64,000 bases of DNA, taken from the NCBI RefSeq assembly GCF_964213995.1, contig NC_135805.1, forward strand, positions 74,214,001 through 74,278,000, written 5' to 3'. The stretch is from Mustelus asterias (lineage: Eukaryota). The translations under genes were made by a program, and so were the position numbers. The notes below the pieces were generated by a model. It searched no databases, was not told where the DNA came from, and was given only the letters and a program-made list of their open reading frames with translations. Numbering within the stretch: position 1 is the stretch's first letter; every line of letters starts with the position of its first letter. Positions 1-64,000 of the stretch are shown in pieces.

Positions 1-200
1 CCCGAGTCCCTGGCGCTGTGAAGCAGCAGTGCTAACCACTTGAGGAGCAATTTAGCAATTAAGGACCAGCTGTTCCCCTTGGTTGAGGGGTCAATCATGG
101 GGGGGGGGATAAGGGCAGGAAAATGGAATTAGTGTGCGTTTAATGCTAGTTATTGTCAGTGCATACTCGATGGGCCGAAGAGCCTTTTCTACATTGTATG
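1..200. mobile_element. SINE head fragment (-, 1-40) and CR1 3' remnant (+)
   Basis: tgtgaagcagcagtgctaaccac; ctcgatgggccgaagagcctttt tail. Confidence 0.65.
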
Positions 201-1303
201 ACAATGTTAGCACCCTATTTATCTCCAATTGTTGGTGATGTGAGCAGGGCATCTGGGACCTTAATGAGCAGTGGGACCAGCAGGATATCTCCATGACCAA
301 TTAAATTTAAGGATTGGGGGAAGAAAAGAGACTAGACAATGAAGAAGGGTGAGCTATAAAGGGTGTATTCTATGCCAAATCAAATACAGAAAGATAAGAG
401 ATGGAAAGGAAGATTGGTCGAAAAGATAGGGGGGAAAAAAAGAGATGAAGGAAAAGCAAGGGATTTTTAAAATTGCATTTTAAAATCTTCAATAAGTTGG
501 TACCTAGGGATTACCAAAAAGATTCTGAAGGAATGAGACTCTCCAGTTTATTTTAATATTCATTTCGGGTCAAGAGAGGCTGATTGGTAGTCATTAACAA
601 TTATCACATTGTTAAAAGGGTACTTGCACTGAATTACGAGACTTAACCTCCTTTAAGTTTAATAGGTACTGAATGCTAGAGAATTCATTAAACTGATGTA
701 AAGGTTAATGATCCTGTTTTCAAAAAATTGAAGGAGAGTTGCAAATCATCAGATGCTTGTGATTTGCAATTCAGAGGGTACTGTTCCTCCAACAAGTAGC
801 TAGTTGCTTGTATTTTTGGAATGTGTCCACACTTTTTTCAGTAAATTCTAGCCCATGTTGTTTAATAAAAACCTTTGCAGCCTTAAGGGGATATGCAATA
901 CACTTTGCTAGCTGATGCCTTGTGTTTTATATAGTATAGTTTTGCTGGCTTTCTTAAGTAGTGCACCCTATGAATTTCCATTTGCACATAAAAAAAGAAA
1001 ATGCATGTTTATAGCATCTTTCTCAACCTCGATGGCCCAAAGTAATCCGTACCCCAAGAATTACCTTTTGAAGTATGGGTATGGTAGTTACATAGGCAGC
1101 TAATTTGCACTCAGCAAAGTCATCAGTGAGACAAATGGCCAATTAATCTGGTTTAGTGGTTGACGGATAAGTTAACCAAGAACTTCCTTGCTGCTACTTC
1201 AAATAGTCATGATGTGGAGATGCCGGCGTTGGACTGGGGTAAGCACAGTAAGAAGTCTCACAACACCAGGTTAAAGTCCAACAGGTTTATTTGGTAGCAA
1301 ATA

Positions 1304-1340
1304 CCATAAGCTTTCGGAGCACAGCTCCTTCGTCAGATGG
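1304..1340 (-). ncRNA. Minimal hammerhead ribozyme motif in Penelope pLTR
   Basis: rc: CCAU CUGACGA A GGAGC UGU GCUCC GAA AGCU U AUGG. Confidence 0.8.
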
Positions 1341-2196
1341 AGTGGTTATCTGTTCTCAAACAGTGCAAACAGACACAGAAATCAAATTACAGAATACTGA
1401 TTAGAATGCAAATCTGTACAGCCAGCCAGGTCTTAAATGTACAGACAATGTGGGTGGAGGGAGCATTCAACACAGGTTAAAGAGATGTGTATTGTCTCCA
1501 GACAGAACAGCTGGTGAAATTCTGCAAGCCCAGGAGGCAAGCTGTGGGGGTTACTGATAATGTGACATAAATCCAACATCCCGGTTTAGGCCATCCTCAT
1601 GTGTGCGGAACTTGGCTATCAGTTTCTGCTCAGCGACTCTGCGCTGTCGTGTGTCGTGAAGACCGCCTTGGAGAACGCTTACCTGAAGATCCAAGGCTGA
1701 ATGCCCGTGACTGCTGACGTGCTCCCCCACAGGAAGAGAACAGTCTTGCCTGGTGATTGTCGAGCGGTGTTCATTCATCCGTTGTCGTAGCGTCTGCATG
1801 GTTTCCCCAATGTACCATGCCTCGGGACATCCTTTCTTGCAGCGTATCAGGTAGACAACGTTGGCCGAGTTGCAAGAGTAGGTACCGTGTACCTGGTAGA
1901 TGGTGTTCTCACGTGAGATGATGGCATCCGTGTTGATGATCCGGCACGTCTTGCAGAGGTTGCTGTGGCAGGGTTGTGTGGTGTCGTGGTCACTGTTCTC
2001 CTGAAGGCTGGGTAGTTTGCTGCGAACAATGGCCTGTTTGAGGTTGCGTGGTTGTTTGAAGGCAAGAAGTGGGGGTGTGGGGATGGCATTGTCTGTACAT
2101 TTAAGATCTGGCTGGCTGTAGAGATTTGCATTCTAATCAGTATTCTGTAATTTGATTTCTGTGTCTGTTTGCACTGTTTGAGAACAGATAACCACT

Positions 2197-2233
2197 CCAT
2201 CTGACGAAGGAGCTGTGCTCCGAAAGCTTATAG
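2197..2233 (+). ncRNA. Minimal hammerhead ribozyme motif (one stem I mismatch)
   Basis: ccat ctgacga a ggagc tgt gctcc gaa agct t atag. Confidence 0.72.
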
Positions 2234-2574
2234 TATTTGCTACCAAATAAACCTGTTGGACTTTAACCTGGTGTTGTGAGACTTCTTACTCTACTTCAAA
2301 TAGTGCCATGAAATGATTCACATCCAGCTGAATAGGACAGGTTTATTAATTTGTCTGAAAGATTGCATCTCTTGACTATGTAAAATTTTCTCAATTAGTC
2401 TAGATTATGTGGTCAAGTTTCATAGTGGAGTTTGAACTCAAGACCTCCAAGATAAAGGTGCTACTGCCAACCTGTAGTCACACTTGTTCTTTAGCAGGGT
2501 CACAATCTGCTTCATACCATTCTGGGGCACTGCCCCTCCCTCCAGCAAAGATATTGATGTTTTTGCAGATGCTT

Positions 2575-4285
2575 TGGGGAGTCAGGAAGCGAGTTACTCA
2601 CTGCAGTGTTCCTAGCACCTGACCTGCTGTTGTGGCCACAGTGTTTAATGTGGCGAGTCCAGTCGAGTTTCTGGTCAATGGTAACCCCAAGGATATTGAC
2701 AGTGGGGGATTCAGTGATAGTAACACCATTGAATGTCAAGGGGCAGTGGTTAGAGTGTCTCTTATTAGTGATGGTCATTGCCTGGTATTTGTGTGGTGCA
2801 AATGTTACTTGTCAGCCCAAACCTGGATATTGTCCAGATCTTGCTGCATTTGAACATGGACTTCAGTATCTGAGGAGTCGCGAATGGTGCTGAACATTGT
2901 GCAATCATCGACGAACATCCCCACTTCTGACCTTATGACGGAGGGAAGGTCATTGATGAAGCAGCTGAAGATGGTTGGGCATGGGACACTACCCTGAGGA
3001 ACTCCTGCAAATATGTCCTGGAGCTGAGATGACTGACCCTCCACAACCATCTTCGTATGTGCCAGGTATGACTCCAACCAGCGGAGAGTTTGCCCCCTGA
3101 TACCCATTGATTCTAGTTTTGCTCTGGCTTCTTGATGCCACACTCAGTCGAATGTGGCCTTGATGTCAAGGGCTGCCACTCTCATCTTACCTCTGGAATT
3201 CAGCTCTTCTGTCCATGTTTGAGCCAAGGCTATCATGAGGTCAGGGGCTGAGTGACCCTGGCGAAACCCAAACTGGGTGTTGCTGTTTGATAACACTGTT
3301 GATGACCCCTTCCATCACTTTATTGATGATCGCGTGCAGGCTGATGGGGCGGTAACTGGCCAGGTTGGATTTGTCCTGCTTTTTGTTATACAGGACACAC
3401 CTGGGCTGCTTTTTACATTATCGGGTAGATGCCAGTGTTGTAATTGTACTGGAAAAGCTTGGCTAGGGGAACAGCAAGTTCTGGAGCGCAAGTCTTCAGT
3501 ACTATTTTTGGAATGTTATCAGGGCCCATTGCCTTTGCAGTATCCAGTGCCTCCAACTGTTTCTTGATATCACGTGGAGTGAATAAAATTGGCTGGAGAC
3601 TGACATCTGATATTCTGGGGACCACAGGAGCAGGCTAAGATGGATCATCCACTTGGGACTTCTGGCTGAAGATTGCTGCGAATACTTCAGCCTTATCTTT
3701 TGCACTGATGTGCTGGGCTCCTCCCTCATTGAGGATGGGGATATTGTAGAGCCTCCTCCTCCAGTGAGTTGTTTAATTGTCCTCCACCATTCATGCCTGG
3801 ATGTGGCAGGACTAGAGCTTGAATCTGATCCGTTGGTTGTGGGATCATTTAATTTTGTCTATCTCCTGCTGTTTGGCATGCAGGTAGTCCTGTTTGGTAA
3901 CTTCATCAGATTGACACCTCATTTTTAGGTATGCTTGGTGCTGCTCCTGGCATGCCCTCCTGAACTCTCCATTGAACCAGGATTGATCTCCTGGCTTGAT
4001 GGTAATGGTTAAGTGGGGGATATGCTGGGCCAGGAGTTGCAGATTGTGCTGGAGTACAATTCTGCTGTTGATGGCCCACAGCGCCTCATGGATGCCCAGT
4101 CTTGAGTTGCTAGATCGGTTCGACGTCTGTCCCATTTAGCATGGTGATAGTGCTACACAACACGATGGAGGTTATTCTCAATGTGAAGGCGGGACTTTGT
4201 CTCCACAAGGACTGCGCAGTAGTCACTCTTACCGATACTGTCATGGACAGACGCACCTGCAGCCAGCAGATTGGTAAGGATGAGG
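2575..4285 (-). mobile_element. Degraded non-LTR retrotransposon (CR1/L2 group) ORF2 fragment
   Basis: GVPQGSVPCPTIFSCFINDLP...MFVDD and KAMGPDNIP in broken frames. Confidence 0.88.
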
Positions 4286-4303
4286 CTGGTAAGATTAGCA
4301 CTG

Positions 4304-4504
4304 TAAGAAGTTTAACAACACCAGGTTAAAGTCCAACAGGTTTATTTGGTAGTTAAAGCCATACAAGCTTTCGGAGCCCCAAGGGGCTTGGGGCTCCGAA
4401 AGCTTGTGTGGCTTTTGCTACCAAATAAACCTGTTGGACTTTAACCTGGTGTTGTTAAACTTCTTACTGTGTTTACCCCAGTCCAACGCCGGCATCTCCA
4501 CATC
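4304..4504 (+). mobile_element. Penelope-like copy B: miniature fold-back
   Basis: Near-perfect palindrome centred ~4385; TSD aagattagcactg (4291-4303, 4505-4517). Confidence 0.9.
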
Positions 4505-6073
4505 AAGATTAGCACTGACAGGGCCCTGCACAGCTGTGTCCCTGGGGGCTATAATCACCTCAGAGCCCTAGCATGGTCATCGCAGTTGTTTTCCATTTTG
4601 GAAGCCAGTAGTGATTTCTGGACATTTGATGGCCCCAGAACCAATTTAAAAATATTATAATATATTCAAATTGGTGGTAATGATCCTGATTACGTTGCCA
4701 GCAGGGAGTGGCGAAGATCTCCAAACTGTTATGGCCTCCTCGCAAGAGTTAGCAGCCATAACGAGTTTGGGTCTGCGACAAACGGGCCCAAACTGGTTAT
4801 GGCCTGTTTCTCTATTCATTTATAGAACAGGAAGGGGTTGTTTTGGTGCCCTGGCCAACATTTATCCAGCAATCAACACCACCAAAATCATACTAATTGA
4901 TCACTTAATTTATTTGTAGAACCTTGTCTGCAAGCAACCTTGTGCTTTTGCATAATGGTCACTAAACTAAAAGTAATTCACTGGCTATGAAACATGCATC
5001 AAGAGGATGTAAAAGGCCTTCAAATTCAAGATTATTTCTTTATAGCAGGAATTCAGACCAGGGACTTTAAAGACGAAACCTGTGGGAGTATCTTAAATAA
5101 TACACGTTTCAACTTTTGAAATATGCAGGAAATGATGCACAGAAACTGGCCACTTTCCAATTCATGTTTTAACTCCGTTGTAGGAATTTACTTTCTAGAG
5201 AGCTAAGTTTGCTCAAGGTTGCAGTGGTACATTTGCGGGTTTAAAAGAAATAAGTACTTAGTTTAAAGTGCTGTGGAATTACTTTTAGTTAAATCATTCA
5301 AGGTGAGAATACCTGGTGATATACACCAATGAATTTGCATTTTTTTGTTACTGCATGAAGACATGAAACAACTTGTATAGTACTGGGAATAGCTGGTCGA
5401 TAGCATTTACTTTGGTGCCCAAAGTCTCTTCATATAACCAATTCGTTATAGGGCAGAAAACTGACTGAGAGTTGAGCAAACGTAACCAACTTTTACGAGC
5501 ACAAACTGAACAAGAGTCAGTCGAAAGCAACAAGAAGCTAACATACAAATTGGAGGTTGATGCCTTTTAAATAGTGTTGGTAATGTGTTTAACAGAGGGT
5601 GTTACAGTGAGTGGCAAGATCAAAACAGGGCGTTGGGGCATTAAATCAGCATTGGACATTGACCAATGTCATAATCTAACTGTTCTCTGATTGGAAGATG
5701 CTATTTTTCACCTAACCACCACCGTATTTTGCAACCATGTACCTTAACTACTATTAAATAAATTCAGATTTAAATGCAACACTGGTTTTGCCAAAATTAA
5801 TGGCTTTAGTTGACTTATCAGGTTGCTTTGGTTTATTCTTCAAAATTGTAAATTCATTTTAGGAGATAGGCACGGAAGATAGATTTAGAAAATGTAAAAT
5901 CTAACTGAGATGAGTATTCATTTGAATAGAATTATTTTATATTTCATTTATTTATTTGAATATAAAGTTGCATGCAAATGATAAAACTTGAAAGGAGTGA
6001 TATGTTTAACTTTTGGTAAAATAAAAGCATGGTCCCACTTTTCCCGTTCCTCTGAGACTTTCGGTGTTCAGCC

Positions 6074-6233
6074 GGGGAACTTTGGCGGGTTTCCAGTTTT
6101 GCTTTCATCATGAGCTCATTTGGTTCCTGGATAAAACGAAAGTTACTGTGTTGAATGAAAAATGACTCATCGTGCAGCAACAACCAATCAAGTAGAAGCA
6201 AGCACCCCAGAAACAGTTGAGGGCAGTTAAAAG
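6074..6233 (+). promoter_or_regulatory. Candidate internal promoter of the short NCOA7 isoform with IRF/ISRE-like, AP-1, kB-like and CCAAT motifs
   Basis: AGTTTTGCTTTC 6095-6106 (rc GAAAGCAAAACT), AAAACGAAAGT 6133-6143, TGACTCA 6163-6169, CCAAT 6184-6188, GGGGAACTTT 6074-6083, all within ~210 nt of ATG 6287. Confidence 0.55.
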
Positions 6234-6286
6234 CATTGTTATTTCCGAGTGATCAGCCAGAGTTTTGTGGAAATCTATGTGCAAAA

Positions 6287-6361
6287 ATGAGGGGCCCCAG
6301 AATACCAAATAATATAAGAATTGTGTTCAAAGCAAAGGGAGATGATGGATCCTTTGTGCAG
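6287..6361 (+). CDS. NCOA7: NCOA7 short isoform (NCOA7-AS-like) alternative first coding exon
   Basis: Reads MRGPRIPNNIRIVFKAKGDDGSFVQ then CAG|gtcagt donor; 25 codons; resembles the recalled human NCOA7-AS N-terminus [25 protein letters not shown]; splices in frame to 7409. Confidence 0.85.
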
Positions 6362-7408
6362 GTCAGTCATACATTTTTCTTAGCATAATTCATTTTAGGA
6401 TTTTTTTGAAGCAAAATATTTTGGGGTGCAAAATTTACTGAGAAATTACTCATTTGAAGGTGACCAAATCTTTTTCTTTTTTAAATTAAAATTTTACACA
6501 ATAGCTTTATCTTTCCATCTGCTGTGTATACGTTTTAAATTGCTCAATAATTGCATTGAGTTGTATTTGCAATATTTTCTCTCAAGCAGTTCTTGTATTA
6601 TTTGATTAGTGAGCTTAAAATGAGGATGAAAGAAACATTTATATGCGGGTGAGTTTAAAAAAGTTAACTATTTAATTCTTACCCTCTTTATAAAAAGCTC
6701 GAATTCTAATTTGAAGCACTTCATGAAAGCATTTTTCAAATTTAAGATAATTAAATGTTAAGATCTCTGCAGCTCCAGCATTCATCTAGAAGTAACAAAT
6801 TAGAAAGTTTACTTAATGTTTTACCACGTTCATTTTTTTTGCAAAAAATTGTGTTCTGAGCTAGTTGTTAGAAATTGAAGCATGTAAGATTGTTTTCAGC
6901 ATTGAATTATTTATATTTATTCTGAATAAACAATCTATACTTTGAAACCCTGCTGTTATTTTGCTTGCAAGTATATCGGAATAGTGTTATTTTGTGATTG
7001 TTGCTTGCATCTAGACTTTAGTTATGAGGATGTCGTAAGTCTTGTCTATCATTTGCATAATTTCAATCATAGAAACTAGCTGAAAAATTTATAAATCTTC
7101 CTAGAGCTCTATTTTGGTGTATTGAATTTTCTCCATTTGTTTGGTGATCAGTGCTGGCCTTTTAGCCCCTGTTATCATACCCAACTGCTATCCCCTCTGA
7201 GCTTCAACAGGGTGTGGTGGCAAGCTATTCAGTGATGAGGAGGCATCATGCCAAACCTAAAACACATCTAGCCAACATCAATTCAAAGCATGCTACAACA
7301 GAGTTGTTGGATGGCAATCAGAACAGAGAGCCTGTTTTTCTTTGGGGTTGTTGGAGAGGAGGGAATTTTGGAAAATGCGACAACTTTTATAATCAAATTG
7401 TTTTATAG

Positions 7409-7534
7409 ATCATCACCATTGAAGAGGCAAAACGGCGCCAAAGCGTTGGTAGTCTTGATGAAGAAGAGGCAGAAGATCTGCAACCTATTCTTACAGACCC
7501 TAGTGAACTGTTGGAGCGTTTTCATATTGAAAAG
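7409..7534 (+). CDS. NCOA7: NCOA7 exon (IITIEEAKRRQS...LLERFHIEK)
   Basis: ttttatag| acceptor, AAG|gtaaaa donor, 126 nt; IITxEEAKRR motif of NCOA7/OXR1. Confidence 0.95.
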
Positions 7535-7613
7535 GTAAAAATATGTGAAAAACATTTTGGTGGTTGCAATGTTTTGTGTTTAGAAGTCCACTCATTAACT
7601 GCTTTCCTCTCAG

Positions 7614-7766
7614 CTAACACAGCACCTTCCTGCAAGAACACAGGGTTATGCTTGGCGACTTATGTACAGTACAGCAGTTCACGGAACAAGCTTAAGGACA
7701 CTTTACCGCAGTTTGGCTGATGTTGATACTCCTGTTCTTCTTGTTGTCAAAGACATGGATAATCAG
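7614..7766 (+). CDS. NCOA7: NCOA7 TLDc exon (LTQHLPARTQGYAWRLMYSTAVHGTSLRTLYR...KDMDNQ)
   Basis: cctctcag| acceptor, CAG|gtaaag donor, 153 nt; TLDc motifs. Confidence 0.96.
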
Positions 7767-7916
7767 GTAAAGAAATTGTCATTTAAGCTATTTGAGGAAA
7801 TAAGCATGTAAACATAATTGATAGAAGAATGCAAAATTTATATGTTTGACAAGTCTTAAGAATTTAGCAATGGAATAAATACGTTTGTAAATCTAAGATT
7901 TTTGTACTCTTTGCAG

Positions 7917-8012
7917 ATATTTGGAGCATTGGCATCACATCCATTTCGATTAAGTGACCATTGTTTTGGTACAGGAGAAACCTTTCTCTACACATTCAAT
8001 CCACAGTTCAAG
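7917..8012 (+). CDS. NCOA7: NCOA7 TLDc exon (IFGALASHPFRLSDHCFGTGETFLYTFNPQFK), GC donor
   Basis: ttgcag| acceptor, 96 nt, GTGETF motif; ends AAG|gcaagt. Confidence 0.95.
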
Positions 8013-8641
8013 GCAAGTTCTTACATGTTGAAGTTTTTAGAAAGTTTGTGTAGGTGGGGGAATTTGGCTGGTGAAGACATTTTAAAAATCATCCACTTAC
8101 TCTTTAAGTTTTTAACATTAGTGAATAATTTACTGATTAGATTTACATCATGCGGTGTTAAATGCCATCTATGTATCTTAAAAGTTCTGGATCAAAGTTT
8201 GTTGGTATTATTGCCCAGTTCGGATGTTTAATTTGAGGAAAGTGTGTTTCATCAAGTATGTTAGTTACACTGTACATTTTTGTAACAAAAAAAAGAATTT
8301 CTGTAGCATTCATTTGGGAAAAGAGCTAGTTTATTGGATTCTTGCAAAGCTAATACCGTATAGCATGTATTATGCAGGAACAGAACAATGTATAGCTGAG
8401 TAGCTAAGGATGGACAACAAATGCAACCTTAGAAGTGTCATCTACATCCGAGAATGAATACTGTTTACAAAATTAGTTCCCCAGTTTAACACACATCCTA
8501 CTTGAACATTATGAAATATATCCACATTTTGGAAATGTTTAAGCACTTTAATGTATAATTGATGCAAGTAAGCTTCTATGGTATAGAAACATACAGCCTG
8601 ATTTATATGTAATATAAATTGAATATATTTTAATCCAATAG

Positions 8642-8715
8642 ATATTCAGGTGGAGTGGAGAAAACTCGTACTTCATTAAAGGAGACAGAGACTCTTTAGA
8701 ACTAGGTGGAGGCAG
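8642..8715 (+). CDS. NCOA7: NCOA7 TLDc exon (IFRWSGENSYFIKGDRDSLELGGG)
   Basis: ccaatag| acceptor, AG|gtatgt donor, 74 nt, phase 2. Confidence 0.95.
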
Positions 8716-8975
8716 GTATGTATCCACCAGATATCATCTCAATTTTATCATCTCAATTACTACAGCTTATGATTTGCTTTTAATTTTTATATCCGTCTAA
8801 AACTTAATATAGAATTTATATTGAATGGTCTTGTATTTTTCTTAAAATAATACAACCACATTATTGCAATTGATGGTTTTAATGAAAAGAATGACATCAT
8901 GTGATGTGATATTATAACATCTGTACTTGCACAATATGTAAGCTTAAATGCAGTCCTAAAGAGCTCTCATTAGTT

Positions 8976-9580
8976 AGAATCATAGAATCCCTACAGTACA
9001 CAAGGGCGGCATGGTAGCACAGTGGTTAGCACTGCTGCTTCACAGCTCCAGGGACATGGGTTCGAATCCCAGCTCGGGTCACTGTCTGTGTGGAGTTTGC
9101 ACATTCTCCTCGTGTCTGCGTGGGTTTCCTCCCACAGTCCAAAGATGTGCGGGCTAGGTTGATTGGCCATTCTAAATTGCCCCTTAGTGTCCCGGGATGC
9201 ATAGGTTAGAGGGATTAGTGGGTAAATATGTAGGGATATGGGGATAAGGCCTGGGTAGGATTGTGGTTGGTGCAGACTAGATGAGCCGAATGGCCTCTCT
9301 CTGCACTGTAGGATTCTATAACTTATGGCCCATTGAGCTTGCACTGACAACAATCCCACCCAGATCCTAGACCCGTAACCCCACATATTTACCTTGCTAA
9401 TTCCCCTTACACTACGAGGCAATTTATCATGGCCAATCCACCTAACCCGCACATCTTTGGACTGTGGGAGGAAATCCACGCAGACATTGGGAGTATATAC
9501 ACACAGTTACCAAGACTGGCATTGAACCCAGGTCCCAGGTGCTGTGAGGCAGCAGTGCTAACCATTATGCCACCAGGTTG
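8976..9580. mobile_element. Nested tRNA-derived V-SINE/HE1-like copies: + copy (9004-9320) inside a - copy
   Basis: A box tagcacagtgg, B box ggttcgaatcc, V-domain cctcccacagtccaaagatgtg, gattctat tail shared with CR1. Confidence 0.88.
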
Positions 9581-10806
9581 CCCTGTTCATTATATTAATT
9601 CATTTGGGTGAGTTTGGTTAGTTGCATGTGTCTAACTTAAGTGAAGTATTTCGATTTATTGAGAAGATCATTTGTAAGGGGCATTTTAAAGGGGAGAAAA
9701 CATTGCTGATATTTTTAAGGATTTCTAAGGGTGAAAGAATCTGGAGTGAATTTGCATTTTGTAGTGGAATAGTTTTCTACTTTCTGTAGACCTTTGCCTT
9801 TTGAACTGAATTTCTCCCATGTTCAGATGTAGTGCAAATAAAGCACAAAAAGCCCTGCACATATCATTTGCCAAAATGATACATTAGGAAGAAAATATTT
9901 TTTGACTGTGCACTTGTATCCGCTGGGAACTACATTGAGAATGGCCAGACTCAGGGCACATGAACTTTGTAAAGAGGAAATACTTCTGTTGGTATCTCCT
10001 TGCATTTGTGCCCAGGCTCCAGAAATGTAAAAAAGTGCCTTCTGGTCCTTGCGGCCTTCTGTTAGGTTTATCAAAATTGTGTAAAATAAATGGCACAGGA
10101 TTTACAGTGGTAATGATGGTGAAACTGTTACTACACAAAAGTGCAGAATAACATGGAAATCCAGACATTGCTGTCAACTATTCTACTGCTCTTCCAGAGG
10201 ATTCAGAGTTGAGGTTTACACAAACTACATATCCGAAGCAACCAGTGCATTGACAAAAGCTTTCACTTTCATGTAGTTAGTCTCACTGACAATCCTAGAA
10301 AAAGTTGCACCTTACTCAATACTTAACGTGTACTAGGTTCATAATTACTGAGAAGCTCTGTCACTGGCCCTGAAAAGCTAATTTTGTTTCTGTGGAATGG
10401 CAGTTTTTTGTTCCATTATGATAAATTCCACAGTTTTAAAATTTTAATTTTAAGTTTTGTTTGTAATACCTTCTCTCTTAATCCAATCATTATTTCGCTG
10501 TCTGAAAATGTAAATTGAAAGTGAAGGGATTCGGTAGTTTTAATTGAAAATTTCCTGGTCTGTGAGGATACTTCAGTGTGATTGGCAAACATCACTGCTG
10601 CTGCACATCTGTCGATCTCCAGTTGGAAACTGATTTAAACTGCCATAGGAAAGGGAAAATACATGTGACAGAGATTAGTATATCTGTGCGAGTAACTTTC
10701 TTGGAAATCAGGAATAAGCACTATTGTCTCGCTGCTGACCACAAAACAAAATATAATGAATAAACACAATTAGTACTGAATTTATTGCCGACAAATTTTA
10801 TGATAG

Positions 10807-10971
<165 letters not shown>

Positions 10972-12530
10972 ATTTGCCTGATCTTTTACCAGTCCCACCT
11001 TGGTTCTGCTGTTCAGTCCATTGGATGATATGATTCCACTGCTAGCTGCCTTATATTGTGTCCAGTGCTCGTAGCATAATGTAAAGGAGCATGTTTCTGA
11101 ATGCATAAGCTACAGTTTTAAAGCTGAACTACAAATGAGGTCATAGGCCACAGATTTTCAGCAAGTTGTTGATTGCTTTGCGTTCTGTCAACTTGCTCGG
11201 GACCCTTGCATCTCCAGTTCATTGCTTGACAAAAGAAGCCAGTTAAGTCGGTGAAATCTTCTTGACAGCTTTTTGGTGCAAAGGAAGAGCAAAAGCTTTG
11301 TCATGACAGATATAGTTCTTTCCAAGTGCTGTGTGCTAGCCAAAGAGTGGCTGGCTACAAAGTGCTGGTATGGTCAAAGCCACGGTGCAAGGCGGTGCTT
11401 TTCAATTTAAGGGGATATTAAATATAAAAGCATTTTATGACCGCATAATGCATGTTGAAGGCATATTGTTCAATACTAGTAAGTTAGTCTGGTCTTTTTA
11501 ATTGTTTTATCACATTGCTTAAAGTCCTAACTGGAATGTTTAATATTCTCTAGAAACGCTTGTTTGTTTCCCAGTAAGTGGAAGTAAATTTGTTGAAAAA
11601 GTGACAATCCTGGGGGGAAAAAAGTTTCAATTATGCCAGGATCATTTATATATTATAGTACAGTACTTTAATGTAACTCTTATATTTTTTTTGGTTACAT
11701 TAAATGTTTTATACCCTGTATTTAGGGTTGATTTTGTATCAGTGCAGGCACTGAACGTCATGTTTCAAACCTTTGTTTACAGTTAGCAAAATGATTATGT
11801 AAAATACTTGTTTCTTGTCTATGTATTTTTGCATTCATTTGAACATTCCAGTGTCTTAAGGGTATAAAGGGAACTGTTAAGCGCACAAGGAATATCATAG
11901 CACTTTGAAAGAAATGGCAGAAGCTTTTTTGGCACCATATACAGCTTGAGTTATAAAGAAGTCAAGTCTACACATCATTTTCTCTTCATTTTAGTCAAAG
12001 TGCATTTTGTGTAACAAAGTACAGTGCAAAAAACGTTTTTGATTATTTCTGGATTCTTTTGATATTAAGTGGTTGAATAGATTTTAAAGAACATCAAACT
12101 TTTCAAGAAGCTTAAAGGACTTAAAATGCATGTTATGTAGGTTTGATTTTTTTTTCTGGATCAGATATTGAAACTTTGAAAGAAAAATAATGCTGTTTTC
12201 ATAGGTGCCGTTTCTACTTCTGATCATCAAAATTCAGGAACAAGATCTAAAGAACATTTCAATACTATTTAAAGTCGCAAGTTTTCAACAATATTTTTGC
12301 ATATTTGGCTGTTGTGGTCTTTAAGAATCTCTGAATAGAGCACCAAATGTTCCACCAGTTTATTTTTTTTTAAGTTTAGCATTTGATATGTTAAACGATA
12401 GCTTACAAATCATATTGTATTTAATACACTATGCCCATAGTGTTATCAAAGCAATCAAAATTGTATCTGAATTCTGTACCTGTGAATGTCATTAAGAACA
12501 TATATACTGTAACACTGTTGCAGTAAATCC

Positions 12531-12536
12531 AATAAA
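12531..12536 (+). terminator. Candidate NCOA7 polyadenylation signal
   Basis: AATAAA ending a ~1.5 kb AT-rich, repeat-free stretch after the stop codon. Confidence 0.45.
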
Positions 12537-14720
12537 TCTGTGTACTTAAAAAGAGCAGCAGAGAATGGATGTTTAATATTCAGAGGAAATAAGCTGTTCA
12601 TGTCTATTTACTGAGTTTAAGCTCAGACATTGATTTTTAAGAAGTGTTATCTTAAAACTATATTTGTTTTTGTCCATCCAAATTGTAACTGGCAGGTGGT
12701 TTTAAATGAATGACATTACAACTCAAATGTAGGGATTTTTATGAAATATTTTCACTGGTTCAGCCTCAGAAGCCACTCCTGAGTACAAATTTCAGATCCC
12801 ATGCAGTTGGAGATTACTCTAACCTGTCTAATATCTGGGCAAGCAACAGCAAAACCCAGGGATTAACGGACATTGAACTTGTAATTCTGCAAATCAGTGA
12901 CTTTAATTAATCTCATACTGTCATTTGATTATCCTGAACAAGAAGTGGACTCAATGTGCACTTTTCAAGGTTGAGACTTGGACTCTTGAACCATTTTCAC
13001 AAGCATAAGTGAACGGGACACAATATAAAACCATGAGTTGTACATTTTTCTCTCCAATACATCAAATAATAAATACATTGCTCATTTCTTTAACAGCTTT
13101 GATTTTAAAACAAACAATCTTGTGCTATCGCATCTTAGAACTGACCCAGCTCTATTCTAAAACATTGTTTGCAGATCGCAGATAATTTATCATGCTGAAA
13201 GAACAACTAAAAAATTTAAGCAAGTTGAAGGGTAAGCAACAACTTGCATTTATATAACCTCATTGTAAAATGTTGCATTATCAAACAAAATTTGACACGG
13301 CTGCATCTGTTATGGTTTTAAGCTGCTTGAGGGTGTTTCAATGCTCTGAGTTGCTGCCATCAAATCTGCTAAATATTTCCAACGTTTCTGTTTTAATTAT
13401 ATTAAGGAGCATCTTGTATTTATTTATCTTTATTGCCATACAGTGCAAAACATAGGCACAGTATTAAAAACAAGATCAGCAACATCAGACAATACAGATC
13501 CAGAAATTACACAGTTTCTGACAAATCCTGGAAAAGTCACATCATTTTCAGCATTGACAACATCAGGTAAAGCATTCCAAGGACAATCAATTCTATGTGG
13601 GGGAGGGGGAAAGAATTATGAATATCAAGACGTGAACCAATTTTTTGTAGTTTATACTGATGACTACAGAGAATTCTTTAATAATTCACCAACAAGCATG
13701 TTTCACCTAGAGTGGCATTTAATGGCTGTGTTGTTATCTGAGATTACCCTCCCAGTGTGCTCTAAGAGCGAAAATCAAATGACAAGCTGCTTCAGGAGAC
13801 CCTGTCCAATTAGAGATGGCAACTGAGTTCCAGAGTTAGAAGGTGCATACAGCACGGCCAATGAATATGGCTGCCAGCCACCTTTGCAGTGTGGGTGCTG
13901 ATGAGGCACATTCAGTAGAAGGGGAGAGTGGCTGCTTTTGCATCGGGTGCAACAGTAATGGAGATATCAGTTTCTGTTAATGGACTGCATTGGCATGCCT
14001 TCTGCTTGGCGATATGTGAGCATTGAAAGTTATTGATAGCAAATGATAATAAGGCATTGATTATAATGGTAGCTCTGACTCCTGCTGAGAAATCTCTGAT
14101 GCATTCCTGGGCTCCTGACAGTGTTCCAATGTTGCCTGTGCAACATTGGAACACTAGCCTCCCTCTCCCTAATTGAGGCCTTAACTGCCTTCCCGCTTCC
14201 TACAGGTGGGTGCTCGATTCCATGCCCTTGGGAAATTAACCAGAGGCTGGAACAAGTCGGGGAGCTTTGCAAACTTGTTATAAATTTCCCCAACACCCTC
14301 TACCTCCTCTCCGTGGAGCTTGGAAAGTTCCAGCCAAGTCTGCCCTAAGCAATCCTTTGGACAATTTAGTTGTTTTGTCTAACAATATCTTTGAGCTATG
14401 CAGGGAAATGTCATTGTTAGTTGATACTTTAATCAAGGTTTACCTCTACACTTGACTCATGCACTCCTAATCAGACTCCCATCTTACATTCTTCATAAGT
14501 CTTTCACCAATCTCGCCTCTACTTACTGATTTATATGGGCTTCCAGTTCAGTAACGCCTTGACTTTAAAATTTTCATCCTTGTTTTCATATCCATTCAAG
14601 GCCTTGCCCCCTCCCATCTCTAATCTCTTTCAATCCTACAACCCTCTGAAATATTTGAGCTCCTCCAATCCTGGTTTCTTATGCATCTGCAATTTTAATT
14701 GCTCCACTTCTGAAAGCCTA

Positions 14721-15770
14721 AAGGAAGGATGTTAAAGCCCTAGAGAGTGTGCAAAGGAGATTTACTAGAATGATGCCAAGAATGAGGAATTTTAGATACA
14801 AGGAAAGATTAGAGAAATTGGGCTTATTCTCCTTGGAGCAGAGAGGATTAAGAGGTGACTTTATTGAGGTATTCAAAATTATAATCTCTTAGCCAACTTC
14901 TAATTTATCATTTCTCTAATCTTTCCTTGTATCTAAAATTCCTCATTCCTAGCATCATTCTAGTAAATCTGCTTTGCACTCTCTAGGGCTTTAACATCCT
15001 TCCTTAAATACAGTGCCCAGAACTGAACACAATACTCCAAATATTGTCTGACCAATGATTTGTAGAGGTGTAGCATCACTCTGTTGCTTTTTTACTCTAT
15101 GCCTCTACTAATAGAATCCCTACAGTGCAGGTATGGCCATTCAGCCCATTGAGTCTACTCGACTTTCTGACAGAGCATCTTACCTAGGCCCACTCCCCTG
15201 CTTTCCCTGTAACCCTACATATTTACCCTGCTAACCCCTACACATCTTTGGACACTAAGGGGCAATTTAGCATGGCCAATTCACCTAACCTAATCTTTGG
15301 ACTTTGGGAGGAAACCGGAGCACCCAGAAGAAACCCATGCAGACATGGGGAGAACACGTAAGCTCCGCACTCAGTCACCCAAGGCCGGAATCAAGCCCGG
15401 GTCCCTGACACTGTGAGGCAGCAGTGCGAATCACTGACAGGGTAAAGAAGGATATTCTGTTTCCACTAGTTGGTGTGTCAGTGACGAGAGTCACAATTTC
15501 AAGAAGGTCAACAAGAGAACTAGGAGTGAGATGAGAAGAAACTTCTTTACTCAGAGTTGTTGGGATTTGGAATATATTGCCTGGGAGTGTGGTGGAGGCA
15601 GATTCTGTAGGGGGTTTCAAAAGAGAGCTAGATACATATTTAAAAGTGATGAATTTAGAGGGCTGCAGAGATGGGGCTGCAGACTGGGAAGCTGGGTAGC
15701 TCTTTTGAGAGCTGGTGCAGACACAATGGGCTTAGAATGGTTCCTTCTGTGCTGTAAAATTCTATGGTTC
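14721..15770. mobile_element. Rearranged CR1 3' fragment with internal inversion-duplication, plus - strand SINE (15112-15432)
   Basis: 14721-14818 is inverted at 14910-15005; RRNFFTQ motif and ttctatggttctat tail at ~15530-15772. Confidence 0.8.
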
Positions 15771-15778
15771 TATAAGAG

Positions 15779-15916
15779 ATGATGTGGCGATGCTGGCGTT
15801 GGACTGTGGTAAACACAGTAAGAGTTTTAACAACACCAGGTTAAAGTCCAACAGATTTATTTGGTAGCAAATGCCATTAGCTAATGGACTTTAACCTGGT
15901 GTTGTTAAAACTCTTG
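15779..15916 (-). mobile_element. Penelope-like copy C: miniature fold-back
   Basis: Same terminal sequence in both orientations; flanking duplication tctataagagatga (15769-15782, 15917-15930, partly overlapping the terminus). Confidence 0.85.
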
Positions 15917-16189
15917 TCTATAAGAGATGAACAGCTTCACGTCTAAGTGGGCCACCTAGTGGAAAATAGTATGAACACATCATGATCAGAAATGCCCCAT
16001 AAAGTGGTGGTTCTGTGTTACAACTAGCACAGGCACAATGTGTATGTTAAGGTATTGTAATGCTATGAATCGTGGCTAATTCATGCACTGATTTGGAATA
16101 ATTCATCTATTCAATTTTACATTGGTAATATTAAAATCATTAGATTTTAGTGGATATTGTTACAATTGTACAATTGGAGTGGTCTATTT

Positions 16190-18470
16190 ATTGATCCAAC
16201 ATCCTGTTTCTCTCAAGAGTTTGAATGTGTAATTGCATCTCAAATCTGTTCCCATATTTTCTGGAACTCCATGGAACTGCTCTCACTTGGTTCTATTCTT
16301 CGCGATCTAATCATAGAGAATCATTTCCAATGGCTTCTCTTCCAACTCCTGCACTATTATCTCTGGTAGCCCCCAAGGATCTATCCTTGCCACCCCTACC
16401 CGCTTCTATTGCTCCTCTCCATACTGTCCCTTGGTGACAGCATCCAAAAGCACAGCGTTAGTTATCACATGTATGCTGACTCCAGCCAGCTTTACGTCAC
16501 CACGACCTCTCTTGACTCATCTACTGTTGCTAAATTAGCAGAGTGCTTATCTGAAATCCATTACTGTATAAATACAAAGTTCCTCCAATTAAATATTAGG
16601 GCTGAAACCATTGTTGTTGATCCTCACTCTAAACTTCGTTCCTTGCTATTGGTTCAATCCCTCTACCTGGCAACAATATGAGATTAAGCCAGTCTATTCT
16701 CGACCTTGGTGTCACATTTGACACCGAGATGAGCTTCTGACCGCGTGTTGCAAGGCAATTTGATATTTTGCGTATTTTTGCCCAGTAAGGTCAGACTTTG
16801 TTTCTTTTTAATATGTATTATCTTTATACTTGTGTTAAAATGTAACTAATTGTGAGGTGGACCAATGTCCTGAGCTCAGAACCAGGTGGTAGTAACATGG
16901 AGTACGGAGGACATCAGATGAAGATTTCTGACTGAAGACATCAAATGCTGAGGCTTGTATGGAACTTCTTAATAAAACCGAGCCTGGACAAGGACAGACG
17001 GGGCCACACATACACATCAGGGCATGCCACTGGAGTGGTGGCTAACCAGCAGACACCCTGAATACAGAAAGTGACCTAGACAATGGTGCCTCTGGTATGT
17101 TTCAATGGCTTTCTTCCTGCCTTATTAAGATACAGAAATCACATCCATTGCTGGCAGATAGCTGGAGACACCCTCAGTGAATGACCATGTGTCTTTGCAT
17201 GCCTGGGCAAGATTGATAATCCAGTCAGATGACTCGGTTTAAGATACTACTTTATATGCTGAGAGTCAGAAAGAGATATAAATCCACAGCAGTCAAGGAC
17301 ATTGGGGCTGCAGACAAAGTCCTGTGGAAGAATCCATTCAGTAGACTGATCACCTAGGGACGAGCTCTTGCATGTGGGTCTTGCTAAGCAAGTGGTTTTG
17401 TTAAGGGTGGCACAGTGACACAGTGGTTAGCACTACTGCTCCACAGCACCAAGGACCTGGGTTTGATTACAGCCTTGGGTGACTGTGAGGAGTTTTCTCA
17501 TTCTCTCATATCTGCATGGGTTTTCTCCTCCCACATTCCAAAGATGTGCAGGTTAGGTGGATTGGCCATGCTAAATTGCCCCTTAATGTCCCAAGATGTG
17601 TAGGTTAGGGGGATTAGTGGGGTAAATGTGTGGGTTTATGGGACTAGAACAGGGGAATGGACCTGGGTAAACTGCTGTGTTGGAGAGTCAGTGCAGACTC
17701 GATGGGCTGAATGGCCTCTTCTGAACTATAGGGATTCAATATACTATTGCTCAGTGGGTTAACAAAGGATTTCCACATCGTGTTTGTTTCGTGTGGATAC
17801 CAAAGTGCGGGATAAGGACCTTAGAGGGAGTGAGACCTACTGGTTAAGAGTCCTGCAATATTCACACCATCACTAAAGCCCACCTATTGCCAGCTCCTTA
17901 ACATCACCCTACCTCACTCCTGTTTCAACTGACCTGCTGAAACTCTCATCCATGGGTTTGACCTTTAGACTTGCCCATTCCAATACACTCCTGGCTGGTC
18001 TCCCACAATCTACGCTCCATAAACTTGAAGTAATTCAAAACTCTGTTGCCCTTCTCTCACCTATCACCCCAGTGCTTGCTGATCTACCCAGTTAAGCAAC
18101 ATTGTGATTTTAAAATTCTCATCCAATTTCTTTCATGGCCTCACTATCTTTGCAATCTCCTCCAACCCCACAACTGAGATAGCTGCACTCCTCCAATTCT
18201 GGCCTCTTGAGCATCCCTGAATTGTTTTACTCTACCATTGGTGGCCATGTCTTCAGTGGCCCCCCAAGCCTCCCTCTACTTCCTCACCTCTCCACCTCAC
18301 TTTCCTCCTTTTAGACATTCCTTAAAACCTATCTCTTTGACCAAGCTTTTGGTCATCGATCTAATATCTTCCTATGTGCACTGGGTGTCATACATTGTTT
18401 AAGAATATCTGTGTGAAGTGGCTTGGGGCTGTTCATTACATTAAAGCTGCTATATAAATTATTGTTGATG
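16190..18470 (+). mobile_element. Old L2-like LINE remnant interrupted by an unrelated ~1.1 kb insertion and a SINE (17404-17738)
   Basis: HSVSYHMYADSSQLY (YADD-like) and FLQLN; L2-type 3' end ttaaagctgctatataaat...gttgatgtt. Confidence 0.75.
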
Positions 18471-19381
18471 TTATGTATACAATGGCTCGTCCCAACAAGG
18501 CCAAAATGGTCTCATGTGTTCGCAGACATGCTGAACTGAAGCAGGCCAACCTTAATAAGAGTTTTCCACAGTTTTCTAGTGTGCAACCTTTCAACATTTC
18601 TTCTTGCAGCTGTTGTCAATTGTGTTGCACAATATGTACCAGATCAACTAACCGACTTGCATTCTCCTGCAAGCATAATGAGAAATTCCCTTGAACCTAC
18701 AAATTTTTTGAAACCTGAATATTTTGATAGGTCATGAATGAAGGTGACGGGGGTAGTTTCTGAGGTTGATCTGTTTTGCAATGTCTGATTAATTCCACTG
18801 ATGGTCACTAGTTTGAGGTCATGACATACTGGCAGACCTGTGATTACCATCCAGCACTATGTCACCTGCACATGGAATTAGTGAACTGGTGTAGGCTGAA
18901 AGTTTTACAGTAGCAGATTCCACTATGACACTCCATGTCTGCGGATACATGCCTTATACAATTTACCATGTAGTATGGTGGCAATTTCCCGTGTCAACCT
19001 TGACCATAAGGAGTAGTTATTAACTTTCTTAGGCAGGTAATTTAAATCTTGGCAAATACTCTGGACGTGTGATGGCATGTACATTTTCCATGAGATTGAT
19101 GGTGTAAAAATGTATTCACTGCCTTTGCTGTTTTGTCAATCACCTCGTGTACCTCTTTCTGACGGGATACCAGATGTTATTATTGCTTGAAGGTACCCAT
19201 GTTGTACGATCTGTTTGGACCAGTGCATGGCTCTTTGTAGCTACATCAGTCTTTGCTTCAGTTCACTGCCATGGCTCTTTCTGTCACATGCTTTGCAGAA
19301 TTGCTGGAAAGCTGGCCATTCCTTCTCCGTAAGAAGTCTCACAACAGGTTAAAGTCCAACAGGTTTATTTGGTAGCGAATA

Positions 19382-19418
19382 CCATAAGCTTTCGGAGCGC
19401 TGCTCCTTCGTCAGACGG
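19382..19418 (-). ncRNA. Minimal hammerhead ribozyme motif
   Basis: rc: ccgt ctgacga a ggagc agc gctcc gaa agct t atgg. Confidence 0.77.
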
Positions 19419-21476
19419 AGTGGAAATCTGCTCTCAAACAGTGCACAGAGACACAAAATCAAGTTACAGAATACTGATTAGAATGCGAATCCCTAAAGCC
19501 AGCCAGGTCTTAAAGGTACAGACAATGTGGGTGGAGGGAGCATTAAACACAGGTTAAAGAGATATGCATTGTCTCCCGACAGAACAGCTAGTGAGATTCT
19601 GCAAGCCCAGGAGGCAAGCTGTGGGGGTTACTGATAATGTGACATGAATCCAACATCCCGGTTTAGGCCGTCCTCATGTGTGTGGAACTTGGCTATCAGT
19701 TTCTGCTCAGCGACTCTGCGCTGTCGTGTGGCGTGAAGGCCGCCTTGGAGAACGCTTACGTGAAGATCCAAGGCTGAATGCCCGTGACTGCTGAAGTGCT
19801 CCCCCACAGGAAGAGAACAGTCTTGCCTGTGATTGTCGACCGGTGTTCATTCATCCGTTGTCGTAGCGTCTGCATGGTTTCCCCAATGTACCATGCCTCG
19901 GGACATCCTTTCCTGCAGCGTATCAGGTAGACAATGTTGGCCGAGTTGCAAGAGTAGGTACCGTGTACCTGGTATATGGTGTTCTCACGTGAGATGATGG
20001 CATCCGTGTCGATGATCCGGCACGTCTTGCAGAGTTGCTGTGGCAGGGTTGTGTGGTGTCGTGGTCACTGTTCTCCTGAAGGCTGCGTAGTTTGCTGCGG
20101 ACAATGGTCTGTTTGAGGTTGCGTGGTTGTTTGAAGGCAAGAAGTGGGGGTGTGGGGATGGCCTTGGGGAAATGTTCGTCTTCATCAATGACATGTTGAA
20201 AGCGATGATATTTTCTTCCTTTGGAGTCATGGTGAGCAATCACTGAAACAACTATATGATGACAGCAACAAGTTCCATCCCACCAACAGACTCACCATGG
20301 ACTACTCTCCAGAATCGGTTGCATTCTTGGACACACGCATCTCTATTAAGGACGGTCACCTCAGCACCTCACTGTACCGCAAGCCCACGGATAACCTCAT
20401 GATGCTCCACTTCTCCAGCTTCCACCCGAAACACGTTAAAGAAGCCATCCCCTACGGACAAGCCCTCCGAATACACAGCATCTGCTCGGATGAGGAGGAT
20501 CGCAACAGACACCTTCAGACGCTGAAAGATACCCTCATAAGAACAGGATATGGCGCTCGACTCATCGATCAACAGTTCCGACGTGCCACAGCAAAAAAAC
20601 CGCACCAACCTCCTCAGAAGACAAACACGGGACACGGTGGACAGAGTACCCTTCGTCGTCCAGTACTTCCCCGGAGCGGAGAAGCTACGGCATCTCCTCC
20701 GGAGCCTTCAACATGTCATTGATGAAGACGATCATCTTGCCAAGGCCACTTCTTGCCTTCAAACAACCACGCAAACTCAAACAGACCATTGTCCGCAGCA
20801 AACTACCCAGCCTTCAGGAGAACAGTGACCACGACACCACACAACCCTGCCACAGCAACCGCTGCAAGACGTGCCGGATCATCGACACGGATGCCATCAT
20901 CTCACGTGAGAACACCATCTACCAGGTACACGGTACCTACTCTTGCAACTCGGCCAACATTATCTACCTGATACGCTGCAGGAAAGGATGTCCTGAGGCA
21001 TGGTACATTGGGGAAACCATGAAGACGCTACGACAACGGATGAATGAACACCGGTCGACAATCACCAGGCAAGACTGTTCTCTTCCTGTGGGGGAGCACT
21101 TCAGTAGTCACGGGCATTCAGCCTTGGATCGTCATGTAAGCGCTCTCCAAGGCGGCCTTCACGACACACGACAGCGCAGAGTCGCTGAGCAGAAACTGAT
21201 AGCCAAGTTCCGCACACATGAGGACAGCCTAAACCGGGATGTTGGATTTATGTCACATTATCAGTAACCCCCACAGCTTGCCTCCTGGGCTTGCAGAATC
21301 TCACTAGCTGTTCTGTCTGGAGACAATACACATCTCTTTAACCTGTGTTTAATGCTCCCTCCACCCACATTGTCTGTACCTTTAAGACCTGGCTAGCTTT
21401 AGGGATTCGCATTCTAATCAGTATTCTGTAACTTGATTTTGTGTCTCTGTGCACTGTTTGAGAGCAGATTTCCACT

Positions 21477-21513
21477 CCATCTGACGAAGGAGCAGCGCTC
21501 CGAAAGCTTATGG
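21477..21513 (+). ncRNA. Minimal hammerhead ribozyme motif
   Basis: ccat ctgacga a ggagc agc gctcc gaa agct t atgg. Confidence 0.8.
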
Positions 21514-23219
21514 TACTTGCTACCAAATAAACCTGTTGGACTTTAACCTGGTGTTGTGAGACTTCTTACTGTGTTCACCCCAATCCAACGCCGGCATCTC
21601 CACATCATTCCTTCTCCCACAGTAACTGGGATGAAAGTCGCTGCAGCTGTTTTCACACTTTTCTAAAGCTCCACCTGTTACAATTTTAACCTTCTCTGGC
21701 CTGATTTCTATGTCAGTTTTGTTTGTCTTTTTGACCACGTCCTGGTCACTCGCCTTTCCTGACTGATGCTGGTCCTCTCGATGTACTGTCCTCCTCACCA
21801 TAAGGGATTTATCTGCTAACCGTTATTTTTAAATTTGAGCACTCTATCTGCATTGTGTCTTCAAAGCCTTTTTGTGCAGTCACCACGTTGCGTTTCAACA
21901 TTCTCCACCGCTGCAGCTTCCTTGCGATCTGATCAAAACATCGAGGGTTGTCTAATTCCATATAGCATAATCTAAGACAATTTACTATGTTGTACCTGTA
22001 CTTAATCTTGCTGTCAGGCTAAACAATATGTCATTTAGAAGGAACCACTGCTGCACAGCATGTCATGTATGTTATAAATGATATAGAGGCACAATCATTC
22101 ATAAGGGATTGTGCAAACACGTTATAGGTTCAGTGATTAAGAACCTGCACATGTGAACAGCAATGAATGGATAGAAAGCTTGAGAGCATCAGAGGTTTGT
22201 GTCTCTGACCTGCTCCAGGCCAAAGTGAAATTGAGGCTGGATCACGTGACAGAGTTTCCTAAATGGTGGCATGCTGCTATCCCTTAAATGCATAGTACAA
22301 CAAGAGGGACTGCGTGAAATGTAAATAGAATGGTAGCAGTGTGCAAGGAAAGGTGAATGAGAAGTGCATGAGACGAATGCAATGAAAATGAAATTTATAC
22401 AAAAGAGAATGGATAGAGATGTGAAAAGATTTGAAATATGCAAATGATTGAGACGAGATAGTGAAACCAACAAGTGAATGTACAAAAGGCACAGGGTAGG
22501 ATTTAATTGCAGCAATGTGGATGCCAGCATTGGACCCAGACCAACAACCTTCATCTCCCAGAACAACAACTTCCATGTCCCAGGTCTGTGGGCATATGGT
22601 TTCATCCAAGGAGAGGTTTGTGACCCTCAGGGAGACCCTTCAGTGGCTGTCGACTATGGGCCCAGATCTGCAAACCATCAATTTGAAAATGAGCTCTATG
22701 CAGCAGTGGTCAGAGGGGCATAAGAGAGTGGCGAGATGCCTGGACTGCCCTCTAGGTGCCCCGCCATCTCCATTAGACAGAGTTGGTATTGCATATCAAG
22801 AGCAAGGGAGAGGGTGGTGGAGGAGCAACAATCTGCCATCTCTGGGGCTCCTCTCAAAGTGCTCTGAGGGTGTACAGGCACTTCACAGCACCTCTGCCAG
22901 TGACCTGACCACTTCCAGTAGCTGTGATCACAGAGGAGGCAGCTACACATGTGCAGAAGAGTCTCAGTGTGCCTGGGCCCTCTAGGTCTCAGGTATCTAA
23001 AGGACAGCTGCCAAATTCATTTCAGGCCATGGGGCATTGCGATCAATAGCCTGCCTCCACCTCGGCTCCAGATCTCAAGGCCACACTTTGACGGAGCATT
23101 TGGAAATGATTAAGAAAAAGCACTTAGAGCCCCCCCCCAGGGTGGTGGGGGTGTTTACATTTTAAAAGTTACAAATTGGTCTTTGTGTGTCATCAATTCA
23201 GTTAAAGTTAATTTGTTAG

Positions 23220-23477
23220 GCACAAGTAGGCTTACATTAACATTGCACTGAAGTTACTGTGAAAATCCCCTATCGCCACACTTCGGCACCTGTTCAGGTA
23301 CACTGAGGGAGAATTTAGCATAGCCATTGCACCCAAGCAGCACATCTTTCGGACTGTGGGAGGAAACTGGTGCACCCGGAGGAAATCCATGCAGACTCTG
23401 CACAGTGACCCAAGCCAGGAATCGAACCCAGGTCCCTGGTGCTGTGAGGCAGCAGTGCTAACCACTGTGCCACCGTA
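23220..23477 (-). mobile_element. V-SINE-like element, tail type B
   Basis: Same tRNA head; tail cagtaacttc...gtgttaatgtaagcctacttgtg. Confidence 0.85.
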
Positions 23478-23950
23478 CCTGTGTTGCAGCATTTATTGCT
23501 TTATTCTATTAGATGTCTTCTCACTTGCAGACTGAATCTTTGGACATGTATCTGCCTGTTTGTATGGGGAAAAACGTAGTCCTGCCCTCTTCACTGATGC
23601 AGCAATGAGCTTGGGGAGGCTCAACAATGGACACTAAGTACTACATATGATGAAATGCTGGGGTGACATGGCCTGGTGGTCTCAGTTCAAGGCGCTTGTC
23701 TGCAGCTAGCAGCTGTGAATGAGGTTGTCTCAAGCCTCCCAAACACATCTAAGGTCCTTGCCTCTGGTGTAGGCAGCTCATCCAACTTTCCTCCTTGCTC
23801 TATATCCTCCGCCACATATTTGGATGAGCACTTGAAATATCATAATATTCAAGGATATGGGCCGTGCAGGAAAATGGGACTATCTACCATTAGTGGTAGA
23901 TATTGTCAGTGCAAATTCGATGGGCTGAAGGGCCATGACTCTTTACTCTA

Positions 23951-24449
23951 TGACGTGGAGATGCTGGCGTTGGACTAGGGTAAACACAGTAAGAAGTCTC
24001 ACAACACCAGGTTAAAGTCCAACAGGTTTATTTGGTAGCACAAGCCACTACCTTTTAGAGCGCTGCCCCTTCATCAGGTGAGTGGGATTTCAGTTCACAA
24101 ACAGGGCATATAAAGACACAAACTCAGTTTACAAAAGGATAATTAATAAGCAATAACCAATCCAGTCAAGGACACACACCGGTTTATTTAAAAAAATTCA
24201 CATATTCTGCTTCTGCTCTCATCAGCAACTCATTTCCAGGCCGGTCGGACAGCAATTACACTCTGTAATTTCAAACCCCTCCTCACCCAGTGCAGCAGAT
24301 TATGTAAATTGAGTTTGTGTCTTTATATGCCCTGTTTGTGAACTGAAATCCCACTCACCTGATGAAGGGGCAGCGCTCCGAAAGCTAGTGGCTTGTGCTA
24401 CCAAATAAACCTGTTGGACTTTAACCTGGTGTTGTGAGACTTCTTACTG
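23951..24449 (-). mobile_element. Penelope-like copy E: inverted arms enclosing captured HINT3 sequence
   Basis: Arms 23951-24133 and 24303-24449; TSD ctttactcta (23941-23950, 24451-24460); centre is the reverse complement of 25127-25316. Confidence 0.92.
24356..24390 (+). ncRNA. Minimal hammerhead ribozyme motif, variant subfamily
   Basis: cac ctgatga a ggggc agc gctcc gaa agct a gtg. Confidence 0.78.
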
Positions 24450-24890
24450 CCTTTACTCTATAACATCCTCCTCACCGGATAAGGACTGAATCTCCTCCAA
24501 ACCTTCTGGCTGACAGGCCTCAACCCTCTGCCATATTAGGTTGTGCAGCAAGCAGCAATGATCCTGGAAACTCTCCCTGGGTTAAATTGCACAGTGTCAC
24601 GGGAGTGGTATTTACTGGAATCACATTTTGTGTAGGCCAATTGTCTGTTTAATTGCTGCATGGGCTGACCTGTTGCAGGCCCTTTCCCTTTCAAAACAAA
24701 TTGAACCTGATATTTGTTGGGACAGAAATGTCCAAGTACCAATACAGGCTGAACCCTTGACTGACCCCATGCCAGTCTAATCTCTGCATTCAGACAAACT
24801 GTCATTTAGCTGACACCGGGATGGGAACAAGCGGGTCTCCACACAACAAAATATCACCAACAAACTACCACTCTGTAAACTGGGCCGCTG

Positions 24891-24974
24891 CTCCCTGGGT
24901 TCGATTGATTGGTGCGAACCGTCTCTCTGGGTTCGATTCATTGGTGTGAAGCGAGTCTCTCTGGGTTCGATTGG
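24891..24974 (+). repeat. Three-copy ~31 bp tandem repeat carrying inverted CCAAT boxes at the HINT3 promoter/5'UTR
   Basis: ctc(c/t)ctgggttcgatt x3; ATTGG at 24908, 24940 and 24970. Confidence 0.85.
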
Positions 24975-24984
24975 CGCAGTTGCC

Positions 24985-25140
24985 ATGGCGGCGACGACTG
25001 AGGTTGAGGTCCCGGCCCAGGTCCCGGCCCGAGGAGAGGGCGAGGCGGAAACTCCAGCAGCGGCCGATGCAGAGTTTGATAAGAAATGCATCTTCTGTAA
25101 AATCGGGAATAAAGAGGAGTCGGTGGATCTGCTGCACTGG
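24985..25140 (+). CDS. HINT3: HINT3 exon 1 (MAATTEVEV...FDKKCIFCKIGNKEESVDLLHW)
   Basis: Kozak gccATGg in CpG-rich island; CIFCKI motif; TGG|gtgagg donor. Confidence 0.93.
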
Positions 25141-25966
25141 GTGAGGAGGGGTTTGAAATTACAGAGTGTGATTGCTGTCACCGGCCTGGAAATGAGTTGG
25201 AGCGAGTGTTTAACCTTTCTGCGTCGTTGCTGATGAGAGAAGAAGCAGAATGTGTGAATGTTTTTTATAAACCGGCGTGTGTCCTTGACTGGATTGGTTA
25301 TTGCTTATTAATTATCAGCTGGATCTATAACAGCTGGAATGACTGGAGTTCAGGAGCAGGGAAATATTAGGGAGAGGAAAGCTGCTGTCATCATGATCAG
25401 CTCCACTAATCCAAACCAGGATAAAACATCATGCCAAAGGGTAAACTGCATTCAACTCCTGTGCATGGAGTGTGGAAGCGGATTTAACATATCTCACCGT
25501 GCGAGTCAACATTCTCAGCAACTACTCTGATAAAGCCACAGTATTGCTTACAACTGCTGGAGAGAAACCTTCAATTAACATTAGAACATTTTACAAATCA
25601 TAAGGCGACATCTCAAAAGTGTTGCTCATGGAGTGAAACATCTCAGTTCGTTACAGAGTAAATGTTGGGCATCAAGTAGAAGGAGGTAAAACACCGTCAG
25701 AGAAAGTTTATAAAAATGATTTTGAAATTGGAGTGGGGATGTAGGGATGGACCAAAAGAATAGATGCCAGTGATGGAGTAGATGGCATCCATTACACGCA
25801 CATTTGCTTTTCAAAGATGCTGCACTTTATGTGAATGCAGTGTTAAATCTCTGCTCAGTAATACACATCCTTACTTAAACCTCCTTCAGCCATGCATCCT
25901 TGCACAAGAGACTTCCTTAGTTCCTTCTTTCTCTACTCCATCATTGGTAGCAGTTCTTTAAAAAAA

Positions 25967-26192
25967 TTTTTTTTAATATACTTTTCCAATTCAATCAAAT
26001 CAAGTCCAATTCAGAGTCTCAACAAGTTGAGACATTTCCGATCCAGGCTGACAAGACACGGCATGCAATCCTCTCTACCCTGTCTTGGGCCTGATCTACA
26101 TGAGCCAAGCTGATTGGAGTCGGCAGACGTCTCCGCCCCCCCCTCCCAGGTTTGATCTCATTTGCATCTTAGCCAAAAGGCCGAGATACCGC
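25967..26192 (-). mobile_element. Putative SINE/retrocopy with U2 snRNA-derived head and A-rich tail
   Basis: 26166-26186 rc = TCTCGGCCTTTTGGCTAAGAT (U2 nt 7-27); T8 at 25967-25974; tttaaaaa on both flanks; internal hairpins. Confidence 0.7.
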
Positions 26193-26588
26193 TTTTAAAA
26201 ATGGCCTCATATGAAACATATGAAGCTTAAATGCAACCCAATGGCTAATACCAGTTCTTCTGCCACAATGCTCAGCACTTTATCTCTCCAATTTAAAAAT
26301 CCTCTTCGTAATCTTTTTCCTTGACTGTGCGTTCACGCCTACCTCCTGCTTATACTCCTACCTGGATTGCAGTACTATGAGCCTTGCATGAAGTGTACGT
26401 GTCAGTGAATGTTGTTTGGAGTTTATGTTTAGTTGTGACTCCTTCGTCCTATCAGCCTATGCTGATGGTCAGTGTGCATCTACGTGAAGAAAGATTATGT
26501 GAATGAGGCGCCTTATGTTTCAATTACAATATAAATGACCCAAGGGTAACTGAATTGAAGCAACCATACTTCAGTTTGTGCCATTACT

Positions 26589-26890
26589 TAGAATCACAGA
26601 ATCCCTACAGTGCAGAAGGAGGCCATTCGGCCCATTGAATCTGCACTGGTAACAATCCCACCAAGCCCTATCTCCTTACCCCCACATATTTACCCTGATA
26701 CTAAGGAGCAATTTAGCATAGCCAATCAACCAAACCTGCATATCTTTGGACGGTGGGAGGAAACCAGAGTACTGGAGGAATCCCACGCAGATATGGGGAG
26801 AATGTGTAAACTGCAACAGGCAGTCACCCGAGGTCGGAATTGAATCCGGGTCCCTGGTGCTGTGAGCCAACAGTGTTAACCACTGTGCCT
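26589..26890 (-). mobile_element. V-SINE/HE1-like element, CR1-type tail
   Basis: tagaatcacagaatccctacagtgcagaaggaggcc ... gtgttaaccactgtgcc. Confidence 0.85.
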
Positions 26891-26894
26891 TCCC

Positions 26895-27990
26895 ACAGCA
26901 CCTTTCCATGTAATTGCAGAAAGTGCAACACCTGCCCCTTTCCCTCCTCCCTCCTCACTGTCCAAGGCCCCAAACACTCCTCTTAAGTGAAATGGCATTT
27001 CACTTGCACTGCCTTCAATTTGTCTACTGTATCCACTGCTCCCAATGTGGTCTCCTTTACATTGGGGCAACTAAATGCAGACTGGGTGACTGCTTTGCAG
27101 AACACCTTCACTCAGTCTGCAAGCATGGCCCCAACCATCCTGTCACTTGCCATTTCAACTCACCGTCTTGCTCTCATGACCAAATATGTGTCCTTGGCCA
27201 ACTTGGTCAGCACAGTGGTTATCTCTGCTGCCTCACTGCACCAGGGACCTGGGTTCGATTCCCGCCTTGGGTCTCTGTCTTTATAGAATCTGCATGTTCT
27301 CCCTCTGGATGCTCTGGTTTCCTCCCACAGTCCAAAAGATGTGCTGGTTAGGTGCATTGGGCTTGTTAAATTCCCCTTCAGTGTACCCAAACAGACACTG
27401 GAGTGTGGCAACTAGGGGATTTTCACAGTAACTTCATTGCAGTGTTAATGTAAGTCTACTTGTGACACTAATAAATAAACTTTTAACTGCAGTGTTCCAG
27501 TGAAACCCAACATGAACTGGAGGAAAAACACCTCATCATCCGATTTGGCACATTACAACCTTCTGGGCTCAACATTGAGTTCAACAACTTTATACTGTGA
27601 ACTTTCCCCTTGACCCCCTTTTTATTTGTATTTGTCCCAACACAACCTTCAACCCCGCCGGATCATCTGTCACTTTACCTTTTGTTTTGCTTTCACTGAG
27701 CACTGATCTTTGTCCTCTTATGAACACATTCTGCTTTCTTACCTTTATGCCAGTATCAGCACCTTCTTGGTCTCTTTGCTACTATTAACACTCCCTTTGT
27801 CTCGTGTCCATGACATCTTTGTTAATCTCTCTTTAGCTCCCACCTATCCCTGACCTTCTATTCTGATCCACCTTCTCCAACCCCCTTTCCACTGTATGAT
27901 CCATCACATTGCTACCACTCTTCAGCTCTGAAGAAGAGTCATATGGACTCAAAATGTTAACTCTGCATCTGCAGTCTTTTGCTTTTATGT
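26895..27990 (+). mobile_element. Older, distinct Penelope-like fragment (GIY-YIG) with nested type-B SINE (27205-27482)
   Basis: VYCIHCSQCGLLYIGATKCRLGDCFAEHL; decayed hammerhead ctgaaga a gagtc atatg gactc aaaatgtt at 27928-27958. Confidence 0.8.
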
Positions 27991-28568
27991 CACCTGAAAT
28001 GTTAGCTTGCCAGCATTATATTTAATTATCACTTGGACATCCTGCCTATTAATATCTGTGAAGCAGTTTGCAAAATGCGCCTACTCAAAGGTTTCAGAAT
28101 GAAGGATCCTGTTTTTAATAACTGCTAATGTCTAATTTTGTGACCAGCATTGCATTGCAATGCCCACTAAGATTAATAAATTTAAAATATTGCTTGTTCT
28201 ATTCATGTATTTAGTTGTAGCAAAGCACATGTTTTAATCTCAGCATGTCCGGCAGCATATTTCAGCAGAACCCATCAACCTGAAACATTGAAACTTTCCC
28301 TGTCTTACAGATGCTGCTAGACTTGCTCATTTATACCATTTTTGGTTTTTAATTCAGATTTCCAACATCTGCAGTATTTGCTTTTATATATTTAACCTAT
28401 TGCATTAAATGAATAAACAGCTGAGAAATTAAAAAATGAAAATTGCTGTCTACAATGAAGTTCCTGTTTTGATCAGTGTTTTATGCATAATTACATTTAT
28501 GTCAAATTGCCATATAATAAAATAAGGAGTCAAGAGATGTTAAATTTAAATTGATGCTTTTTTTGTAG

Positions 28569-28686
28569 GATGAGCAGTTTGCTTGTTTTAGGGACATTCG
28601 ACCTGGTGCACCCCATCATTATCTTGTTGTGCCAAGAAAACACATTGCAAATTGTAAATCTTTGAAGAAGGAGCACATATCGACAG
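28569..28686 (+). CDS. HINT3: HINT3 exon 2 (DEQFACFRDIRPGAPHHYLVVPRKHIANCKSLKKEHIST)
   Basis: ttttgtag| acceptor, G|gtgaga donor; HIT-family FxDIxPxAPxHxLVVP motif. Confidence 0.96.
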
Positions 28687-29625
28687 GTGAGATTGCATTC
28701 ACTTCATTCTTCAGATCATATTACAATGCTCTACTGCATCTTTTCTTAATTAAACCTGCTTGCAAAAGATTTACAAATGCGTTTCATGAACAGTCTTCAA
28801 AAACAAAATTCTTTAGATCAGTTACTGAAGGGCAAAAGACCAAGCTCAAATGCTGAAGAGTCGTTAGGTCCTAATTACAAATGATTCACTTGGTGGCATG
28901 TTTGCCTCCTGGTCACATCTGAGAGTCCAGTATTTCTTTCAGAAGTTTAAAATCTTAAAGCTGTATTAAAGTTCAGGTTCCAGCACAAGCTTCTGCTAGT
29001 ATCCTTGTCTTCTAAACCGCCTCTGTTGAACTGAGAGCACCCCAGGATATGGAGTAGTCTTGTATAAATGCCAACATTGACTTCTTTCTCGTGTAATATT
29101 TGACAAAATTATACCACAGTAGAGATATTTTTTATTCACACAGAATGAAGGACAGCTATATTTTGGTTAGAATTGTGGACAACCTATAGTTGCTATTTTA
29201 TTGTCTTCGGCATCCACTTTAAATCATAGTTAGCATGCATTGTGTGTGATGTTACACTGTCTTGTGCTATGTCAAAGGGGATTTATTGAATAAATTTCTA
29301 TTTGAAATACAAAGCAATCTTGTGTATTCCTTTGAATGGAATATCAGATTTCCACTGGTGGTTGTGTAATATTCTGCCCTATTATATTGCCATTATTGGT
29401 GTTCGCTCTATATTAGCAATTGAGAGGGGATGGATGGTTGGTGCTCTGCCATTTTAATCCATATCCTCATTTTGACAACACAGTTAACTACCTTAACATG
29501 TATACCGATCTATATTACAAGAGGCTCAGTAGTGGGGAGTGAGACATGGTAAGATACCCATAGATGGCCAGAATGCGATTGAAAGGCAGTTGGCAGTTAA
29601 AATGGGAAAGGACTATGTTCTAGAG

Positions 29626-30055
29626 CAATGCTTCCCAAACTTTTTTTCCACGTGTTATTCCATTTGAATGCCCCAGACTTTGCATTTCCCCAGAGTGAAA
29701 ATTTTGGGGGTACGAGAGTCATTGAGTGGGAGTGGGATAGCTTCAGTTGCTGAACAAGGTGACAGTGTGGGGGTGAAGGGTGAGAGGGTTGCAGCTGGGG
29801 TGTAAATTTGAGCATGGCAGGAAATGTTTAAACTTTTTTAAAAAACTATCTTTTCACAGCCTTTTTTTGCAGCAGAAATCAGACATCAAAGATCTGTCCA
29901 TTAGACCATCCCACCATTAGAAAAGAAACAAGAATTTAAAGGGGTTTACAGCTATTAGCATTTAGTCCAAGCTCCTCGTCAGCTATTGCTGCCTCAGACT
30001 TTGTCACCCCAGAATTTCATCTTGTGGGGTCATGAGCCCAATTTAAGAAGCCCTG
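29626..30055. mobile_element. Possible old hAT/Charlie-like non-autonomous DNA transposon
   Basis: Termini caatgcttcccaaac / atttaagaagccctg; flanks ttctagag and (a)ttctaaag resemble the NTCTAGAN target. Confidence 0.45.
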
Positions 30056-30220
30056 ATTCTAAAGAATGCAACCTAAATTGTAGTTTTAGACTCTCTGTTC
30101 CAATTTTACATGTTGGTCCCGATGTACATAAGTATGTTTATGACTCATCTACATGAGTCCTGATGTAAGCGATGCATCAGTGGTATGCTTTAATTTGTAA
30201 AATTCTATTTTAATAAATAG

Positions 30221-30290
30221 TTGAAAAAATGGTGAACATTGGAGAAAATGTACTACAACAAAACGGTATTGATGACCTGACAGATGTAAG
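30221..30290 (+). CDS. HINT3: HINT3 exon 3 (VEKMVNIGENVLQQNGIDDLTDVR)
   Basis: aaatag| acceptor, AG|gtatgt donor; phases 1 and 2 join exons 2 and 4 in frame. Confidence 0.92.
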
Positions 30291-30981
30291 GTATGTAGAG
30301 TACTCTACAAAACTAACTGGATGCTTGGTAACTGAATAATATTCTGCCTGTGAACTTTTCCAGTAATTTTCTGGAAAGCCATGTAGATGCTCAGACCAAT
30401 TAGAAATAACAAACTTCAACCTAGCATTCCCTCGTAAACTTTTAAGTGAATTAACAACATCCTTTAAAAAGGTATTTCAATATGGATTGTAATGGAGCAA
30501 TGTATAGTGCTTGAATTTTAATTGAATACAGCATTGTATTGCTGGGGGAAGCTGGCATGTAATTATTGTGAGGGTCATTATCTGAGTACATGTTGGTAGC
30601 AGGCATTGTGCTGCAATGTTCTAATCTACTGAAAACGATCCTCACTGTTTAAGCATGGTGAAAAGAACAGCAGGTTTTTATAACAAAACAATATTAAAAT
30701 GACACTCAAAATACACTACATCTCTTCACTTTCAATTTTACTGTAAACGGTTTGGTATGTTTCATATAACTTGGATTGAACTATTTTTACAGGTTAAGTA
30801 TTGTATGTGAAAATTACAATGAAGCTACAAAATTTAAAAAAAATTAAAATATGAACAAACTTAACATTTTGCAGGTTACATTGAACCTAATTCAGTTGTT
30901 TTTATGTAGCTTTGTTGCTGTGATGTGATTTTTGGGATTATTCTGATTGTACACTGTGTTGATTATAATATTTATTTACAG

Positions 30982-31108
30982 GCTGGGCTTTCACTGGCCC
31001 CCATTCTGCACAATAAATCATTTGCACTTGCATGTACTGGCTCCAGCTAGTCAGATGGGATTCATATCGAGAATGGTTTACAGAGCCAATTCCTACTGGT
31101 TCATTACA
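30982..31108 (+). CDS. HINT3: HINT3 exon 4 with histidine triad ([21 protein letters not shown]...NSYWFIT)
   Basis: HLHLH triad; tttacag| acceptor, ACA|gtaagt donor. Confidence 0.97.
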
Positions 31109-33897
31109 GTAAGTACTTTTCTTTCCCTTGTTGAAAAATGTTGTGATAGGTGAAAATATAAACAATTTGCATTGACTCCACTATGGCTTAGATAGAATAT
31201 TCACTCACAAACACTGGGCAGTAATACAGTTCCAATCCTTGGTCTGTCCTATAATGATGTTGGAGGTACTGATATTGGTTTCAACAGCCCAGGCTAGGAA
31301 GAGTATAAACAATAGATTATGTCTTCAGTTGCTATTGCATGACCCCTGCTGAAAAGTATATCTGTAAGGACTGCTACATTTTAGGCTTACTCCTAATTCT
31401 TTGGGGGAGATTTTATGGAGCCTGCAAGAGCAGAAAATATGGTGTGTGGTGACTTATTTAGGTAGAATGTGAAATCTCTATTTCTGATAGGTTGAGATGC
31501 AAAAATCAAGTCAACAGTGTGTTTGCCACATATGGGGCCTCACACTGGCCTGTGATGGCTTCATACTTGTAATATATTTGCATACCATGATACTCGTACA
31601 TTTACTTTCAAGACAAGCTCAATGGTGCTCAAGAATCTTGTGGCACTTGTTTGCATTTGTTTAACGGTGGTGAGAACCAGTTGGCTTTCTGCAGTTGTGT
31701 GTAAAGTGTGCAATTTTCCTTATTTAATTCTATTGCACAAGGGAGGGGAGCAAAAGAATGCTCACATGGAGGCTCGGGATTGAGTTGGTCTTGAGGGGGG
31801 CTGGTGGCATGGAAGAGGAATCAAGGGGAGAATAAAGGCTGGGATCAGAATCATGGAGGAGTGAAGTGTAATGTCCTGAGTATGGGAGGGAAAGGTGTGT
31901 GAGAGGGTGATGGAACTGTTGGTCATGGTAAGAAACGAGGGGCCTGACGGTCAGTGTCAATACTGACCAAATGTGGGTCCATCTCAGGGTATTGGCTGGC
32001 AGAGTCTTTGCAGAGCTGTATTGCCTATGGCATTTCAGTTATCCCTGTTGAAAATAATCTCAGACAATGTCATTTACAATACATAGACGGGAGGCGGGGG
32101 GGGAGGTGGTCAGCTGAGCATACAGGTTCAGCCACGTCCCATAGAATAGCAAATACAGCACTGGACATTCAATAAAGAGTGTACAAAAAAAATCATCCAC
32201 AAAATAGGAAATGCTCATAACTCCAGGTTTGACCAGGAGGCTCTTCTATAAACTGCCCGTAGCTGCAGCATTGTCAGGTTTCCTCACTGAAAAGCATCCT
32301 GCTCCGCATGAGCTCATGCGTCTCTGTGCATGCCACCAGTACTTGAAATTTTAATTGTAATTGTGTGGGAAATAAGGGAAAAAAACAAGGGAATAGAACT
32401 GGTGCATCCTTCTGGTTGGGAACGGCACACTGTTGACAAAATTTCCCTCTTTGATGTTTACTTCAAAAAACATAAGACTTATGTCAGCTTGTGGAAACTA
32501 AAATCTGAATCATAAATTTCTGCCATATAAAGGAAATGGCATGCTATAGTATAAATTGCTCTTTTATTGTGAATTAAAAATGGCTCTCCTGCAAACTCGA
32601 AGATTAAAACGCACACCCTGTCAGTCCACATTGTAAGAAAATAATTTCACAAATGACAATTACCAAATACTTTAAATTATCTCTAAAATAATCTTAGTCA
32701 CTTACAGCACAGAAGGAGGCTGTGTGGCCCATTGTGTCTTCACTGACTCTTTGAAAGAGGTGTCCAATTTAGCCCAAGACCCCAGCTTTTTTTCATAATC
32801 CTGGGCCAAGGGGAAGTGGATTTGGGTGCATGTGGGCAGTTAAATCCCCTCAGTGATGCAGACATGGCTAGATTTGAAGGTGACTGGAGAGGAGAGATGA
32901 ACAACATTTGTGGGGGATGATTGTGAGGTCCGTGTGCGAGAGGGAAATAGGATGACCGTGAATGTTGGCTGTTCAGATGGGGATGTGAGGAGGTACCTGG
33001 AGAGAAAAAAGAATTAATGGAGCTGCTAGGTGTGTTCTGAGGAGTGTTTTTCAGAGTCTACGAGGAAAGGACATTATAGAAGATCATGCTGGATCACTCT
33101 GGCCATTTTGACTGAAGTTGAACATTACCACCCCCCACTACACTATGCATAAATACGTGGATGAGCTGATTCAAGCATCAGATTTGTAGTCAATAACTTG
33201 GATCATTACATCAATCAACTCAATTGCAATTGTAAATATTCATCTCTGTCACGCTTTCATGATCAAACTTCTGCAAGAATCTGCTTTAACAAAAAATTGC
33301 AAAAATGAACAGTAGGCAAAGACGGTTAATCAGAATTCCTTGTATTTGTTCCATTTTGTACTTAAAAGTTAGATGGTCATATCTTGCCCTTTTAATGCCT
33401 ACATTATCATTGCTAATAAGTATAGATTGACCAAATTAAAGAACAAATGGATACAGGTAAATGCTATATTGGTATGTTCATATAGCCCCATATATATTCT
33501 TTAAATATATAGCATAGCTGGATGCAGAGCAAAACTACTTGTGACTCTGTCCAGCTTTGTATCTCCATACCCTTGTTGTGTCAATGTGATGTTTTCATTT
33601 ATTACACCAACCAGCCTTTTTTTTAAAGAAAGTTGCCAAATTAAACAGAATATTGGGTTGTTTTATTCTGCATGCTTACAGGGAACTGGACTGAAATTGC
33701 CCAAAATATTTTTACATAGAATCTGTAGAGGCAGTAGGCAGAGGAAACTTTCAAACCATCAATATCGGCTAAGGTTAAGATGATCTCCTGAAAGATTTAA
33801 TAAAAAAAACGCTGCTTCATCCAGTCTCAATTATAGATTGTGTTTTGCACACATTGTACCTGACTTACCACAATATGTATTTCTTCCTCACTTAAAG

Positions 33898-33942
33898 GTT
33901 GACCAGTTGATTAAAAAGCTAACATCTCTTCCGGATAATTGA
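33898..33942 (+). CDS. HINT3: HINT3 exon 5 (VDQLIKKLTSLPDN*)
   Basis: Pyrimidine tract then cttaaag| acceptor; TGA 33940-33942; total 516 nt = 171 aa; AATAAA at 34389. Confidence 0.85.
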   Translation, partial: VDQLIKKLTSLPDN

Positions 33943-34934
33943 GTGGTGGAAGCCGAATCCTTGCAGTTGAATTCCATTGCAGACGATTCCAGAAGTGACT
34001 TGATTTCAAGACTACAGTTGATCTTAACCTGCTCCAGCTTTTAATTTAGTCAATAAGAATTAATTTGTGTCCAATGTAATTGAAAAATGCCATTTAATGG
34101 ATTCCTCTTCTATAAAATCCAAAGTTTTTGATTTAAAAAGACCTGTAACTATCCTCTTAAACTGTTTAACAAAGACTGCAAAATTTCCATGTATGCAAGT
34201 CAAAGGCAATGATTTGTTAAACTTATTAGCATGCAATTAGTGGCATACCAATCAGTAAGGTTAACTGCAATGTAAAATCGGAAAGATTGAAGAACTTTAA
34301 TGGCGTAATGTTCATATGTAAGATTTTCTCTGAAATACTAAGTTTACATGAAAAATTTAATTGCATCAACATTAATGTAAAACATTTTAATAAATGTGTA
34401 AATATGTTTTCACTTGCAGCAGTAAAATATTTATCTTGTGTCTGAAAGATTGTTAGTACATTAGCATGTAATATACTGGTATATTAGTTTGGATCAGGAT
34501 TTTCAGAGACATTTTAACTATTGTATTCCTGACTGAATTGTTCTCGCCTTACAGAACTGAATATGAGAACAGACAAATTATTTTTTGCATGTAATTCAGA
34601 AAATGTACAATGCATTCTTACAGATGGTTGAGATAAAAATGAGTCACCGCTCTGCCATCATCTTGTGTTAATGACCAAATTGTTTGTTCTAACAGCATGA
34701 AAGATTTTATTAAATTGATGTTAATAAAATGGCAAAAATGTACAGTTGTAATTTACGCTCATTAACATTCATGCCATGACTTATAAGTGCATATAATAAT
34801 TTGAGTTGCTGGTAGTTCTCTATGCCATAGCCACTGTGTTTGCTTTTATAGCATGGGATTTTCTGATCCACTGTGCCTGTAATCACTAACTTTATTAACA
34901 AGTTGAAATCTGCTTTTCAGCTCAGATCCGAGAT

Positions 34935-35220
34935 TTTGACACTGTTGTCTCACAGCACCAGGGACCCGGGTTTGATTCCCAGTTTGGGTCACCGTCTGTG
35001 TGGAGTCTGCATGTTCTCCCCGTATCTGTGTGTGTTTCCTCCAGGTGCTCTGGTTTCCTCCCACAATCCAAAAGACTTGCTGGTTAGTTGCATTGACTAT
35101 GCTAAATTCTCCCTCAGTGTACCCGAACAGGCACCAGAGTGTGGCGACTGGGGGATTTTCACAGTAACTTCACTGCGGTGTTAATGTAAGCCTACTTGTG
35201 ACACTAATAAATAAACTCAA
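34935..35220 (+). mobile_element. V-SINE-like element, tail type B
   Basis: gggtttgattccc B box; ends cttgtgacactaataaataaact. Confidence 0.85.
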
Positions 35221-35394
35221 ACTTAAAAACTTCTGAAATGCTGGACATTAACATTCTGTTCTTGCTAATGTCGCAATCGTGCAACCTACAAGTCGTGCAT
35301 ATAATTAGTACCATTACCTGAACCTTTGAATGAAATCAAGGACCAACATCCAAGTCTGCCACCCTGAAACTGTATTGGCGCACCAACATCTAGT

Positions 35395-35900
35395 ACATAA
35401 GAAGACATAAGAACTAGGAGCCTGCTCCGCCATTCAATAAGATCATGGCTGATCTTTTCGTGGACTCAGCTCCACTTACTCGCCTGCTCACCATAACCCT
35501 TAATTAATTTACTGTTCAAAAATTTTATCTATCCTTGCCTTAAAAACATTCAATGAGGTAGCCTCAGTTGCTTCACTGGGCAGGGAATTCCAGAGATTCG
35601 CAACCCTTTGTGTGAAGAAGTTCCTCCTCAACTCAGTCCTAAATCTGCTCCCCCTTATTTTGAGGCCATGCCCCCTAGTTCTAGTTTTACCTGACAGTGG
35701 AAACAACTTCCCTGCTATCTTATCTATTTCCTTCATAATCTTACATGTTTCTAGAAGATCTCCCCTCATTCTTCTGAATTACAATGAGTATAGCCCCATT
35801 CTACTCAGTCTCTCCTCATAAGCCAACCCTCTCAACTCCGGAATCAACCTATTGAATCTCCTCTGCACCCCCTCAAGTGCCAGTATTTCCTTTCCCAAGT
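35395..35900 (-). mobile_element. CR1 LINE 3' fragment
   Basis: RGDLLETCKIMK...RTRGHGLKIRGSRFRTELRRNFFTQRV; acataaga tail. Confidence 0.9.
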
Positions 35901-38900
35901 AAGTAGTATAATTTTCATTGGACATTTATTATAATAGCTGCTATCTGTTTTTTTGTTAAACTGGGAGCAATGTAACCTGTCAACTAAATCAAAGTTATAA
36001 GCTCCTGGACTATTTTGTGTATCCTTACATAATTGTTCAAAAAAAGCAGTTTGTACTTGAGTATTGTAATTCTGTCCCCTTATATTTTTCTGTCAGAATC
36101 ATCAGTACAAGACTGCCTCACTCAGGTTTCCATGTTACTGTTCCTGGGTATTGTTGTAAAATACCTAATTTGAAATCATTTCAGGCAAGCTGTAGGTGTA
36201 AGCATGTGAGATCAACTCTGCAGAGAAGAGAGATGTGACATTTTCGGACATTCTGATTTTTTTTTCCTCTAAAGAGGAAGGAATGATTTTTTGTGTTTAA
36301 TGTATTTTGAAAGTGTATTTTCAAAGATTTGGAAAGAAATACACAGCACTGATCATTAGTTATCCTGTCCTTGGTAACTTAACAGAACATCAGCACCAGT
36401 TCTGGTTAGGTCTGTTTTTGTTAGGCCAGTATGATGGGTCTGGTGAGAATATACTTTTGAAAGAATTAATAATCAGCTTGGTCGATTGGGCTATTGAGGA
36501 ATCTCTGGGAAAGTGTTGGAGACCTTGCGCTGCTTCACGTGGAGTCATAGACCCAGATCGTCTAAGCAGTGGCAATGATAATCCGATCGCTGCTGAGTTC
36601 ATAAATCCCCCTGAGCCAACACTGCCGGACATTTCTATCATGGTCTTCCAAACCCATCTTTCACCGAAATGCACAGCACAACTCCACTCGGGGGAAATCC
36701 ATTGAAACGGAGTGAATCACGGAAAAACAGAACATGTTGATTTTTTTTTCAACAGTAGCTGCTGTATGCTAAGTTTACTTATTAATTTTGAATGTTAGTG
36801 AATAGGTCAATGAATGAATGGGTAGGTGAAAGATGTCTAAGTGGGTAAGGTGGGTTAGGGATTTGGTGGGTGACTGGGTAGTCAGGTCATGGTATTAGTA
36901 AGGTAGGACAGTCAGGTTGGGGGTAGTTGGGTCTGGGGGATAGTCAAGTCAGGAGGGTGGTTGGGTTGGAGGGGTGGTTGTGTCAGGTCAGGATGTAGTC
37001 AGGGTGTAGTTACACAGGAGTTAGACCAGGTTTTAATCTGTCTGAACATTTCATAGAATCCATACAGTGTAGAGGGGGACCATTTGGCCCATTGAGTCTG
37101 CACTGACTCTCTGATAGAGTTTCTTATCCAGGTTCGCTCCTACACTCTATCTCCGTAACCCCACATTTACCATGGCTAATCCATCTAACCTATATAACTT
37201 GGGACACTAAAGGCAATTTAGCTTGGCCAGTTCAGCTAACCTGCACATCTTTGTTCCTGTGTAACTGTTCCGGTAAGTACTGCAGAACTATCTGAAATTG
37301 CAGTAGTGCTGAACGCTCAGAGTTGTAGGGCTGGATGAGGTGACAGAGATAGGGAGGAATGAGGGATTTGGAAACAAGGATAAGAATTTTAAAATTTTGG
37401 TGTTTCTGGACTGGAAGTCAATTTAGATAGTGTAAGGATTGTGGATGAACAGAACTTTGCGTGAGCCTGTGGGCAGCAGAACTTTATGGATGCTGGAAGT
37501 TGGGAGGCCACCCTGCACAGCATTGGAATATTCAGATAGTACAGGGAAAGTAGCACTTGAACAGTCAGCCAGCTTTAAAATAAGACACTGAGGAACCTGG
37601 AAACTGAAATACAGGAGATATGTTTTTGCAGTTTATAAGTTGCCAGTTACGGTCACAAGGGTGTTCAATGATATATAAAAATATAATTCTATATAATACC
37701 AAGTTATAATACTCATTTGGAGAGGCAGTGCAGACACAATGGGCTGAATGCCCTCCTGTATCATAACAAGACTGTGATTCTAGTCTGTTGTTACATCCTT
37801 GGTTTATGTTTCTATATATTTTTAGATATTGGATAGTACAAGCACCTTGTTGAAAGTGAGATGCTCAAACTGCTTGTGGGAATGATCCACACCACTGTAC
37901 TCGAAATTATCTAAGGTAGATGAGACACTGGTAAGAATACCTTCTGCCAGTGTGAATCTTGCATAGGAGTTCAAATGTAAAATTTACCATTTTGCTGACC
38001 CACAATTGGTAGAACGAGTTTGACCTCGGGTATACAAGTGCCTGTTGGTACCAAACTTAAAAATGTTGACTTTTCTCTGCTACAGTCATCAAAGTCAAAC
38101 TTGTCACTCCTCATTGGGTTATATCTGGAAAGCACTGTTAGTATGGCATCCAAAATGTGCTGTGATAATGAAGAATCAAGAACTTCACATATTTGTATTA
38201 TTTTGTATTGTGCTGTTTTACTTTTCTGATTTCAGTAGAGGTTTATAGAAAATTAACTCCTTATTGACCACATTAGCGCGATCTACAATCTGTTCAAAAA
38301 AATGATCAGCTGTTAAGTTTTGTTCACCCATCATTCCTGTGAGTGCTAATTTACGTCGGTTCCTGTTTGAATACTGCCTCAATTTTTAAATTCTCAATCT
38401 TATTTTCAAAATAGGGAGCCTCCTCTCTCTCCCCCCCCCCCATCTCTATAACTCCTACAACATGCACCCCACCATCTCCACCCCTAAATCTCTGTCCCTC
38501 ATATTATGGCCTCCTCTGCATCCTGGAATTTCATTGCTCTGTTACTGGCATCTCCACAGTAGTCTGGGCCCAAGGCTCCGTAATTCCCAAACTAGAGCAT
38601 TTGCCAAGCTTTTGTCCTAATATCTGTGGTTCCAGTGCAGGTTCTGTTTGATAATGCTCCTATGGAGCACCTTGGGATGCCTCACCACTTTAAAGGTGTT
38701 AATCAAATGCAAATTGCTTTGGTTATTTTTAATTAGGATAAGGATGTACAATAGGACATAAACAAAGTCAGGTACAGCATGTTGTTTGTTTCCAATTGTA
38801 ACTCTTCTGGCTTTTTTCTATTTCAGTTGTGTTGGCATCACTGACTAATATCGGTATTCCACCAACCACGCTAACTAAACCAGGTATGAGCTGCTGAGAT

Positions 38901-38949
38901 GGTAGTACTGATAATGTAAACTTTAACTTTGAAATGGAAATAATCTAAA

Positions 38950-39830
38950 GATGGGTTTTGAAGATTTCAAGTGATGGGGCTGTGATTATTTCCTTTGGCA
39001 GCTTGTTTCATTGTGGGGTTGTCCTTTAGAAGAAATACTGTTGATACAATATCTTGGAAACAAATGGTCTTTGTTGTTTGTGTGGATGACTCCCTTGTTT
39101 TGTCATTGGGGGGGGGGGGGGGGTTGGGTTACCATATTTTATAGAGCATGATCAGTCTGTTTTTATCCATCATTTTCTGTAATGATTCCAATTCCAAATC
39201 TTCGATCAAGGATGTGACACTGGTGTGTTCCTCATACTGATTCGTACAGCCCTCTTTGTTGACGGTTTCAATGTTATTTATAACCTTTGCCATTTAAGGA
39301 TCCCACACACAACTTGCATAGTACAGTACTGGATGAACAAATGTATTTTTTGATGCAATGTCAAAGGTTCCTTCTCAGAAATCCAAGAACCCTGTTTGCT
39401 TTGGATGTTATCTGCTGAATGTGTTATTCCTACTGAAGACTGTTCTTATGTTGAACCCCCAGGCAGACTGTGTATCTACTTGTTGGAGAATTTAATGACA
39501 GAACTTAAAGATATCTATTGGTGGTGGTGCACATGACATAGCATTTTTGGCTTGGAATGTCATCTAATGCCATTCTGCAATTCCAGAAGATTATCTTGTA
39601 GTGAATTGATACGATCTTGAGTTTTCTCTGATGCATAAACCACCCACTGCAAATATCGCAACTTTTTTTTAATTTGCGAAGATCATTTATATATGTCAAG
39701 AAGCATAACGGTCTCGACACATTCCCTTGGGATACCACAGTGAGGACATTTCTAGGAGAGGTTGATTCCCCACCACATCCTACTCTGTTTATCTTTCTCT
39801 GTTGATAATAAATTGTTGCATCCAATTTAA
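38950..39830 (-). mobile_element. Very degraded LINE RT remnant
   Basis: VSQGNVSRPLCFLTYINDL resembles GVPQGSVLGPLLFLIYINDL. Confidence 0.6.
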
Positions 39831-40258
39831 TAGCTTTATATCTGTAATCAGCTTTCTAAATAGATTGTTACAGCTTTTTTACACATGGATCTCAAAAATA
39901 TTTACAGTACAAGAATAACTGCTGGTAAGTTTTGTCAATTATGACAATAGATCATTGTACTGAAACGTTAGCTCTTTCTCTTTTCCAGAATTCTCTATTT
40001 ACCGTTTCAACACCCGCGGTGCTTTGCTTCCATGCCAACTTTTACAGTTGGCAGCTTTGCATTTACTACAACTGCATTAGAGTACCTTGTTTTTCATACT
40101 ATAAATCCCGCCCTTTGTTTTTAGGACAAATACACTCACATTTTGACCTGCTGTTGTCTTTCAGTAAAGGATTAAAATAATCGTAGCTTCGCTATACTGT
40201 GACCACAACGAACTTCACAAATTCTTCGGTCTCATTTCCTACAAACTGGCACCTATCC

Positions 40259-40723
40259 TCATACCAGCAGGGTGATGAGAGCGCGATCATCCCTTCCCTG
40301 CCAAAGCATTTCCCCATCAAAGTGGACCAGACCGTGTTTCCTCGCTCGCAGCAGGATCCCCACCACTTTATTGGAAATTGTCACGTAGGCATCAAACAAT
40401 CTCCCAAAAGTTACGCAAATGTTTCCATCCGGTCCGGCTTCTCCGCACCTCCTAATAATAGAAAGCAACTCTTCGACTTCTTTCCCGACCAGGGCATGTG
40501 CATCTTTGCCCCGCTGCTCGGTCTTAGTTCCCTTCTGGGGATGCCCGTAATCTTCTCCCTCTCTCTGCAGCCGCAAAGTCACCGCATGGGAGCCACTGAA
40601 AGGATTGCACCTCTGGTACTCCCGGTGGTCATCAGCCCATTCCTGCCACTTGCGCCTCAGTCTGGCTGTTCCGTCCAGTCCCGGCGCCTCTGTCACTTTC
40701 TGATTGCCTCCACTTTCTGCCAT
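40259..40723 (-). CDS. Actin-binding Rho-activating protein (ABRA/STARS)-like Costars-domain protein, single coding exon, 154 aa
   Basis: KWQEWADDHREYQRCNPFS, DYGHPQKGTKTEQRG and VTFGRLFDAYVTISNKVVGILLRARKHGLVHFDGEMLWQGRDD are ABRA C-terminal motifs; intact ORF with in-frame TAG 11 codons upstream. Confidence 0.93.
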   Translation of the reverse strand: MAESGGNQKVTEAPGLDGTARLRRKWQEWADDHREYQRCNPFSGSHAVTLRLQREGEDYGHPQKGTKTEQRGKDAHALVGKEVEELLSIIRRCGEAGPDGNICVTFGRLFDAYVTISNKVVGILLRARKHGLVHFDGEMLWQGRDDRALITLLV

Positions 40724-41654
40724 TTGTTTCCCCCAACGTAATGTTAGGATCCTCTAATCCTGCAAGGTTTTCTCGGACATGTCTTTCCCCAGAATAACCC
40801 GCAGGCTGGACAGTCGGATTCGCTTTTATCTTGTGCACCCGCGCATCTTCTGACTGACATTGGAGAGTTGCAGCTTGGTGTTGCCTTTCCAAACCCCGGG
40901 CTGCAGCCTTGGACTGAGGGTCACCGAACCAGGGCGGGATCATTATGATTGACAGTTTAATCAGCCAATAGAAGAAGACACTCCATCAGGGCACCAATGG
41001 CGAAGAACAGAGGATGGGAGTGCCTCCTGTCCATTGGACAATGTTGTCTCCCAGTCATTCTGATAGTGCTCACAATCCCGAATTGTAGATGGAATATTCG
41101 CTCTTTAGTCTACCCGCTTCTTTTGAGTTAAATTCGCAGCTCTGCTATGCTCAGGAAGTTGGCAAGATTCAAATAGATTTGAAGCAGCGAGTTAAAAGGA
41201 AAGATTAGCATTTACATCGCAGGGCCTTGCATGACCTCAGGACGTCCCAAAATGGCAATGAAGTACTTTTAAAGTGTGCTCACTGCTGTGTTATGGAAAT
41301 GAGGACACATGGGGAAACTATTGACCAATGTCAAGGACAAACCCCATTCTTATTTGGAGAAGAATGCCTGACTGGGAGACAAACAGCCGGATAGATTCAA
41401 GTCTGACTCTAACTTTATTGGGTTCTTTGAAGTTGGAGAGAGGGTTGACGAGGGATGTTGTCCATATGAACTTTTAAAAAGCATTTGATAACATACGATG
41501 TAACAGATACACAGTGGTTGATTTGATGATCAGCCATGATCATAATGAGTGGCAGAGCAGGCTCGAAGGGCCGAACAGCCTACTCCATTTCTAGTTTCTA
41601 TATACTATGAAAGGATGAAACCTGGGCAGCATATTGAACCCTTGGCAGGGAGAC

Positions 41655-41953
41655 ATAGAAATCATAGAATCCTGCAGTGCAGAAAGAGGCCATTCGGCCC
41701 ATCGAGTTTGCACCAACCACAATCCCACCCAGGCCCTATCCCCATATTTATCCGCTAATCCCTATGCATCCCGGGACACTAAGGGGCAATTTAGAATGGC
41801 CAATCAACCTAGCCCGCACATCTTTGGACTGTGGGAGGAAACCGGAGCACCCGGAGGAAACTCCACACAGACAGTGATCCGAGCCGGGAATTGAACCCAG
41901 GTCCCTGGAGCTGTGAAGCAGCAATGCTAACCACTGTGCTACCGTGCCGCCCC
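41655..41953 (-). mobile_element. V-SINE/HE1-like element
   Basis: Full head accgtgccgccc and catagaaatcatagaatc tail. Confidence 0.9.
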
Positions 41954-42409
41954 ATATGTTTATGGCAACTGCAAGAAATTCGCAAGAATTAGTTTACTGT
42001 TGAGAAGGAGAGTTGAAAACCACTATACATACCTTTTATAGATACCTCTTTTTCAGGGCAACAATTTCTGATGGAGAGAATTGGTAGATGATCTGATTTC
42101 TACCCTTTTCTCTGCTTATTTTCAGCTGGTTAATGCCGTATGCTCCATCTGCTTCCTTGGAAACATGAAGCAATTTTAACGGAATTGTCCCCCTGAAACA
42201 GCAAGATTTTTTTCAGTTTCTGTATTTCTATACTATAGTTACTGTTCACTACACTGAATTTCATTTGTAATCGTATGTTTTGTTTTAACTTAATTTCTAC
42301 TCTGTGAATGTGGAAAGATCTGTGAGTTTTTTGTATAAAAAAATCAAAAATGGTTATATTGAGATGCTGAAGCAAACAATTTTAAATACGAATATAAAAA
42401 ATAAAAGCA

Positions 42410-43340
42410 TATAAGACTATAAAAAATTGGTCGACATTCCTTACATCACTTCCTTGCCCTTTCCTCGTAACCCTTAATTCCCTCACTGATCAAAAATCAA
42501 TCTATCTCAGCGTTAAATATACACAAGGACTCTGTCCCCACAGCTTTCCATTGCAAGGAGTTCCAAAGATTCTCAAACCTCTGAGAGAAGAAATTCCTCC
42601 TCATCTCAATCTTAAATTTGCACCCTTTATTCTGAGACTATGCCCTCTGGTCCTAGGCTCCCCCGTGAGGAGAAACATCCTCTCAGCATTTACCCTGTCA
42701 AGCCCTTTAAGAATCCTTTGTGTTTAAATGAGATCACCTCTCATTCTTCTAAATTTCAATGAGTCCCAACATTTCCTTATTAAACAATCCCTAAATATCG
42801 GGGATCCATACGAGTGAACCTCTTAATTGCGTCCGATGAAATAATATATTTCCTTAAATAAGGGAACCAAAACTGCTCACAATACTCCAGATGCAGTCTC
42901 ACCAGAACTTTGTACAGCAACACTTTCTTATCCAGATATTCCAACCCCTTTGAAATAAAGGCCTATATTCCATTAGCCTTCCTAATGCACCTGAGTGCTA
43001 GCTTTCTGTGCACATGTACACCCAAGTCCCTTTGTGTGGCAGCTTTCTCCAGTTCTTCTCCATTTAAATCGTATTTTGTTCTCCCTTCCAAAGTGAACAG
43101 TTTCACATTTTCCCATTTGCCAACTTTTTGCACACTTACTTAAGTGATCAATATCCCTTTGTAAACTGTTTATATCCTTCTGGAAACTTGCCTTCCCACC
43201 TATTTTTGTGTTGTCTGCAAATTTGGCTACAGTACGTTCGCTTCCTTCTTCCAAGTTATTAATATACATTGTGAACAGTTGAGTTTCCAGCACAGATCCA
43301 CAGGTCGCCAACTTGAGAAAGAAACCCCACTCGCTGTTTC
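42410..43340 (-). mobile_element. Degraded CR1 LINE fragment
   Basis: QLFTMYINNLEEGSERTVAKFADNTKIGG; cataaga tail. Confidence 0.85.
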
Positions 43341-43540
43341 CTGCCTGTATACACCAGTAATACTTAATGAATAGAATAACACAATTCAATTTGGAAGAAT
43401 CCGAAAAAAAAGCAAGGATGCATTGATAAGAAGATAAAATCTGGGCTAGTTTGCTTTCAGAGGTGGAGAATGAGTCAGCGCCGGAACCAATATTCGGGGA
43501 TGAGGAGGGGGTCGGGATTGTTTTGCTGACGGACGGGAAG

Positions 43541-43618
43541 ATGGCGCTGTCCAGTGGGAATGTGTGTCGGAGATTTTTGTTGCTTTTGGCTCAAGAAAAC
43601 CTGGAGTTCCGGCTCCCG
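43541..43618 (+). CDS. TRMT11: TRMT11 exon 1 (MALSSGNVCRRFLLLLAQENLEFRLP)
   Basis: aagATGg in CpG-rich region; AQExLEFRLP motif; CCG|gtgagt donor. Confidence 0.95.
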
Positions 43619-46600
43619 GTGAGTCCGAGTCAGGCTGGGTTCAGCCCCGCTGATATCAGGAGTGGGATTGTGACTGGAGCTGTGACTGAGCTCCACATTA
43701 GACCAGGCCCCACATCAATAACAATAGAAACCTCCGGAGAGACGGCGGCGGAGAATTTAGGGTTTCCTGCTGAAATTTCAGATTTCCAGCACCCGCAGCG
43801 TTTTGCTGCTGTTCGCGCGACACCAGCTTGTTATCCTGGATAAAGGATCAGTCCGTTCAGAAATGTCTGAGGTTTTTTTTTGCAGATCATTTGCTGAGGA
43901 CAGTCGGTGCCCTAGGTGTCCTAGTCTCGGTGTCTCTTGCAGCAATCAATGACAGGGCGGGTTGTCATGTTGTGATGGGCACCGATGATCCGCAAGATCT
44001 CTGGCATCTTTCAGTCTCTTTGTGGCTCCCTTTGAAAGGGTGAAACCTCCAGCCCCTCCCTGCAGGAGTTCTTACTTTCCTGGCTGGCAGTAATTTGGCA
44101 TAATGCTGGTGGGGTGGGTAAAACTGGGGGTGGAAATGAGCCCTACTATATGACCTAGGGCAGTGAAGTGGTCTTGACCCCTTAAAAACACCGCAGCATG
44201 TTTTTAAAAAAAGTAATTAACCCCTTGCATTAGGCATCGCTCCACCCAATGACAGCCAGACTTCAAAATATCCAGCTATTTGAGTTCATGTCAGTGTGGT
44301 TGCACATCACATTTTCATCAAAAATCTAGCTGAATGCATAGGGAAAACTTTCCACTGGATGACATGAAGATATGGCAGGTTTTCAGGACCGTAGATGTAA
44401 AAGATGTACATAATACATTTGGGTTGGGGGAATCTTCAAACATTTGTGCTCCAGTCATAGTGGAACAACATTTTAGGCATACTGCTTCATGCTGCTACTG
44501 TGCAGTGGTATTTTCCAGTAACAGGATGCAGCCTTCAATCCAAAAAGCCAAGCTGCCTACCACGCAATTCCATATTACGTATTTTGAGTGATGTTTGGTG
44601 CCAGTGCAATGCCACGTAGACCATACACCCCAACAATTGGCTGAACGAAACAACCAGCAAACAAACAATGTATTACAGACTGGACTCAACCAGTTTGCAC
44701 TTGCAAAACTCAAATAAAATGTCTACTGTAGATGTGACTTTGTGATTGTTCAGCAACTCCTACCTAATCTTAAATGTACTTATAGCTGCATGAAAAACCA
44801 ATTTAAGATAAGTTTCTAATGTGGCTCATTTGCACTTATTAGAAGTGACATATATTCACATTCAGGGAACCATTCTCTGCAAAGAAAAGGAATATGTTCA
44901 AGCTTTGTACCATTTTTGAATTACCCAGTAGAACCTATAGTTCCCATTGCTTTCTCCTTGACAGTGCCTCGACTAGAATGGACGACCAATCAGAATTGCC
45001 TGGCCAACCAATCAGCAGTACTTTTCTCTTGTAGTGTAAATTGCTGTTTGAATTTTGGCATTCTTGCATTTATCCTTATGAGTGGAAGCCAAAAAGCATT
45101 GGCAACATATTTCTCTTTTTAGCAACATACAAGTGCTGTACCATAAAGTGACTACTTTATAGTTCTTGTAAATTTGCTCCTTGATCATCGTCCCATTATT
45201 TGGTAGCCTATAGAAGAGTGCACTGAATAGAATAACTCCTCTATTGCTCCTTAATTCTAGTCAAATTGCCCCCTCAACTATATCATTCCTTTCCAGAGCT
45301 CAAATAATTTGATCAGTACTCCATGTCACTCTCCTATTTTTCCCTATCTTTCTTGCCAGGAATATTAAGATTCTAATCCTGCCCTTTGTACTACCTTGTG
45401 AAATGTCCTGCCCCATGTGCCTGAATATCTGTGGGTTGAGAATCAACCTGTTCAGTCACATGAAGACCCACGGCAGAGACTCACAGCCTTGAGGACATGT
45501 CATCCTCGAATCAAAGGACAGTCTACAATGGCAAATTGTGCCTGCAGCTCACTGACCTTATTTAATACACTCCATGTGTTTACACACATGCACATCAAAC
45601 CCTTTCCCCCAGTCTGATCCTTTCTTCCTATTTCTAGATTATCACTTTACTCTGTGCTACTTGCCTCTCCAAACCTTCTCCAAGGTTTTCATCTTAAGCT
45701 CATCACCTTGCCAAATTAATTTAAATCCTCCCTTCCCTCGCCCAATATTAATTAATTCATACGAGTGATGATTTGTCAGATTCTCTAGCATTTTGATAAC
45801 ATTTTAAAAAATTTTCCTCACTAGCCCATAAATAATGAGTTATTTTTGTAACGCTGTAAACTTTGCTGATGGTGCCATCCTATGCAGGAATAAATGTTTT
45901 GATAGTTTAGAGCACTGTTGTTTCTCCTTTTTATATCTACAGCCCCAGAAAATGGGTTGCTCGTTTCACAATGTAACTCACAAACTCAGGATCACTACTA
46001 GAAGGATAAAGACAACAGGCTTGTGGAAACATCATCAGAAGGTTCTCCTCCAAGTTACTCTGACTTGGAATGATATCGCCATTCCCTCATTGCTGGGTCA
46101 AAATCCTGGAACAATTGCCCTAATAATATCTTCACCACTCAGACTGCAGCAGTTCAAGAAGGCAGCTCACCACCACCTACTTGAAGGCCGTTAAGATGGG
46201 CAAAACTCTGGCTGTGCCAGCAATACCCACATCCTGTGAATTAATTCACAAAAAAACTCTTGAGTGTGTGTGCACGTTACCTAGCACAAGATCTGCTCTG
46301 GTAGTGCAAAATGAATAGCATTTTTCTGGTGATACGTTCTAGTCCAATGAAAGGAAAGCTGTTAGTTTTCAAGTTGAAGGTCAACACTGGTGAATTAGCC
46401 AGTATTCAACCTGTATACCACTGAGTGATCCTTCTAAACACGAGACAACATCACTGTCTCATTCGTAGTTCAAAGTTATTGATGTAAAAATATGAAGTAA
46501 GTGTCATCATTTTAATGCCTCTTGACTGCTGGTTGCTAATTCATTAGACTATCCTTCCTTGCCCAGAGTAATTCTCAAGACTATCATCACAGGTATGAAG

Positions 46601-46836
46601 AATTTTAGAAATCTTATTTAATATATTTTTATTCCTTAATATTTTTATGTCGCTATTATTAAGCAAATCTAAAGTGTTCCAAACAAAAGATAAAAGATTG
46701 CAGCCCAGATTGGAATGTTCTATGGTGTGATCAAGGAAGTGCGCAATGCGCCATGTTTCAAAAGGGTTTTTAATTCAGCTGCTTTTCAGAATTTATATAT
46801 CTGCTGTGCCAACCAATTTTTTTATTGTTGTTGCAG

Positions 46837-46902
46837 GAGCTTAAATCCCTGTTTTCCCTTTGCGGTGGACAATTAAGATATGAAGAAAACTTTGATGAAA
46901 AG
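46837..46902 (+). CDS. TRMT11: TRMT11 exon 2 (ELKSLFSLCGGQLRYEENFDEK)
   Basis: ttgcag| acceptor, AAG|gtaggg donor, 66 nt. Confidence 0.9.
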
Positions 46903-46970
46903 GTAGGGTACAGTTTCTACCATGAAATAATAATATAGTCACACTACGCTACATCTGCAGAATTATGGAT

Positions 46971-47024
46971 TTGTTTATAATTTGAAGTAATGTTACATTG
47001 TTTATAATTTGAAGTAATGTTACA
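46971..47024 (+). repeat. Perfect 27 bp tandem duplication in TRMT11 intron 2
   Basis: ttgtttataatttgaagtaatgttaca x2. Confidence 0.9.
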
Positions 47025-48374
47025 TTCTGATTCTGTGCTTTGCACATTGTTGTTTTCAATATTATGTAGACTGATTTGTTTGTGGGATTTTCAGTTTATG
47101 AGCTACGTATGCTCGTGACGATTGGCTGTGCAAGTATCTGTTTCTACATCAATAGTCAGAAAAGCCTTTTGAAGAAGCATTTCAAAGTACATTAATGAAT
47201 GTGAATCAAAATTTTAAGTAATTTTTAATGGCTGTTAATGACCACCATTTTCCACAATTGGCCCATATTATTCTATACTCTGCATTCCAGGCTAAATTGC
47301 CAGCCTAATTCTTCTATCCTTGTGGCTTCACTCGTGTTCTCCCAGGTACATTTTCACCCCCTCTGCCATCATACAAAATCATTGATTCCGCCCATCTGTG
47401 AAATGAGAAACTGAATTTAAGCCAGCAGGCAAACTACTGCAGACGTTCAAAACTTGAAATAAAAGGCGAAGCAACATCAATTGAGGGTTTTAAAATCTTA
47501 TGACCTTTGGTGTCTATTTTTTCCACATTCCTCTGTGAGACTCCTTGTGACATTATTCTATGTTAAAGTTGCTATATGAATAATGTTGTTCTTACAGACG
47601 CTGAAATGTCCGGTATCAAATTTTATGCCACAACAGGACAAATAATGGAAAAAATATAGAGATCACAAACCTTCGCCTGCTTAGTCTTAGTGCATTTAGA
47701 AATGAATAGTGCTGGGTGTCCCAAGTGTCCCCAGGGATCTGCAATTCCTAGGTTTGAGTGTTGGCTCTCGGATATCCAGGGACTGCAAGGTCTGTTAAAG
47801 GGAAAGTGTTACAAAAAGGGATGGGCTGTATCTGTCTGTGTAGCAATTGCCATAAATTCTTTGGACTTATTTCATGAACCATGAGCAGTTTGTGATGATA
47901 TTTGATTTTAGAGGTGTCACAAATCATCTCTCTGTTGCATAGGATTTGTGTGTTTAATGAGACTTTTCCACCTGTTTGTCTGAGTTGGAATTTTATTGTA
48001 AGAAGTCTCACAACACCAGGCTAAAGTGTAGAAACTTGATGCCTGTGTCTGTGGAATTGTGAATGTGTCTGTGGAATTTTATTGCCAGCTCTAATTCTTG
48101 ATGCAGTTTTCACTCACTTTTTCCAGTAGATGTGTAAAGCTGTTATGAAATGTTTGAAACTTCAAAGCGCATGTTTATTGGAGACAGATGAACATAAAGG
48201 TTCAGATTATCATAATGTTAAATAAATTCTGAAAATTTTCTCGATATTAAGTTCCACTTAAGCCAGTATTAAAATTTTGATTCACATTCATTTACATATT
48301 TTGAAAAACTTCTTCAACACAACGTTGCTGATGTTCCAAGGTGATTTATTGTACAAGTATATTTTTCTTTTCAG

Positions 48375-48448
48375 TCCCCGTTCTGGATTCTACACATTCC
48401 CTCTGAGCAGATGGCAAAAGGAATCATGAAGCGGACAGTGTGTGCAAA
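48375..48448 (+). CDS. TRMT11: TRMT11 exon 3 (SPFWILHIPSEQMAKGIMKRTVCAK)
   Basis: ttttcag| acceptor, AA|gtaggt donor, 74 nt. Confidence 0.95.
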
Positions 48449-48911
48449 GTAGGTGCTTCACATAATTGTAATTGATACACACGAGTTGGATAATAATATT
48501 CGCCTCTCTAATTATTTATATATTGCACTGTCTCCTGTGCTAATGGTGCCAGCCCCTGACATGTAGGAAATTCAAGAAGGAACTGGGACAGCAATTAATT
48601 TGGGGGTGCCCCTTGAAGATGTGGTTACTCCTGATCATCCTGTACCATATTTTATTGAAAAATGTGGAGAGTACATTGAATCTACACATTTGGATGTTAT
48701 GCAGATTTTCATAGAATATAATCATAGAATCCTTGCAGTGCAGAAAGAGGCCATTCGGTCCATCGAGTCTGCACCGACAACAATCTCATCCTGGCCCTAT
48801 CCCCGTAACCCCACATATTTACCCTATTATTCCCTCTAACCTACGCATCCCAGGACACTAAGGGACAATTTAGCATAGCCAATGCACCTAACCCACACAT
48901 CTTTGGACTGT

Positions 48912-50704
48912 GTTCGTCTTCATCAATGACATGTTGAAGGCTCCGGAGGAGATGCCGTAGCTTCTCCGCTCCGGGGAAGTACTGGACGACGAAGGGTACT
49001 CTGTCCACCGTGTCCCGTGTTTGTCTTCTGAGGAGGTCGGTGCGGTTTTTCGCTGTGGCGTGTCGGAACTGTCGATCGATGAGTCAAGCACCATATACTG
49101 TTCTTATGAGGGCATCTTTCAGCGTCCGGAGGTGTCTGTTGCGATCCTCGTCATCCGAGCAGATCCGGTGTATACGGAGGGCTTGTCCGTAGGGGATGGC
49201 TTCTTTAACGTGTTTAGAGTGGAAACCTGAGAAGTGGAGCATCGTGAGGTTATCCGTGGGCTTGCGGTATAGTGAGGTGCTGAGGTGACCGTCCTTAATG
49301 GAGATGTGTGTGTCCAAGAATGCAACCGATTCCGGAGAGTAGTCCATGGTGAGTCTGTTGGTGGGATGGAACTTGTTGATGTCATCATATGGTTGTTTCA
49401 GTGATTGTTCGCCATAAGTCCAAAGGAAGAAAATGTCATCGATGTATCTAGTGTATAGCCTCGGTTGAAGGTCCTGTGCGGTGAAGAAGTCTTGTTCGAA
49501 CCTGTGCACGAAGAGGTTGGCATATTGAGGTGCGAATTTGGTCCCCATGGCTGTTCCGTGTGTCTGGATGAAGAAATGGTTGTTGAAGGTGAAGACATTG
49601 TGGTCCAGGATGAAGCGGATGAGTTGTAAAATTGCATCTGGAAACTGGCAGTTGTCGGCGTTGAGTACTGAGGCAGTTGCAGAAATGCCATCATCGTGGG
49701 GGATGCTGGTGTAGAGTGCCGAGACATCCATTGTGACGAGGAGTGCTCCTGATTCAACTGCTCCGGAGAAGCTACGGCATCTCCTCCGGAGCCTTCAACA
49801 TGTCATTGATGAAGACGAATATCTCGCCAAGGCCATCCCCACACCCCCACTTCTTGCCTTCAAACAACCGCACAACCTCAAACAGACCATTGTCCGCAGC
49901 AAACTCCCCAGCCTTCAGGAGAACAGTGACCACGACACCACACAACCCTGCCACAGCAACCTCTGCAAGACGTGCCGGATCATCGACACGGATGCCATCA
50001 TCTCACGTGAGAATATCAAGTACCAGGTACACGGTACCAACTCTTGCAACTCGGCCAACGTTGTCTACCTGATACGCTGCAGGAAAGGATGTCCCGAGGC
50101 ATGGTACATTGGGGAGACCATGCAGACGCTACGACAACGGATGAATGAACACCACTCGACAATCACCAGACTGTTCTCTTCCTGTGGGGGAGCACTTCAG
50201 CGGTCACGGGCATTCAGCCTCTGATCTTCTGGTAAGCGTTCTCCAAGGTGGCCTTCACGACACACGACAGCGCAGAGTTGCTGAGCAGAAACTGATAGCC
50301 AAGTTCCGCACACATGAGGACGGCCTAAACCGGGATGTTGGGTTTATGTCACACTATCAGTAACCCCCACAGCTTGCCTGCTGGACTTTCAGAATCTCAC
50401 TGGCTGTCCTGTCTGGAGACAATACACATCTCTTTAACTTGTGCTTAATGCTCCCTCCACTCACATTGTCTGTATCTTTAAGACCTGGTTGGCTGTCGAG
50501 ATTCGCATTCTAATCAGTATTCTGTAACTTGATTTTGTGTCTCTGTGCCCTGTTTGAGAGCAGATTTCCACTCCATCTGACGAAGGAGCAGCGCTCCGAA
50601 AGCTAGTGGTGTTTGCTACCAAATAAACCTGTTGGACTTTAACCTGGTGTTCTTAGACTCCTTACTGTGTTTTCCCCAGTCTAACGCTGGCATTTCCACA
50701 TCAT
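48912..50704 (+). mobile_element. Penelope-like copy F: inverted RT segment (48912-49757, -) joined to GIY-YIG + pLTR (49759-50704, +), inserted in a SINE
   Basis: MDVSALYTSIPH, QTHGTAMGTKFAP, YTRYIDDIF on -; GIY-YIG on +; actgtg on both sides and the SINE resumes at ~50709. Confidence 0.95.
50573..50609 (+). ncRNA. Minimal hammerhead ribozyme motif
   Basis: ccat ctgacga a ggagc agc gctcc gaa agct a gtgg. Confidence 0.8.
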
Positions 50705-52591
50705 GACTACTGTGGGAGGAAACCAGAGCACCCGGAGGAAACCCACGTTTTGTTGAAAATGGGTTGTGTAGTACTCTGCATGATACTCCTGTCTGTGTAA
50801 GGTGCAAGGTTCAAACGTGGTCTTAGTGGAATATCAAAGTGGCCGCTATTATCAAAAATATGGCACCAGCATTCAGAAAAACATGTACTTGCAGAAACTC
50901 TTTGTTTATCGCAATGTCTAAGCCTAAATGACAATTTCAGTTACTTTGTTTTACTGAAATAAACAGTGAAAAATAGTTTTGCTTGTCTCCATTCCCCCTT
51001 ACATTCTTTTAACTTTTCCAAAAATCCATTAACTGCCTTCTATTCATCTGTTCATTCAGTCAGTTCATTAAAATCTCCATTAGATTCATTGAAACATGTA
51101 TTAAATTATAAATTCATATTGTTTCCCACAACTGACATTAGAGTAACTGGTCTATAATTACCAGATTTTCTCACTTCTGAACAAAGGTGTGACATCTGCT
51201 TCTCTACTGCGCTGTGTAGAGATATATTTATTTTGTATTCTGTCCATCTCGCATTGGAAGGCTTCCCACTAATCTGTTAACTTGTTTTCTAAATTTTCTT
51301 CCCATTTGATTTAGGTCAGATCGTTTTATATCTCACTGAACTCTGCTCTTTATCAGCCCAGCACCTTATCTTAAACTCATTGGCCTGCATTTTCACAAAT
51401 GGAAAATGGTGGACGAACCCTGGATCCAGAAGCCTGTTTCCGTAGCCAGCAGAAACCATTTTTGCCCGGGAGGGGGAGTGATGTTGGGACATGACTCCCA
51501 CATGTGGAAAACCCAAACTTAGCAGGGCTATTTGAACTCAATGCTGAGTTCCAACAGACCCCATTTCTGCTGGAGCAAAGGCCTTAATCCGCATTGAGTG
51601 TGTTATGAATTTTTAGAGTCGACAGATAATGTCTAGAACTGTCAAGTTATTGAATTCCATCGCTGCTTAAAAATTGAAAATAAAACTGCCTGCCTATATC
51701 TGGGAATTGAAGAAAATCTGTTCTAGCAGTTTCAAAAGCTGTTTATTATCATAATCTAAAAGGCAATCATGGTAGAATTATTACTGCTTGACTTTTCTAC
51801 AATCTATTGACAGCACAAATAGATCATTAAAGGATTAGCTGTTTTGATGTAGGGTTATAAATACATATGTTTGTTTTTATAAGGGATTAATTATTTGAAG
51901 ATGTTTGGATATATTGAATGGGCTTTCATGAATGTGAATTCTATTCATACAGTGAAATCTGTAAAATATAGTTAGAACTTTATTTTCTTTCATGTCAGCA
52001 TGGCTTCTGAGGTCTGCCCAAGGTAGATATGGGCAAATTGTATGAAGCATGTAAGGGCAAAGGGTGCTGGATGGGCTATTCTTGAATTAGCACTGAGTTG
52101 GAATAGGGGCTATGAGGGGTCATGGGATGGGCAAAGGCTAAAAACACTGTCAATAACTTTGTTAAAGAATCCTCCATCACTGCCACTATAATGTTCATGC
52201 CTCCTATTTCCCTCGGTATCATTTATTCACATAAGTATCCATTGGCCCTATGTTCTCTGCAAAGGCAGATTTGAGTTATTTCCCCTCCCTGCAGAAGCCC
52301 TGGAATTTTCAGGGTATTATAAAGGGGCATTGATCCAGGTAAGTTGATTGTTACACTCTTTGAGTGATCTTTATACCTGGAACATGAGTGTTTCCTGGGT
52401 GGGATTGTCAGGAAAATTGGCCCATTTATCTTTAAAGGAAAACGGGTTTAAGCATCGTGGCTTACAACAGACAAATGGAAGAATTGCAGTACAAGTATTT
52501 CTCCTGGTATTGCACCTTGGCCACCACATGGCAACAGCATCCATGTTTGAAGTAGTTGTTTTCGACACAACAACCCTGCTTTACTTTGCAG

Positions 52592-52673
52592 ATCAATATT
52601 TGAATTGTGGGGTCAAGGAAGAACACATGAAGAGCTTTATAACTCACTGAAAAATTACCCTGCAGACAGAATG
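52592..52673 (+). CDS. TRMT11: TRMT11 exon 4 (SIFELWGQGRTHEELYNSLKNYPADRM)
   Basis: tttgcag| acceptor, ATG|gtgtgt donor, 82 nt. Confidence 0.95.
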
Positions 52674-52767
52674 GTGTGTATGCACAGGAACCATCTATAT
52701 TGTCTTGTACATGTAGCTAAAACTGTTGGTTTGAGTTAAATTAACCATATTTATTTCCCTACTTTAG

Positions 52768-52860
52768 ATCCCATTTCTTCAGAATGGTTCAACATATCAG
52801 ATAAATGTTTATACATTCAATAAAACATTGACACATAAAGAGAGGATTCAAAAGATTGAT
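52768..52860 (+). CDS. TRMT11: TRMT11 exon 5 (IPFLQNGSTYQINVYTFNKTLTHKERIQKID)
   Basis: ctttag| acceptor, GAT|gtatgt donor, 93 nt. Confidence 0.95.
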
Positions 52861-54423
52861 GTATGTATGATATTCTTTTATTATACCGTCTTTGGTTTAT
52901 CTTATGTTTGCTTTATACTATCATTGATTAGTCTCGAGTTCTGACATTATGATTGGAATTTTGATTGGACAAAGAGCTTCCTCGATACCTCAGTTGGTGA
53001 CTAATGCTAAGTGTGCCACTAAACTACAAACAACAGGAAGGTGCTGGGTTTTCTTTCCTGTTTTCAATGATTTAAGTGGTCACAAAGGGAGCACCAAAAT
53101 TGGTCTCATCACATCTAGGCTAGGGCGCGAAAAGTAAGCCAAGGTGATTCCTGTGGAAAATTTGGACTGGGATCAGGATGCGTTCTGATATTCTTCACAG
53201 TAGCTGAGCTGTTGAGAGGCCTTGTGGTGCAGTGGTAGCGTTTCTACTGCTGGACCAGAAGCTCTAGGTTCGAGTCCAGCGTCAGGACTTGTTGGCCATG
53301 GAAGGAGGGTTCATAATGCATTTCAACTACCTGATAATCAGCTCAGGAATCCTTCCACCACTTGCCCCCATTATTTCCCGAAGGAAAAAAAAGTGTGGAT
53401 GTGAAGATACGCTAAACAAAGCTGAGCTGTTGACACTCCCAAACAGTTGGAATGATGAGAACCAGAGAGAGGTATCAGATGAGAGCTGCATTGCTAGAGC
53501 AGGGATCCTTATCTTCAAGAGAGACAGGGAGACATTTATGAAATAGTAAAAATAATTTGCCTAAGACTTGCTTCATTTAAAGCAGACACTTATGTTCAAG
53601 CTTGATATTTGTGTCAAAATATTTAAGACTCTTTTAGAATCCTCTTTTGCCAGAATTTGTTTTTGTTGTTCATGTTTTCATTGTTATTCTAACTAAAAAG
53701 GTCAGTCAATAATTTCTTAAAGCAGAATTTACACTTTTACTTCAGTCAATACTTTGCCCTATGTTACTAATTTTACAGTCTGCTTTCTTTTCACTAAAGC
53801 TGAAAGCGAGAAAGCATTTTAACAAACTGCTAAACTTTTTCCATCAAACTATTTATGCCTAGATTTCCCTCATGTATTAATACTTTCATGTGCAATCATA
53901 CCAGTGCAGGGTGCCACTTGCAAAGATCGATGGCAAATATGAAATTACATAGCTCATGCTTATGTATCTCCTTGTTGCTATCATCATCAGAGGCCTGAGA
54001 CTGGGCCATCTTCCTAACTGGCCTATCACACAGAAAAAAATGAGAAGAAAAATATAAATATTCACCGATATGTTTATAGTTTTATAATCAAACAAGTTCA
54101 TGGCTGTTGCATGAGTGGACTCAATATTTTGGCCCTCCATCACCAGTGAGTGCACTGTGGCTGCTATATGTACAATCTAAGGAAATGCTGCAGAAACTCA
54201 CCATGGTCATTTCGATACCGGCTTCCTTCCCAGTCATCTATTCCATCAAAAATGCAGGGGAATGGGACTACGTGAGTTGCTTTTTCAAAGAGCTATCGTG
54301 GTCACAATGAGCCGAATGGTCTCCCCCATCCCTGCTAAAACCATCGTACAATTCTAATGACACAAGCAGCGTTGGTGGTAGCACCATCACTTCAAAGTTG
54401 CACATCATTCTGACTTGGACATA

Positions 54424-54595
54424 CAGTGGAGCCCCGTTATAACACGATGGTTGGGGTCCATAAAAGCGGGGGTCGCACTAAATCGGGGTTGCGCTAAATT
54501 TGCCAATTATTAGCAGGAAAAAAGGGTCCAATGACACCATCGCGTTTTATGCGAATTCGTGCTAAGTCGGGGCGCGTTAAATCGGGGCTCCACGG
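54424..54595. mobile_element. Tc1/mariner (pogo/Tigger-like) MITE
   Basis: TA|cagtggagccccgttataac ... gttaaatcggggctccacgg|TA; 172 bp, CpG-rich. Confidence 0.85.
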
Positions 54596-55902
54596 TATAT
54601 TGCTTTTCCTTCATTTGTTGGATCAATATCCTGATGTCACCTTCTATACCATTGTGGAAACACCAACACCACAAAGGATTGCAGTGGTTCAGAGAGAAGA
54701 CCACAATTACCTTCTCAGGGAGGGATGGGTATTATTAGAGTCTTTTCAAATCAGGGAAAGTAAAATCAAAACATCCAGCAGTCAGAGTAGGAATGTGTAA
54801 GATGCAGTCTGCTGGGAAACATGTGAGTGGAAACTTCCCTGTGGGTCAGGGAGAATGATGGGGACTGGTTAGGATGCCAGCTGGATGGAAAAGCTACATT
54901 GGCTGAGGAAAAAGTGGTAAAAGATCCTTTGACACACAAGTAAGGTTAGGATAATCTGCTGGTTATTTTACTGGACTAGTATTCCTGAGGTTGTGAGTTC
55001 AAATGCTACCATGGCAGCTTGTGATATATGTGACAATTCTTCATCAGAAAAATAATTATACAAACTTCTAGTTTGTTGGAGAAACCCAGCTGAATCATCA
55101 CCAATTGATGCAAAGGACTAGCAACATCTACCTGGCCTAGCCTACACATGTCTCCAGTCACCTGCCATGTGGTTGACTCTTGAGGCACTTGGGACAACTA
55201 GGGATGTGCAATGTCAATTTCTCCCACACCCCAAGAACAAACTAAAAGTGTTTTCAGAGGAGACAGAGAGATTCTGACGTGTTAGAACATAGAACATTAC
55301 AGCGCAGTACAGGCCCTTCGGCCCTCGATGTTGCGCCGACCAGTGGATCTAAAGCCCCTCTAATCTACACTATTCCAACATCATCCATATGTTTATCCAA
55401 TAACCATTTGAATGCTTTTAATGTTGACGAGTCCACTGCTACTGCAGTCAGGGCATTCCACGCCCTTACCACTCTCTGAGTAAAGGACCTACCTCTATTG
55501 CTGCAGAGACAATATCTAGTCTAGAATAAGCTTCCCCAAACTTAGTACAGGGATAGGCACCTTTCATCCCTGAATTTCACTGCAGAAATACTGGTTATAA
55601 TGGTTAGAATTTATTTGTTTCTTATAATCATAAAAATGGACTTTCAATGTTTTTGTCAATCTAAATAATGCTTACAGGTATTAGAAAGTTTGAATGAAGC
55701 CTGGAGCATTCCTGCAAAAGACAATGCATCAGATCCTCAATGATAAAATGCTCTAGAGAGTAAAATGATTCTCACATTACTAATGTAACTAATAGCGCAT
55801 TCACCTCATTATTGAAGTTATCAAAAAGTTAACAAAATATTAATTTTAGCTAGTGAATTGTACTGGGTGTTAATGTGGTTTTATCTTTCATCTGTTACAC
55901 AG

Positions 55903-56037
55903 AATTTAGAGTTTCTTCCCTTTCAAGGGACAGTGAACCTAAAGAATCCAGAGCATGTGTTCTGGTTGCTTGAAGACTATGGCACAGACCCGAATAATGC
56001 CCCAGAGAAGCCCTTTTCTGTTTACTTTGGAAGATGG
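55903..56037 (+). CDS. TRMT11: TRMT11 exon 6 (NLEFLPFQGTVNLKNPEHVFWLLEDYG...YFGRW)
   Basis: acacag| acceptor, TGG|gtaaga donor, 135 nt. Confidence 0.96.
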
Positions 56038-56498
56038 GTAAGATTTATAGAACACGCATCTTAAGGGAAATTGACTATTAGTTTATAATTCACCTTTTTT
56101 ATACTCCTCCCTCGCTGGGTAAATGTGCTTGTCTGAACTACAGGGTGAGTTAAACCAGAAAATGTCAAACACTTAACCCATGCCTGTATTGAGTTAGTTG
56201 ACCTCAACCAAATTGATAGTAGGATTCTTCATATGATCTTAGTTCCTGGCCTGCATGGAATCTTGCTAGGACTCCTACTGTGTGAACTATGGTTAAAAAT
56301 GCAAATAGATTGAGTCTTTTCTGTGGTCACTTCCATGATTAAGTAGCCTATGGACACTTGGGCACCAAAAAACCTACAGTGCAGTTGGGGCACTTATGCT
56401 GTTCATAATTGGAGTGGATAGAGGATAGGACAGGATCCAGTTATGTTGGTCTCGATCCTGAGTTGGGTACTATGTCCATCTGTGCTTGATGGGACTCC

Positions 56499-56654
56499 TG
56501 ATGTGGAGATGCCAGCGTTTGACTGGGGTAAACACAGTAAGAAGTCTCACAACACCAGGTTAAAGTCCAACAGGTTTATTTGGTAGCAAAAGCCACTTAG
56601 CTTTTGCTACCAAATAAACCTGTTGGACTTTAACCTGGTGTTGTGAGACTTCTT
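56499..56654 (-). mobile_element. Penelope-like copy G: miniature fold-back
   Basis: Inverted termini; tgggact on both sides (56490-56496, 56657-56663). Confidence 0.85.
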
Positions 56655-56990
56655 GTTGGGACTGCCAGGATGATATTGCCACTGGGGAAAAAAAATCCTT
56701 CCCATCCTCAGTGGTTCCCTAACACAATGTACACTTGAATAAAGCACGGTGGCACAGTGGCTAGCACTGCTGCCTTACAGTGCCAGGGAGCTGGGTTCGA
56801 TTCCCGGCTTGGGTCACTGTCTGTGAGGAGTTTGCATGTTCTCCCCGTGTCTGCCTGGGTTTCCTCCGGGTGCTCCGGTTTCCTCCCACAATCTGAAAGA
56901 CGTGCTGGTTAGGTGCATTGACCCGAACTGGCGCCAGAATGTGGCGACGAGGGGAGTTCCGCAGTAACTTCATTGCAGTGTTAATGTAAG

Positions 56991-58808
56991 AACATTAGAA
57001 CATAAGAAATAGGAGCAGGAGTAGGCCATCTAGCCCCTCGAGCCTGCCCCGCCATTCAATAAGATCATGGCTGATCTGAAGTGAATCAGTTCCACTTACC
57101 TGCCTGCTCCCCATAACCCTTAATTCCCTTACCGATCAGAAATCCATCTATCCGTGACTTAAACATATTCAACGAGGTAGCCTCCACCACTTCAGTGGGC
57201 AGAGAATTCCAGAGATTCACCACCCTCTGAGAGAAGAAGTTCCTCCTCAACTCTGTCCTAAACTGACCCCCCTTTATTTTGAGGCTGTGCCCTCTAGTTC
57301 TGGTTTCCTTTCTAAGTGGAAAGAATCTCTCCACTTCTACCCTATCCAGCCCCTTCATTATCTTATATGCCTTTATAAGATCACCCCTCAGCCTTCTAAA
57401 CTCCAACGAGTACAAACCTAATCTGCTCAATCTCTCCTCATAATCTACACCCCTCATCTCTGGTATCAACCTGGTGAACCTTCTCTGCACTCCCTCCAAG
57501 GCCAATATATCCTTTCGCAAGTAAGGGGACCAAAACTGCACACAGTATTCCAGCTGCGGCCTCACCAATGCCTTGTACAGATGCAGCAAGACTTCTCTGC
57601 TTTTATATTCTATCCCCCTCGCGATAAATGCCAACATCCTATTTGCCTTCTTGATCACCTGTTGTACTTGCAGACTGAGTTTTTGCGACTCATGCACAAG
57701 GACCCCCAGGTCCCTTTGCACTTTTAAATCATTTAAATAATAATCCAATTTGCTATTATTTCTTCCAAAGTGAATAACCTCGCATTTGCCAACGTTATAC
57801 TCCATCTGCCAGATCCTCGCCCACTCACTCAGCCTATTCAAATCTCTCTGCAGACCTTCCGCTGCCTCCACGCAATTCACTTTCCCACTTATCTTCGTGT
57901 CATCAGCAAACTTTGTTACCCTACACTCAGTCCCCTCCTCTATGTAAATAGTAAACAGTTGAGGCCCCAGTACCGATCCCTGTGGCACGCCACTAGTCAC
58001 CATCTGCCAACCAGAAAAGCACCCATTTATTCCAACTCTCTACTTCCTGTTGGATAGCCAATCCCCAATCCACGCTAACACCCTACCCCCAACTCCGTGT
58101 GCCCCATTCTGCTGCAGCAACCTTTTGTGAGGCACCTTATCGAATGCCTTTTGGAAATCCAAAACCACCACATCTACCGGTTCCCCTCCGTCAACCGCAC
58201 TAGTCACATTTTCATAAAAATCCAGTAAGTTCATCAAACGCAACTTTCCTCTCATGAATCCATGCTGCGTCTGCTTGATCGAACCATTCTTATCCAGATG
58301 GCCTGCTATTTCTTCTTTTAATGATGGATTCCAGCATTTTCTCAACTACAGACGTTAAGCTAACCGGCCTGTAGTTACCGGCCTGTAGTTACCCACCTTT
58401 TGTCTACTTTCTTTTTTAAACAGTGGCGTAACAGTAGCCGTTTTCCAATCAGCTGGCACTACCCCAGAGTCCAGTGAATTTTGATAAATAACCACTAACG
58501 CATCTGCTATTACCTCTGATATTTCTTTCAGTACCCTGGGATGCATTCCATCCGGGCCCAGGGACTTGTCCACCTTCAATCCCATTAGGCTACCAAGCAC
58601 TGCCTCTCTAGTAACAATAATTGTATTGAGTACCTCTCCTCCTACCAACATTCAATCGTTAACATTCGGTAAACTATTTGTGTCTTCCACCGTGAAGACC
58701 GACACAAAAAACCTATTTAAAGTCTCAGCCATTTCCTCATTTTCCACAATTAAATCCCCCCTCTCGTCCTCCAAGGGTCCAACATTCACTCTAGCCACTC
58801 TATTCCAA
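56991..58808 (-). mobile_element. Young 5'-truncated CR1 LINE inserted into a type-B SINE (56745-56990, resuming 58809-58840)
   Basis: 305 aa RT C-terminal ORF (GVPQGSVLGP, KFADDTK, RPQLEYCVQFWSP); gtaag on both sides. Confidence 0.93.
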
Positions 58809-58914
58809 GTAAGCCTTACTTGTGACTAATAAATAAACTTAAAAACTTTTTTTAAAGCAGGCGTGCAGTACTCTTAAGCCAGGCAAGAGACCTTGGTTTC
58901 CTTGCGTCAGTCGA

Positions 58915-59152
58915 GGGCGGCACAGTGGTTCGCACTGCATGTTCTCCCCGTGTCTGCGTGAGTTGCCTCCGGGTGGTTCGGTTTCCTCCCTCAGTCCAAA
59001 AATGTGTAGGTCAGGTGGATTAACCATGATGAATGTGTGGGATTATAGGGATTGGACGGAGGTGAGGGCCTGGGTGGGATGCTATTTTGGAGAGTCGGTG
59101 CAGACCTAATGGGCCAGATGGCCTCTTGCTCTATTGTAGGGAATCTATGATG
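58915..59152 (+). mobile_element. V-SINE-like element with internal deletion
   Basis: gggcggcacagtgg head, V-domain, CR1-type tail. Confidence 0.8.
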
Positions 59153-59479
59153 AATTTCAAAGCTGACGTTCACCAGAAGAGGCCTGTAATGCTCTGATCT
59201 TTCATTTGCTTTGGTAGCTGTCTAACACCAACAGTTTCACTCTTCCCACCCATCCCCTCATCCAGCTCCATCTCTACCATTGGGTGCTCACCTGCTTATA
59301 TAAATAACCTGATCCTGGGAATTGCAGTGGGCCAGGCTCAAAATTATGTGGTGCACCTATGATCCTGCTCCATCCCCATTATGGAGAACAGGAGCATGAG
59401 CTTTTAGAGTCTTATTGTCAAGGCAGACACTTGAAGTGTGGACACTTGACCAAGAGGGAGTAGGGAGTATTTAGCTATT

Positions 59480-60310
59480 GCACTGTACCCTCCAAGCGCC
59501 AGTATGTTCAAGGAAAGTGAAGGGGAATTAGGGGATCTAAAATAAAAATGTTCCCGCATTGAGGAAAAGCACTTTCTTTAAGTGACTAGCATCCTTCCGT
59601 CTTCAAGACTTTTATAAGATCATCTGCTGTGCTTCTTTTAAAGGCTGATCAAGCCGATTCTGGAAATGCAAAGTCTGCTACATGTGAAGGCTGCCTCCCT
59701 GCATTCTTAGGGATGCAGCCATCTTCCATCCTGTGAACATGCCCAAGCTGTCAAAGCCTTCTTGATTATTGCTAGCATCATTAAAATGTTTGCCCAGAAA
59801 GGATTGCTTTAACGGTGACTTTGTGATGCTATGTGCTGTGGACACCAGTGATGCATGTTATTAAACCTTTTTTGTTGCTCGGTGAAAGTTGTCCAGGCTT
59901 TGCTGCCATGCAGCAATATGTGGGGCAACAGGCCTCGTAGACAAACATCATTGTTTTATGGGTCTGTTTGTTGTTCCATGCCCATTTTGTTAGTTGGCCA
60001 AAGTTGGTGGCTGCATTTCCAGTGTACGTGCTGAGTTTTTCACCATGAGACCGGTCCTCTGACACCGGCGATCCAAGGTAGCAGTATTTGCTGAGGACTT
60101 TCGATGGTATGTTGCTGAGTCTGATCACAGACAGACACAACGCGCCATCCCATAACCATAGTTTATTGACACTGATGGTAAGGGAAAACGTGACACGAGC
60201 ATGGGACAGAAGATTCATGAACCTTTAGAGCTGGTCTGTCTGTACAACATCTTCAGTATACAGAAGTTCTCTGATCAGGACATGCTTCACTTTTGTCTTT
60301 GTTTTCAATC
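59480..60310 (-). mobile_element. Old RTE-like LINE remnant
   Basis: KYCYLGS...GNAATNFGQLTKWAWNNK...MFVYEAC resembles RTE-clade RT C-terminus. Confidence 0.6.
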
Positions 60311-60553
60311 CTGTTAAGTTGAAATTAAGCAATAAACAATGAAGGATTAATATAATTTTGAACTGGCAAATTCATCAATTTTGTTGAAGTTAGAAATCTT
60401 GATTAAAAGTTTTTATATATCTCTTTTAATATTCTAATTTTTTTGTTTTAATTAGTATTGATCAGAAAAAATAGAAATAGTATACCTTAAAATGATTTGG
60501 AGAATTAAAGAAATAAATCCTTAACTTGCTATCATGATTGGTTTCTGTTTTAG

Positions 60554-60710
60554 CTTGCTGATGGTCGAAGAGGGCTAATCAATGTGTACAGTGTGAAGAA
60601 GCGTCACTTCATTGGTAACACCAGCATGGATGCGGGTCTCTCCTTTCTAATGGCAAATCACGCTAAAGCAGGAGCTAATGATTTGGTATTTGATCCATTT
60701 GTGGGAACAG
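60554..60710 (+). CDS. TRMT11: TRMT11 exon 7 (LADGRRGLINVYSVKKRHFIGNTSMDAGLSFLMANHA...DPFVGT)
   Basis: SAM-binding DPFVGTG motif; ttttag| acceptor, G|gtaaat donor. Confidence 0.97.
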
Positions 60711-62404
60711 GTAAATACAAGACTCATGAAGCAGATACCAAGTTCACACTTTATTCCATTTTTGCTTGCTAAGAATTTAGTTTCTTTTCCCTTTACACCT
60801 TAAAAAAATCCAAAGACAAATTGTAAAGAAAATATGCAGATGCAATTTAAACAGTCACTTGGTGATTCTGAACTTGAATATTGCTGAAAAGAGAGACATG
60901 CTGCAGAAACTTTTCATCTTCCATTCATCAGGTCAAATGCAAAAATGCTAAATTTCAAATGATCCACATGATATTGATGCATGTGTGATACTGGTACGTA
61001 GATTGTAAGTCTCAGTGATTGGCTGATTGAATCAAAAAGCATGTTCCTTCAATTATTCATAAAAGGCAGAGTAGAGATCATACTTGATCAGCAAGTGCTT
61101 GCAAAACTCAAAACAAAATTACCACTGTTAGAAGTAGTTCCGTGATTAGGCAGCACTTGCTGAATAATCCTGAATGTGCTAATAGCTACACTAACAGTTC
61201 AAGATAAACAGCCAAGTTTGTAGTGTTGCTCATTTACGCTCACTACAAGTCACATACATTCATATATGGCAGAACCTCTTCTCTGTAAACAGAAGGAATA
61301 TGTTCAAGCCTAGTGTCTTTTTTGAATTACCTGGAAATTTGAAGAGCTTATATTCCTCCAACACTTTTTCCATGGCAATGCTTCAGTCAATCCATCAGCA
61401 CCCTTTTCTCTTGTCGTAAAATTGTTGTGATTGTTTAAATTTTTTTGCATTTGTTTCTGATGGATGCAATTTAGTTTAATTTCAGGTTCCTATCTGTTAT
61501 TTTCTAAAACAATGCATTTTACGTTAGTTCTTTAAGGACTTAGCATGTTTTCAAATTAATTTTTGTGTTCGCCTTACTTGGGTGTGTTTAAAACATATTT
61601 TATGGATAGCCTGGATTGGATTTTTTCCTTTGCCTTTATAATTTATATGATTGGCATTATGTTTACATCTTTTTAAGTACCTTAGCAATAGTTGTTGACC
61701 TAAAGACTTGGACTTTGCAGTTAGCTGTGAATGAACATCGCACATTTCCCTATGCTTATGCTTTACCATAGAATTTCTGTGGGTTCTAATACTGGAATTT
61801 GCAGTATCAGACAGTTAAAACAACACAGCATCCTCCATTGGGGATCTGGAACTTGTGTGAACAAAACAAGCAATGGTGTGTCTTCTCAACCAAACAAACT
61901 GAAGAATCCTTATTGAGGCCTGCAGAGTTTAAACCAAGAGATGTAAGCTAGAATGTTAATTCAATGTTGAATCATGCACAGAAAGTGAAATAAATAGGGT
62001 GAAAAAAAGATGGGAGTCAAAATAAGGAGACAGAAAAAGTAAAATTTTATTATTTTTAATTTTGTTGAATCCCCAACAGTAATTAATATCTGAAGGAATA
62101 GGACTCCACAATTTTAAAACTTTCTTTTCAGTGACCAATAGATTGCTTGGCAGTAGTTACGACTTACCATGCTGTTAAAAATCACTTGTGCTTGAATGGA
62201 CAAGCTCTTTCTTTTTCTGGCACGTTTAGTGGGCAGCTCGTAAATGCAAGCTTTGTGTGTGTTTTAATGCCAGATCTCTCTGTGAGGCATCAGTGTAGTG
62301 AAGCCTGTGGAGGAACGGGGCAAGCTTCCTGATTTCCACCTTTAACTGTGCATGTGCTGACACTGCAAGTTGCTGCCTGATTTACTCTAATAATGGTGAA
62401 CACT

Positions 62405-62975
62405 GATAAGAACATAATATAAGAACATAAGGAATAGGAGCATGAATAGGCCATTTTGACCCTTCAGCCTGCTCCACAATTCCACATTATTAATTTGAAT
62501 GAGGCTTTAATTCCACTTTGCTACCTGATTCCCCCCCCAAGAATTCCATAGGTGAACAACCCTCTGAGAGAAGGAATTCCTCCTTGTTAAGTGCGAGACC
62601 CCTTATTTTGAAACTCTACCCTCTAGTTTTAGGTTGCCCCACGAGAAGAAGCATTCTCTTAGCATCTACCCTGTCATTCACCTTCAGAGTTTTATGTGAT
62701 TCAATATGAGAACCTTGTATTCTTCTGAATTTCTATGAGTACTGGTTCAACCTGTCCCTTCATTCCAGGAATCAGCCTGATCAACATGCTCTGAACTGCC
62801 TCCAATGCGATTATATCAGTCCTCAGACCAAAATTGTATGCAGTACTCTGGATGAGATTTCACCAATGCCCTGTACAATTGTAGCAAAGCCTCCTTACTT
62901 TAATATCCCATCCCTCTTGCAATAAAAATTTTCCTGCCTAACTATTTGACGTACCTCCATGTTAACCTTTTGTGA
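62405..62975 (-). mobile_element. Degraded CR1 3' fragment
   Basis: taagaacataa tail and similarity to the 57000-57700 copy. Confidence 0.8.
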
Positions 62976-63540
62976 TACCTCCCACCAAAAATAGAAAAGC
63001 ATAATATCATTTAAATGGAGAGAGACATGCAGAATGATGCATTGTAGCGGGATCTAGGTGTCCTCATACATGAAGCAAACTGTTGCTTTCACTGTTATTC
63101 CTATTGTGATATCCAGGTCAATGATTTTCCTACTTATGGGAAAGTTATTTTCTTCAGATAGATCCTGTTGTTTGCGACAGGATACTGCGCATGTCAACAA
63201 AGCTGTGCTCCACTACCCAAGGTTGGGGCACTACAGTCCAGTTGACCTGGGACAAGCCATTTCCATCTGTTCAGTTGTGAAACTAAATCATACAGATCTG
63301 TTTTCAAATGTCAAGACTGGGGGACAGTCAAAGTGAATAGTCATTTTCAGCTGGTTTTCTGATGGGGAAGTGGGTGGGGCATGCCTGCTGTCTCCTGTCA
63401 ATGTTCCTGTTTGAGATGGGAAAACCCCCGCAGAGCTTCAGGCTAGTAATCCTATATAAATTCCTTGCAGTATTATATTCATAGTTGAATGTCCTGATAC
63501 AGCAGTTCATATTTATGTGATCATATCTTGTTTTTTCTAG

Positions 63541-63621
63541 GTAGTCTCCTTGTAGCTTGTGCTCATTTTGGAGCATATGTATGCGGGACTGACATTGACT
63601 ATAACATTATTCATGGGCGTG
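63541..63621 (+). CDS. TRMT11: TRMT11 exon 8 (GSLLVACAHFGAYVCGTDIDYNIIHGR); gene continues beyond the window
   Basis: ttttctag| acceptor, G|gtaagt donor, 81 nt. Confidence 0.96.
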
Positions 63622-64000
63622 GTAAGTAACCACACGAGAAAACAACCAAACCCTTTCATAAAGTTTTGCTTTGTTAATGAAGAAATATTTTCTTGGTTAA
63701 AAGTAAGTTGGAGAAGATTTACTTCTTTAGCTTTGCTGGGGAAATTGGTGTTTCTTTAAAACAAAATCACTGATAAAACTTTTCCCCCTTTAAGTTCACT
63801 TCAGTTGGTTAACATTTGAGTTAGATATACATATTCTGTTAAAGGAAACAAGACCTTCCATTTACATAGCATCATTAACAGTTAAACAAAAGTCCCAAAG
63901 AATTCATGGAAATAAGTTGGTCAACGGACATCAAGCTATGGTGAGAGAGATTAGGGTGGGTGATTGAAAGCTAGGTTGATAAAGTATTGTTAAGGTTTAG

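Follow-up and report, generated by a model that had tools for sequence, protein, structure and literature searches.

Inverted, 5'-truncated copies with a tail of 30-40 bp, often at one end only, are described as typical of Penelope-like elements in the available text of PMC8557442, which also gives a CX2-5CxxC linker as the mark of Neptune and Nematis, missing from Penelope/Poseidon. Inverted repeats of variable size are reported for Penelope elements of Drosophila (excerpts of PMC2377424 and PMC8969392), and in the rotifer Adineta vaga the repeats of Penelope elements stand head-to-head within one duplication of 8-10 bp (PMC3846280, in the part available). For Poseidon of Anolis carolinensis, in vitro work has located two reverse transcriptase (RT) start sites, one on either side of the tail; ends of genomic copies fall at both of them, both target strands are nicked and extended, and a dimer is predicted (PMC11167929, in excerpt). 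A minimal hammerhead motif has also been described for Penelope-like elements (PMC4209133). In the comparison system, L1, twin priming yields inverted copies in which, according to the accessible part of bioRxiv 2024.08.27.596794, the first arm is the longer one and the lengths of the two arms are correlated; bioRxiv 2024.12.14.628481, likewise available in part, provides further L1 context only. The origin of the inverted structures of Penelope-like elements and of their one-sided tail is called open in the available portions of PMC8557442 and PMC11167929.

The window (the whole 64-kb stretch of DNA analysed here) contains eight pieces, A to H, of one repeat family. RT is encoded in copy F (Pfam RVT_1 match) and a GIY-YIG endonuclease domain in copy A (Pfam PF01541, E=1e-4), in the following frame:

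1551..2132, minus strand: copy A open frame, which includes the CX4CxxC linker and the GIY-YIG domain; 98% match to a protein of Mustelus asterias

Together the window pieces cover, collinearly, residues 416-880 of an 881-aa relative, and no intact full ORF occurs within the window; the closest named proteins are from sharks, with identity of up to 98%. One ORF holds RT and, C-terminally, a GIY-YIG domain, as read from F and A together with the relative's frame, and the copies are 5'-truncated and carry inverted repeats and, at one end, a tail of 30-40 bp, as in endonuclease-bearing (EN+) Penelope-like elements. The CX4CxxC linker, whose absence distinguishes the Penelope/Poseidon clade, is found upstream of the endonuclease both in the copy A frame and in the relatives, which makes this a Penelope-like element, yet one outside the Penelope clade proper. 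Judged by sequence, the family is a high-copy shark Penelope-like retrotransposon, apparently of the Neptune/Nematis type. A DKG motif preceding the RT core was noticed in the relatives P0004 and P0007; the corresponding region lies outside the window copies. No direct partial tandem (pseudo-LTR) before a full-length ORF was present among the eight window pieces. Pattern scans of viral, metagenome and genome contigs returned 0 copies of the family, and protein scans gave none in viral contigs and a single distant locus elsewhere (29% identity), which was left unused.

Six of the eight pieces are built from a head-to-head pair of arms lying within one exact duplication each:

1194..1207 (left) and 2291-2304 (right): copy A target-site duplication, 14 bp
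1208..2090, minus strand: copy A tailed arm, with GIY-YIG coding end, 3' region, hammerhead motif and tail
2087..2290, plus strand: copy A short arm, its end matching 21570
4304..4383, minus strand: copy B short arm; 13-bp duplication at 4291-4303 / 4505-4517
4381..4504, plus strand: copy B tailed arm, joined to its partner within hammerhead stem II with an overlap of 3 nt
15783..15882, minus strand: copy C tailed arm; 14-bp duplication at 15769-15782 / 15917-15930
15885..15915, plus strand: copy C short arm, 31/31 identical to its partner
19329..20203, minus strand: copy D short arm; 12-bp duplication at 19317-19328 / 21606-21617
20203..21605, plus strand: copy D tailed arm, with RT end, linker, endonuclease, 3' region and tail
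23952..24136, minus strand: copy E tailed arm; 11-bp duplication at 23941-23951 / 24451-24461; divergent subfamily
24300..24449, plus strand: copy E short arm, starting within about 2 nt of the tailed-arm start
56499..56604, minus strand: copy G tailed arm; 7-bp exact duplication at 56490-56496 / 56657-56663
56600..56654, plus strand: copy G short arm; 5-nt junction overlap just 3' of the hammerhead

A preliminary description of this DNA had proposed that copies of about 140 bp to 2.3 kb each hold two inverted arms inside one duplication of 7-14 bp, that one arm is tailed and that each copy arose in a single insertion event. For A-E and G all of this holds: the inserts measure 134-2277 bp, the duplications are exact (A 14, B 13, C 14, D 12, E 11 and G 7 bp), the tail is confined to one arm in 6/6 copies, and one duplication surrounds both arms in each of the six, which excludes two chance insertions per copy. 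A match of at least 11 bp occurs by chance in 1/3000 random position pairs and one of 7 bp in 0.7%; the duplication of copy G was perhaps longer originally and has since decayed. Across the window, duplications were found for 7/8 pieces and the bare two-arm inverted form accounts for 7/8, with no full-length copy.

The remaining two pieces depart from this layout:

47998..48027, minus strand: H, a lone 30-bp short arm
48913..49763, minus strand: inverted arm of copy F, made of RT coding sequence, with a 3' end that falls inside the ORF and away from the short site
49764..50708, plus strand: copy F tailed arm; 6-bp duplication at 48907-48912 / 50709-50714

For H, neither a partner arm nor a duplication was detected, the latter being sought within 3 kb. 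In copy F the second arm terminates within the ORF, some 835 nt upstream of the site at which the other short arms stop, the two arms overlap by 56 identical nt, and the inverted arm holds about 800 nt missing from the tailed arm; a 6-bp duplication such as that of F has a chance probability of 2.4%. Copy F is a one-event inversion, and the layout of L1-type twin priming is seen in F only, the arms of A-E and G overlapping wholly. F was inserted in another repeat, which resumes beyond it. Because F and H deviate, what had been offered as a family-wide rule from six listed pieces is followed by 6/8 pieces and is not confirmed in that general form.

Arms of the same copy are more alike than arms of different copies. 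Differences within copies number 3/203 in A, 4/81 in B, 22/823 in D and 5/150 in E, against minimum differences to other copies of 15/202, 8/67, 37/837 and 23/148, respectively; copy G, with 0/55 within and 1/55 vs E, is uninformative on this point. All 4/4 informative sites among four long arms unite the two arms of D. At position 21054 both D arms carry G, where C accounts for 99.3% of the family's depth in one run and 99.7% in another, and at position 21135 both depart from the base held by >99% of depth; these family-wide base frequencies were taken from contigs of the two runs, using 32 of the best 40 of 318 rows. One source sequence for both arms, as proposed earlier, thus agrees with the fewer within-copy differences and with the rare base common to both D arms. 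The variants that had been called private do occur in both arms as named; for copy E, whose divergence from A, D and F, the long copies, is 16-20%, that status was rejected, since its variants mark a subfamily, and G contributes nothing here.

Gene conversion between close inverted repeats is plausible, and the arms could in principle stem from separate insertions or unrelated templates that were homogenised later by this route. Among the positions listed, 11 have a D right-arm base below about 6% of depth in both runs and just 2 of these are shared by the arms, as homogenisation might leave them; we regard the remaining 9 as later changes in a single arm. The D arms still differ at 22/823 sites, scattered along their length, one duplication surrounds both arms in 6/6 copies and the tail is always one-sided, all of which makes such an origin very improbable. 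At the level of sequence comparison, these data show one event and one source sequence per inverted copy. The D arms support one source lineage, which may have supplied one RNA or two RNAs of one locus, and their shared variants are equally compatible with fold-back and with twin priming.

On the scale of the D right arm, the short ends fall at 21567-21571, a span within 5 nt, in agreement with the earlier statement that short arms stop within a few nt of one another (P = 1.3e-4 for six random ends in 38 nt spanning at most 4):

21570..21608, plus strand: tail, between the short-end zone at 21567-21571 and the tail-end zone at about 21604-21612

Contigs of 4/22 listed runs, from three shark or shark-like organisms, were aligned to 20507-21646, and 50,000-110,000 contigs per run aligned to this family segment. 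Among the rows listed, the best 24 of 3710, loose ends piled up at 21572-21573 (548 + 450 contigs in run X19, 535 + 508 in X13), with further piles at 21607-21608 (X19: 770; X13: 487 + 851). The piled-up ends are long and unlike one another. Keeping in mind that contigs cannot pair the two ends within a copy, these data fit a pair of end zones in at least two of the organisms. The piles at 21572-21573 were rejected as clean short ends: their consensus partly runs on as variant tail, so that the inner pile is made up in part of variant tails left unaligned against D, and 21572 is reached by 0/7 short ends in the window. The best-supported joint connects 21569 to 21608 on opposite strands, short end facing tail end, and was seen in 27, 21 and 5 contigs of the three organisms. 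A tail-to-pre-tail depth ratio of 0.23-0.39, where a strict one-tail rule gives 0.5, was set aside, since summed contig depth is not copy number.

About 60 nt upstream of the short end lies a candidate ribozyme:

21481..21509, plus strand: minimal hammerhead ribozyme motif of copy D, from a pattern scan; candidate, sequence match only

The motif is also present in A, E and F, and the pattern scan found the core boxes, stem II and the palindromic tetramer in six arms; the loose pattern also gave 5 unrelated matches. As a sequence pattern it is a minimal hammerhead that lies in the terminal repeat and has a palindromic helix III, in agreement with the motif described in PMC4209133. An Rfam search gave no hammerhead match, and since the folding of the element's 3' end was no better than that of shuffles (z -1.0 to +0.25), no structural claim is built on folding. 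A proposal of 5' ends at the hammerhead, drawn from loose ends at 21513-21523, was rejected because these ends continue the element.

Considering one event per copy together with the two end zones, we favour as the best reading, with a probability of about one half, a twin priming in which two nicks prime at two fixed positions on the RNA and end-joining follows. We infer the nick geometry, the priming, the displacement and the joining. The GIY-YIG domain would nick both target strands 11-14 bp apart; one target 3' end would prime reverse transcription at the tail end, with 1-4 nt of pairing with the RNA, and the other would prime with no pairing at the short site, which lies about 37 nt upstream. 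Both cDNAs would be templated by the same RNA and, because that RNA would be copied twice, one strand must displace the other. The cDNA ends would then be joined head-to-head through short complementary stretches, often those of the self-complementary hammerhead, or alternatively by way of a captured local fragment, as in copy E; should the second end find a different priming position on the RNA, an L1-like inversion such as copy F may result.

The close rival is fold-back, in which a single priming event takes place at the tail end, the cDNA folds back and copies itself, and the new sense strand, halted at the short site or cut there by the endonuclease, joins the second nick. The meaning of the short end separates the two: under fold-back it is a stop or cut of the sense strand, under twin priming the start of the second cDNA, and a short end that is a priming site means an arm copied from RNA, hence no fold-back. 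The preliminary description had combined fold-back with second-strand priming at a fixed internal site, which in simple form are mutually exclusive; the fixed end stands, and fold-back runs into copy F, whose second arm has about 800 nt not in the first and therefore cannot be a fold-back product. The fixed short end, for its part, is less novel than had been implied, both tail ends having been mapped in Poseidon, where in the available part of PMC11167929 the inner tail end is itself an RT start site in vitro, a further point against fold-back. Fold-back does follow earlier proposals of self-priming (PMC3846280) and of endonuclease-mediated resolution (PMC8557442), as set out in the accessible parts of both.

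The regularities that bear on this choice come from 6-7 hand-parsed copies in one window and were picked after inspection. With that limit, in 6/6 copies the short arm extends no further 5' than the tailed arm and so lies nested within it, 1-2 of them being ties (2/720 permutations), and the arm starts lie at most 10 nt apart in 3-4/6 copies (4-18/720 permutations), copy E being scored as a tie with starts about 2 nt apart by eye and 5 by automatic alignment. Strict nesting is a direct prediction of fold-back and counts against twin priming, which needs an added displacement step: the trailing polymerase would displace the leading cDNA before joining. This is a step that we infer, and copy F does without it. 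In favour of twin priming, its L1 form likewise leaves the first arm longer and the arm lengths correlated. Displacement is likewise dispensable if the two primings used separate RNAs, or repeats of a tandem transcript, from the same source locus and were truncated independently; shared rare variants and fixed ends would follow, and partial tandems are the normal active form in the portions of PMC2377424 and PMC8557442 available to us. Coupled arm starts and nesting in 6/6 copies argue against independent truncation, and we regard this origin as improbable.

The lengths and sites of the junctions point in both directions. By analogy with L1, the arm overlap of about 870 nt in D weighs against twin priming, being far above the median of 22 bp for L1 internal duplications, and overlaps of up to 870 nt would be natural to fold-back. 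The junctions of B and G suit small intramolecular hairpins that are feasible under fold-back (a 3-bp stem with a 3-nt loop in B, a 5-bp stem with a 6-nt loop in G), whereas A and D would require loops of 500-640 nt held on about 1 nt of pairing and the C junction, a perfect palindrome centred on the palindromic tetramer of the hammerhead, leaves no space for a loop. In all, 3/7 junctions fall in or beside the 30-nt hammerhead motif (stem II in the case of B, the palindrome in those of C and G), so that, with arm starts at most 10 nt apart in 3-4/6 copies, the earlier view of a variable fold-back point stands only in part.

In copy E the arms are separated by foreign DNA:

24138..24300, plus strand: captured 163 bp between the E arms, copied in inverted orientation from 25127-25316 and lacking 30 bp of it through a deletion
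25127..25316, plus strand: source of the E insert, putative first exon end and first intron start of a HIT-family gene

The source lies about 0.7 kb away. Later exons of the gene match Pfam HIT/DcpS_C, and its first exon had no Pfam match; the orientation of the insert fits copying from the unspliced HIT-family RNA or from local DNA. That the E arms start together though foreign DNA separates them favours twin priming, since under fold-back the strand, having copied 163 foreign bases, must return precisely to the point where the first cDNA ended.

At the target, the tail-end duplication overlaps the continuation of the element by 4, 1, 4, 3, 2, 0 and 2 nt, in sum 16 nt over 7 sites (mean 2.3 nt), where host DNA taken as random targets gives an expectation of 4.9 (P = 0.0008), in favour of twin priming. 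The corresponding sum at the short end is 1 nt over 6 sites (4 if the G duplication is read longer) vs 4.2 expected, a deficit that is not significant (P = 0.11, 6 sites). That low short-end overlap, and the single extra bases at the short ends of C, E and G, are as fold-back would have them. Copy F, in turn, can arise only by priming on a longer template, and its 56-nt overlap resembles L1 internal duplications, both in favour of twin priming; the supporting in vitro work concerns another clade and reconstituted no full insertion, which counts against it. On balance, we hold fold-back to be less likely than twin priming but a close rival. That twin priming is moreover the programmed default route, with a dimer nicking 11-14 bp apart, one cDNA starting at each end of the tail, one paired and one unpaired, the trailing polymerase displacing the leading cDNA and the ends joining, often at the hammerhead, strikes us as rather unlikely; if true, one rule would cover inverted repeats, one-sided tail and nesting across Penelope-like elements.

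The high abundance of the family means that thousands of natural insertions are obtainable from one long-read assembly, in which twin priming and fold-back could be told apart by counting nesting, target overlap per end and short-ended copies that stand alone; the shark family is thus a useful test bed for an open mechanistic question. The head-to-head layout is already published, as is the mapping of RT starts at both ends (Poseidon, in vitro). Newly added, on 6-7 copies, are the rare bases shared by the D arms, the nesting, the tail-end target overlap and the captured gene fragment of E; in the mostly open-access literature on Penelope-like elements that we searched, we found none tabulating nesting or target overlap, applying twin priming, or describing the shark family.

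Compared with known systems, as far as the available parts of the sources describe them, the family is like the Neptune/Nematis type in its RT, CX4CxxC linker, C-terminal GIY-YIG, 5' truncation, inverted copies and one-sided tail (PMC8557442); unlike there, the bare two-arm form is here the majority and the targets are not microsatellites. With Poseidon (PMC11167929) it shares two ends bounding the tail, a hammerhead just upstream and the use of both strands. Poseidon, however, belongs to another clade and primes without homology and with an ATT preference, whereas in the shark family the targets are mixed and share 1-4 nt with the tail ends (0 at one site); inverted copies are not addressed in the available text of that source. 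The Adineta vaga elements (PMC3846280) have the same one-sided tail, junction palindromes and unrelated DNA captured between repeats, but they are of low copy number and are explained by self-priming on the antisense template. L1 twin priming (bioRxiv 2024.08.27.596794) offers one duplication, an inverted 5' part, junction microcomplementarity, internal duplications and templated insertions, a pattern to which copy F conforms; in L1 the second-primer sites are variable and the overlap has a median of 22 bp, whereas in the shark family one site is mostly used and the overlap takes in the whole short arm. The feature is real and mostly as first described: a known Penelope-like layout in a new and very abundant family.

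Captured host DNA lies between the two inverted arms of copy E, one of the copies (A to G) of the Neptune/Nematis-type Penelope-like family in the window. This segment of the copy, at 24138-24300, is an inverted 163-bp copy of 25127-25316 with a 30-bp deletion, and its source spans the putative junction of exon 1 with intron 1 in a HIT-family gene beside copy E; the putative start codon of this gene is located approximately 0.5 kb downstream of the copy. Two other features of the window were observed:

14721-15005: inverted pair of a fragment distinct from the Penelope-like family, presumably LINE-like, with arms tail-to-tail (a 75-nt match between the arms at 95%, and one of 29 nt at 100%)
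40259-40753, minus strand: open frame with a Costars domain (Pfam, E=3e-31)

On the scale of the right, tailed arm of copy D, four breakpoints fall within about 70 nt (20677-20746), between the RT and the linker: the 5' ends of the tailed arm of A, the short arm of D and the tailed arm of F, together with the 3' end of the inverted arm of F, the copy whose second arm ends inside the ORF. This interval is possibly a breakpoint hot spot. At window positions 21540-21600, several copies allow two alternative pairings between the tail and a stretch upstream of the short end, but the folding energy was no better than that of shuffles.

In contigs from sequencing runs of three shark or shark-like organisms (X19, X1 and X13), position 21569 was found joined to 21608, i.e. 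the short end faces the tail end, tail-to-tail (27, 21 and 5 contigs, respectively). Such a joint could arise if a target was used again, if the element inserted into its own short site, or if a DNA end primed a new round. Position 20796 was linked to tail ends in X19 and X1 and to the short end in X13, representing either an old nested insertion common to these organisms or a favoured site.

Among the protein matches listed, pieces of the family's endonuclease were present inside several annotated shark proteins (under the names septin 5a, XRCC5, USP8 and a cytochrome P450 isoform), being either exonised repeats or annotation errors. At 6 of the 7 target sites of A-G, the second base past the inferred nick on the tail-end-primed strand is a cytosine (a post hoc, uncorrected count), which may reflect a preference of the endonuclease.

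Follow-up and report, generated by a model that had tools for sequence, protein, structure and literature searches.

Templated insertions at double-strand breaks can be a product of Pol theta end joining. Comparable events have been described for retroelements, and the statements given here and below follow the accessible parts of the cited sources. For L1, templated insertions of nearby DNA were reported in 22 cases among about 3,600 solo insertions (bioRxiv 10.1101/2024.08.27.596794), and three further L1 insertions with nearby genomic DNA were presented elsewhere (PMC11702581). In the case of R2, cDNA ends snap back on the cDNA or on nearby rDNA (PMC11371274), and insertions at breaks in yeast frequently contain a pair of inverted pieces from a single locus (PMC11724301). 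With regard to Penelope-like elements, those of the EN+ group carry a C-terminal GIY-YIG with two cysteines between GIY and YIG (PMC8557442), a Penelope protein from Anolis acts on both strands by nicking and extension, with two start sites that bound the tail (PMC11167929), and minimal hammerheads, weakly active alone, are standard in Penelope repeats (PMC4209133). How Penelope insertion ends and why inverted arms form are described as open (PMC8557442, PMC11167929). A search of the literature on Penelope for switching of template, capture, transduction, hammerheads or occurrence in sharks, with most subscription papers and supplements outside its scope, returned no host capture at a fold-back centre and no matched arm ends. 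Analogous templated insertions being known for L1 and R2, this suggests that what is new here is capture at the centre of a Penelope fold-back, together with matched arm ends.

The locus discussed here lies in a 64,000-nt stretch of the Mustelus asterias contig NC_135805.1 (the window, to which bare coordinates refer). It is a single Penelope fold-back insertion, with one target duplication and one tailed arm, in which the order from left to right is target duplication, tailed arm, one extra base, inverted copy, tail-less arm and target duplication. The features of the insertion and of the gene next to it are as follows:

23816..23949, plus strand: older high-copy repeat fragment with a short tandem tail, the insertion target (from sequence search and contig depth), which we take to be the 3′ end of a LINE
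23941..23951, plus strand: left copy of the target-site duplication, 11 nt, the last 2 nt common to the element terminus
23950..24136, minus strand: left Penelope arm, with the element sense on the minus strand, a tail of about 35 nt (23950-23985) and a broken minimal hammerhead near 24044-24081
24138..24300, minus strand: captured inverted copy of 25127-25316, with a later 30-nt deletion near 24226-24229 and the copied donor GT at 24286-24285 of the minus strand
24299..24450, plus strand: right Penelope arm, without tail, overlapping the captured piece by 2 nt (24299-24300)
24355..24391, plus strand: minimal hammerhead motif recognised by eye from the features in PMC4209133, with the core at 24359, GAAA at 24380 and a palindromic helix III, and with no Rfam hit
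24451..24461, plus strand: right copy of the target-site duplication
24985..25140, plus strand: first coding exon, with a GT donor at its end, of a HIT-family (HINT3-like) gene; run X3 has a unitig that stops at 25141
25127..25316, plus strand: source of the captured piece, the last 14 nt of exon 1 and 176 nt of intron 1
28569..28688, plus strand: part of the coding sequence of that gene further downstream (Pfam DcpS_C 3.9e-12, HIT 4.3e-7)
30983..31108, plus strand: part of the coding sequence further downstream that contains the histidine triad (Pfam DcpS_C 2.4e-6)

The two arms are 95% complementary (23976-24136 against 24300-24460), and their limits were set from close relatives. The first-pass annotation, made from the letters alone, had seen two inverted Penelope arms inside one target duplication, and this was confirmed, the duplication being 11 nt long; the arms it had drawn are real, but the left one ends at 24136 and not at 24133, and the right one occupies 24299-24450. 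Its reading of the spacer as an inverted copy of the exon 1/intron 1 border of the neighbouring gene also stands (E 2e-49), as does the count of 14 copied exon bases, given that the exon ends at 25140 and the GT follows at 25141-25142. The 190-nt source lies 677-866 nt away from the right target duplication. Over 159 aligned bases the copy shows 4 substitutions relative to it, and the alignment has 4 gaps, one of which spans 30 nt and is bounded by two GTTG words. A search of the 3.68-Gb genome, with very common words skipped, placed the copied sequence in exactly two places, the source and the copy, and no other match was present among the surveyed loci, which excludes the spacer as a dispersed repeat or a standard part of the subfamily, the outcome that had been named in advance as a refutation. 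At the junctions, homology amounts to 2 nt on the right and to none on the left, where the extra base lies, and neither a poly(A) nor a splice signature is found. Both arms stop at the same element position (188 and 189). They differ from the column majority of the subfamily at 5 and 1 of 145 sites (the median of the relatives is 2.7%), and no ORF remains in this copy.

The element shares several traits with the EN+ elements of the Penelope/Poseidon type (PMC8557442, PMC11167929), namely an RT along with a GIY-YIG at the C-terminus in sister copies, inverted arms, a tail on one arm (30-40 bp there) and a candidate minimal hammerhead, judged by eye, in the terminal repeat. The sister copies are in the same window: RVT_1 was found above the cut-off at 49087-49794 (2.1e-8), and GIY-YIG just under it at 20494-21264 (E 2.7e-4, 21.6 bits against a cut-off of 22.6), where the translation shows both cysteines between GIY and YIG. 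The inverted 5′-truncated copy that forms terminal inverted repeats is present as well, in 148 distinct two-armed insertions with a target duplication. As in the focal insertion, where only the left arm has the tail of about 35 nt, the tail occurs on exactly one arm in 139 of 144 fold-backs, a pattern that matches the two start sites of the Anolis protein. The hammerhead had been claimed for the right arm, with a decayed counterpart on the left. By eye, the core, an extra base before stem II and the palindromic helix III are indeed recognisable in the right arm and the left one is broken, but an Rfam search gave no hammerhead match, and the single-strand fold does not favour the motif. In two Penelope subfamilies, represented at 1209-1394 and L011:4152-4325, numerous copies located on different contigs show no difference over 170-190 nt; judging by this identity, the subfamilies are very young and perhaps still active.

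A survey that covered contiguous DNA (874 kb) and some 270 further loci yielded 153 two-armed pairs with a duplication of at least 9 nt. After removal of repeats and one false pair, 148 distinct insertions remained, 22 from the contiguous DNA and 126 obtained via similarity searches, which favour arms of at least 150-190 nt, and the survey thus represents a sample and not a genome-wide count. Flanks of 1.4 kb on both sides accompany 49 of the 148, and pure-Penelope captures would be masked, so that the counts are lower bounds. Left out were two elements in a satellite (L356) and a satellite (L297), repeats of insertions already counted (L164, L252, L254), false duplications arising from the element's own end (L273, L274, L312), and SINE/LINE insertions nested inside arms (L135, L158, L188, L277, L314, L355). 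The target duplication has a modal length of 12-13 nt. Independent insertions were found to share a target word within different copies of another repeat (L189:1468, L265:1499 and L325:4820, also L097/L306 and L159/L226); they differ in arm length, the word occupies an identical or almost identical position of the repeat, and such sharing suggests preferred target sites.

At the centre, 83 of the 148 insertions have no filler, 37 have 1-9 nt, 23 have 10-49 nt and 5 have at least 50 nt. Among the fillers of 12-49 nt, 14 in number, 12 have a match to the arm ends (within 60 nt) of a quality reached by at most 2 of 60 random stretches, and most of those fillers match the host flanks no better than chance. 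Fillers of at least 10 nt are present in both symmetric and asymmetric insertions. Local capture was found in 2 of the 147 other fold-backs (95% interval 0.2-4.8%), with sources 0.5-1.4 kb away, and capture of any kind in 4 of the 147 (0.7-6.8%). In L280 (G000:C230), which has symmetric arms, the centre holds two pieces of a SINE situated 524-808 nt away, one inverted and one direct, that are 97.9% and 99.0% identical to this local SINE and at most 89% and 86% identical to the other hits compared (270 and 149, respectively). L213 (G000:C17) holds, in inverted form, 64 nt that run across the end of an older element into its unique flank, 1.36-1.43 kb away, and was found through 21 non-element bases. 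The 91 nt in L321 have their best source, at 93%, on another contig of chromosome size, with no local source, and L336 contains about 135 nt of a multicopy retrovirus-like repeat, no copy of which is present in its available flanks. The arms are unequal in L213, L321 and L336, that is, in three of the five captures. Accordingly, the earlier idea of proximity-dependent capture is upheld insofar as local capture recurs, but L321 and L336 indicate that capture is not only local.

Two long fillers were rejected as captures, the 84-nt one in L100, which is element-derived, and the 61-nt one in L082, which is a feature common to three copies. The latter piece, of 59-61 nt, is identical in three places (L082:8976-9035, L366:1500-1560 and G000:C5:57350933-57350991), and from its presence at the same Penelope position in the two copies examined it seems to be propagated by a sub-lineage. 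The piece at L336:3105-3239 belongs to a multicopy repeat with 546 candidates, and its match in L368 lies in or beside an open frame of 459 codons, presumably retroviral envelope-like.

In 52 of 144 insertions the two arms stop at matching element positions (within 20 nt), where 8.8 would be expected and the maximum in 5000 shuffles was 22; in the contiguous DNA, the ratio is 11 of 20. There is no sign bias, the tailed arm not being longer than the tail-less one. Examples are the insertion at 4297-4511 of the window and L197, L199 and L201. Penelope/Poseidon EN+ elements are described, in the accessible text of PMC8557442 and PMC11167929, without host DNA between the arms, whereas here about 3% of the fold-backs hold a non-Penelope centre piece of 64-239 nt, and about one third have arms stopping at the same position.

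Compared with the templated insertions of L1, as far as these are described in the parts of the sources at hand, the captures have in common a non-element piece of less than 250 bp inside one target duplication and a similar order of frequency. However, the element here is a Penelope and the insertions are germline events fixed across species, whereas those of L1 are somatic or induced; moreover, the piece lies here between two opposed 3′-end arms and comes from 0.5-1.4 kb away, while the L1 text places the template within 15 bp, a range that the focal source exceeds at 677-866 nt. The likeness to R2 (PMC11371274) consists of a free cDNA 3′ end that primes on cDNA, on the nearby target or on an extra template before sealing, although the R2 case, in the accessible text, concerns one cDNA at a fixed rDNA target in an engineered setting, and here there are two cDNA arms at dispersed natural sites. 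With templated break insertions (PMC11724301, again in its accessible part), the captures share fold-back copies primed on microhomology, short iterative fillers and paired inverted pieces, the difference being that the break ends are here retroelement cDNA.

The age of the capture could be followed in contigs and unitigs of four runs aligned to 23500-25900. In run X1 (organism A, possibly the assembly's own sample), separate unitigs cover the copy (24148-24287) and the source (25140-25306) with zero differences, and no unitig bridges an arm. Run X9 (organism C) has the true gene on one contig, with 66 differences in about 955 bases at the gene, and a second contig, of depth 2, in which 25127-25317 recurs as an inverted copy, with no more than 4 gap letters, followed by 18 bases and then by the left flank at 23750. 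This copy lies at the same place and has the same ends as the focal one, and it retains the 30 nt; the contig is without the left arm and without 200 nt of flank, which is best read as a later deletion. Since organism C has a copy with the same ends at the same locus, the capture is old and not a misassembly, the second refutation that had been envisaged, and is present in another species. In run X5 (organism B), one unitig enters the right arm, and 25152-25304 is covered by two unitigs (152 and 155 nt) that each retain the 30 nt and probably represent copy and source, or otherwise alleles. The 30-nt gap bounded by GTTG had been taken for part of the capture event and a signature of template switching, a reading that has to be abandoned: because the orthologous copy in C, and probably that in B, retains those bases, the loss is later than the capture, is lineage-specific and carries no capture signature.

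Across the three local cases, the arms differ at 18 of 724 sites (2.5%) and the captured pieces differ from their sources at 11 of 470 (2.3%; Fisher p=1), with arm and piece values of 2.7% and 2.5% for the focal insertion, 3.8% and 1.6% for L280, and 1.3% and 4.7% for L213. As arms and pieces are equally old and the copy is older than the split from C, the capture took place at or soon after insertion. There is some tension in these figures, since the two copies in A differ at 4 of 159 bases and A differs from C at 66 of about 955 (Poisson p=0.015), and this low divergence needs a slower A lineage or gene conversion. The findings support one Penelope insertion whose central host piece was copied locally, around the time the element went in.

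Regarding the mechanism, we think that, on balance, the centre probably arose during the joining of the two arms, when a free cDNA end copied local HINT3-like DNA in inverted form. Both target ends would have been extended into cDNA, one from the tail start and the other from an internal start, and the two cDNA ends, unable to pair, would have entered end joining of the microhomology type. As cDNA ends of the same sense have no means of pairing with each other, we infer that end joining was needed to seal the centre, and the fillers have the look of its templated scars. The right-hand end would then probably have turned back to the resected flank on its side, where some 2 nt at 25127 provided the priming match, with copying as far as 25316 and joining of the product to the left arm. 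Subsequent losses would be those of 30 nt within the copy (lineage A) and of the left arm together with part of the flank (lineage C). Either a host enzyme resembling Pol theta or the Penelope RT acting on DNA may have been the polymerase. Of relevance to a possible end joining of the Pol theta type are the junction homologies, 4 and 7 nt in L280 and 1 and 3 nt in L213 besides the 2 and 0 nt of the focal insertion, and the 12 of 14 short fillers that match arm ends. A DNA template is favoured because synthesis in L280, by any path, copies at least one piece from the strand antisense to the SINE. The RNA of that SINE does not by itself account for the L280 centre, for which a host transcript on the antisense strand is a possible template. 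Templates in trans are possible too, because the captures in L321 and L336 lack a local source. On the other side, the focal junction homology is weak, the local cases number three, one of which (the focal one) was pre-selected, and the source lies at the 5′ end of the gene, where nascent RNA exists.

According to the explanation we rank next, which we regard as unlikely though of real standing, the Penelope RT producing the left arm switched template, from the element RNA to unspliced HINT3 pre-mRNA in synthesis about 1 kb away, and copied from 25316 to 25127, the product being then joined to the right arm. Extension of the left cDNA on this pre-mRNA would yield an inverted copy just as well: the copy continues that cDNA in the polarity of a sense template and spans the unspliced exon-intron border. 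At the focal locus alone, fold-back onto the flank and a jump of the RT to pre-mRNA give the same product. The distant captures, from a multicopy retrovirus-like repeat and from another chromosome, have plausible RNA templates as well, and L1 is known to form RNA chimeras by template switching or twin priming (PMC13174262, PMC11702581, in their accessible parts). Nascent RNA had been one of the two templates proposed in the first-pass annotation. However, orientation cannot decide in a two-armed element, where either orientation fits one of two opposed cDNAs, and the polarity of the copy was for this reason discarded as evidence. L280, as set out above, also speaks against it, as do L213, which copies an old junction of element and flank, and junctions free of poly(A) and splice signatures.

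A plain palindromic fold-back could, alternatively, have been inserted first, its centre breaking later by hairpin or cruciform cleavage and being repaired with a templated nearby copy. The matched arm ends of the focal insertion, of L280 and of the 52 insertions mentioned would agree with such a history. We nevertheless judge it improbable, given that the captured pieces are no younger than the arms, that the copy predates the split from C with arms so close to the subfamily majority, which leaves little time, that L213, L321 and L336 have unequal arms, and that fillers of at least 10 nt are found in symmetric and asymmetric insertions alike. Finally, an inverted copy independent of Penelope, or an assembly error, with arms that flank it by separate insertion or chance, would fit the C contig of depth 2 (its copy joined to the left flank without a left arm, its first 60 bases unplaced) and the fact that none of the contigs listed bridges an arm-spacer junction, but it is very improbable in view of the 11-nt duplication exactly at both outer ends, the canonical tail pattern, the absence from C of the left duplication in the older repeat tail too, so that one later deletion accounts for both losses, the two versions in X1 as separate unitigs without differences (X1 maybe being the assembly's own sample), and the B unitigs, one entering the right arm and two over the copied stretch.

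Having preferred copying from local DNA for the focal centre, we put forward a broader proposal only tentatively and consider it rather less than probable: Penelope would extend both target ends at once, and the central gap would routinely sample nearby single-stranded DNA or RNA, the RT jumping onto nascent host transcripts in the present case. If so, and if the 874 kb with their 22 two-armed insertions are typical, the genome would hold about 90,000 fold-backs and about 150-4,500 local captures, which would make up a fossil record of germline neighbourhoods and a read-out of the second half of Penelope integration. Fold-back centre junctions constitute a large natural sample of the final step of Penelope insertion; they present short templated fillers, occasional local or distant host capture, and arms stopping together beyond chance. 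Capture in fold-backs is also a route by which small inverted duplications, splice donors included, come to lie beside genes.

We take the gene beside the insertion to be HINT3. An Atlas search gave a DcpS_C cluster at 0.90, without gene name, and a PDB search with one exon gave no match. The copied splice donor on the minus strand is intact. A regulatory use of the inverted repeat, the donor copy or the hammerhead is not supported: there is no sign of it, the copy has lost 30 nt in A, and the left arm is gone in C. The product of the insertion is most likely a neutral fossil, because copy and arms decay at ordinary rates. Run X3, whose kind is unrecorded, has no cover over the spacer or over 24472-24552, which is not evidence either way. 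Within 24599-25441, a unitig of the same run extends from 24599 up to 25141, where the exon ends, and a second, thinner unitig passes into the intron, the pattern of spliced and unspliced RNA; X1, too, breaks at 25141. Just upstream of the ATG (24889-24975), three similar units of 16-18 nt with a spacing of 32-34 nt are each followed by ATTGG, presumably reverse CCAAT boxes with a role in the promoter. Elsewhere in the window, a frame of 164 aa (40259-40753, minus strand) and an exon (7860-8231, plus strand) bear putative family resemblances, the former to the actin-binding Rho-activating (Costars) family and the latter to a TLDc domain (NCOA7-like), NCOA7 being a neighbour of HINT3 in other vertebrates.

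Follow-up and report, generated by a model that had tools for sequence, protein, structure and literature searches.

The window (the whole 64,000-nucleotide stretch of Mustelus asterias DNA analyzed here) carries on its minus strand, at positions 25979-26253, a 5'-truncated copy of a retroposon flanked by an 8-bp target site duplication (TSD). The first-pass annotation had described a U2 snRNA-headed, structured and A-tailed element at this place; the feature is real, but it covers just the 3' two-thirds of the element. In a BLAST comparison of a full copy (L030) with the window, query positions 55-330 were aligned at 94%, and the window copy begins at element nt 55. Its 5' truncation removed both the head, which consists of U2 nt 1-38, and an inverted target of the retrotransposon Keno. 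The insertion site of this copy lacks the AG(C/T)A motif preferred elsewhere. Its parts are listed in Table 1, together with other features of the window.

Table 1. Parts of the retroposon copy and other features, in window positions
Feature	Position	Strand	Basis or remark
5' TSD copy, AAGAACTG	26252-26259	-	final 2 nt are microhomology with the element
Linker remnant, element nt ~55-116	26191-26253	-	BLAST and alignment; 3' part of the antisense-U2 arm, small hairpin, T5 run
Internal U2-like hairpin with U2 nt 7-27 (26166-26186) and extended stem	26162-26190	-	the "head" of the first-pass annotation
Octamer, ATGCAAAT	26160-26167	-	first half in stem, remainder is linker between hairpins
Body hairpin 1, apical part varying by subfamily	26101-26159	-	folding, alignment
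Body hairpin 2, loop diagnostic of the copy's subfamily (class S3)	26039-26097	-	
Body hairpin 3, 8-bp inverted repeat, near-invariant across the family	26016-26033	-	alignment
Conserved 3' end	25979-26015	-	final ~10 nt and beginning of tail are similar to the Keno-type LINE's 3' terminus
Tail (TATT, A8, T7, A)	25959-25978	-	
3' TSD copy, AAGAACTG	25951-25958	-	
Open frames, presumably Penelope-like endonuclease and RT	20494-21267; 49084-49794	+; -	by eye
RT fragments, presumably of CR1/L2-type LINEs	42982-43590; 57086-58039	-; -	by eye

Much of what had been read from the letters of this copy holds. The 21 nt of the internal hairpin match nt 7-27 of this genome's own U2 throughout (21/21), the octamer and AGATCAA (26152-26158) lie where they had been placed, and the long body hairpin and the A8 run (25967-25974) are present. 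The stretch is structured, with a predicted fold that beats 200/200 shuffles (z -3.78). A perfect 8-bp hairpin had been proposed at body hairpin 3; the inverted repeat exists, although folding gives 7 bp with a 4-nt loop. The boundaries and the head required revision. The U2 7-27 piece, previously taken for the head, is internal, and the true head, absent here, belongs ~80 nt further 5'; the 5' boundary, formerly set at 26201, moves to ~26253. The two tttaaaaa flanks that had been pointed out do not form a TSD: the upstream one is a conserved part of the element, and the real TSD is the octanucleotide given in Table 1. Rfam returned no match for the window copy or for the whole window.

Size, anatomy and structure of the family

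The element is multi-copy and U2-headed, as had been suspected, and its TSDs and tails vary. An exact 25-nt motif from the 3' end has 4,027 genome matches (control, 0), which is a floor for the copy number; the sequence is not single-copy. A search of the animal's own genome (3.68 Gb) returned 1,935 first-look candidates, and the 40 that were scored are 92-100% identical; the 135,653 first-look U2 candidates are rough and were excluded from the copy-number estimate. U2 nt 15-37 have 3,694 exact matches, and all of the first 30 inspected run into the element rather than into U2. Three such matches lie 117 bp apart at C1:82749886-82750142, probably as a short tandem repeat of a U2-headed unit.

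When the flanks of 30 copies were compared, similarity extended ~100 nt further 5' than the original boundary. The full unit of ~320 bp (290-350 bp in 88 full copies) comprises U2 nt 1-38, an antisense-U2 linker, a second U2 piece (nt 7-27), a body of three hairpins and an A/T tail. The head (nt 1-37/38) is identical to this genome's U2 genes. The linker, ~80 nt between the head and the second U2 piece, corresponds to U2 nt ~12-42 in antisense and degenerate form and is predicted to pair with the head over ~21 bp; the head bases so covered include those with which U2 pairs to the branch point. Among 105 position-chosen copies on contig 1, 74 begin at U2 nt 1-13 (18 of them at nt 1), 10 at U2 nt 14-37 and 21 further inside. 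The junctions of head and linker are fixed and typical of each subfamily. Bodies occurring without the U2 head would have spoken against a headed unit; headless copies, to judge from their sequence, appear to be 5'-truncated, and in 26 of them the upstream flanks have only pieces of the element or of known repeats in common, with no LINE body.

A full copy folds more stably than expected, on the sense strand (z -9.1) more so than on the opposite one (z -6.1), and nearly all common stem variants are G-U-tolerated on the sense strand. Covariation did not exceed that of shuffles for a structure derived from the same alignment on which it was tested: 2/75 pairs changed on both sides, and 19/500 shuffles reach the score. 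The copies fall into at least five subfamilies; in S1, which the order within arrays makes the oldest, the Keno-like bases at the end are missing. A head change that departs from U2, A35G, is common to 10/88 copies, mostly with one linker type. Dating by divergence failed, as class medians of 0.015-0.033 do not track array order; the closest copies differ by only 1-3%. In addition, loci L196 and L210 contain more diverged linker variants behind a U2 head, which are possibly older than the five classed subfamilies.

The element is not a U2 gene: only nt 1-38 and 7-27 of the 191-nt U2 match, and a full U2 with stems II-IV and the Sm site was not found in it. Nevertheless, the three full copies submitted to Rfam (L026, L058, L104) all pass as U2 (RF00004, 47-50 bits, cut-off 46), and automatic pipelines could therefore annotate thousands of spurious U2 genes in genomes of this kind. 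U2 was the only family to pass in these full copies, and no ribozyme family appeared up to E 5. A word search of sequencing runs retrieved 15 runs from seven organisms and eight studies, each with 0.26-0.43 of the words (five rows at 0.09 were disregarded); from such word matches, a spread of the element to other species is a lead only. The runs listed include no RNA run, which says nothing about expression.

Insertion sites, U2 genes and the partner LINE

TSDs, 5' truncation and A-rich tails fit retroposition. A total of 148 copies were typed, from similarity-chosen loci (L001-L030) and position-chosen loci of contig 1, and a TSD was called for 80 of them and for the other 68 not. Removal of these 68, of 18 inner array members, of eight copies with short TSDs, of four reverse self-insertions and of three head-only duplications leaves 47 independent, diverse target sites with TSDs of 9-25 bp. 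AG[CT], the same bases as those preceding U2 nt 39, stands directly before 12 of the 43 element TSDs that begin with A, against a flank background of 4.0% (p 9e-8). The strong targets are the U2 38/39 position and the element's own inverted site. Three of the 88 full copies (L057, L082, L119) bear 11-16 A-to-G changes each on the sense strand and account for most of the overall A-to-G excess (90 vs 50), and no full copy among the 88 has three or more T-to-C changes. On this pattern, the three copies look like ADAR-edited RNA that was later reverse-transcribed. Several stem variants at the subfamily level are also A/G.

The inverted site lies in the linker, whose opposite strand resembles the U2 target and represents an inverted Keno target. 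Reverse self-insertions yield 27 exact matches (two of which may be one duplicated locus), and 23 use one junction whatever the loop length of the host. More than one copy is present at 17/83 loci. In head-to-tail arrays, adjacent pairs of different classes follow one order in 13 cases and the reverse in none, with four ties, in a comparison whose class order was derived from these same arrays and which omits 21 unclassified copies and pairs >70 bp apart; one distant pair (L013) is opposite in order. All five classified nested cases consist of an S4/S5 guest in an S2/S3 host, which implies that the 5' copy in arrays is the younger. A single-event origin of the tandem arrays is disfavored, since later TSDs include the sequence of the earlier copy (L119) and subfamilies are layered. 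Template jumps may explain the junctions without TSDs (L012, L054, L130).

The true U2 genes form tandem arrays on contig 24. The element enters U2 genes at a precise position: its tail followed by U2 nt 39-52 has six exact matches (control, 0). Several of these have a head that passes uninterrupted into upstream DNA of the U2 gene and show no TSD, and others contain a duplication of U2 39-53. A pattern of promoter, head and linker has four matches, and in only one is the main-array promoter real. In the main array of contig 24, one copy (L142) is preceded by U2 upstream DNA (400 bp) together with nt 1-38; it is internally deleted and cut off by Keno, and a second copy follows behind that Keno. 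A cluster of variant U2 genes on contig 21 (448-bp unit, Rfam 175 bits) has most of its units occupied by Keno and one by the element (L141). The variant nt 39-185 there (L141, L226, L228; C21 28.05-28.08 Mb) are ~87% identical to main U2 and have upstream DNA of their own, and the Keno occupants lie in both orientations.

This variant-U2 upstream DNA also precedes the element at eight dispersed loci (contigs 1, 2, 6, 7, 8, 14 and 23, and a duplicated pair, 118/158), as extensions of 10 nt to the whole spacer on several subfamilies, including the window's loop type, and it precedes Keno at five loci. The variant spacer has only 28 genome matches, and the assembly contains no large array of the variant. 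Very few of the element's thousands of copies turned up within U2 genes. Sites, junctions and extensions alike are direct observations. The copies in U2 genes and the U2-upstream DNA on dispersed copies indicate that source copies of both the element and Keno lay in U2 arrays.

The LINE partner is found in an 8-kb array unit, where it is headed by U2 nt 5-35 and followed on its 3' side by U2 from nt 39 on. It encodes a ZCCHC3-type zinc-knuckle ORF1 and an endonuclease-RT ORF2 with an Exo_endo_phos domain. Published descriptions place U2 nt 39 first in the 3' flank of both Keno and Utopia (PMC4640811; PMC6136364). The partner thus combines an APE-type endonuclease with U2 nt 39 as 3' flank, as Keno does. 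It is called Keno here from its site and domains and not from an RT tree. Its 3' end has 320 exact genome matches, two copies keep open frames of 1,070-1,087 aa, and its database relatives are unnamed amphibian and fish RTs (up to ~45% over nearly full length). One disabled Keno (L043:1510-7158; C24 ~44.8-44.94 Mb), with a tRNA-type SINE in ORF2, a stop and a frameshift, has been amplified within an 8,035-bp U2 tandem unit beside plain arrays of 1,833-bp units. Furthermore, a 1,766-aa protein of Heterodontus francisci (P0111) joins a ZCCHC3-type domain and an ORF2-like piece to cadherin domains; it may stem from a faulty gene model or from exonisation of a Tx1 element.

Element and LINE have in common the U2 38/39 insertion, similar ends, the AG(C/T)A preference elsewhere and adjacency. 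The flank motif AG[CT]|A occurs at 3/9 LINE TSDs, and six of the first 30 LINE ends adjoin an element copy, including one LINE that entered the linker of the element in reverse orientation (L167); by rough estimate, chance would give such adjacency at ~1e-4 per locus. With BLAST at word size 7, only the U2 pieces fall below E 0.2, and the terminal likeness of ~10 nt was judged by eye. A deletion derivative of Keno is ruled out, because only the U2 head and these terminal bases are in common with the LINE; as far as Keno is concerned, the earlier suggestion of a non-autonomous derivative of a U2-targeting element falls with it. Mobilization by L1 or Tx1 had also been suggested; the evidence points away from L1, and a Keno-type Tx1 LINE resident in this genome is the most likely partner.

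Source of the RNA and mode of spread

Taken together, the sequence evidence probably describes a ~320-bp non-autonomous retroposon that depends on U2 genes and on a Keno-type Tx1 LINE, with source copies that use the U2 promoter. The Keno ORF2 protein would reverse-transcribe the element RNA, which it would recognize by its fold and by a 3' end like that of Keno. Insertion at U2 nt 38/39 would then allow the element's head to be joined by homology to the gene's own nt 1-38, and the joined copy, now under the external U2 Pol II promoter, would become a source copy. Its transcripts would begin at U2 +1, and rare read-through from an upstream array unit would give 5' extensions. The RNA would be copied into U2 genes, the inverted site or weak sites; most insertions would fall at weak sites elsewhere and be promoterless dead ends, the window copy presumably included. 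Meanwhile, the linker would fold back over the head and bury the branch-point-pairing bases, and linker DNA, as an inverted Keno target, would draw further insertions. It is from sequence that we infer both transcription from the U2 promoter and use of the Keno enzyme. The state of L142 counts against promoter capture, as the sole copy behind the main-array promoter is the one that is deleted and interrupted. So does the scarcity of the variant spacer; the copies with no TSD called, the window site without AG(C/T)A, the absence of Keno-like terminal bases in S1 and the covariation result weigh against the overall reading as well.

The 5' extensions point to read-through or template switching and not to initiation at +1. 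On one account, the RNA arises by read-through or co-transcription, from upstream U2 units, Keno transcripts or host genes, and is trimmed or stopped at the head, with a minor part for the U2 promoter at the element's own +1. Blocks retrocopied from U2 39-191 through spacer and head into the element, two of them with outer TSDs (L047, L140) and another at L217, agree with it, as does the nesting of element and Keno in the same arrays; however, long extensions are confined to the eight dispersed loci among thousands of copies, and the 5' ends cluster at U2 nt 1-13 (74/105), so that we consider it unlikely. It is very unlikely that the body RNA is headless and gains a U2 head anew with every insertion, through a switch of template to U2 snRNA like that described for SINEU-2 extensions. 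Repeated addition of heads has been described (Kojima 2015; PMC4494074), and extra U2 fragments in front of some copies (L221, L223, L253, L254) are a sign of template switching. Yet these switch-added fragments end variably, at nt 42-53, whereas the end of the head is constant; the fixed, subfamily-typical junctions with the linker, the inherited A35G change and the ~21-bp pairing of linker with head likewise speak for a head that is part of the unit.

The element might also bring a promoter of its own, either internal Pol III or an snRNA-type one, made up of octamer, GC box and a PSE-like stretch in the 3' half, that would drive the next copy of a head-to-tail array. The A box and B box are the motifs used in testing for Pol III. 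Neither an A box nor a strict B box was present in 88 copies, and T4 runs occur in 88/88 and T5 runs in 85/88, which makes internal Pol III transcription unlikely on sequence grounds. The same T4 runs and missing boxes, with no 7SL, tRNA or 5S match in Rfam, excluded a classical SINE1/2/3. For the snRNA-type variant one could cite the octamer, conserved in 79/88 full copies, the loci with several copies and 10 nt that match positions -63..-54 of the main U2 promoter (E 4.6). This match, however, is at chance level and sits in a stem, and the GC box is found in one subfamily only. The octamer itself had been noted as that of snRNA distal promoter elements; neither of the two U2 loci scanned in the main array has it, and the window contains it 12 times against 6.2 expected, and hence it is no sign of a promoter. 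An own promoter of either type is quite improbable overall. As for the enzyme, L1 or another Tx1 family could in principle have mobilized the element, its overlap with Keno reflecting shared open chromatin: TSDs of 9-25 bp and A-rich tails would suit L1 as well, and the 3' sequence in common with Keno amounts to only ~10 nt. Exact use of U2 38/39, an inverted U2-like site that Keno itself has hit (L167), the same flank motif and the adjacency at 6/30 LINE ends make this very improbable.

The preferred reading, a retroposon dependent on U2 genes and Keno, can be extended to that of a U2-gene parasite from end to end, a doubtful proposition when taken as a whole. Under this extension, chimeric U2(1-38)-element-U2(39-191) snRNAs, their Sm site and 3' box kept, might ride snRNP export and re-import. 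The antisense linker could hide the branch-point-pairing bases so that the RNA spares splicing, scattered copies with the inverted Keno target could act as a decoy sink that shields the U2 genes, and each re-entry into the U2 array could found a new subfamily; all of these belong to the same tentative whole.

Relationship to known systems and implications

SINEU-1, -2 and -3 with Tx1-Mar have been found only in crocodilians, where they target a Mariner transposon (Kojima 2015; PMC4494074). The present element is SINEU-like in its size (<500 bp), U2-derived head, repeated U2 pieces, A tail and internal oligo-T, as well as in its probable partner, an snRNA-headed LINE of Tx1 type, in tandem copies with a TSD enclosed between them and in a copy number of thousands. 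It is a non-coding, transposing unit; target site, motif and adjacency are in common with a LINE whose clade is named from site and domains. Unlike SINEU, it targets the U2 gene, its head ends at the Keno cut site and its source copies lie in U2 arrays; it also possesses an antisense-U2 linker and an inverted self-target, and its closest copies are only 1-3% apart. The crocodilian preference for Mariner-N4_AMi has no counterpart among the 47 diverse sites.

With Keno, the element shares U2 nt 39 as 3' flank, a U2 5' piece in front and similar last ~10 nt. Unlike Keno, it has no ORFs and no shared body, and is thus a passenger. Utopia uses the same U2 site, and relaxed specificity to U2-like sequences has been reported for crocodilian Utopia (PMC4640811); however, Utopia is autonomous with a restriction-like endonuclease, while the LINE here has Exo_endo_phos. 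As in truncated U2 retropseudogenes and U2-L1 chimeras, a 5' U2 fragment stands between TSDs (PMC4494074). Unlike in either of these, the junction and the 280-nt body are fixed and inherited by subfamily, and no LINE body follows the head.

A further parallel is R2 in 28S rDNA, which likewise combines site specificity, the external promoter of the target gene and 5' homology for precise junctions. R2-dependent short elements occur as passengers in 28S rDNA. The differences are that R2 is strictly targeted to a Pol I gene, whereas the present element concerns a Pol II snRNA gene and has few copies in its target. Co-transcription of R2 is cited in PMC4494074.

The literature searched, which took in few subscription journals and no Repbase Reports, contained no shark SINEU and no Keno-dependent one, and no snRNA-headed shark SINE is mentioned in the available passages of PMC5499810 (on chondrichthyan SINEs), PMC5381603 and PMC5786205. 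We describe a SINEU-type element that differs from crocodilian SINEU as set out above, in a family that may already be catalogued in Repbase or Dfam. It appears to be a second origin of snRNA-headed SINEs, outside crocodilians. How such SINEs are transcribed was left open by Kojima, since U1 and U2 have no internal promoter (PMC4494074). The present element suggests a testable answer, in which the head corresponds to the part of U2 that precedes the Keno cut, and targeted insertion supplies the promoter. The family is young enough to be read, and it offers thousands of natural integrations by a site-specific endonuclease of relaxed preference, which would be useful for work on targeted retrotransposon insertion.

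Follow-up and report, generated by a model that had tools for sequence, protein, structure and literature searches.

ABRA, also known as STARS or Ms1 (~375–410 aa), binds F-actin, shifts actin to filaments and activates MRTF/SRF, as described in several papers (PMC4682817, PMC4745265, PMC7922284). For the rat protein, PMC4682817 places the actin-binding regions ABD1 and ABD2 at residues 193–295 and 294–375, an AT-hook from residue 279 and a nuclear signal at 153, and gives the length of Ms1-type proteins as ~150 aa in insects and nematodes and ~400 aa in vertebrates. ABRACL, or Costars, is far smaller (~81 aa) and has the Costars fold (2L2O). The window, which is the whole 64-kb stretch of shark DNA analysed here, carries a short gene that has something in common with each of them: with ABRA, the Costars winged-helix ABD2, the W-x-x-W...NPFS motif, the YG.P linker and the proximity of a TLDc gene; with the invertebrate ~150-aa forms (insects and nematodes in PMC4682817, and a tunicate protein), length class and motif order; and with ABRACL, the Costars fold. 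The shark protein is 49–56% identical to ABRA over the shared part, but its gene lacks a first coding exon, the N-terminal repeat and the RRR-type nuclear signal, has half of ABD1 and a linker four residues shorter, and belongs to a separate clade. ABRACL is ~36% identical and without the 78-residue N-terminal part. Unlike the invertebrate forms, many of which bear C-terminal tails, the shark protein lies inside a vertebrate clade (support 97/92). On the joint reading that we consider quite probable, the gene would be a functional, compact ABRA/STARS paralog with a single coding exon, which predates the jawed-vertebrate radiation, stems most probably from the first genome duplication of vertebrates (1R) as the NCOA7-side counterpart of the OXR1–ABRA pair, likely acts as an actin/MRTF/SRF regulator and appears to have been lost in placentals.

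The short gene and its genomic surroundings

The coding exon of the short ABRA paralog, single and on the minus strand at 40259..40723, was defined by its ORF, by profile and structure searches and by a structure model. As the first-pass annotation had stated, the ORF is intact, running from the ATG at 40723 to the TGA at 40259 over 154 codons; the ORF listing has an in-frame stop 11 codons 5′ of this ATG, which itself precedes the first conserved W by 25 codons. In the Pfam profile search, Costars (PF14705) covers residues 79–153 (E=2.3e-31; 108 bits versus a cut-off of 24), and the top match of the 154-aa protein in the PDB sequence search is the C-terminal domain of ABRA (2KRH, E=1.4e-26), with ABRACL (2L2O, E=6.7e-6) far behind. 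The AlphaFold model, made with an 82-row alignment, has a mean pLDDT of 80 and consists of disordered residues 1–15, a helix at 17–39 bearing the W-x-x-W...NPFS motif, a linker of low confidence and a winged helix. With this model, Foldseek returned 2KRH (E=5e-8; 65% identity) and 2L2O (E=1.6e-6) as the sole matches at E<=0.001. The protein had rightly been called longer than a Costars-only ABRACL (154 versus about 81 aa), and it is far closer to ABRA.

The accompanying claim that both actin-binding regions are present holds in part: ABD2 is whole, but ABD1 is present only as about its C-terminal half, because the alignment of the shark protein to rodent ABRA opens at rodent residue 242 of 378, well inside the rat ABD1 of PMC4682817. 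The W-x-x-W/NPFS helix of ABD1 is conserved in the alignment. Sequence comparison finds neither the nuclear signal nor the N-terminal repeat of ABRA; the W..W..P.GW repeat occurs in 0/142 short-class rows versus 109/112 ABRA rows, and is present also in lamprey and in a third class described below. The linker from NPFS to YG has 15 residues here versus 19 in all 112 of 112 ABRA rows. Within the AT-hook-like YGHP (residues 59–62), the core is GHP, as in 26/112 ABRA rows, and is GRP in 117/142 short-class rows. The protein falls in a 90% cluster with catshark proteins named ABRA or ABRA-like, and in dozens of genomes the short gene is auto-annotated under one of these names. Six coding differences appear in one sequencing run (X20), three silent and three changing, a number too small for dN/dS.

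Ten queries with N-terminal parts of ABRA against 40724–64000 gave a best E of 0.083, far away from the gene, in keeping with the earlier statement that the long N-terminus is lacking; this search likewise offers no match for a splice to an upstream exon giving a full-length ABRA. A 103-aa out-of-frame ORF (40943–40632, minus strand), which overlaps the start of the short gene, was considered as a frameshifted ABRA N-terminus and rejected (E=6 to chimaera ABRA; no Pfam match).

Three other genes of the window are on the plus strand. A gene that profile and sequence comparison put nearest to NCOA7 has its last TLDc exons at 7911..10960, with approximate borders. A HIT-domain gene of at least four exons, identified by profile, occupies 25070..31108 with its last exon unmapped, and a tRNA methyltransferase gene extends from 43541 to 60712 and continues beyond; family matches to the latter are weak (PF01170, E=0.0084, below the cut-off; Atlas lead 0.85). 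From their exon peptides, rather than from a decisive hit, these two genes are read as HINT3 and TRMT11, respectively, the flanks named in the first-pass annotation. Queries of the PDB with exons of TRMT11 and HINT3 brought no informative match. The short gene is transcribed toward NCOA7 and HINT3, lies 30 kb from NCOA7 with HINT3 between, and is therefore not directly tail to tail with NCOA7. It is arranged head to head with TRMT11, the two ATGs being 2.8 kb apart, and much of this interval (40723–43541) is repeat sequence, with SINE- and LINE-like copies. Two separate CpG-richer patches lie near 40000–40750 and 43250–44000. An Rfam scan of 31100–44000 gave 0 matches. Retroelement copies were seen in introns or intergenic parts at 1551–2227, 19756–21267, 49084–50360 and 57086–58651, with reverse-transcriptase and GIY-YIG-like frames and CR1/L2-like LINE fragments; by its motifs, the element combining reverse-transcriptase and GIY-YIG-like frames is presumably Penelope-like.

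Relatives in vertebrates and the tree

Homologs were assigned to classes by their best BLAST match to class references. Among the best 120 of 220 matches to the shark protein, 93 belong to the short class, 18 to ABRA and 9 to a third class; in a search with the Tasmanian devil protein, 49 of the 51 new ids among the matches listed are of the short class. This class comprises at least 142 clusters with a median of 164 aa (133 beginning with Met), and its proteins, about 150–170 aa, occur in every main group of jawed vertebrates: chimaera, sharks, rays, sturgeon, gar, teleosts, coelacanth and lungfish among fishes, and caecilian, frogs, turtles, squamates, alligator, birds and two marsupials among tetrapods. 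The shark protein is 56–65% identical to its amniote members. Chimaera, coelacanth, lungfish and white shark each have a short and a long gene, and other cartilaginous fishes possess long ABRA-type genes too. No cyclostome gene of the short class was found, all 4 lamprey and hagfish proteins named being long; a sea lamprey protein (P0463, 1130 aa) has a C-terminal ABRA module, and its N-terminal part is very long and matches no Pfam family. A tunicate homolog (P0479, 156 aa) has its first W at 28, the same C-terminal end as the shark protein and 44% identity to it over 146 residues. In another protein (P0475, 502 aa), a PH domain is fused to an ABRA-type C-terminal module. Among 56 metagenome loci, none carried neighbouring exons of NCOA7, HINT3 or TRMT11.

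The third class has members in coelacanth (P0230), lungfish (P0449), white shark (P0455), ray-finned fishes and frogs; further ids are P0224, P0216, P0301, P0116 and P0118, with the loci L005 and L033. It shares with the short class the C-terminal module and the automatic names 'ABRA' or 'ABRA-like', but is mostly long, has the N-terminal repeat and groups with ABRA in the tree. Its proteins are long with the repeat in fishes, coelacanth and lungfish, and short in frogs. No amniote member was seen among the rows classed, which include 9 members among the best 120 matches to the shark protein and 5 among 120 matches of another search. The first-pass annotation missed this class, which the tree sets apart.

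The tree was computed with IQ-TREE from 61 chosen rows and 143 columns, among which no amphioxus row was identified; support values for clades are given as pairs. The vertebrate clade that contains the shark protein leaves the 156-aa tunicate protein outside. Within it, the short class forms a clade that follows species order (93/91, below the 95 bootstrap mark), ABRA is supported by 100/97 and the third class by 90/89, and a long clade (97/94) unites ABRA, the third class and the 4 lamprey and hagfish rows. Two short, divergent proteins (P0532 and P0568), placed in the short clade by a quick tree on a long branch, were left out as a probable artefact. By this tree the short class is separate from canonical ABRA. 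Since both classes occur in chimaera and in bony vertebrates with the tunicate protein outside, the duplication is placed before the jawed-vertebrate radiation and after the tunicate split. The maximum-likelihood (ML) tree favours a split that also preceded cyclostome divergence. In AU tests, however, forcing all jawed-vertebrate genes into one clade gave p=0.20 and forcing the short class and ABRA as sisters gave p=0.13, and the duplication may therefore have been local or part of 2R, exon 1 being lost afterwards. A single clade of the window protein with catshark and chimaera ABRA, as expected of a recent shark copy, was rejected (AU p=2.6e-14), which disposes of the recent retrocopy that the first-pass annotation had raised.

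In mammals, the Tasmanian devil has an intact short-class protein (P0048, 153 aa) that nests among the amniote short-class rows, and for this reason 'lost in mammals', as the gene was first described, is too wide. Two bilby models (P0320 and P0417) depart from the Costars domain midway, which suggests that either the ORF is broken or the models are wrong. In the tree, the stem of the marsupials is long (0.36 versus 0.05–0.26 in other amniote lineages), and ongoing pseudogenisation in marsupials is possible. No placental or monotreme short copy is named among the 142 clusters or among the best 120 of 214 matches to the devil protein, nor did any unnamed row among the latter group with the marsupials; placental ABRA proteins are present in the same collection. 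Loss in placentals is likely, judged by absence from these protein searches.

Origin of the gene and of its short form

Human ABRA presumably lies tail to tail with OXR1, the paralog of NCOA7, and human 6q22 (NCOA7–HINT3–TRMT11) is not known to carry an ABRA-type gene. In mouse, Abra adjoins Oxr1 according to PMC11201099; OXR1 is tied to human chromosome 8 in PMC7598701, and human HINT3, TRMT11 and NCOA7 lie at 126.3 Mb of chromosome 6 in PMC11335940, although genome builds may differ. PMC8040251 assigns HEY2 (chromosome 6, 125.7 Mb) and RSPO3 (127.1 Mb) to quad A of paralogon 11 and HEY1 and RSPO2 (chromosome 8) to quad D, with the split between A/B and C/D at 1R. A first-round ohnolog in the HEY2/RSPO3 versus HEY1/RSPO2 paralogon is plausible, and the topology (short,(third,ABRA)) would be that predicted by a split of A versus C+D if the third class belongs to quad C. 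The linkage of the short gene to NCOA7 was seen in the 64-kb window only. As to the earlier proposal of a whole-genome-duplication paralog, the gene is indeed an old paralog, paralogon 11 and the Oxr1–Abra adjacency are consistent with the proposal, and the timing of the duplication is left with the two AU alternatives.

A fuller scenario may be put forward tentatively. The short gene would be the 1R sister that kept the compact, 150-aa invertebrate form with its W-x-x-W/NPFS helix, AT-hook-like linker and winged-helix ABD2, while the other 1R copy would have gained a new first exon, with the repeat and the nuclear signal, before the cyclostome split and then given rise to ABRA and the third class, so that jawed vertebrates would have started with three ABRA genes. 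The short gene, which is kept in cartilaginous and bony fishes, amphibians, reptiles and birds and evolves fast in marsupials, would be a non-muscle actin–MRTF regulator that decayed in marsupials and vanished in placentals. The surprise would be moderate, because the loss of ohnologs toward placentals is a common pattern.

In this scenario the old short form is retained and exon 1 is a later gain of the long lineage, as the ML tree favours; the short ancestral architecture suggested in the first-pass annotation fits the 156-aa tunicate protein and the root of the ML tree, neither of which proves it. The short form might instead be derived: after an old duplication, one copy of a long ABRA-type gene with two exons would have been stripped of the first coding exon and have acquired an ATG where the last exon begins. 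The short protein could then compete with or dampen long ABRA, rather than being an activator of ancestral type. We regard such a truncation as unlikely, yet it has to be taken seriously. The shark ATG falls exactly at the last-exon start of bird ABRA (L002), the first conserved W following 25 codons later in either case. The third class (12 codons before the W in L005) and a teleost ABRA (L003) have their intron at other positions, and the coincidence may therefore be partly due to chance. The tunicate protein, moreover, starts at nearly the same distance from its first W and has the same C-terminal end. Frog members of the third class are short and their fish relatives long, and therefore such a truncation occurred at least once. 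The ML tree sets the short class outside all long genes, those of cyclostomes included (97/94), whereas the alternative roots, at the p values given above, and the fact that 4/4 named cyclostome proteins are long would suit a truncation.

It is rather improbable that the gene goes back to an ancient retrocopy or single-gene duplication, inserted between HINT3 and TRMT11 before the jawed-vertebrate radiation, with the NCOA7/OXR1 parallel being coincidental. The coding region without intron would fit a retrocopy, but a copy of a long ABRA mRNA would be expected to include exon-1 sequence. Although HINT3 intervenes between the short gene and NCOA7, the distance to NCOA7 is 30 kb, its paralog OXR1 adjoins ABRA, and the locus lies inside a known paralogon. 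The ABRA family has no row in the part of the curated ohnolog tables examined, from which NCOA7 and OXR1 are likewise absent, and the ML topology again matches the A versus C+D split, provided that the third class is in quad C.

Likely function, candidate promoter and possible transcript

The short protein is likely, as we infer from its similarity to STARS, a minimal F-actin-binding regulator of MRTF/SRF. It would bind and stabilise F-actin through the W-x-x-W/NPFS helix and ABD2; less free G-actin would then be left, MRTF would be freed and SRF signalling would be promoted. It lacks the N-terminal repeat and the nuclear localisation signal that ABRA has, and it may act outside striated muscle. 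Several features run counter to such a role or to ABRA likeness, in that the higher-affinity actin site ABD1 is only half present, the linker is 15 rather than 19 residues long and the AT-hook has GHP, although so have 26/112 ABRA rows.

There is also a slim chance that the protein is mainly a small nuclear DNA-binding factor of AT-hook and winged-helix type rather than an actin regulator. Proteins of 17 kDa, its size, enter the nucleus without an import signal. In PMC4682817, residues 270–375 of rat Ms1, the corresponding part, bind DNA with low micromolar affinity, but this affinity is weak and the AT-hook core of the shark protein is GHP; conservation of the W-x-x-W/NPFS helix of ABD1 likewise speaks for actin. 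In 293T nuclei, a goldfish protein of 157 aa and a viral protein co-localised (PMC10091560), although the goldfish protein was an overexpressed fusion in a human cell line. The gene for this goldfish 'ABRA' was transcribed in a fish cell line, with a rise late in herpesvirus infection, and the protein was discussed by the authors as muscle STARS (PMC10091560). Its primer-encoded ends match carp proteins of the short class, so it is probably the short paralog and not muscle STARS. The only experimental data found in the literature are those on this goldfish protein.

No description of the short paralog or of the third class as distinct genes was found in the literature covered, which leaves out most subscription journals. 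The picture of ABRA is altered by a third class and by a vertebrate paralog of 150 aa that is conserved, and paralogs listed as ABRA in databases may confound studies of STARS in fish, frog and chicken. The short gene also constitutes a natural deletion form for structure–function work and, if it is a minimal STARS of 1R age, a natural test of what the long N-terminus adds.

Contigs were compared for 4 of the 20 listed runs (X18, X19, X20 and X1), with library type unrecorded or guessed and no run recorded as RNA. Contig X19 spans 38716–40902, and X18, from the same sample, spans 38486–40963 and so extends past the 3′ ends of X19 and X1; X1, from another species, spans 38719–40824 with 148 differences and 106 unaligned 5′ letters. 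Run X20 covers 39450–40703 and 40713–40883. These contigs fit an unspliced mRNA of ~2.2 kb, a weak hint and no proof of transcription, because library types are unrecorded, X18 and X19 share a sample, and scattered parts of X18 match outside the short gene. No splice joint touching the gene was seen among the joints listed (a further 485 were not displayed). The probable 5′ UTR is 40724..40963 (minus strand), with a start site at ~40900–40960 by the contig ends, and contains short upstream ORFs at 40860, 40846 and 40780; these three and the 103-aa ORF could damp translation if they lie within the mRNA. The ends of X19 and X1 weakly hint at a probable unspliced 3′ UTR of ~1.5 kb (38716..40258, minus strand) and lie 9–12 nt beyond a candidate poly(A) signal, ATTAAA at 38728..38733 (minus strand), one of four ATTAAA in 38400–40259, where AATAAA does not occur. 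Weak acceptor-like sites at 40850–40854 are crossed by X18, X19 and X20 without a listed joint. A non-coding 5′ exon is possible because an acceptor-like site precedes the ATG by 21 nt in the teleost short-class locus L001, whose ORF is unbroken.

It can practically be dismissed that the ORF is an ABRA pseudogene, an ABRA retrocopy made recently in sharks, or the final exon of some longer gene: the unaligned letters of X1 near 40824 and the acceptor-like sites in shark and teleost would suit a longer gene, but no ABRA N-terminus matches upstream, the in-frame stop precedes the ATG and three runs cross 40850, while the AU test and the identity to amniote members exclude a recent copy.

Three CCAAT/ATTGG boxes at 40965..41037, noted in the first-pass annotation and present as CCAAT at 40965 and 40994 and ATTGG at 41033, form a candidate NF-Y promoter by motif scan; the 5′ contig ends stop just short of them. 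A motif scan of 39500–43600 found no CArG box, and its sole MEF2-type match falls inside the coding region, both points of difference from ABRA. A CCAAT-type promoter without CArG box suggests that the gene may lie outside the SRF feed-forward loop reported for STARS (PMC3399798). Clusters of three such boxes within 80 bp number four in the 64-kb window, this one included, and another is found at 24908–24970, just 5′ of the first HINT3 exon.
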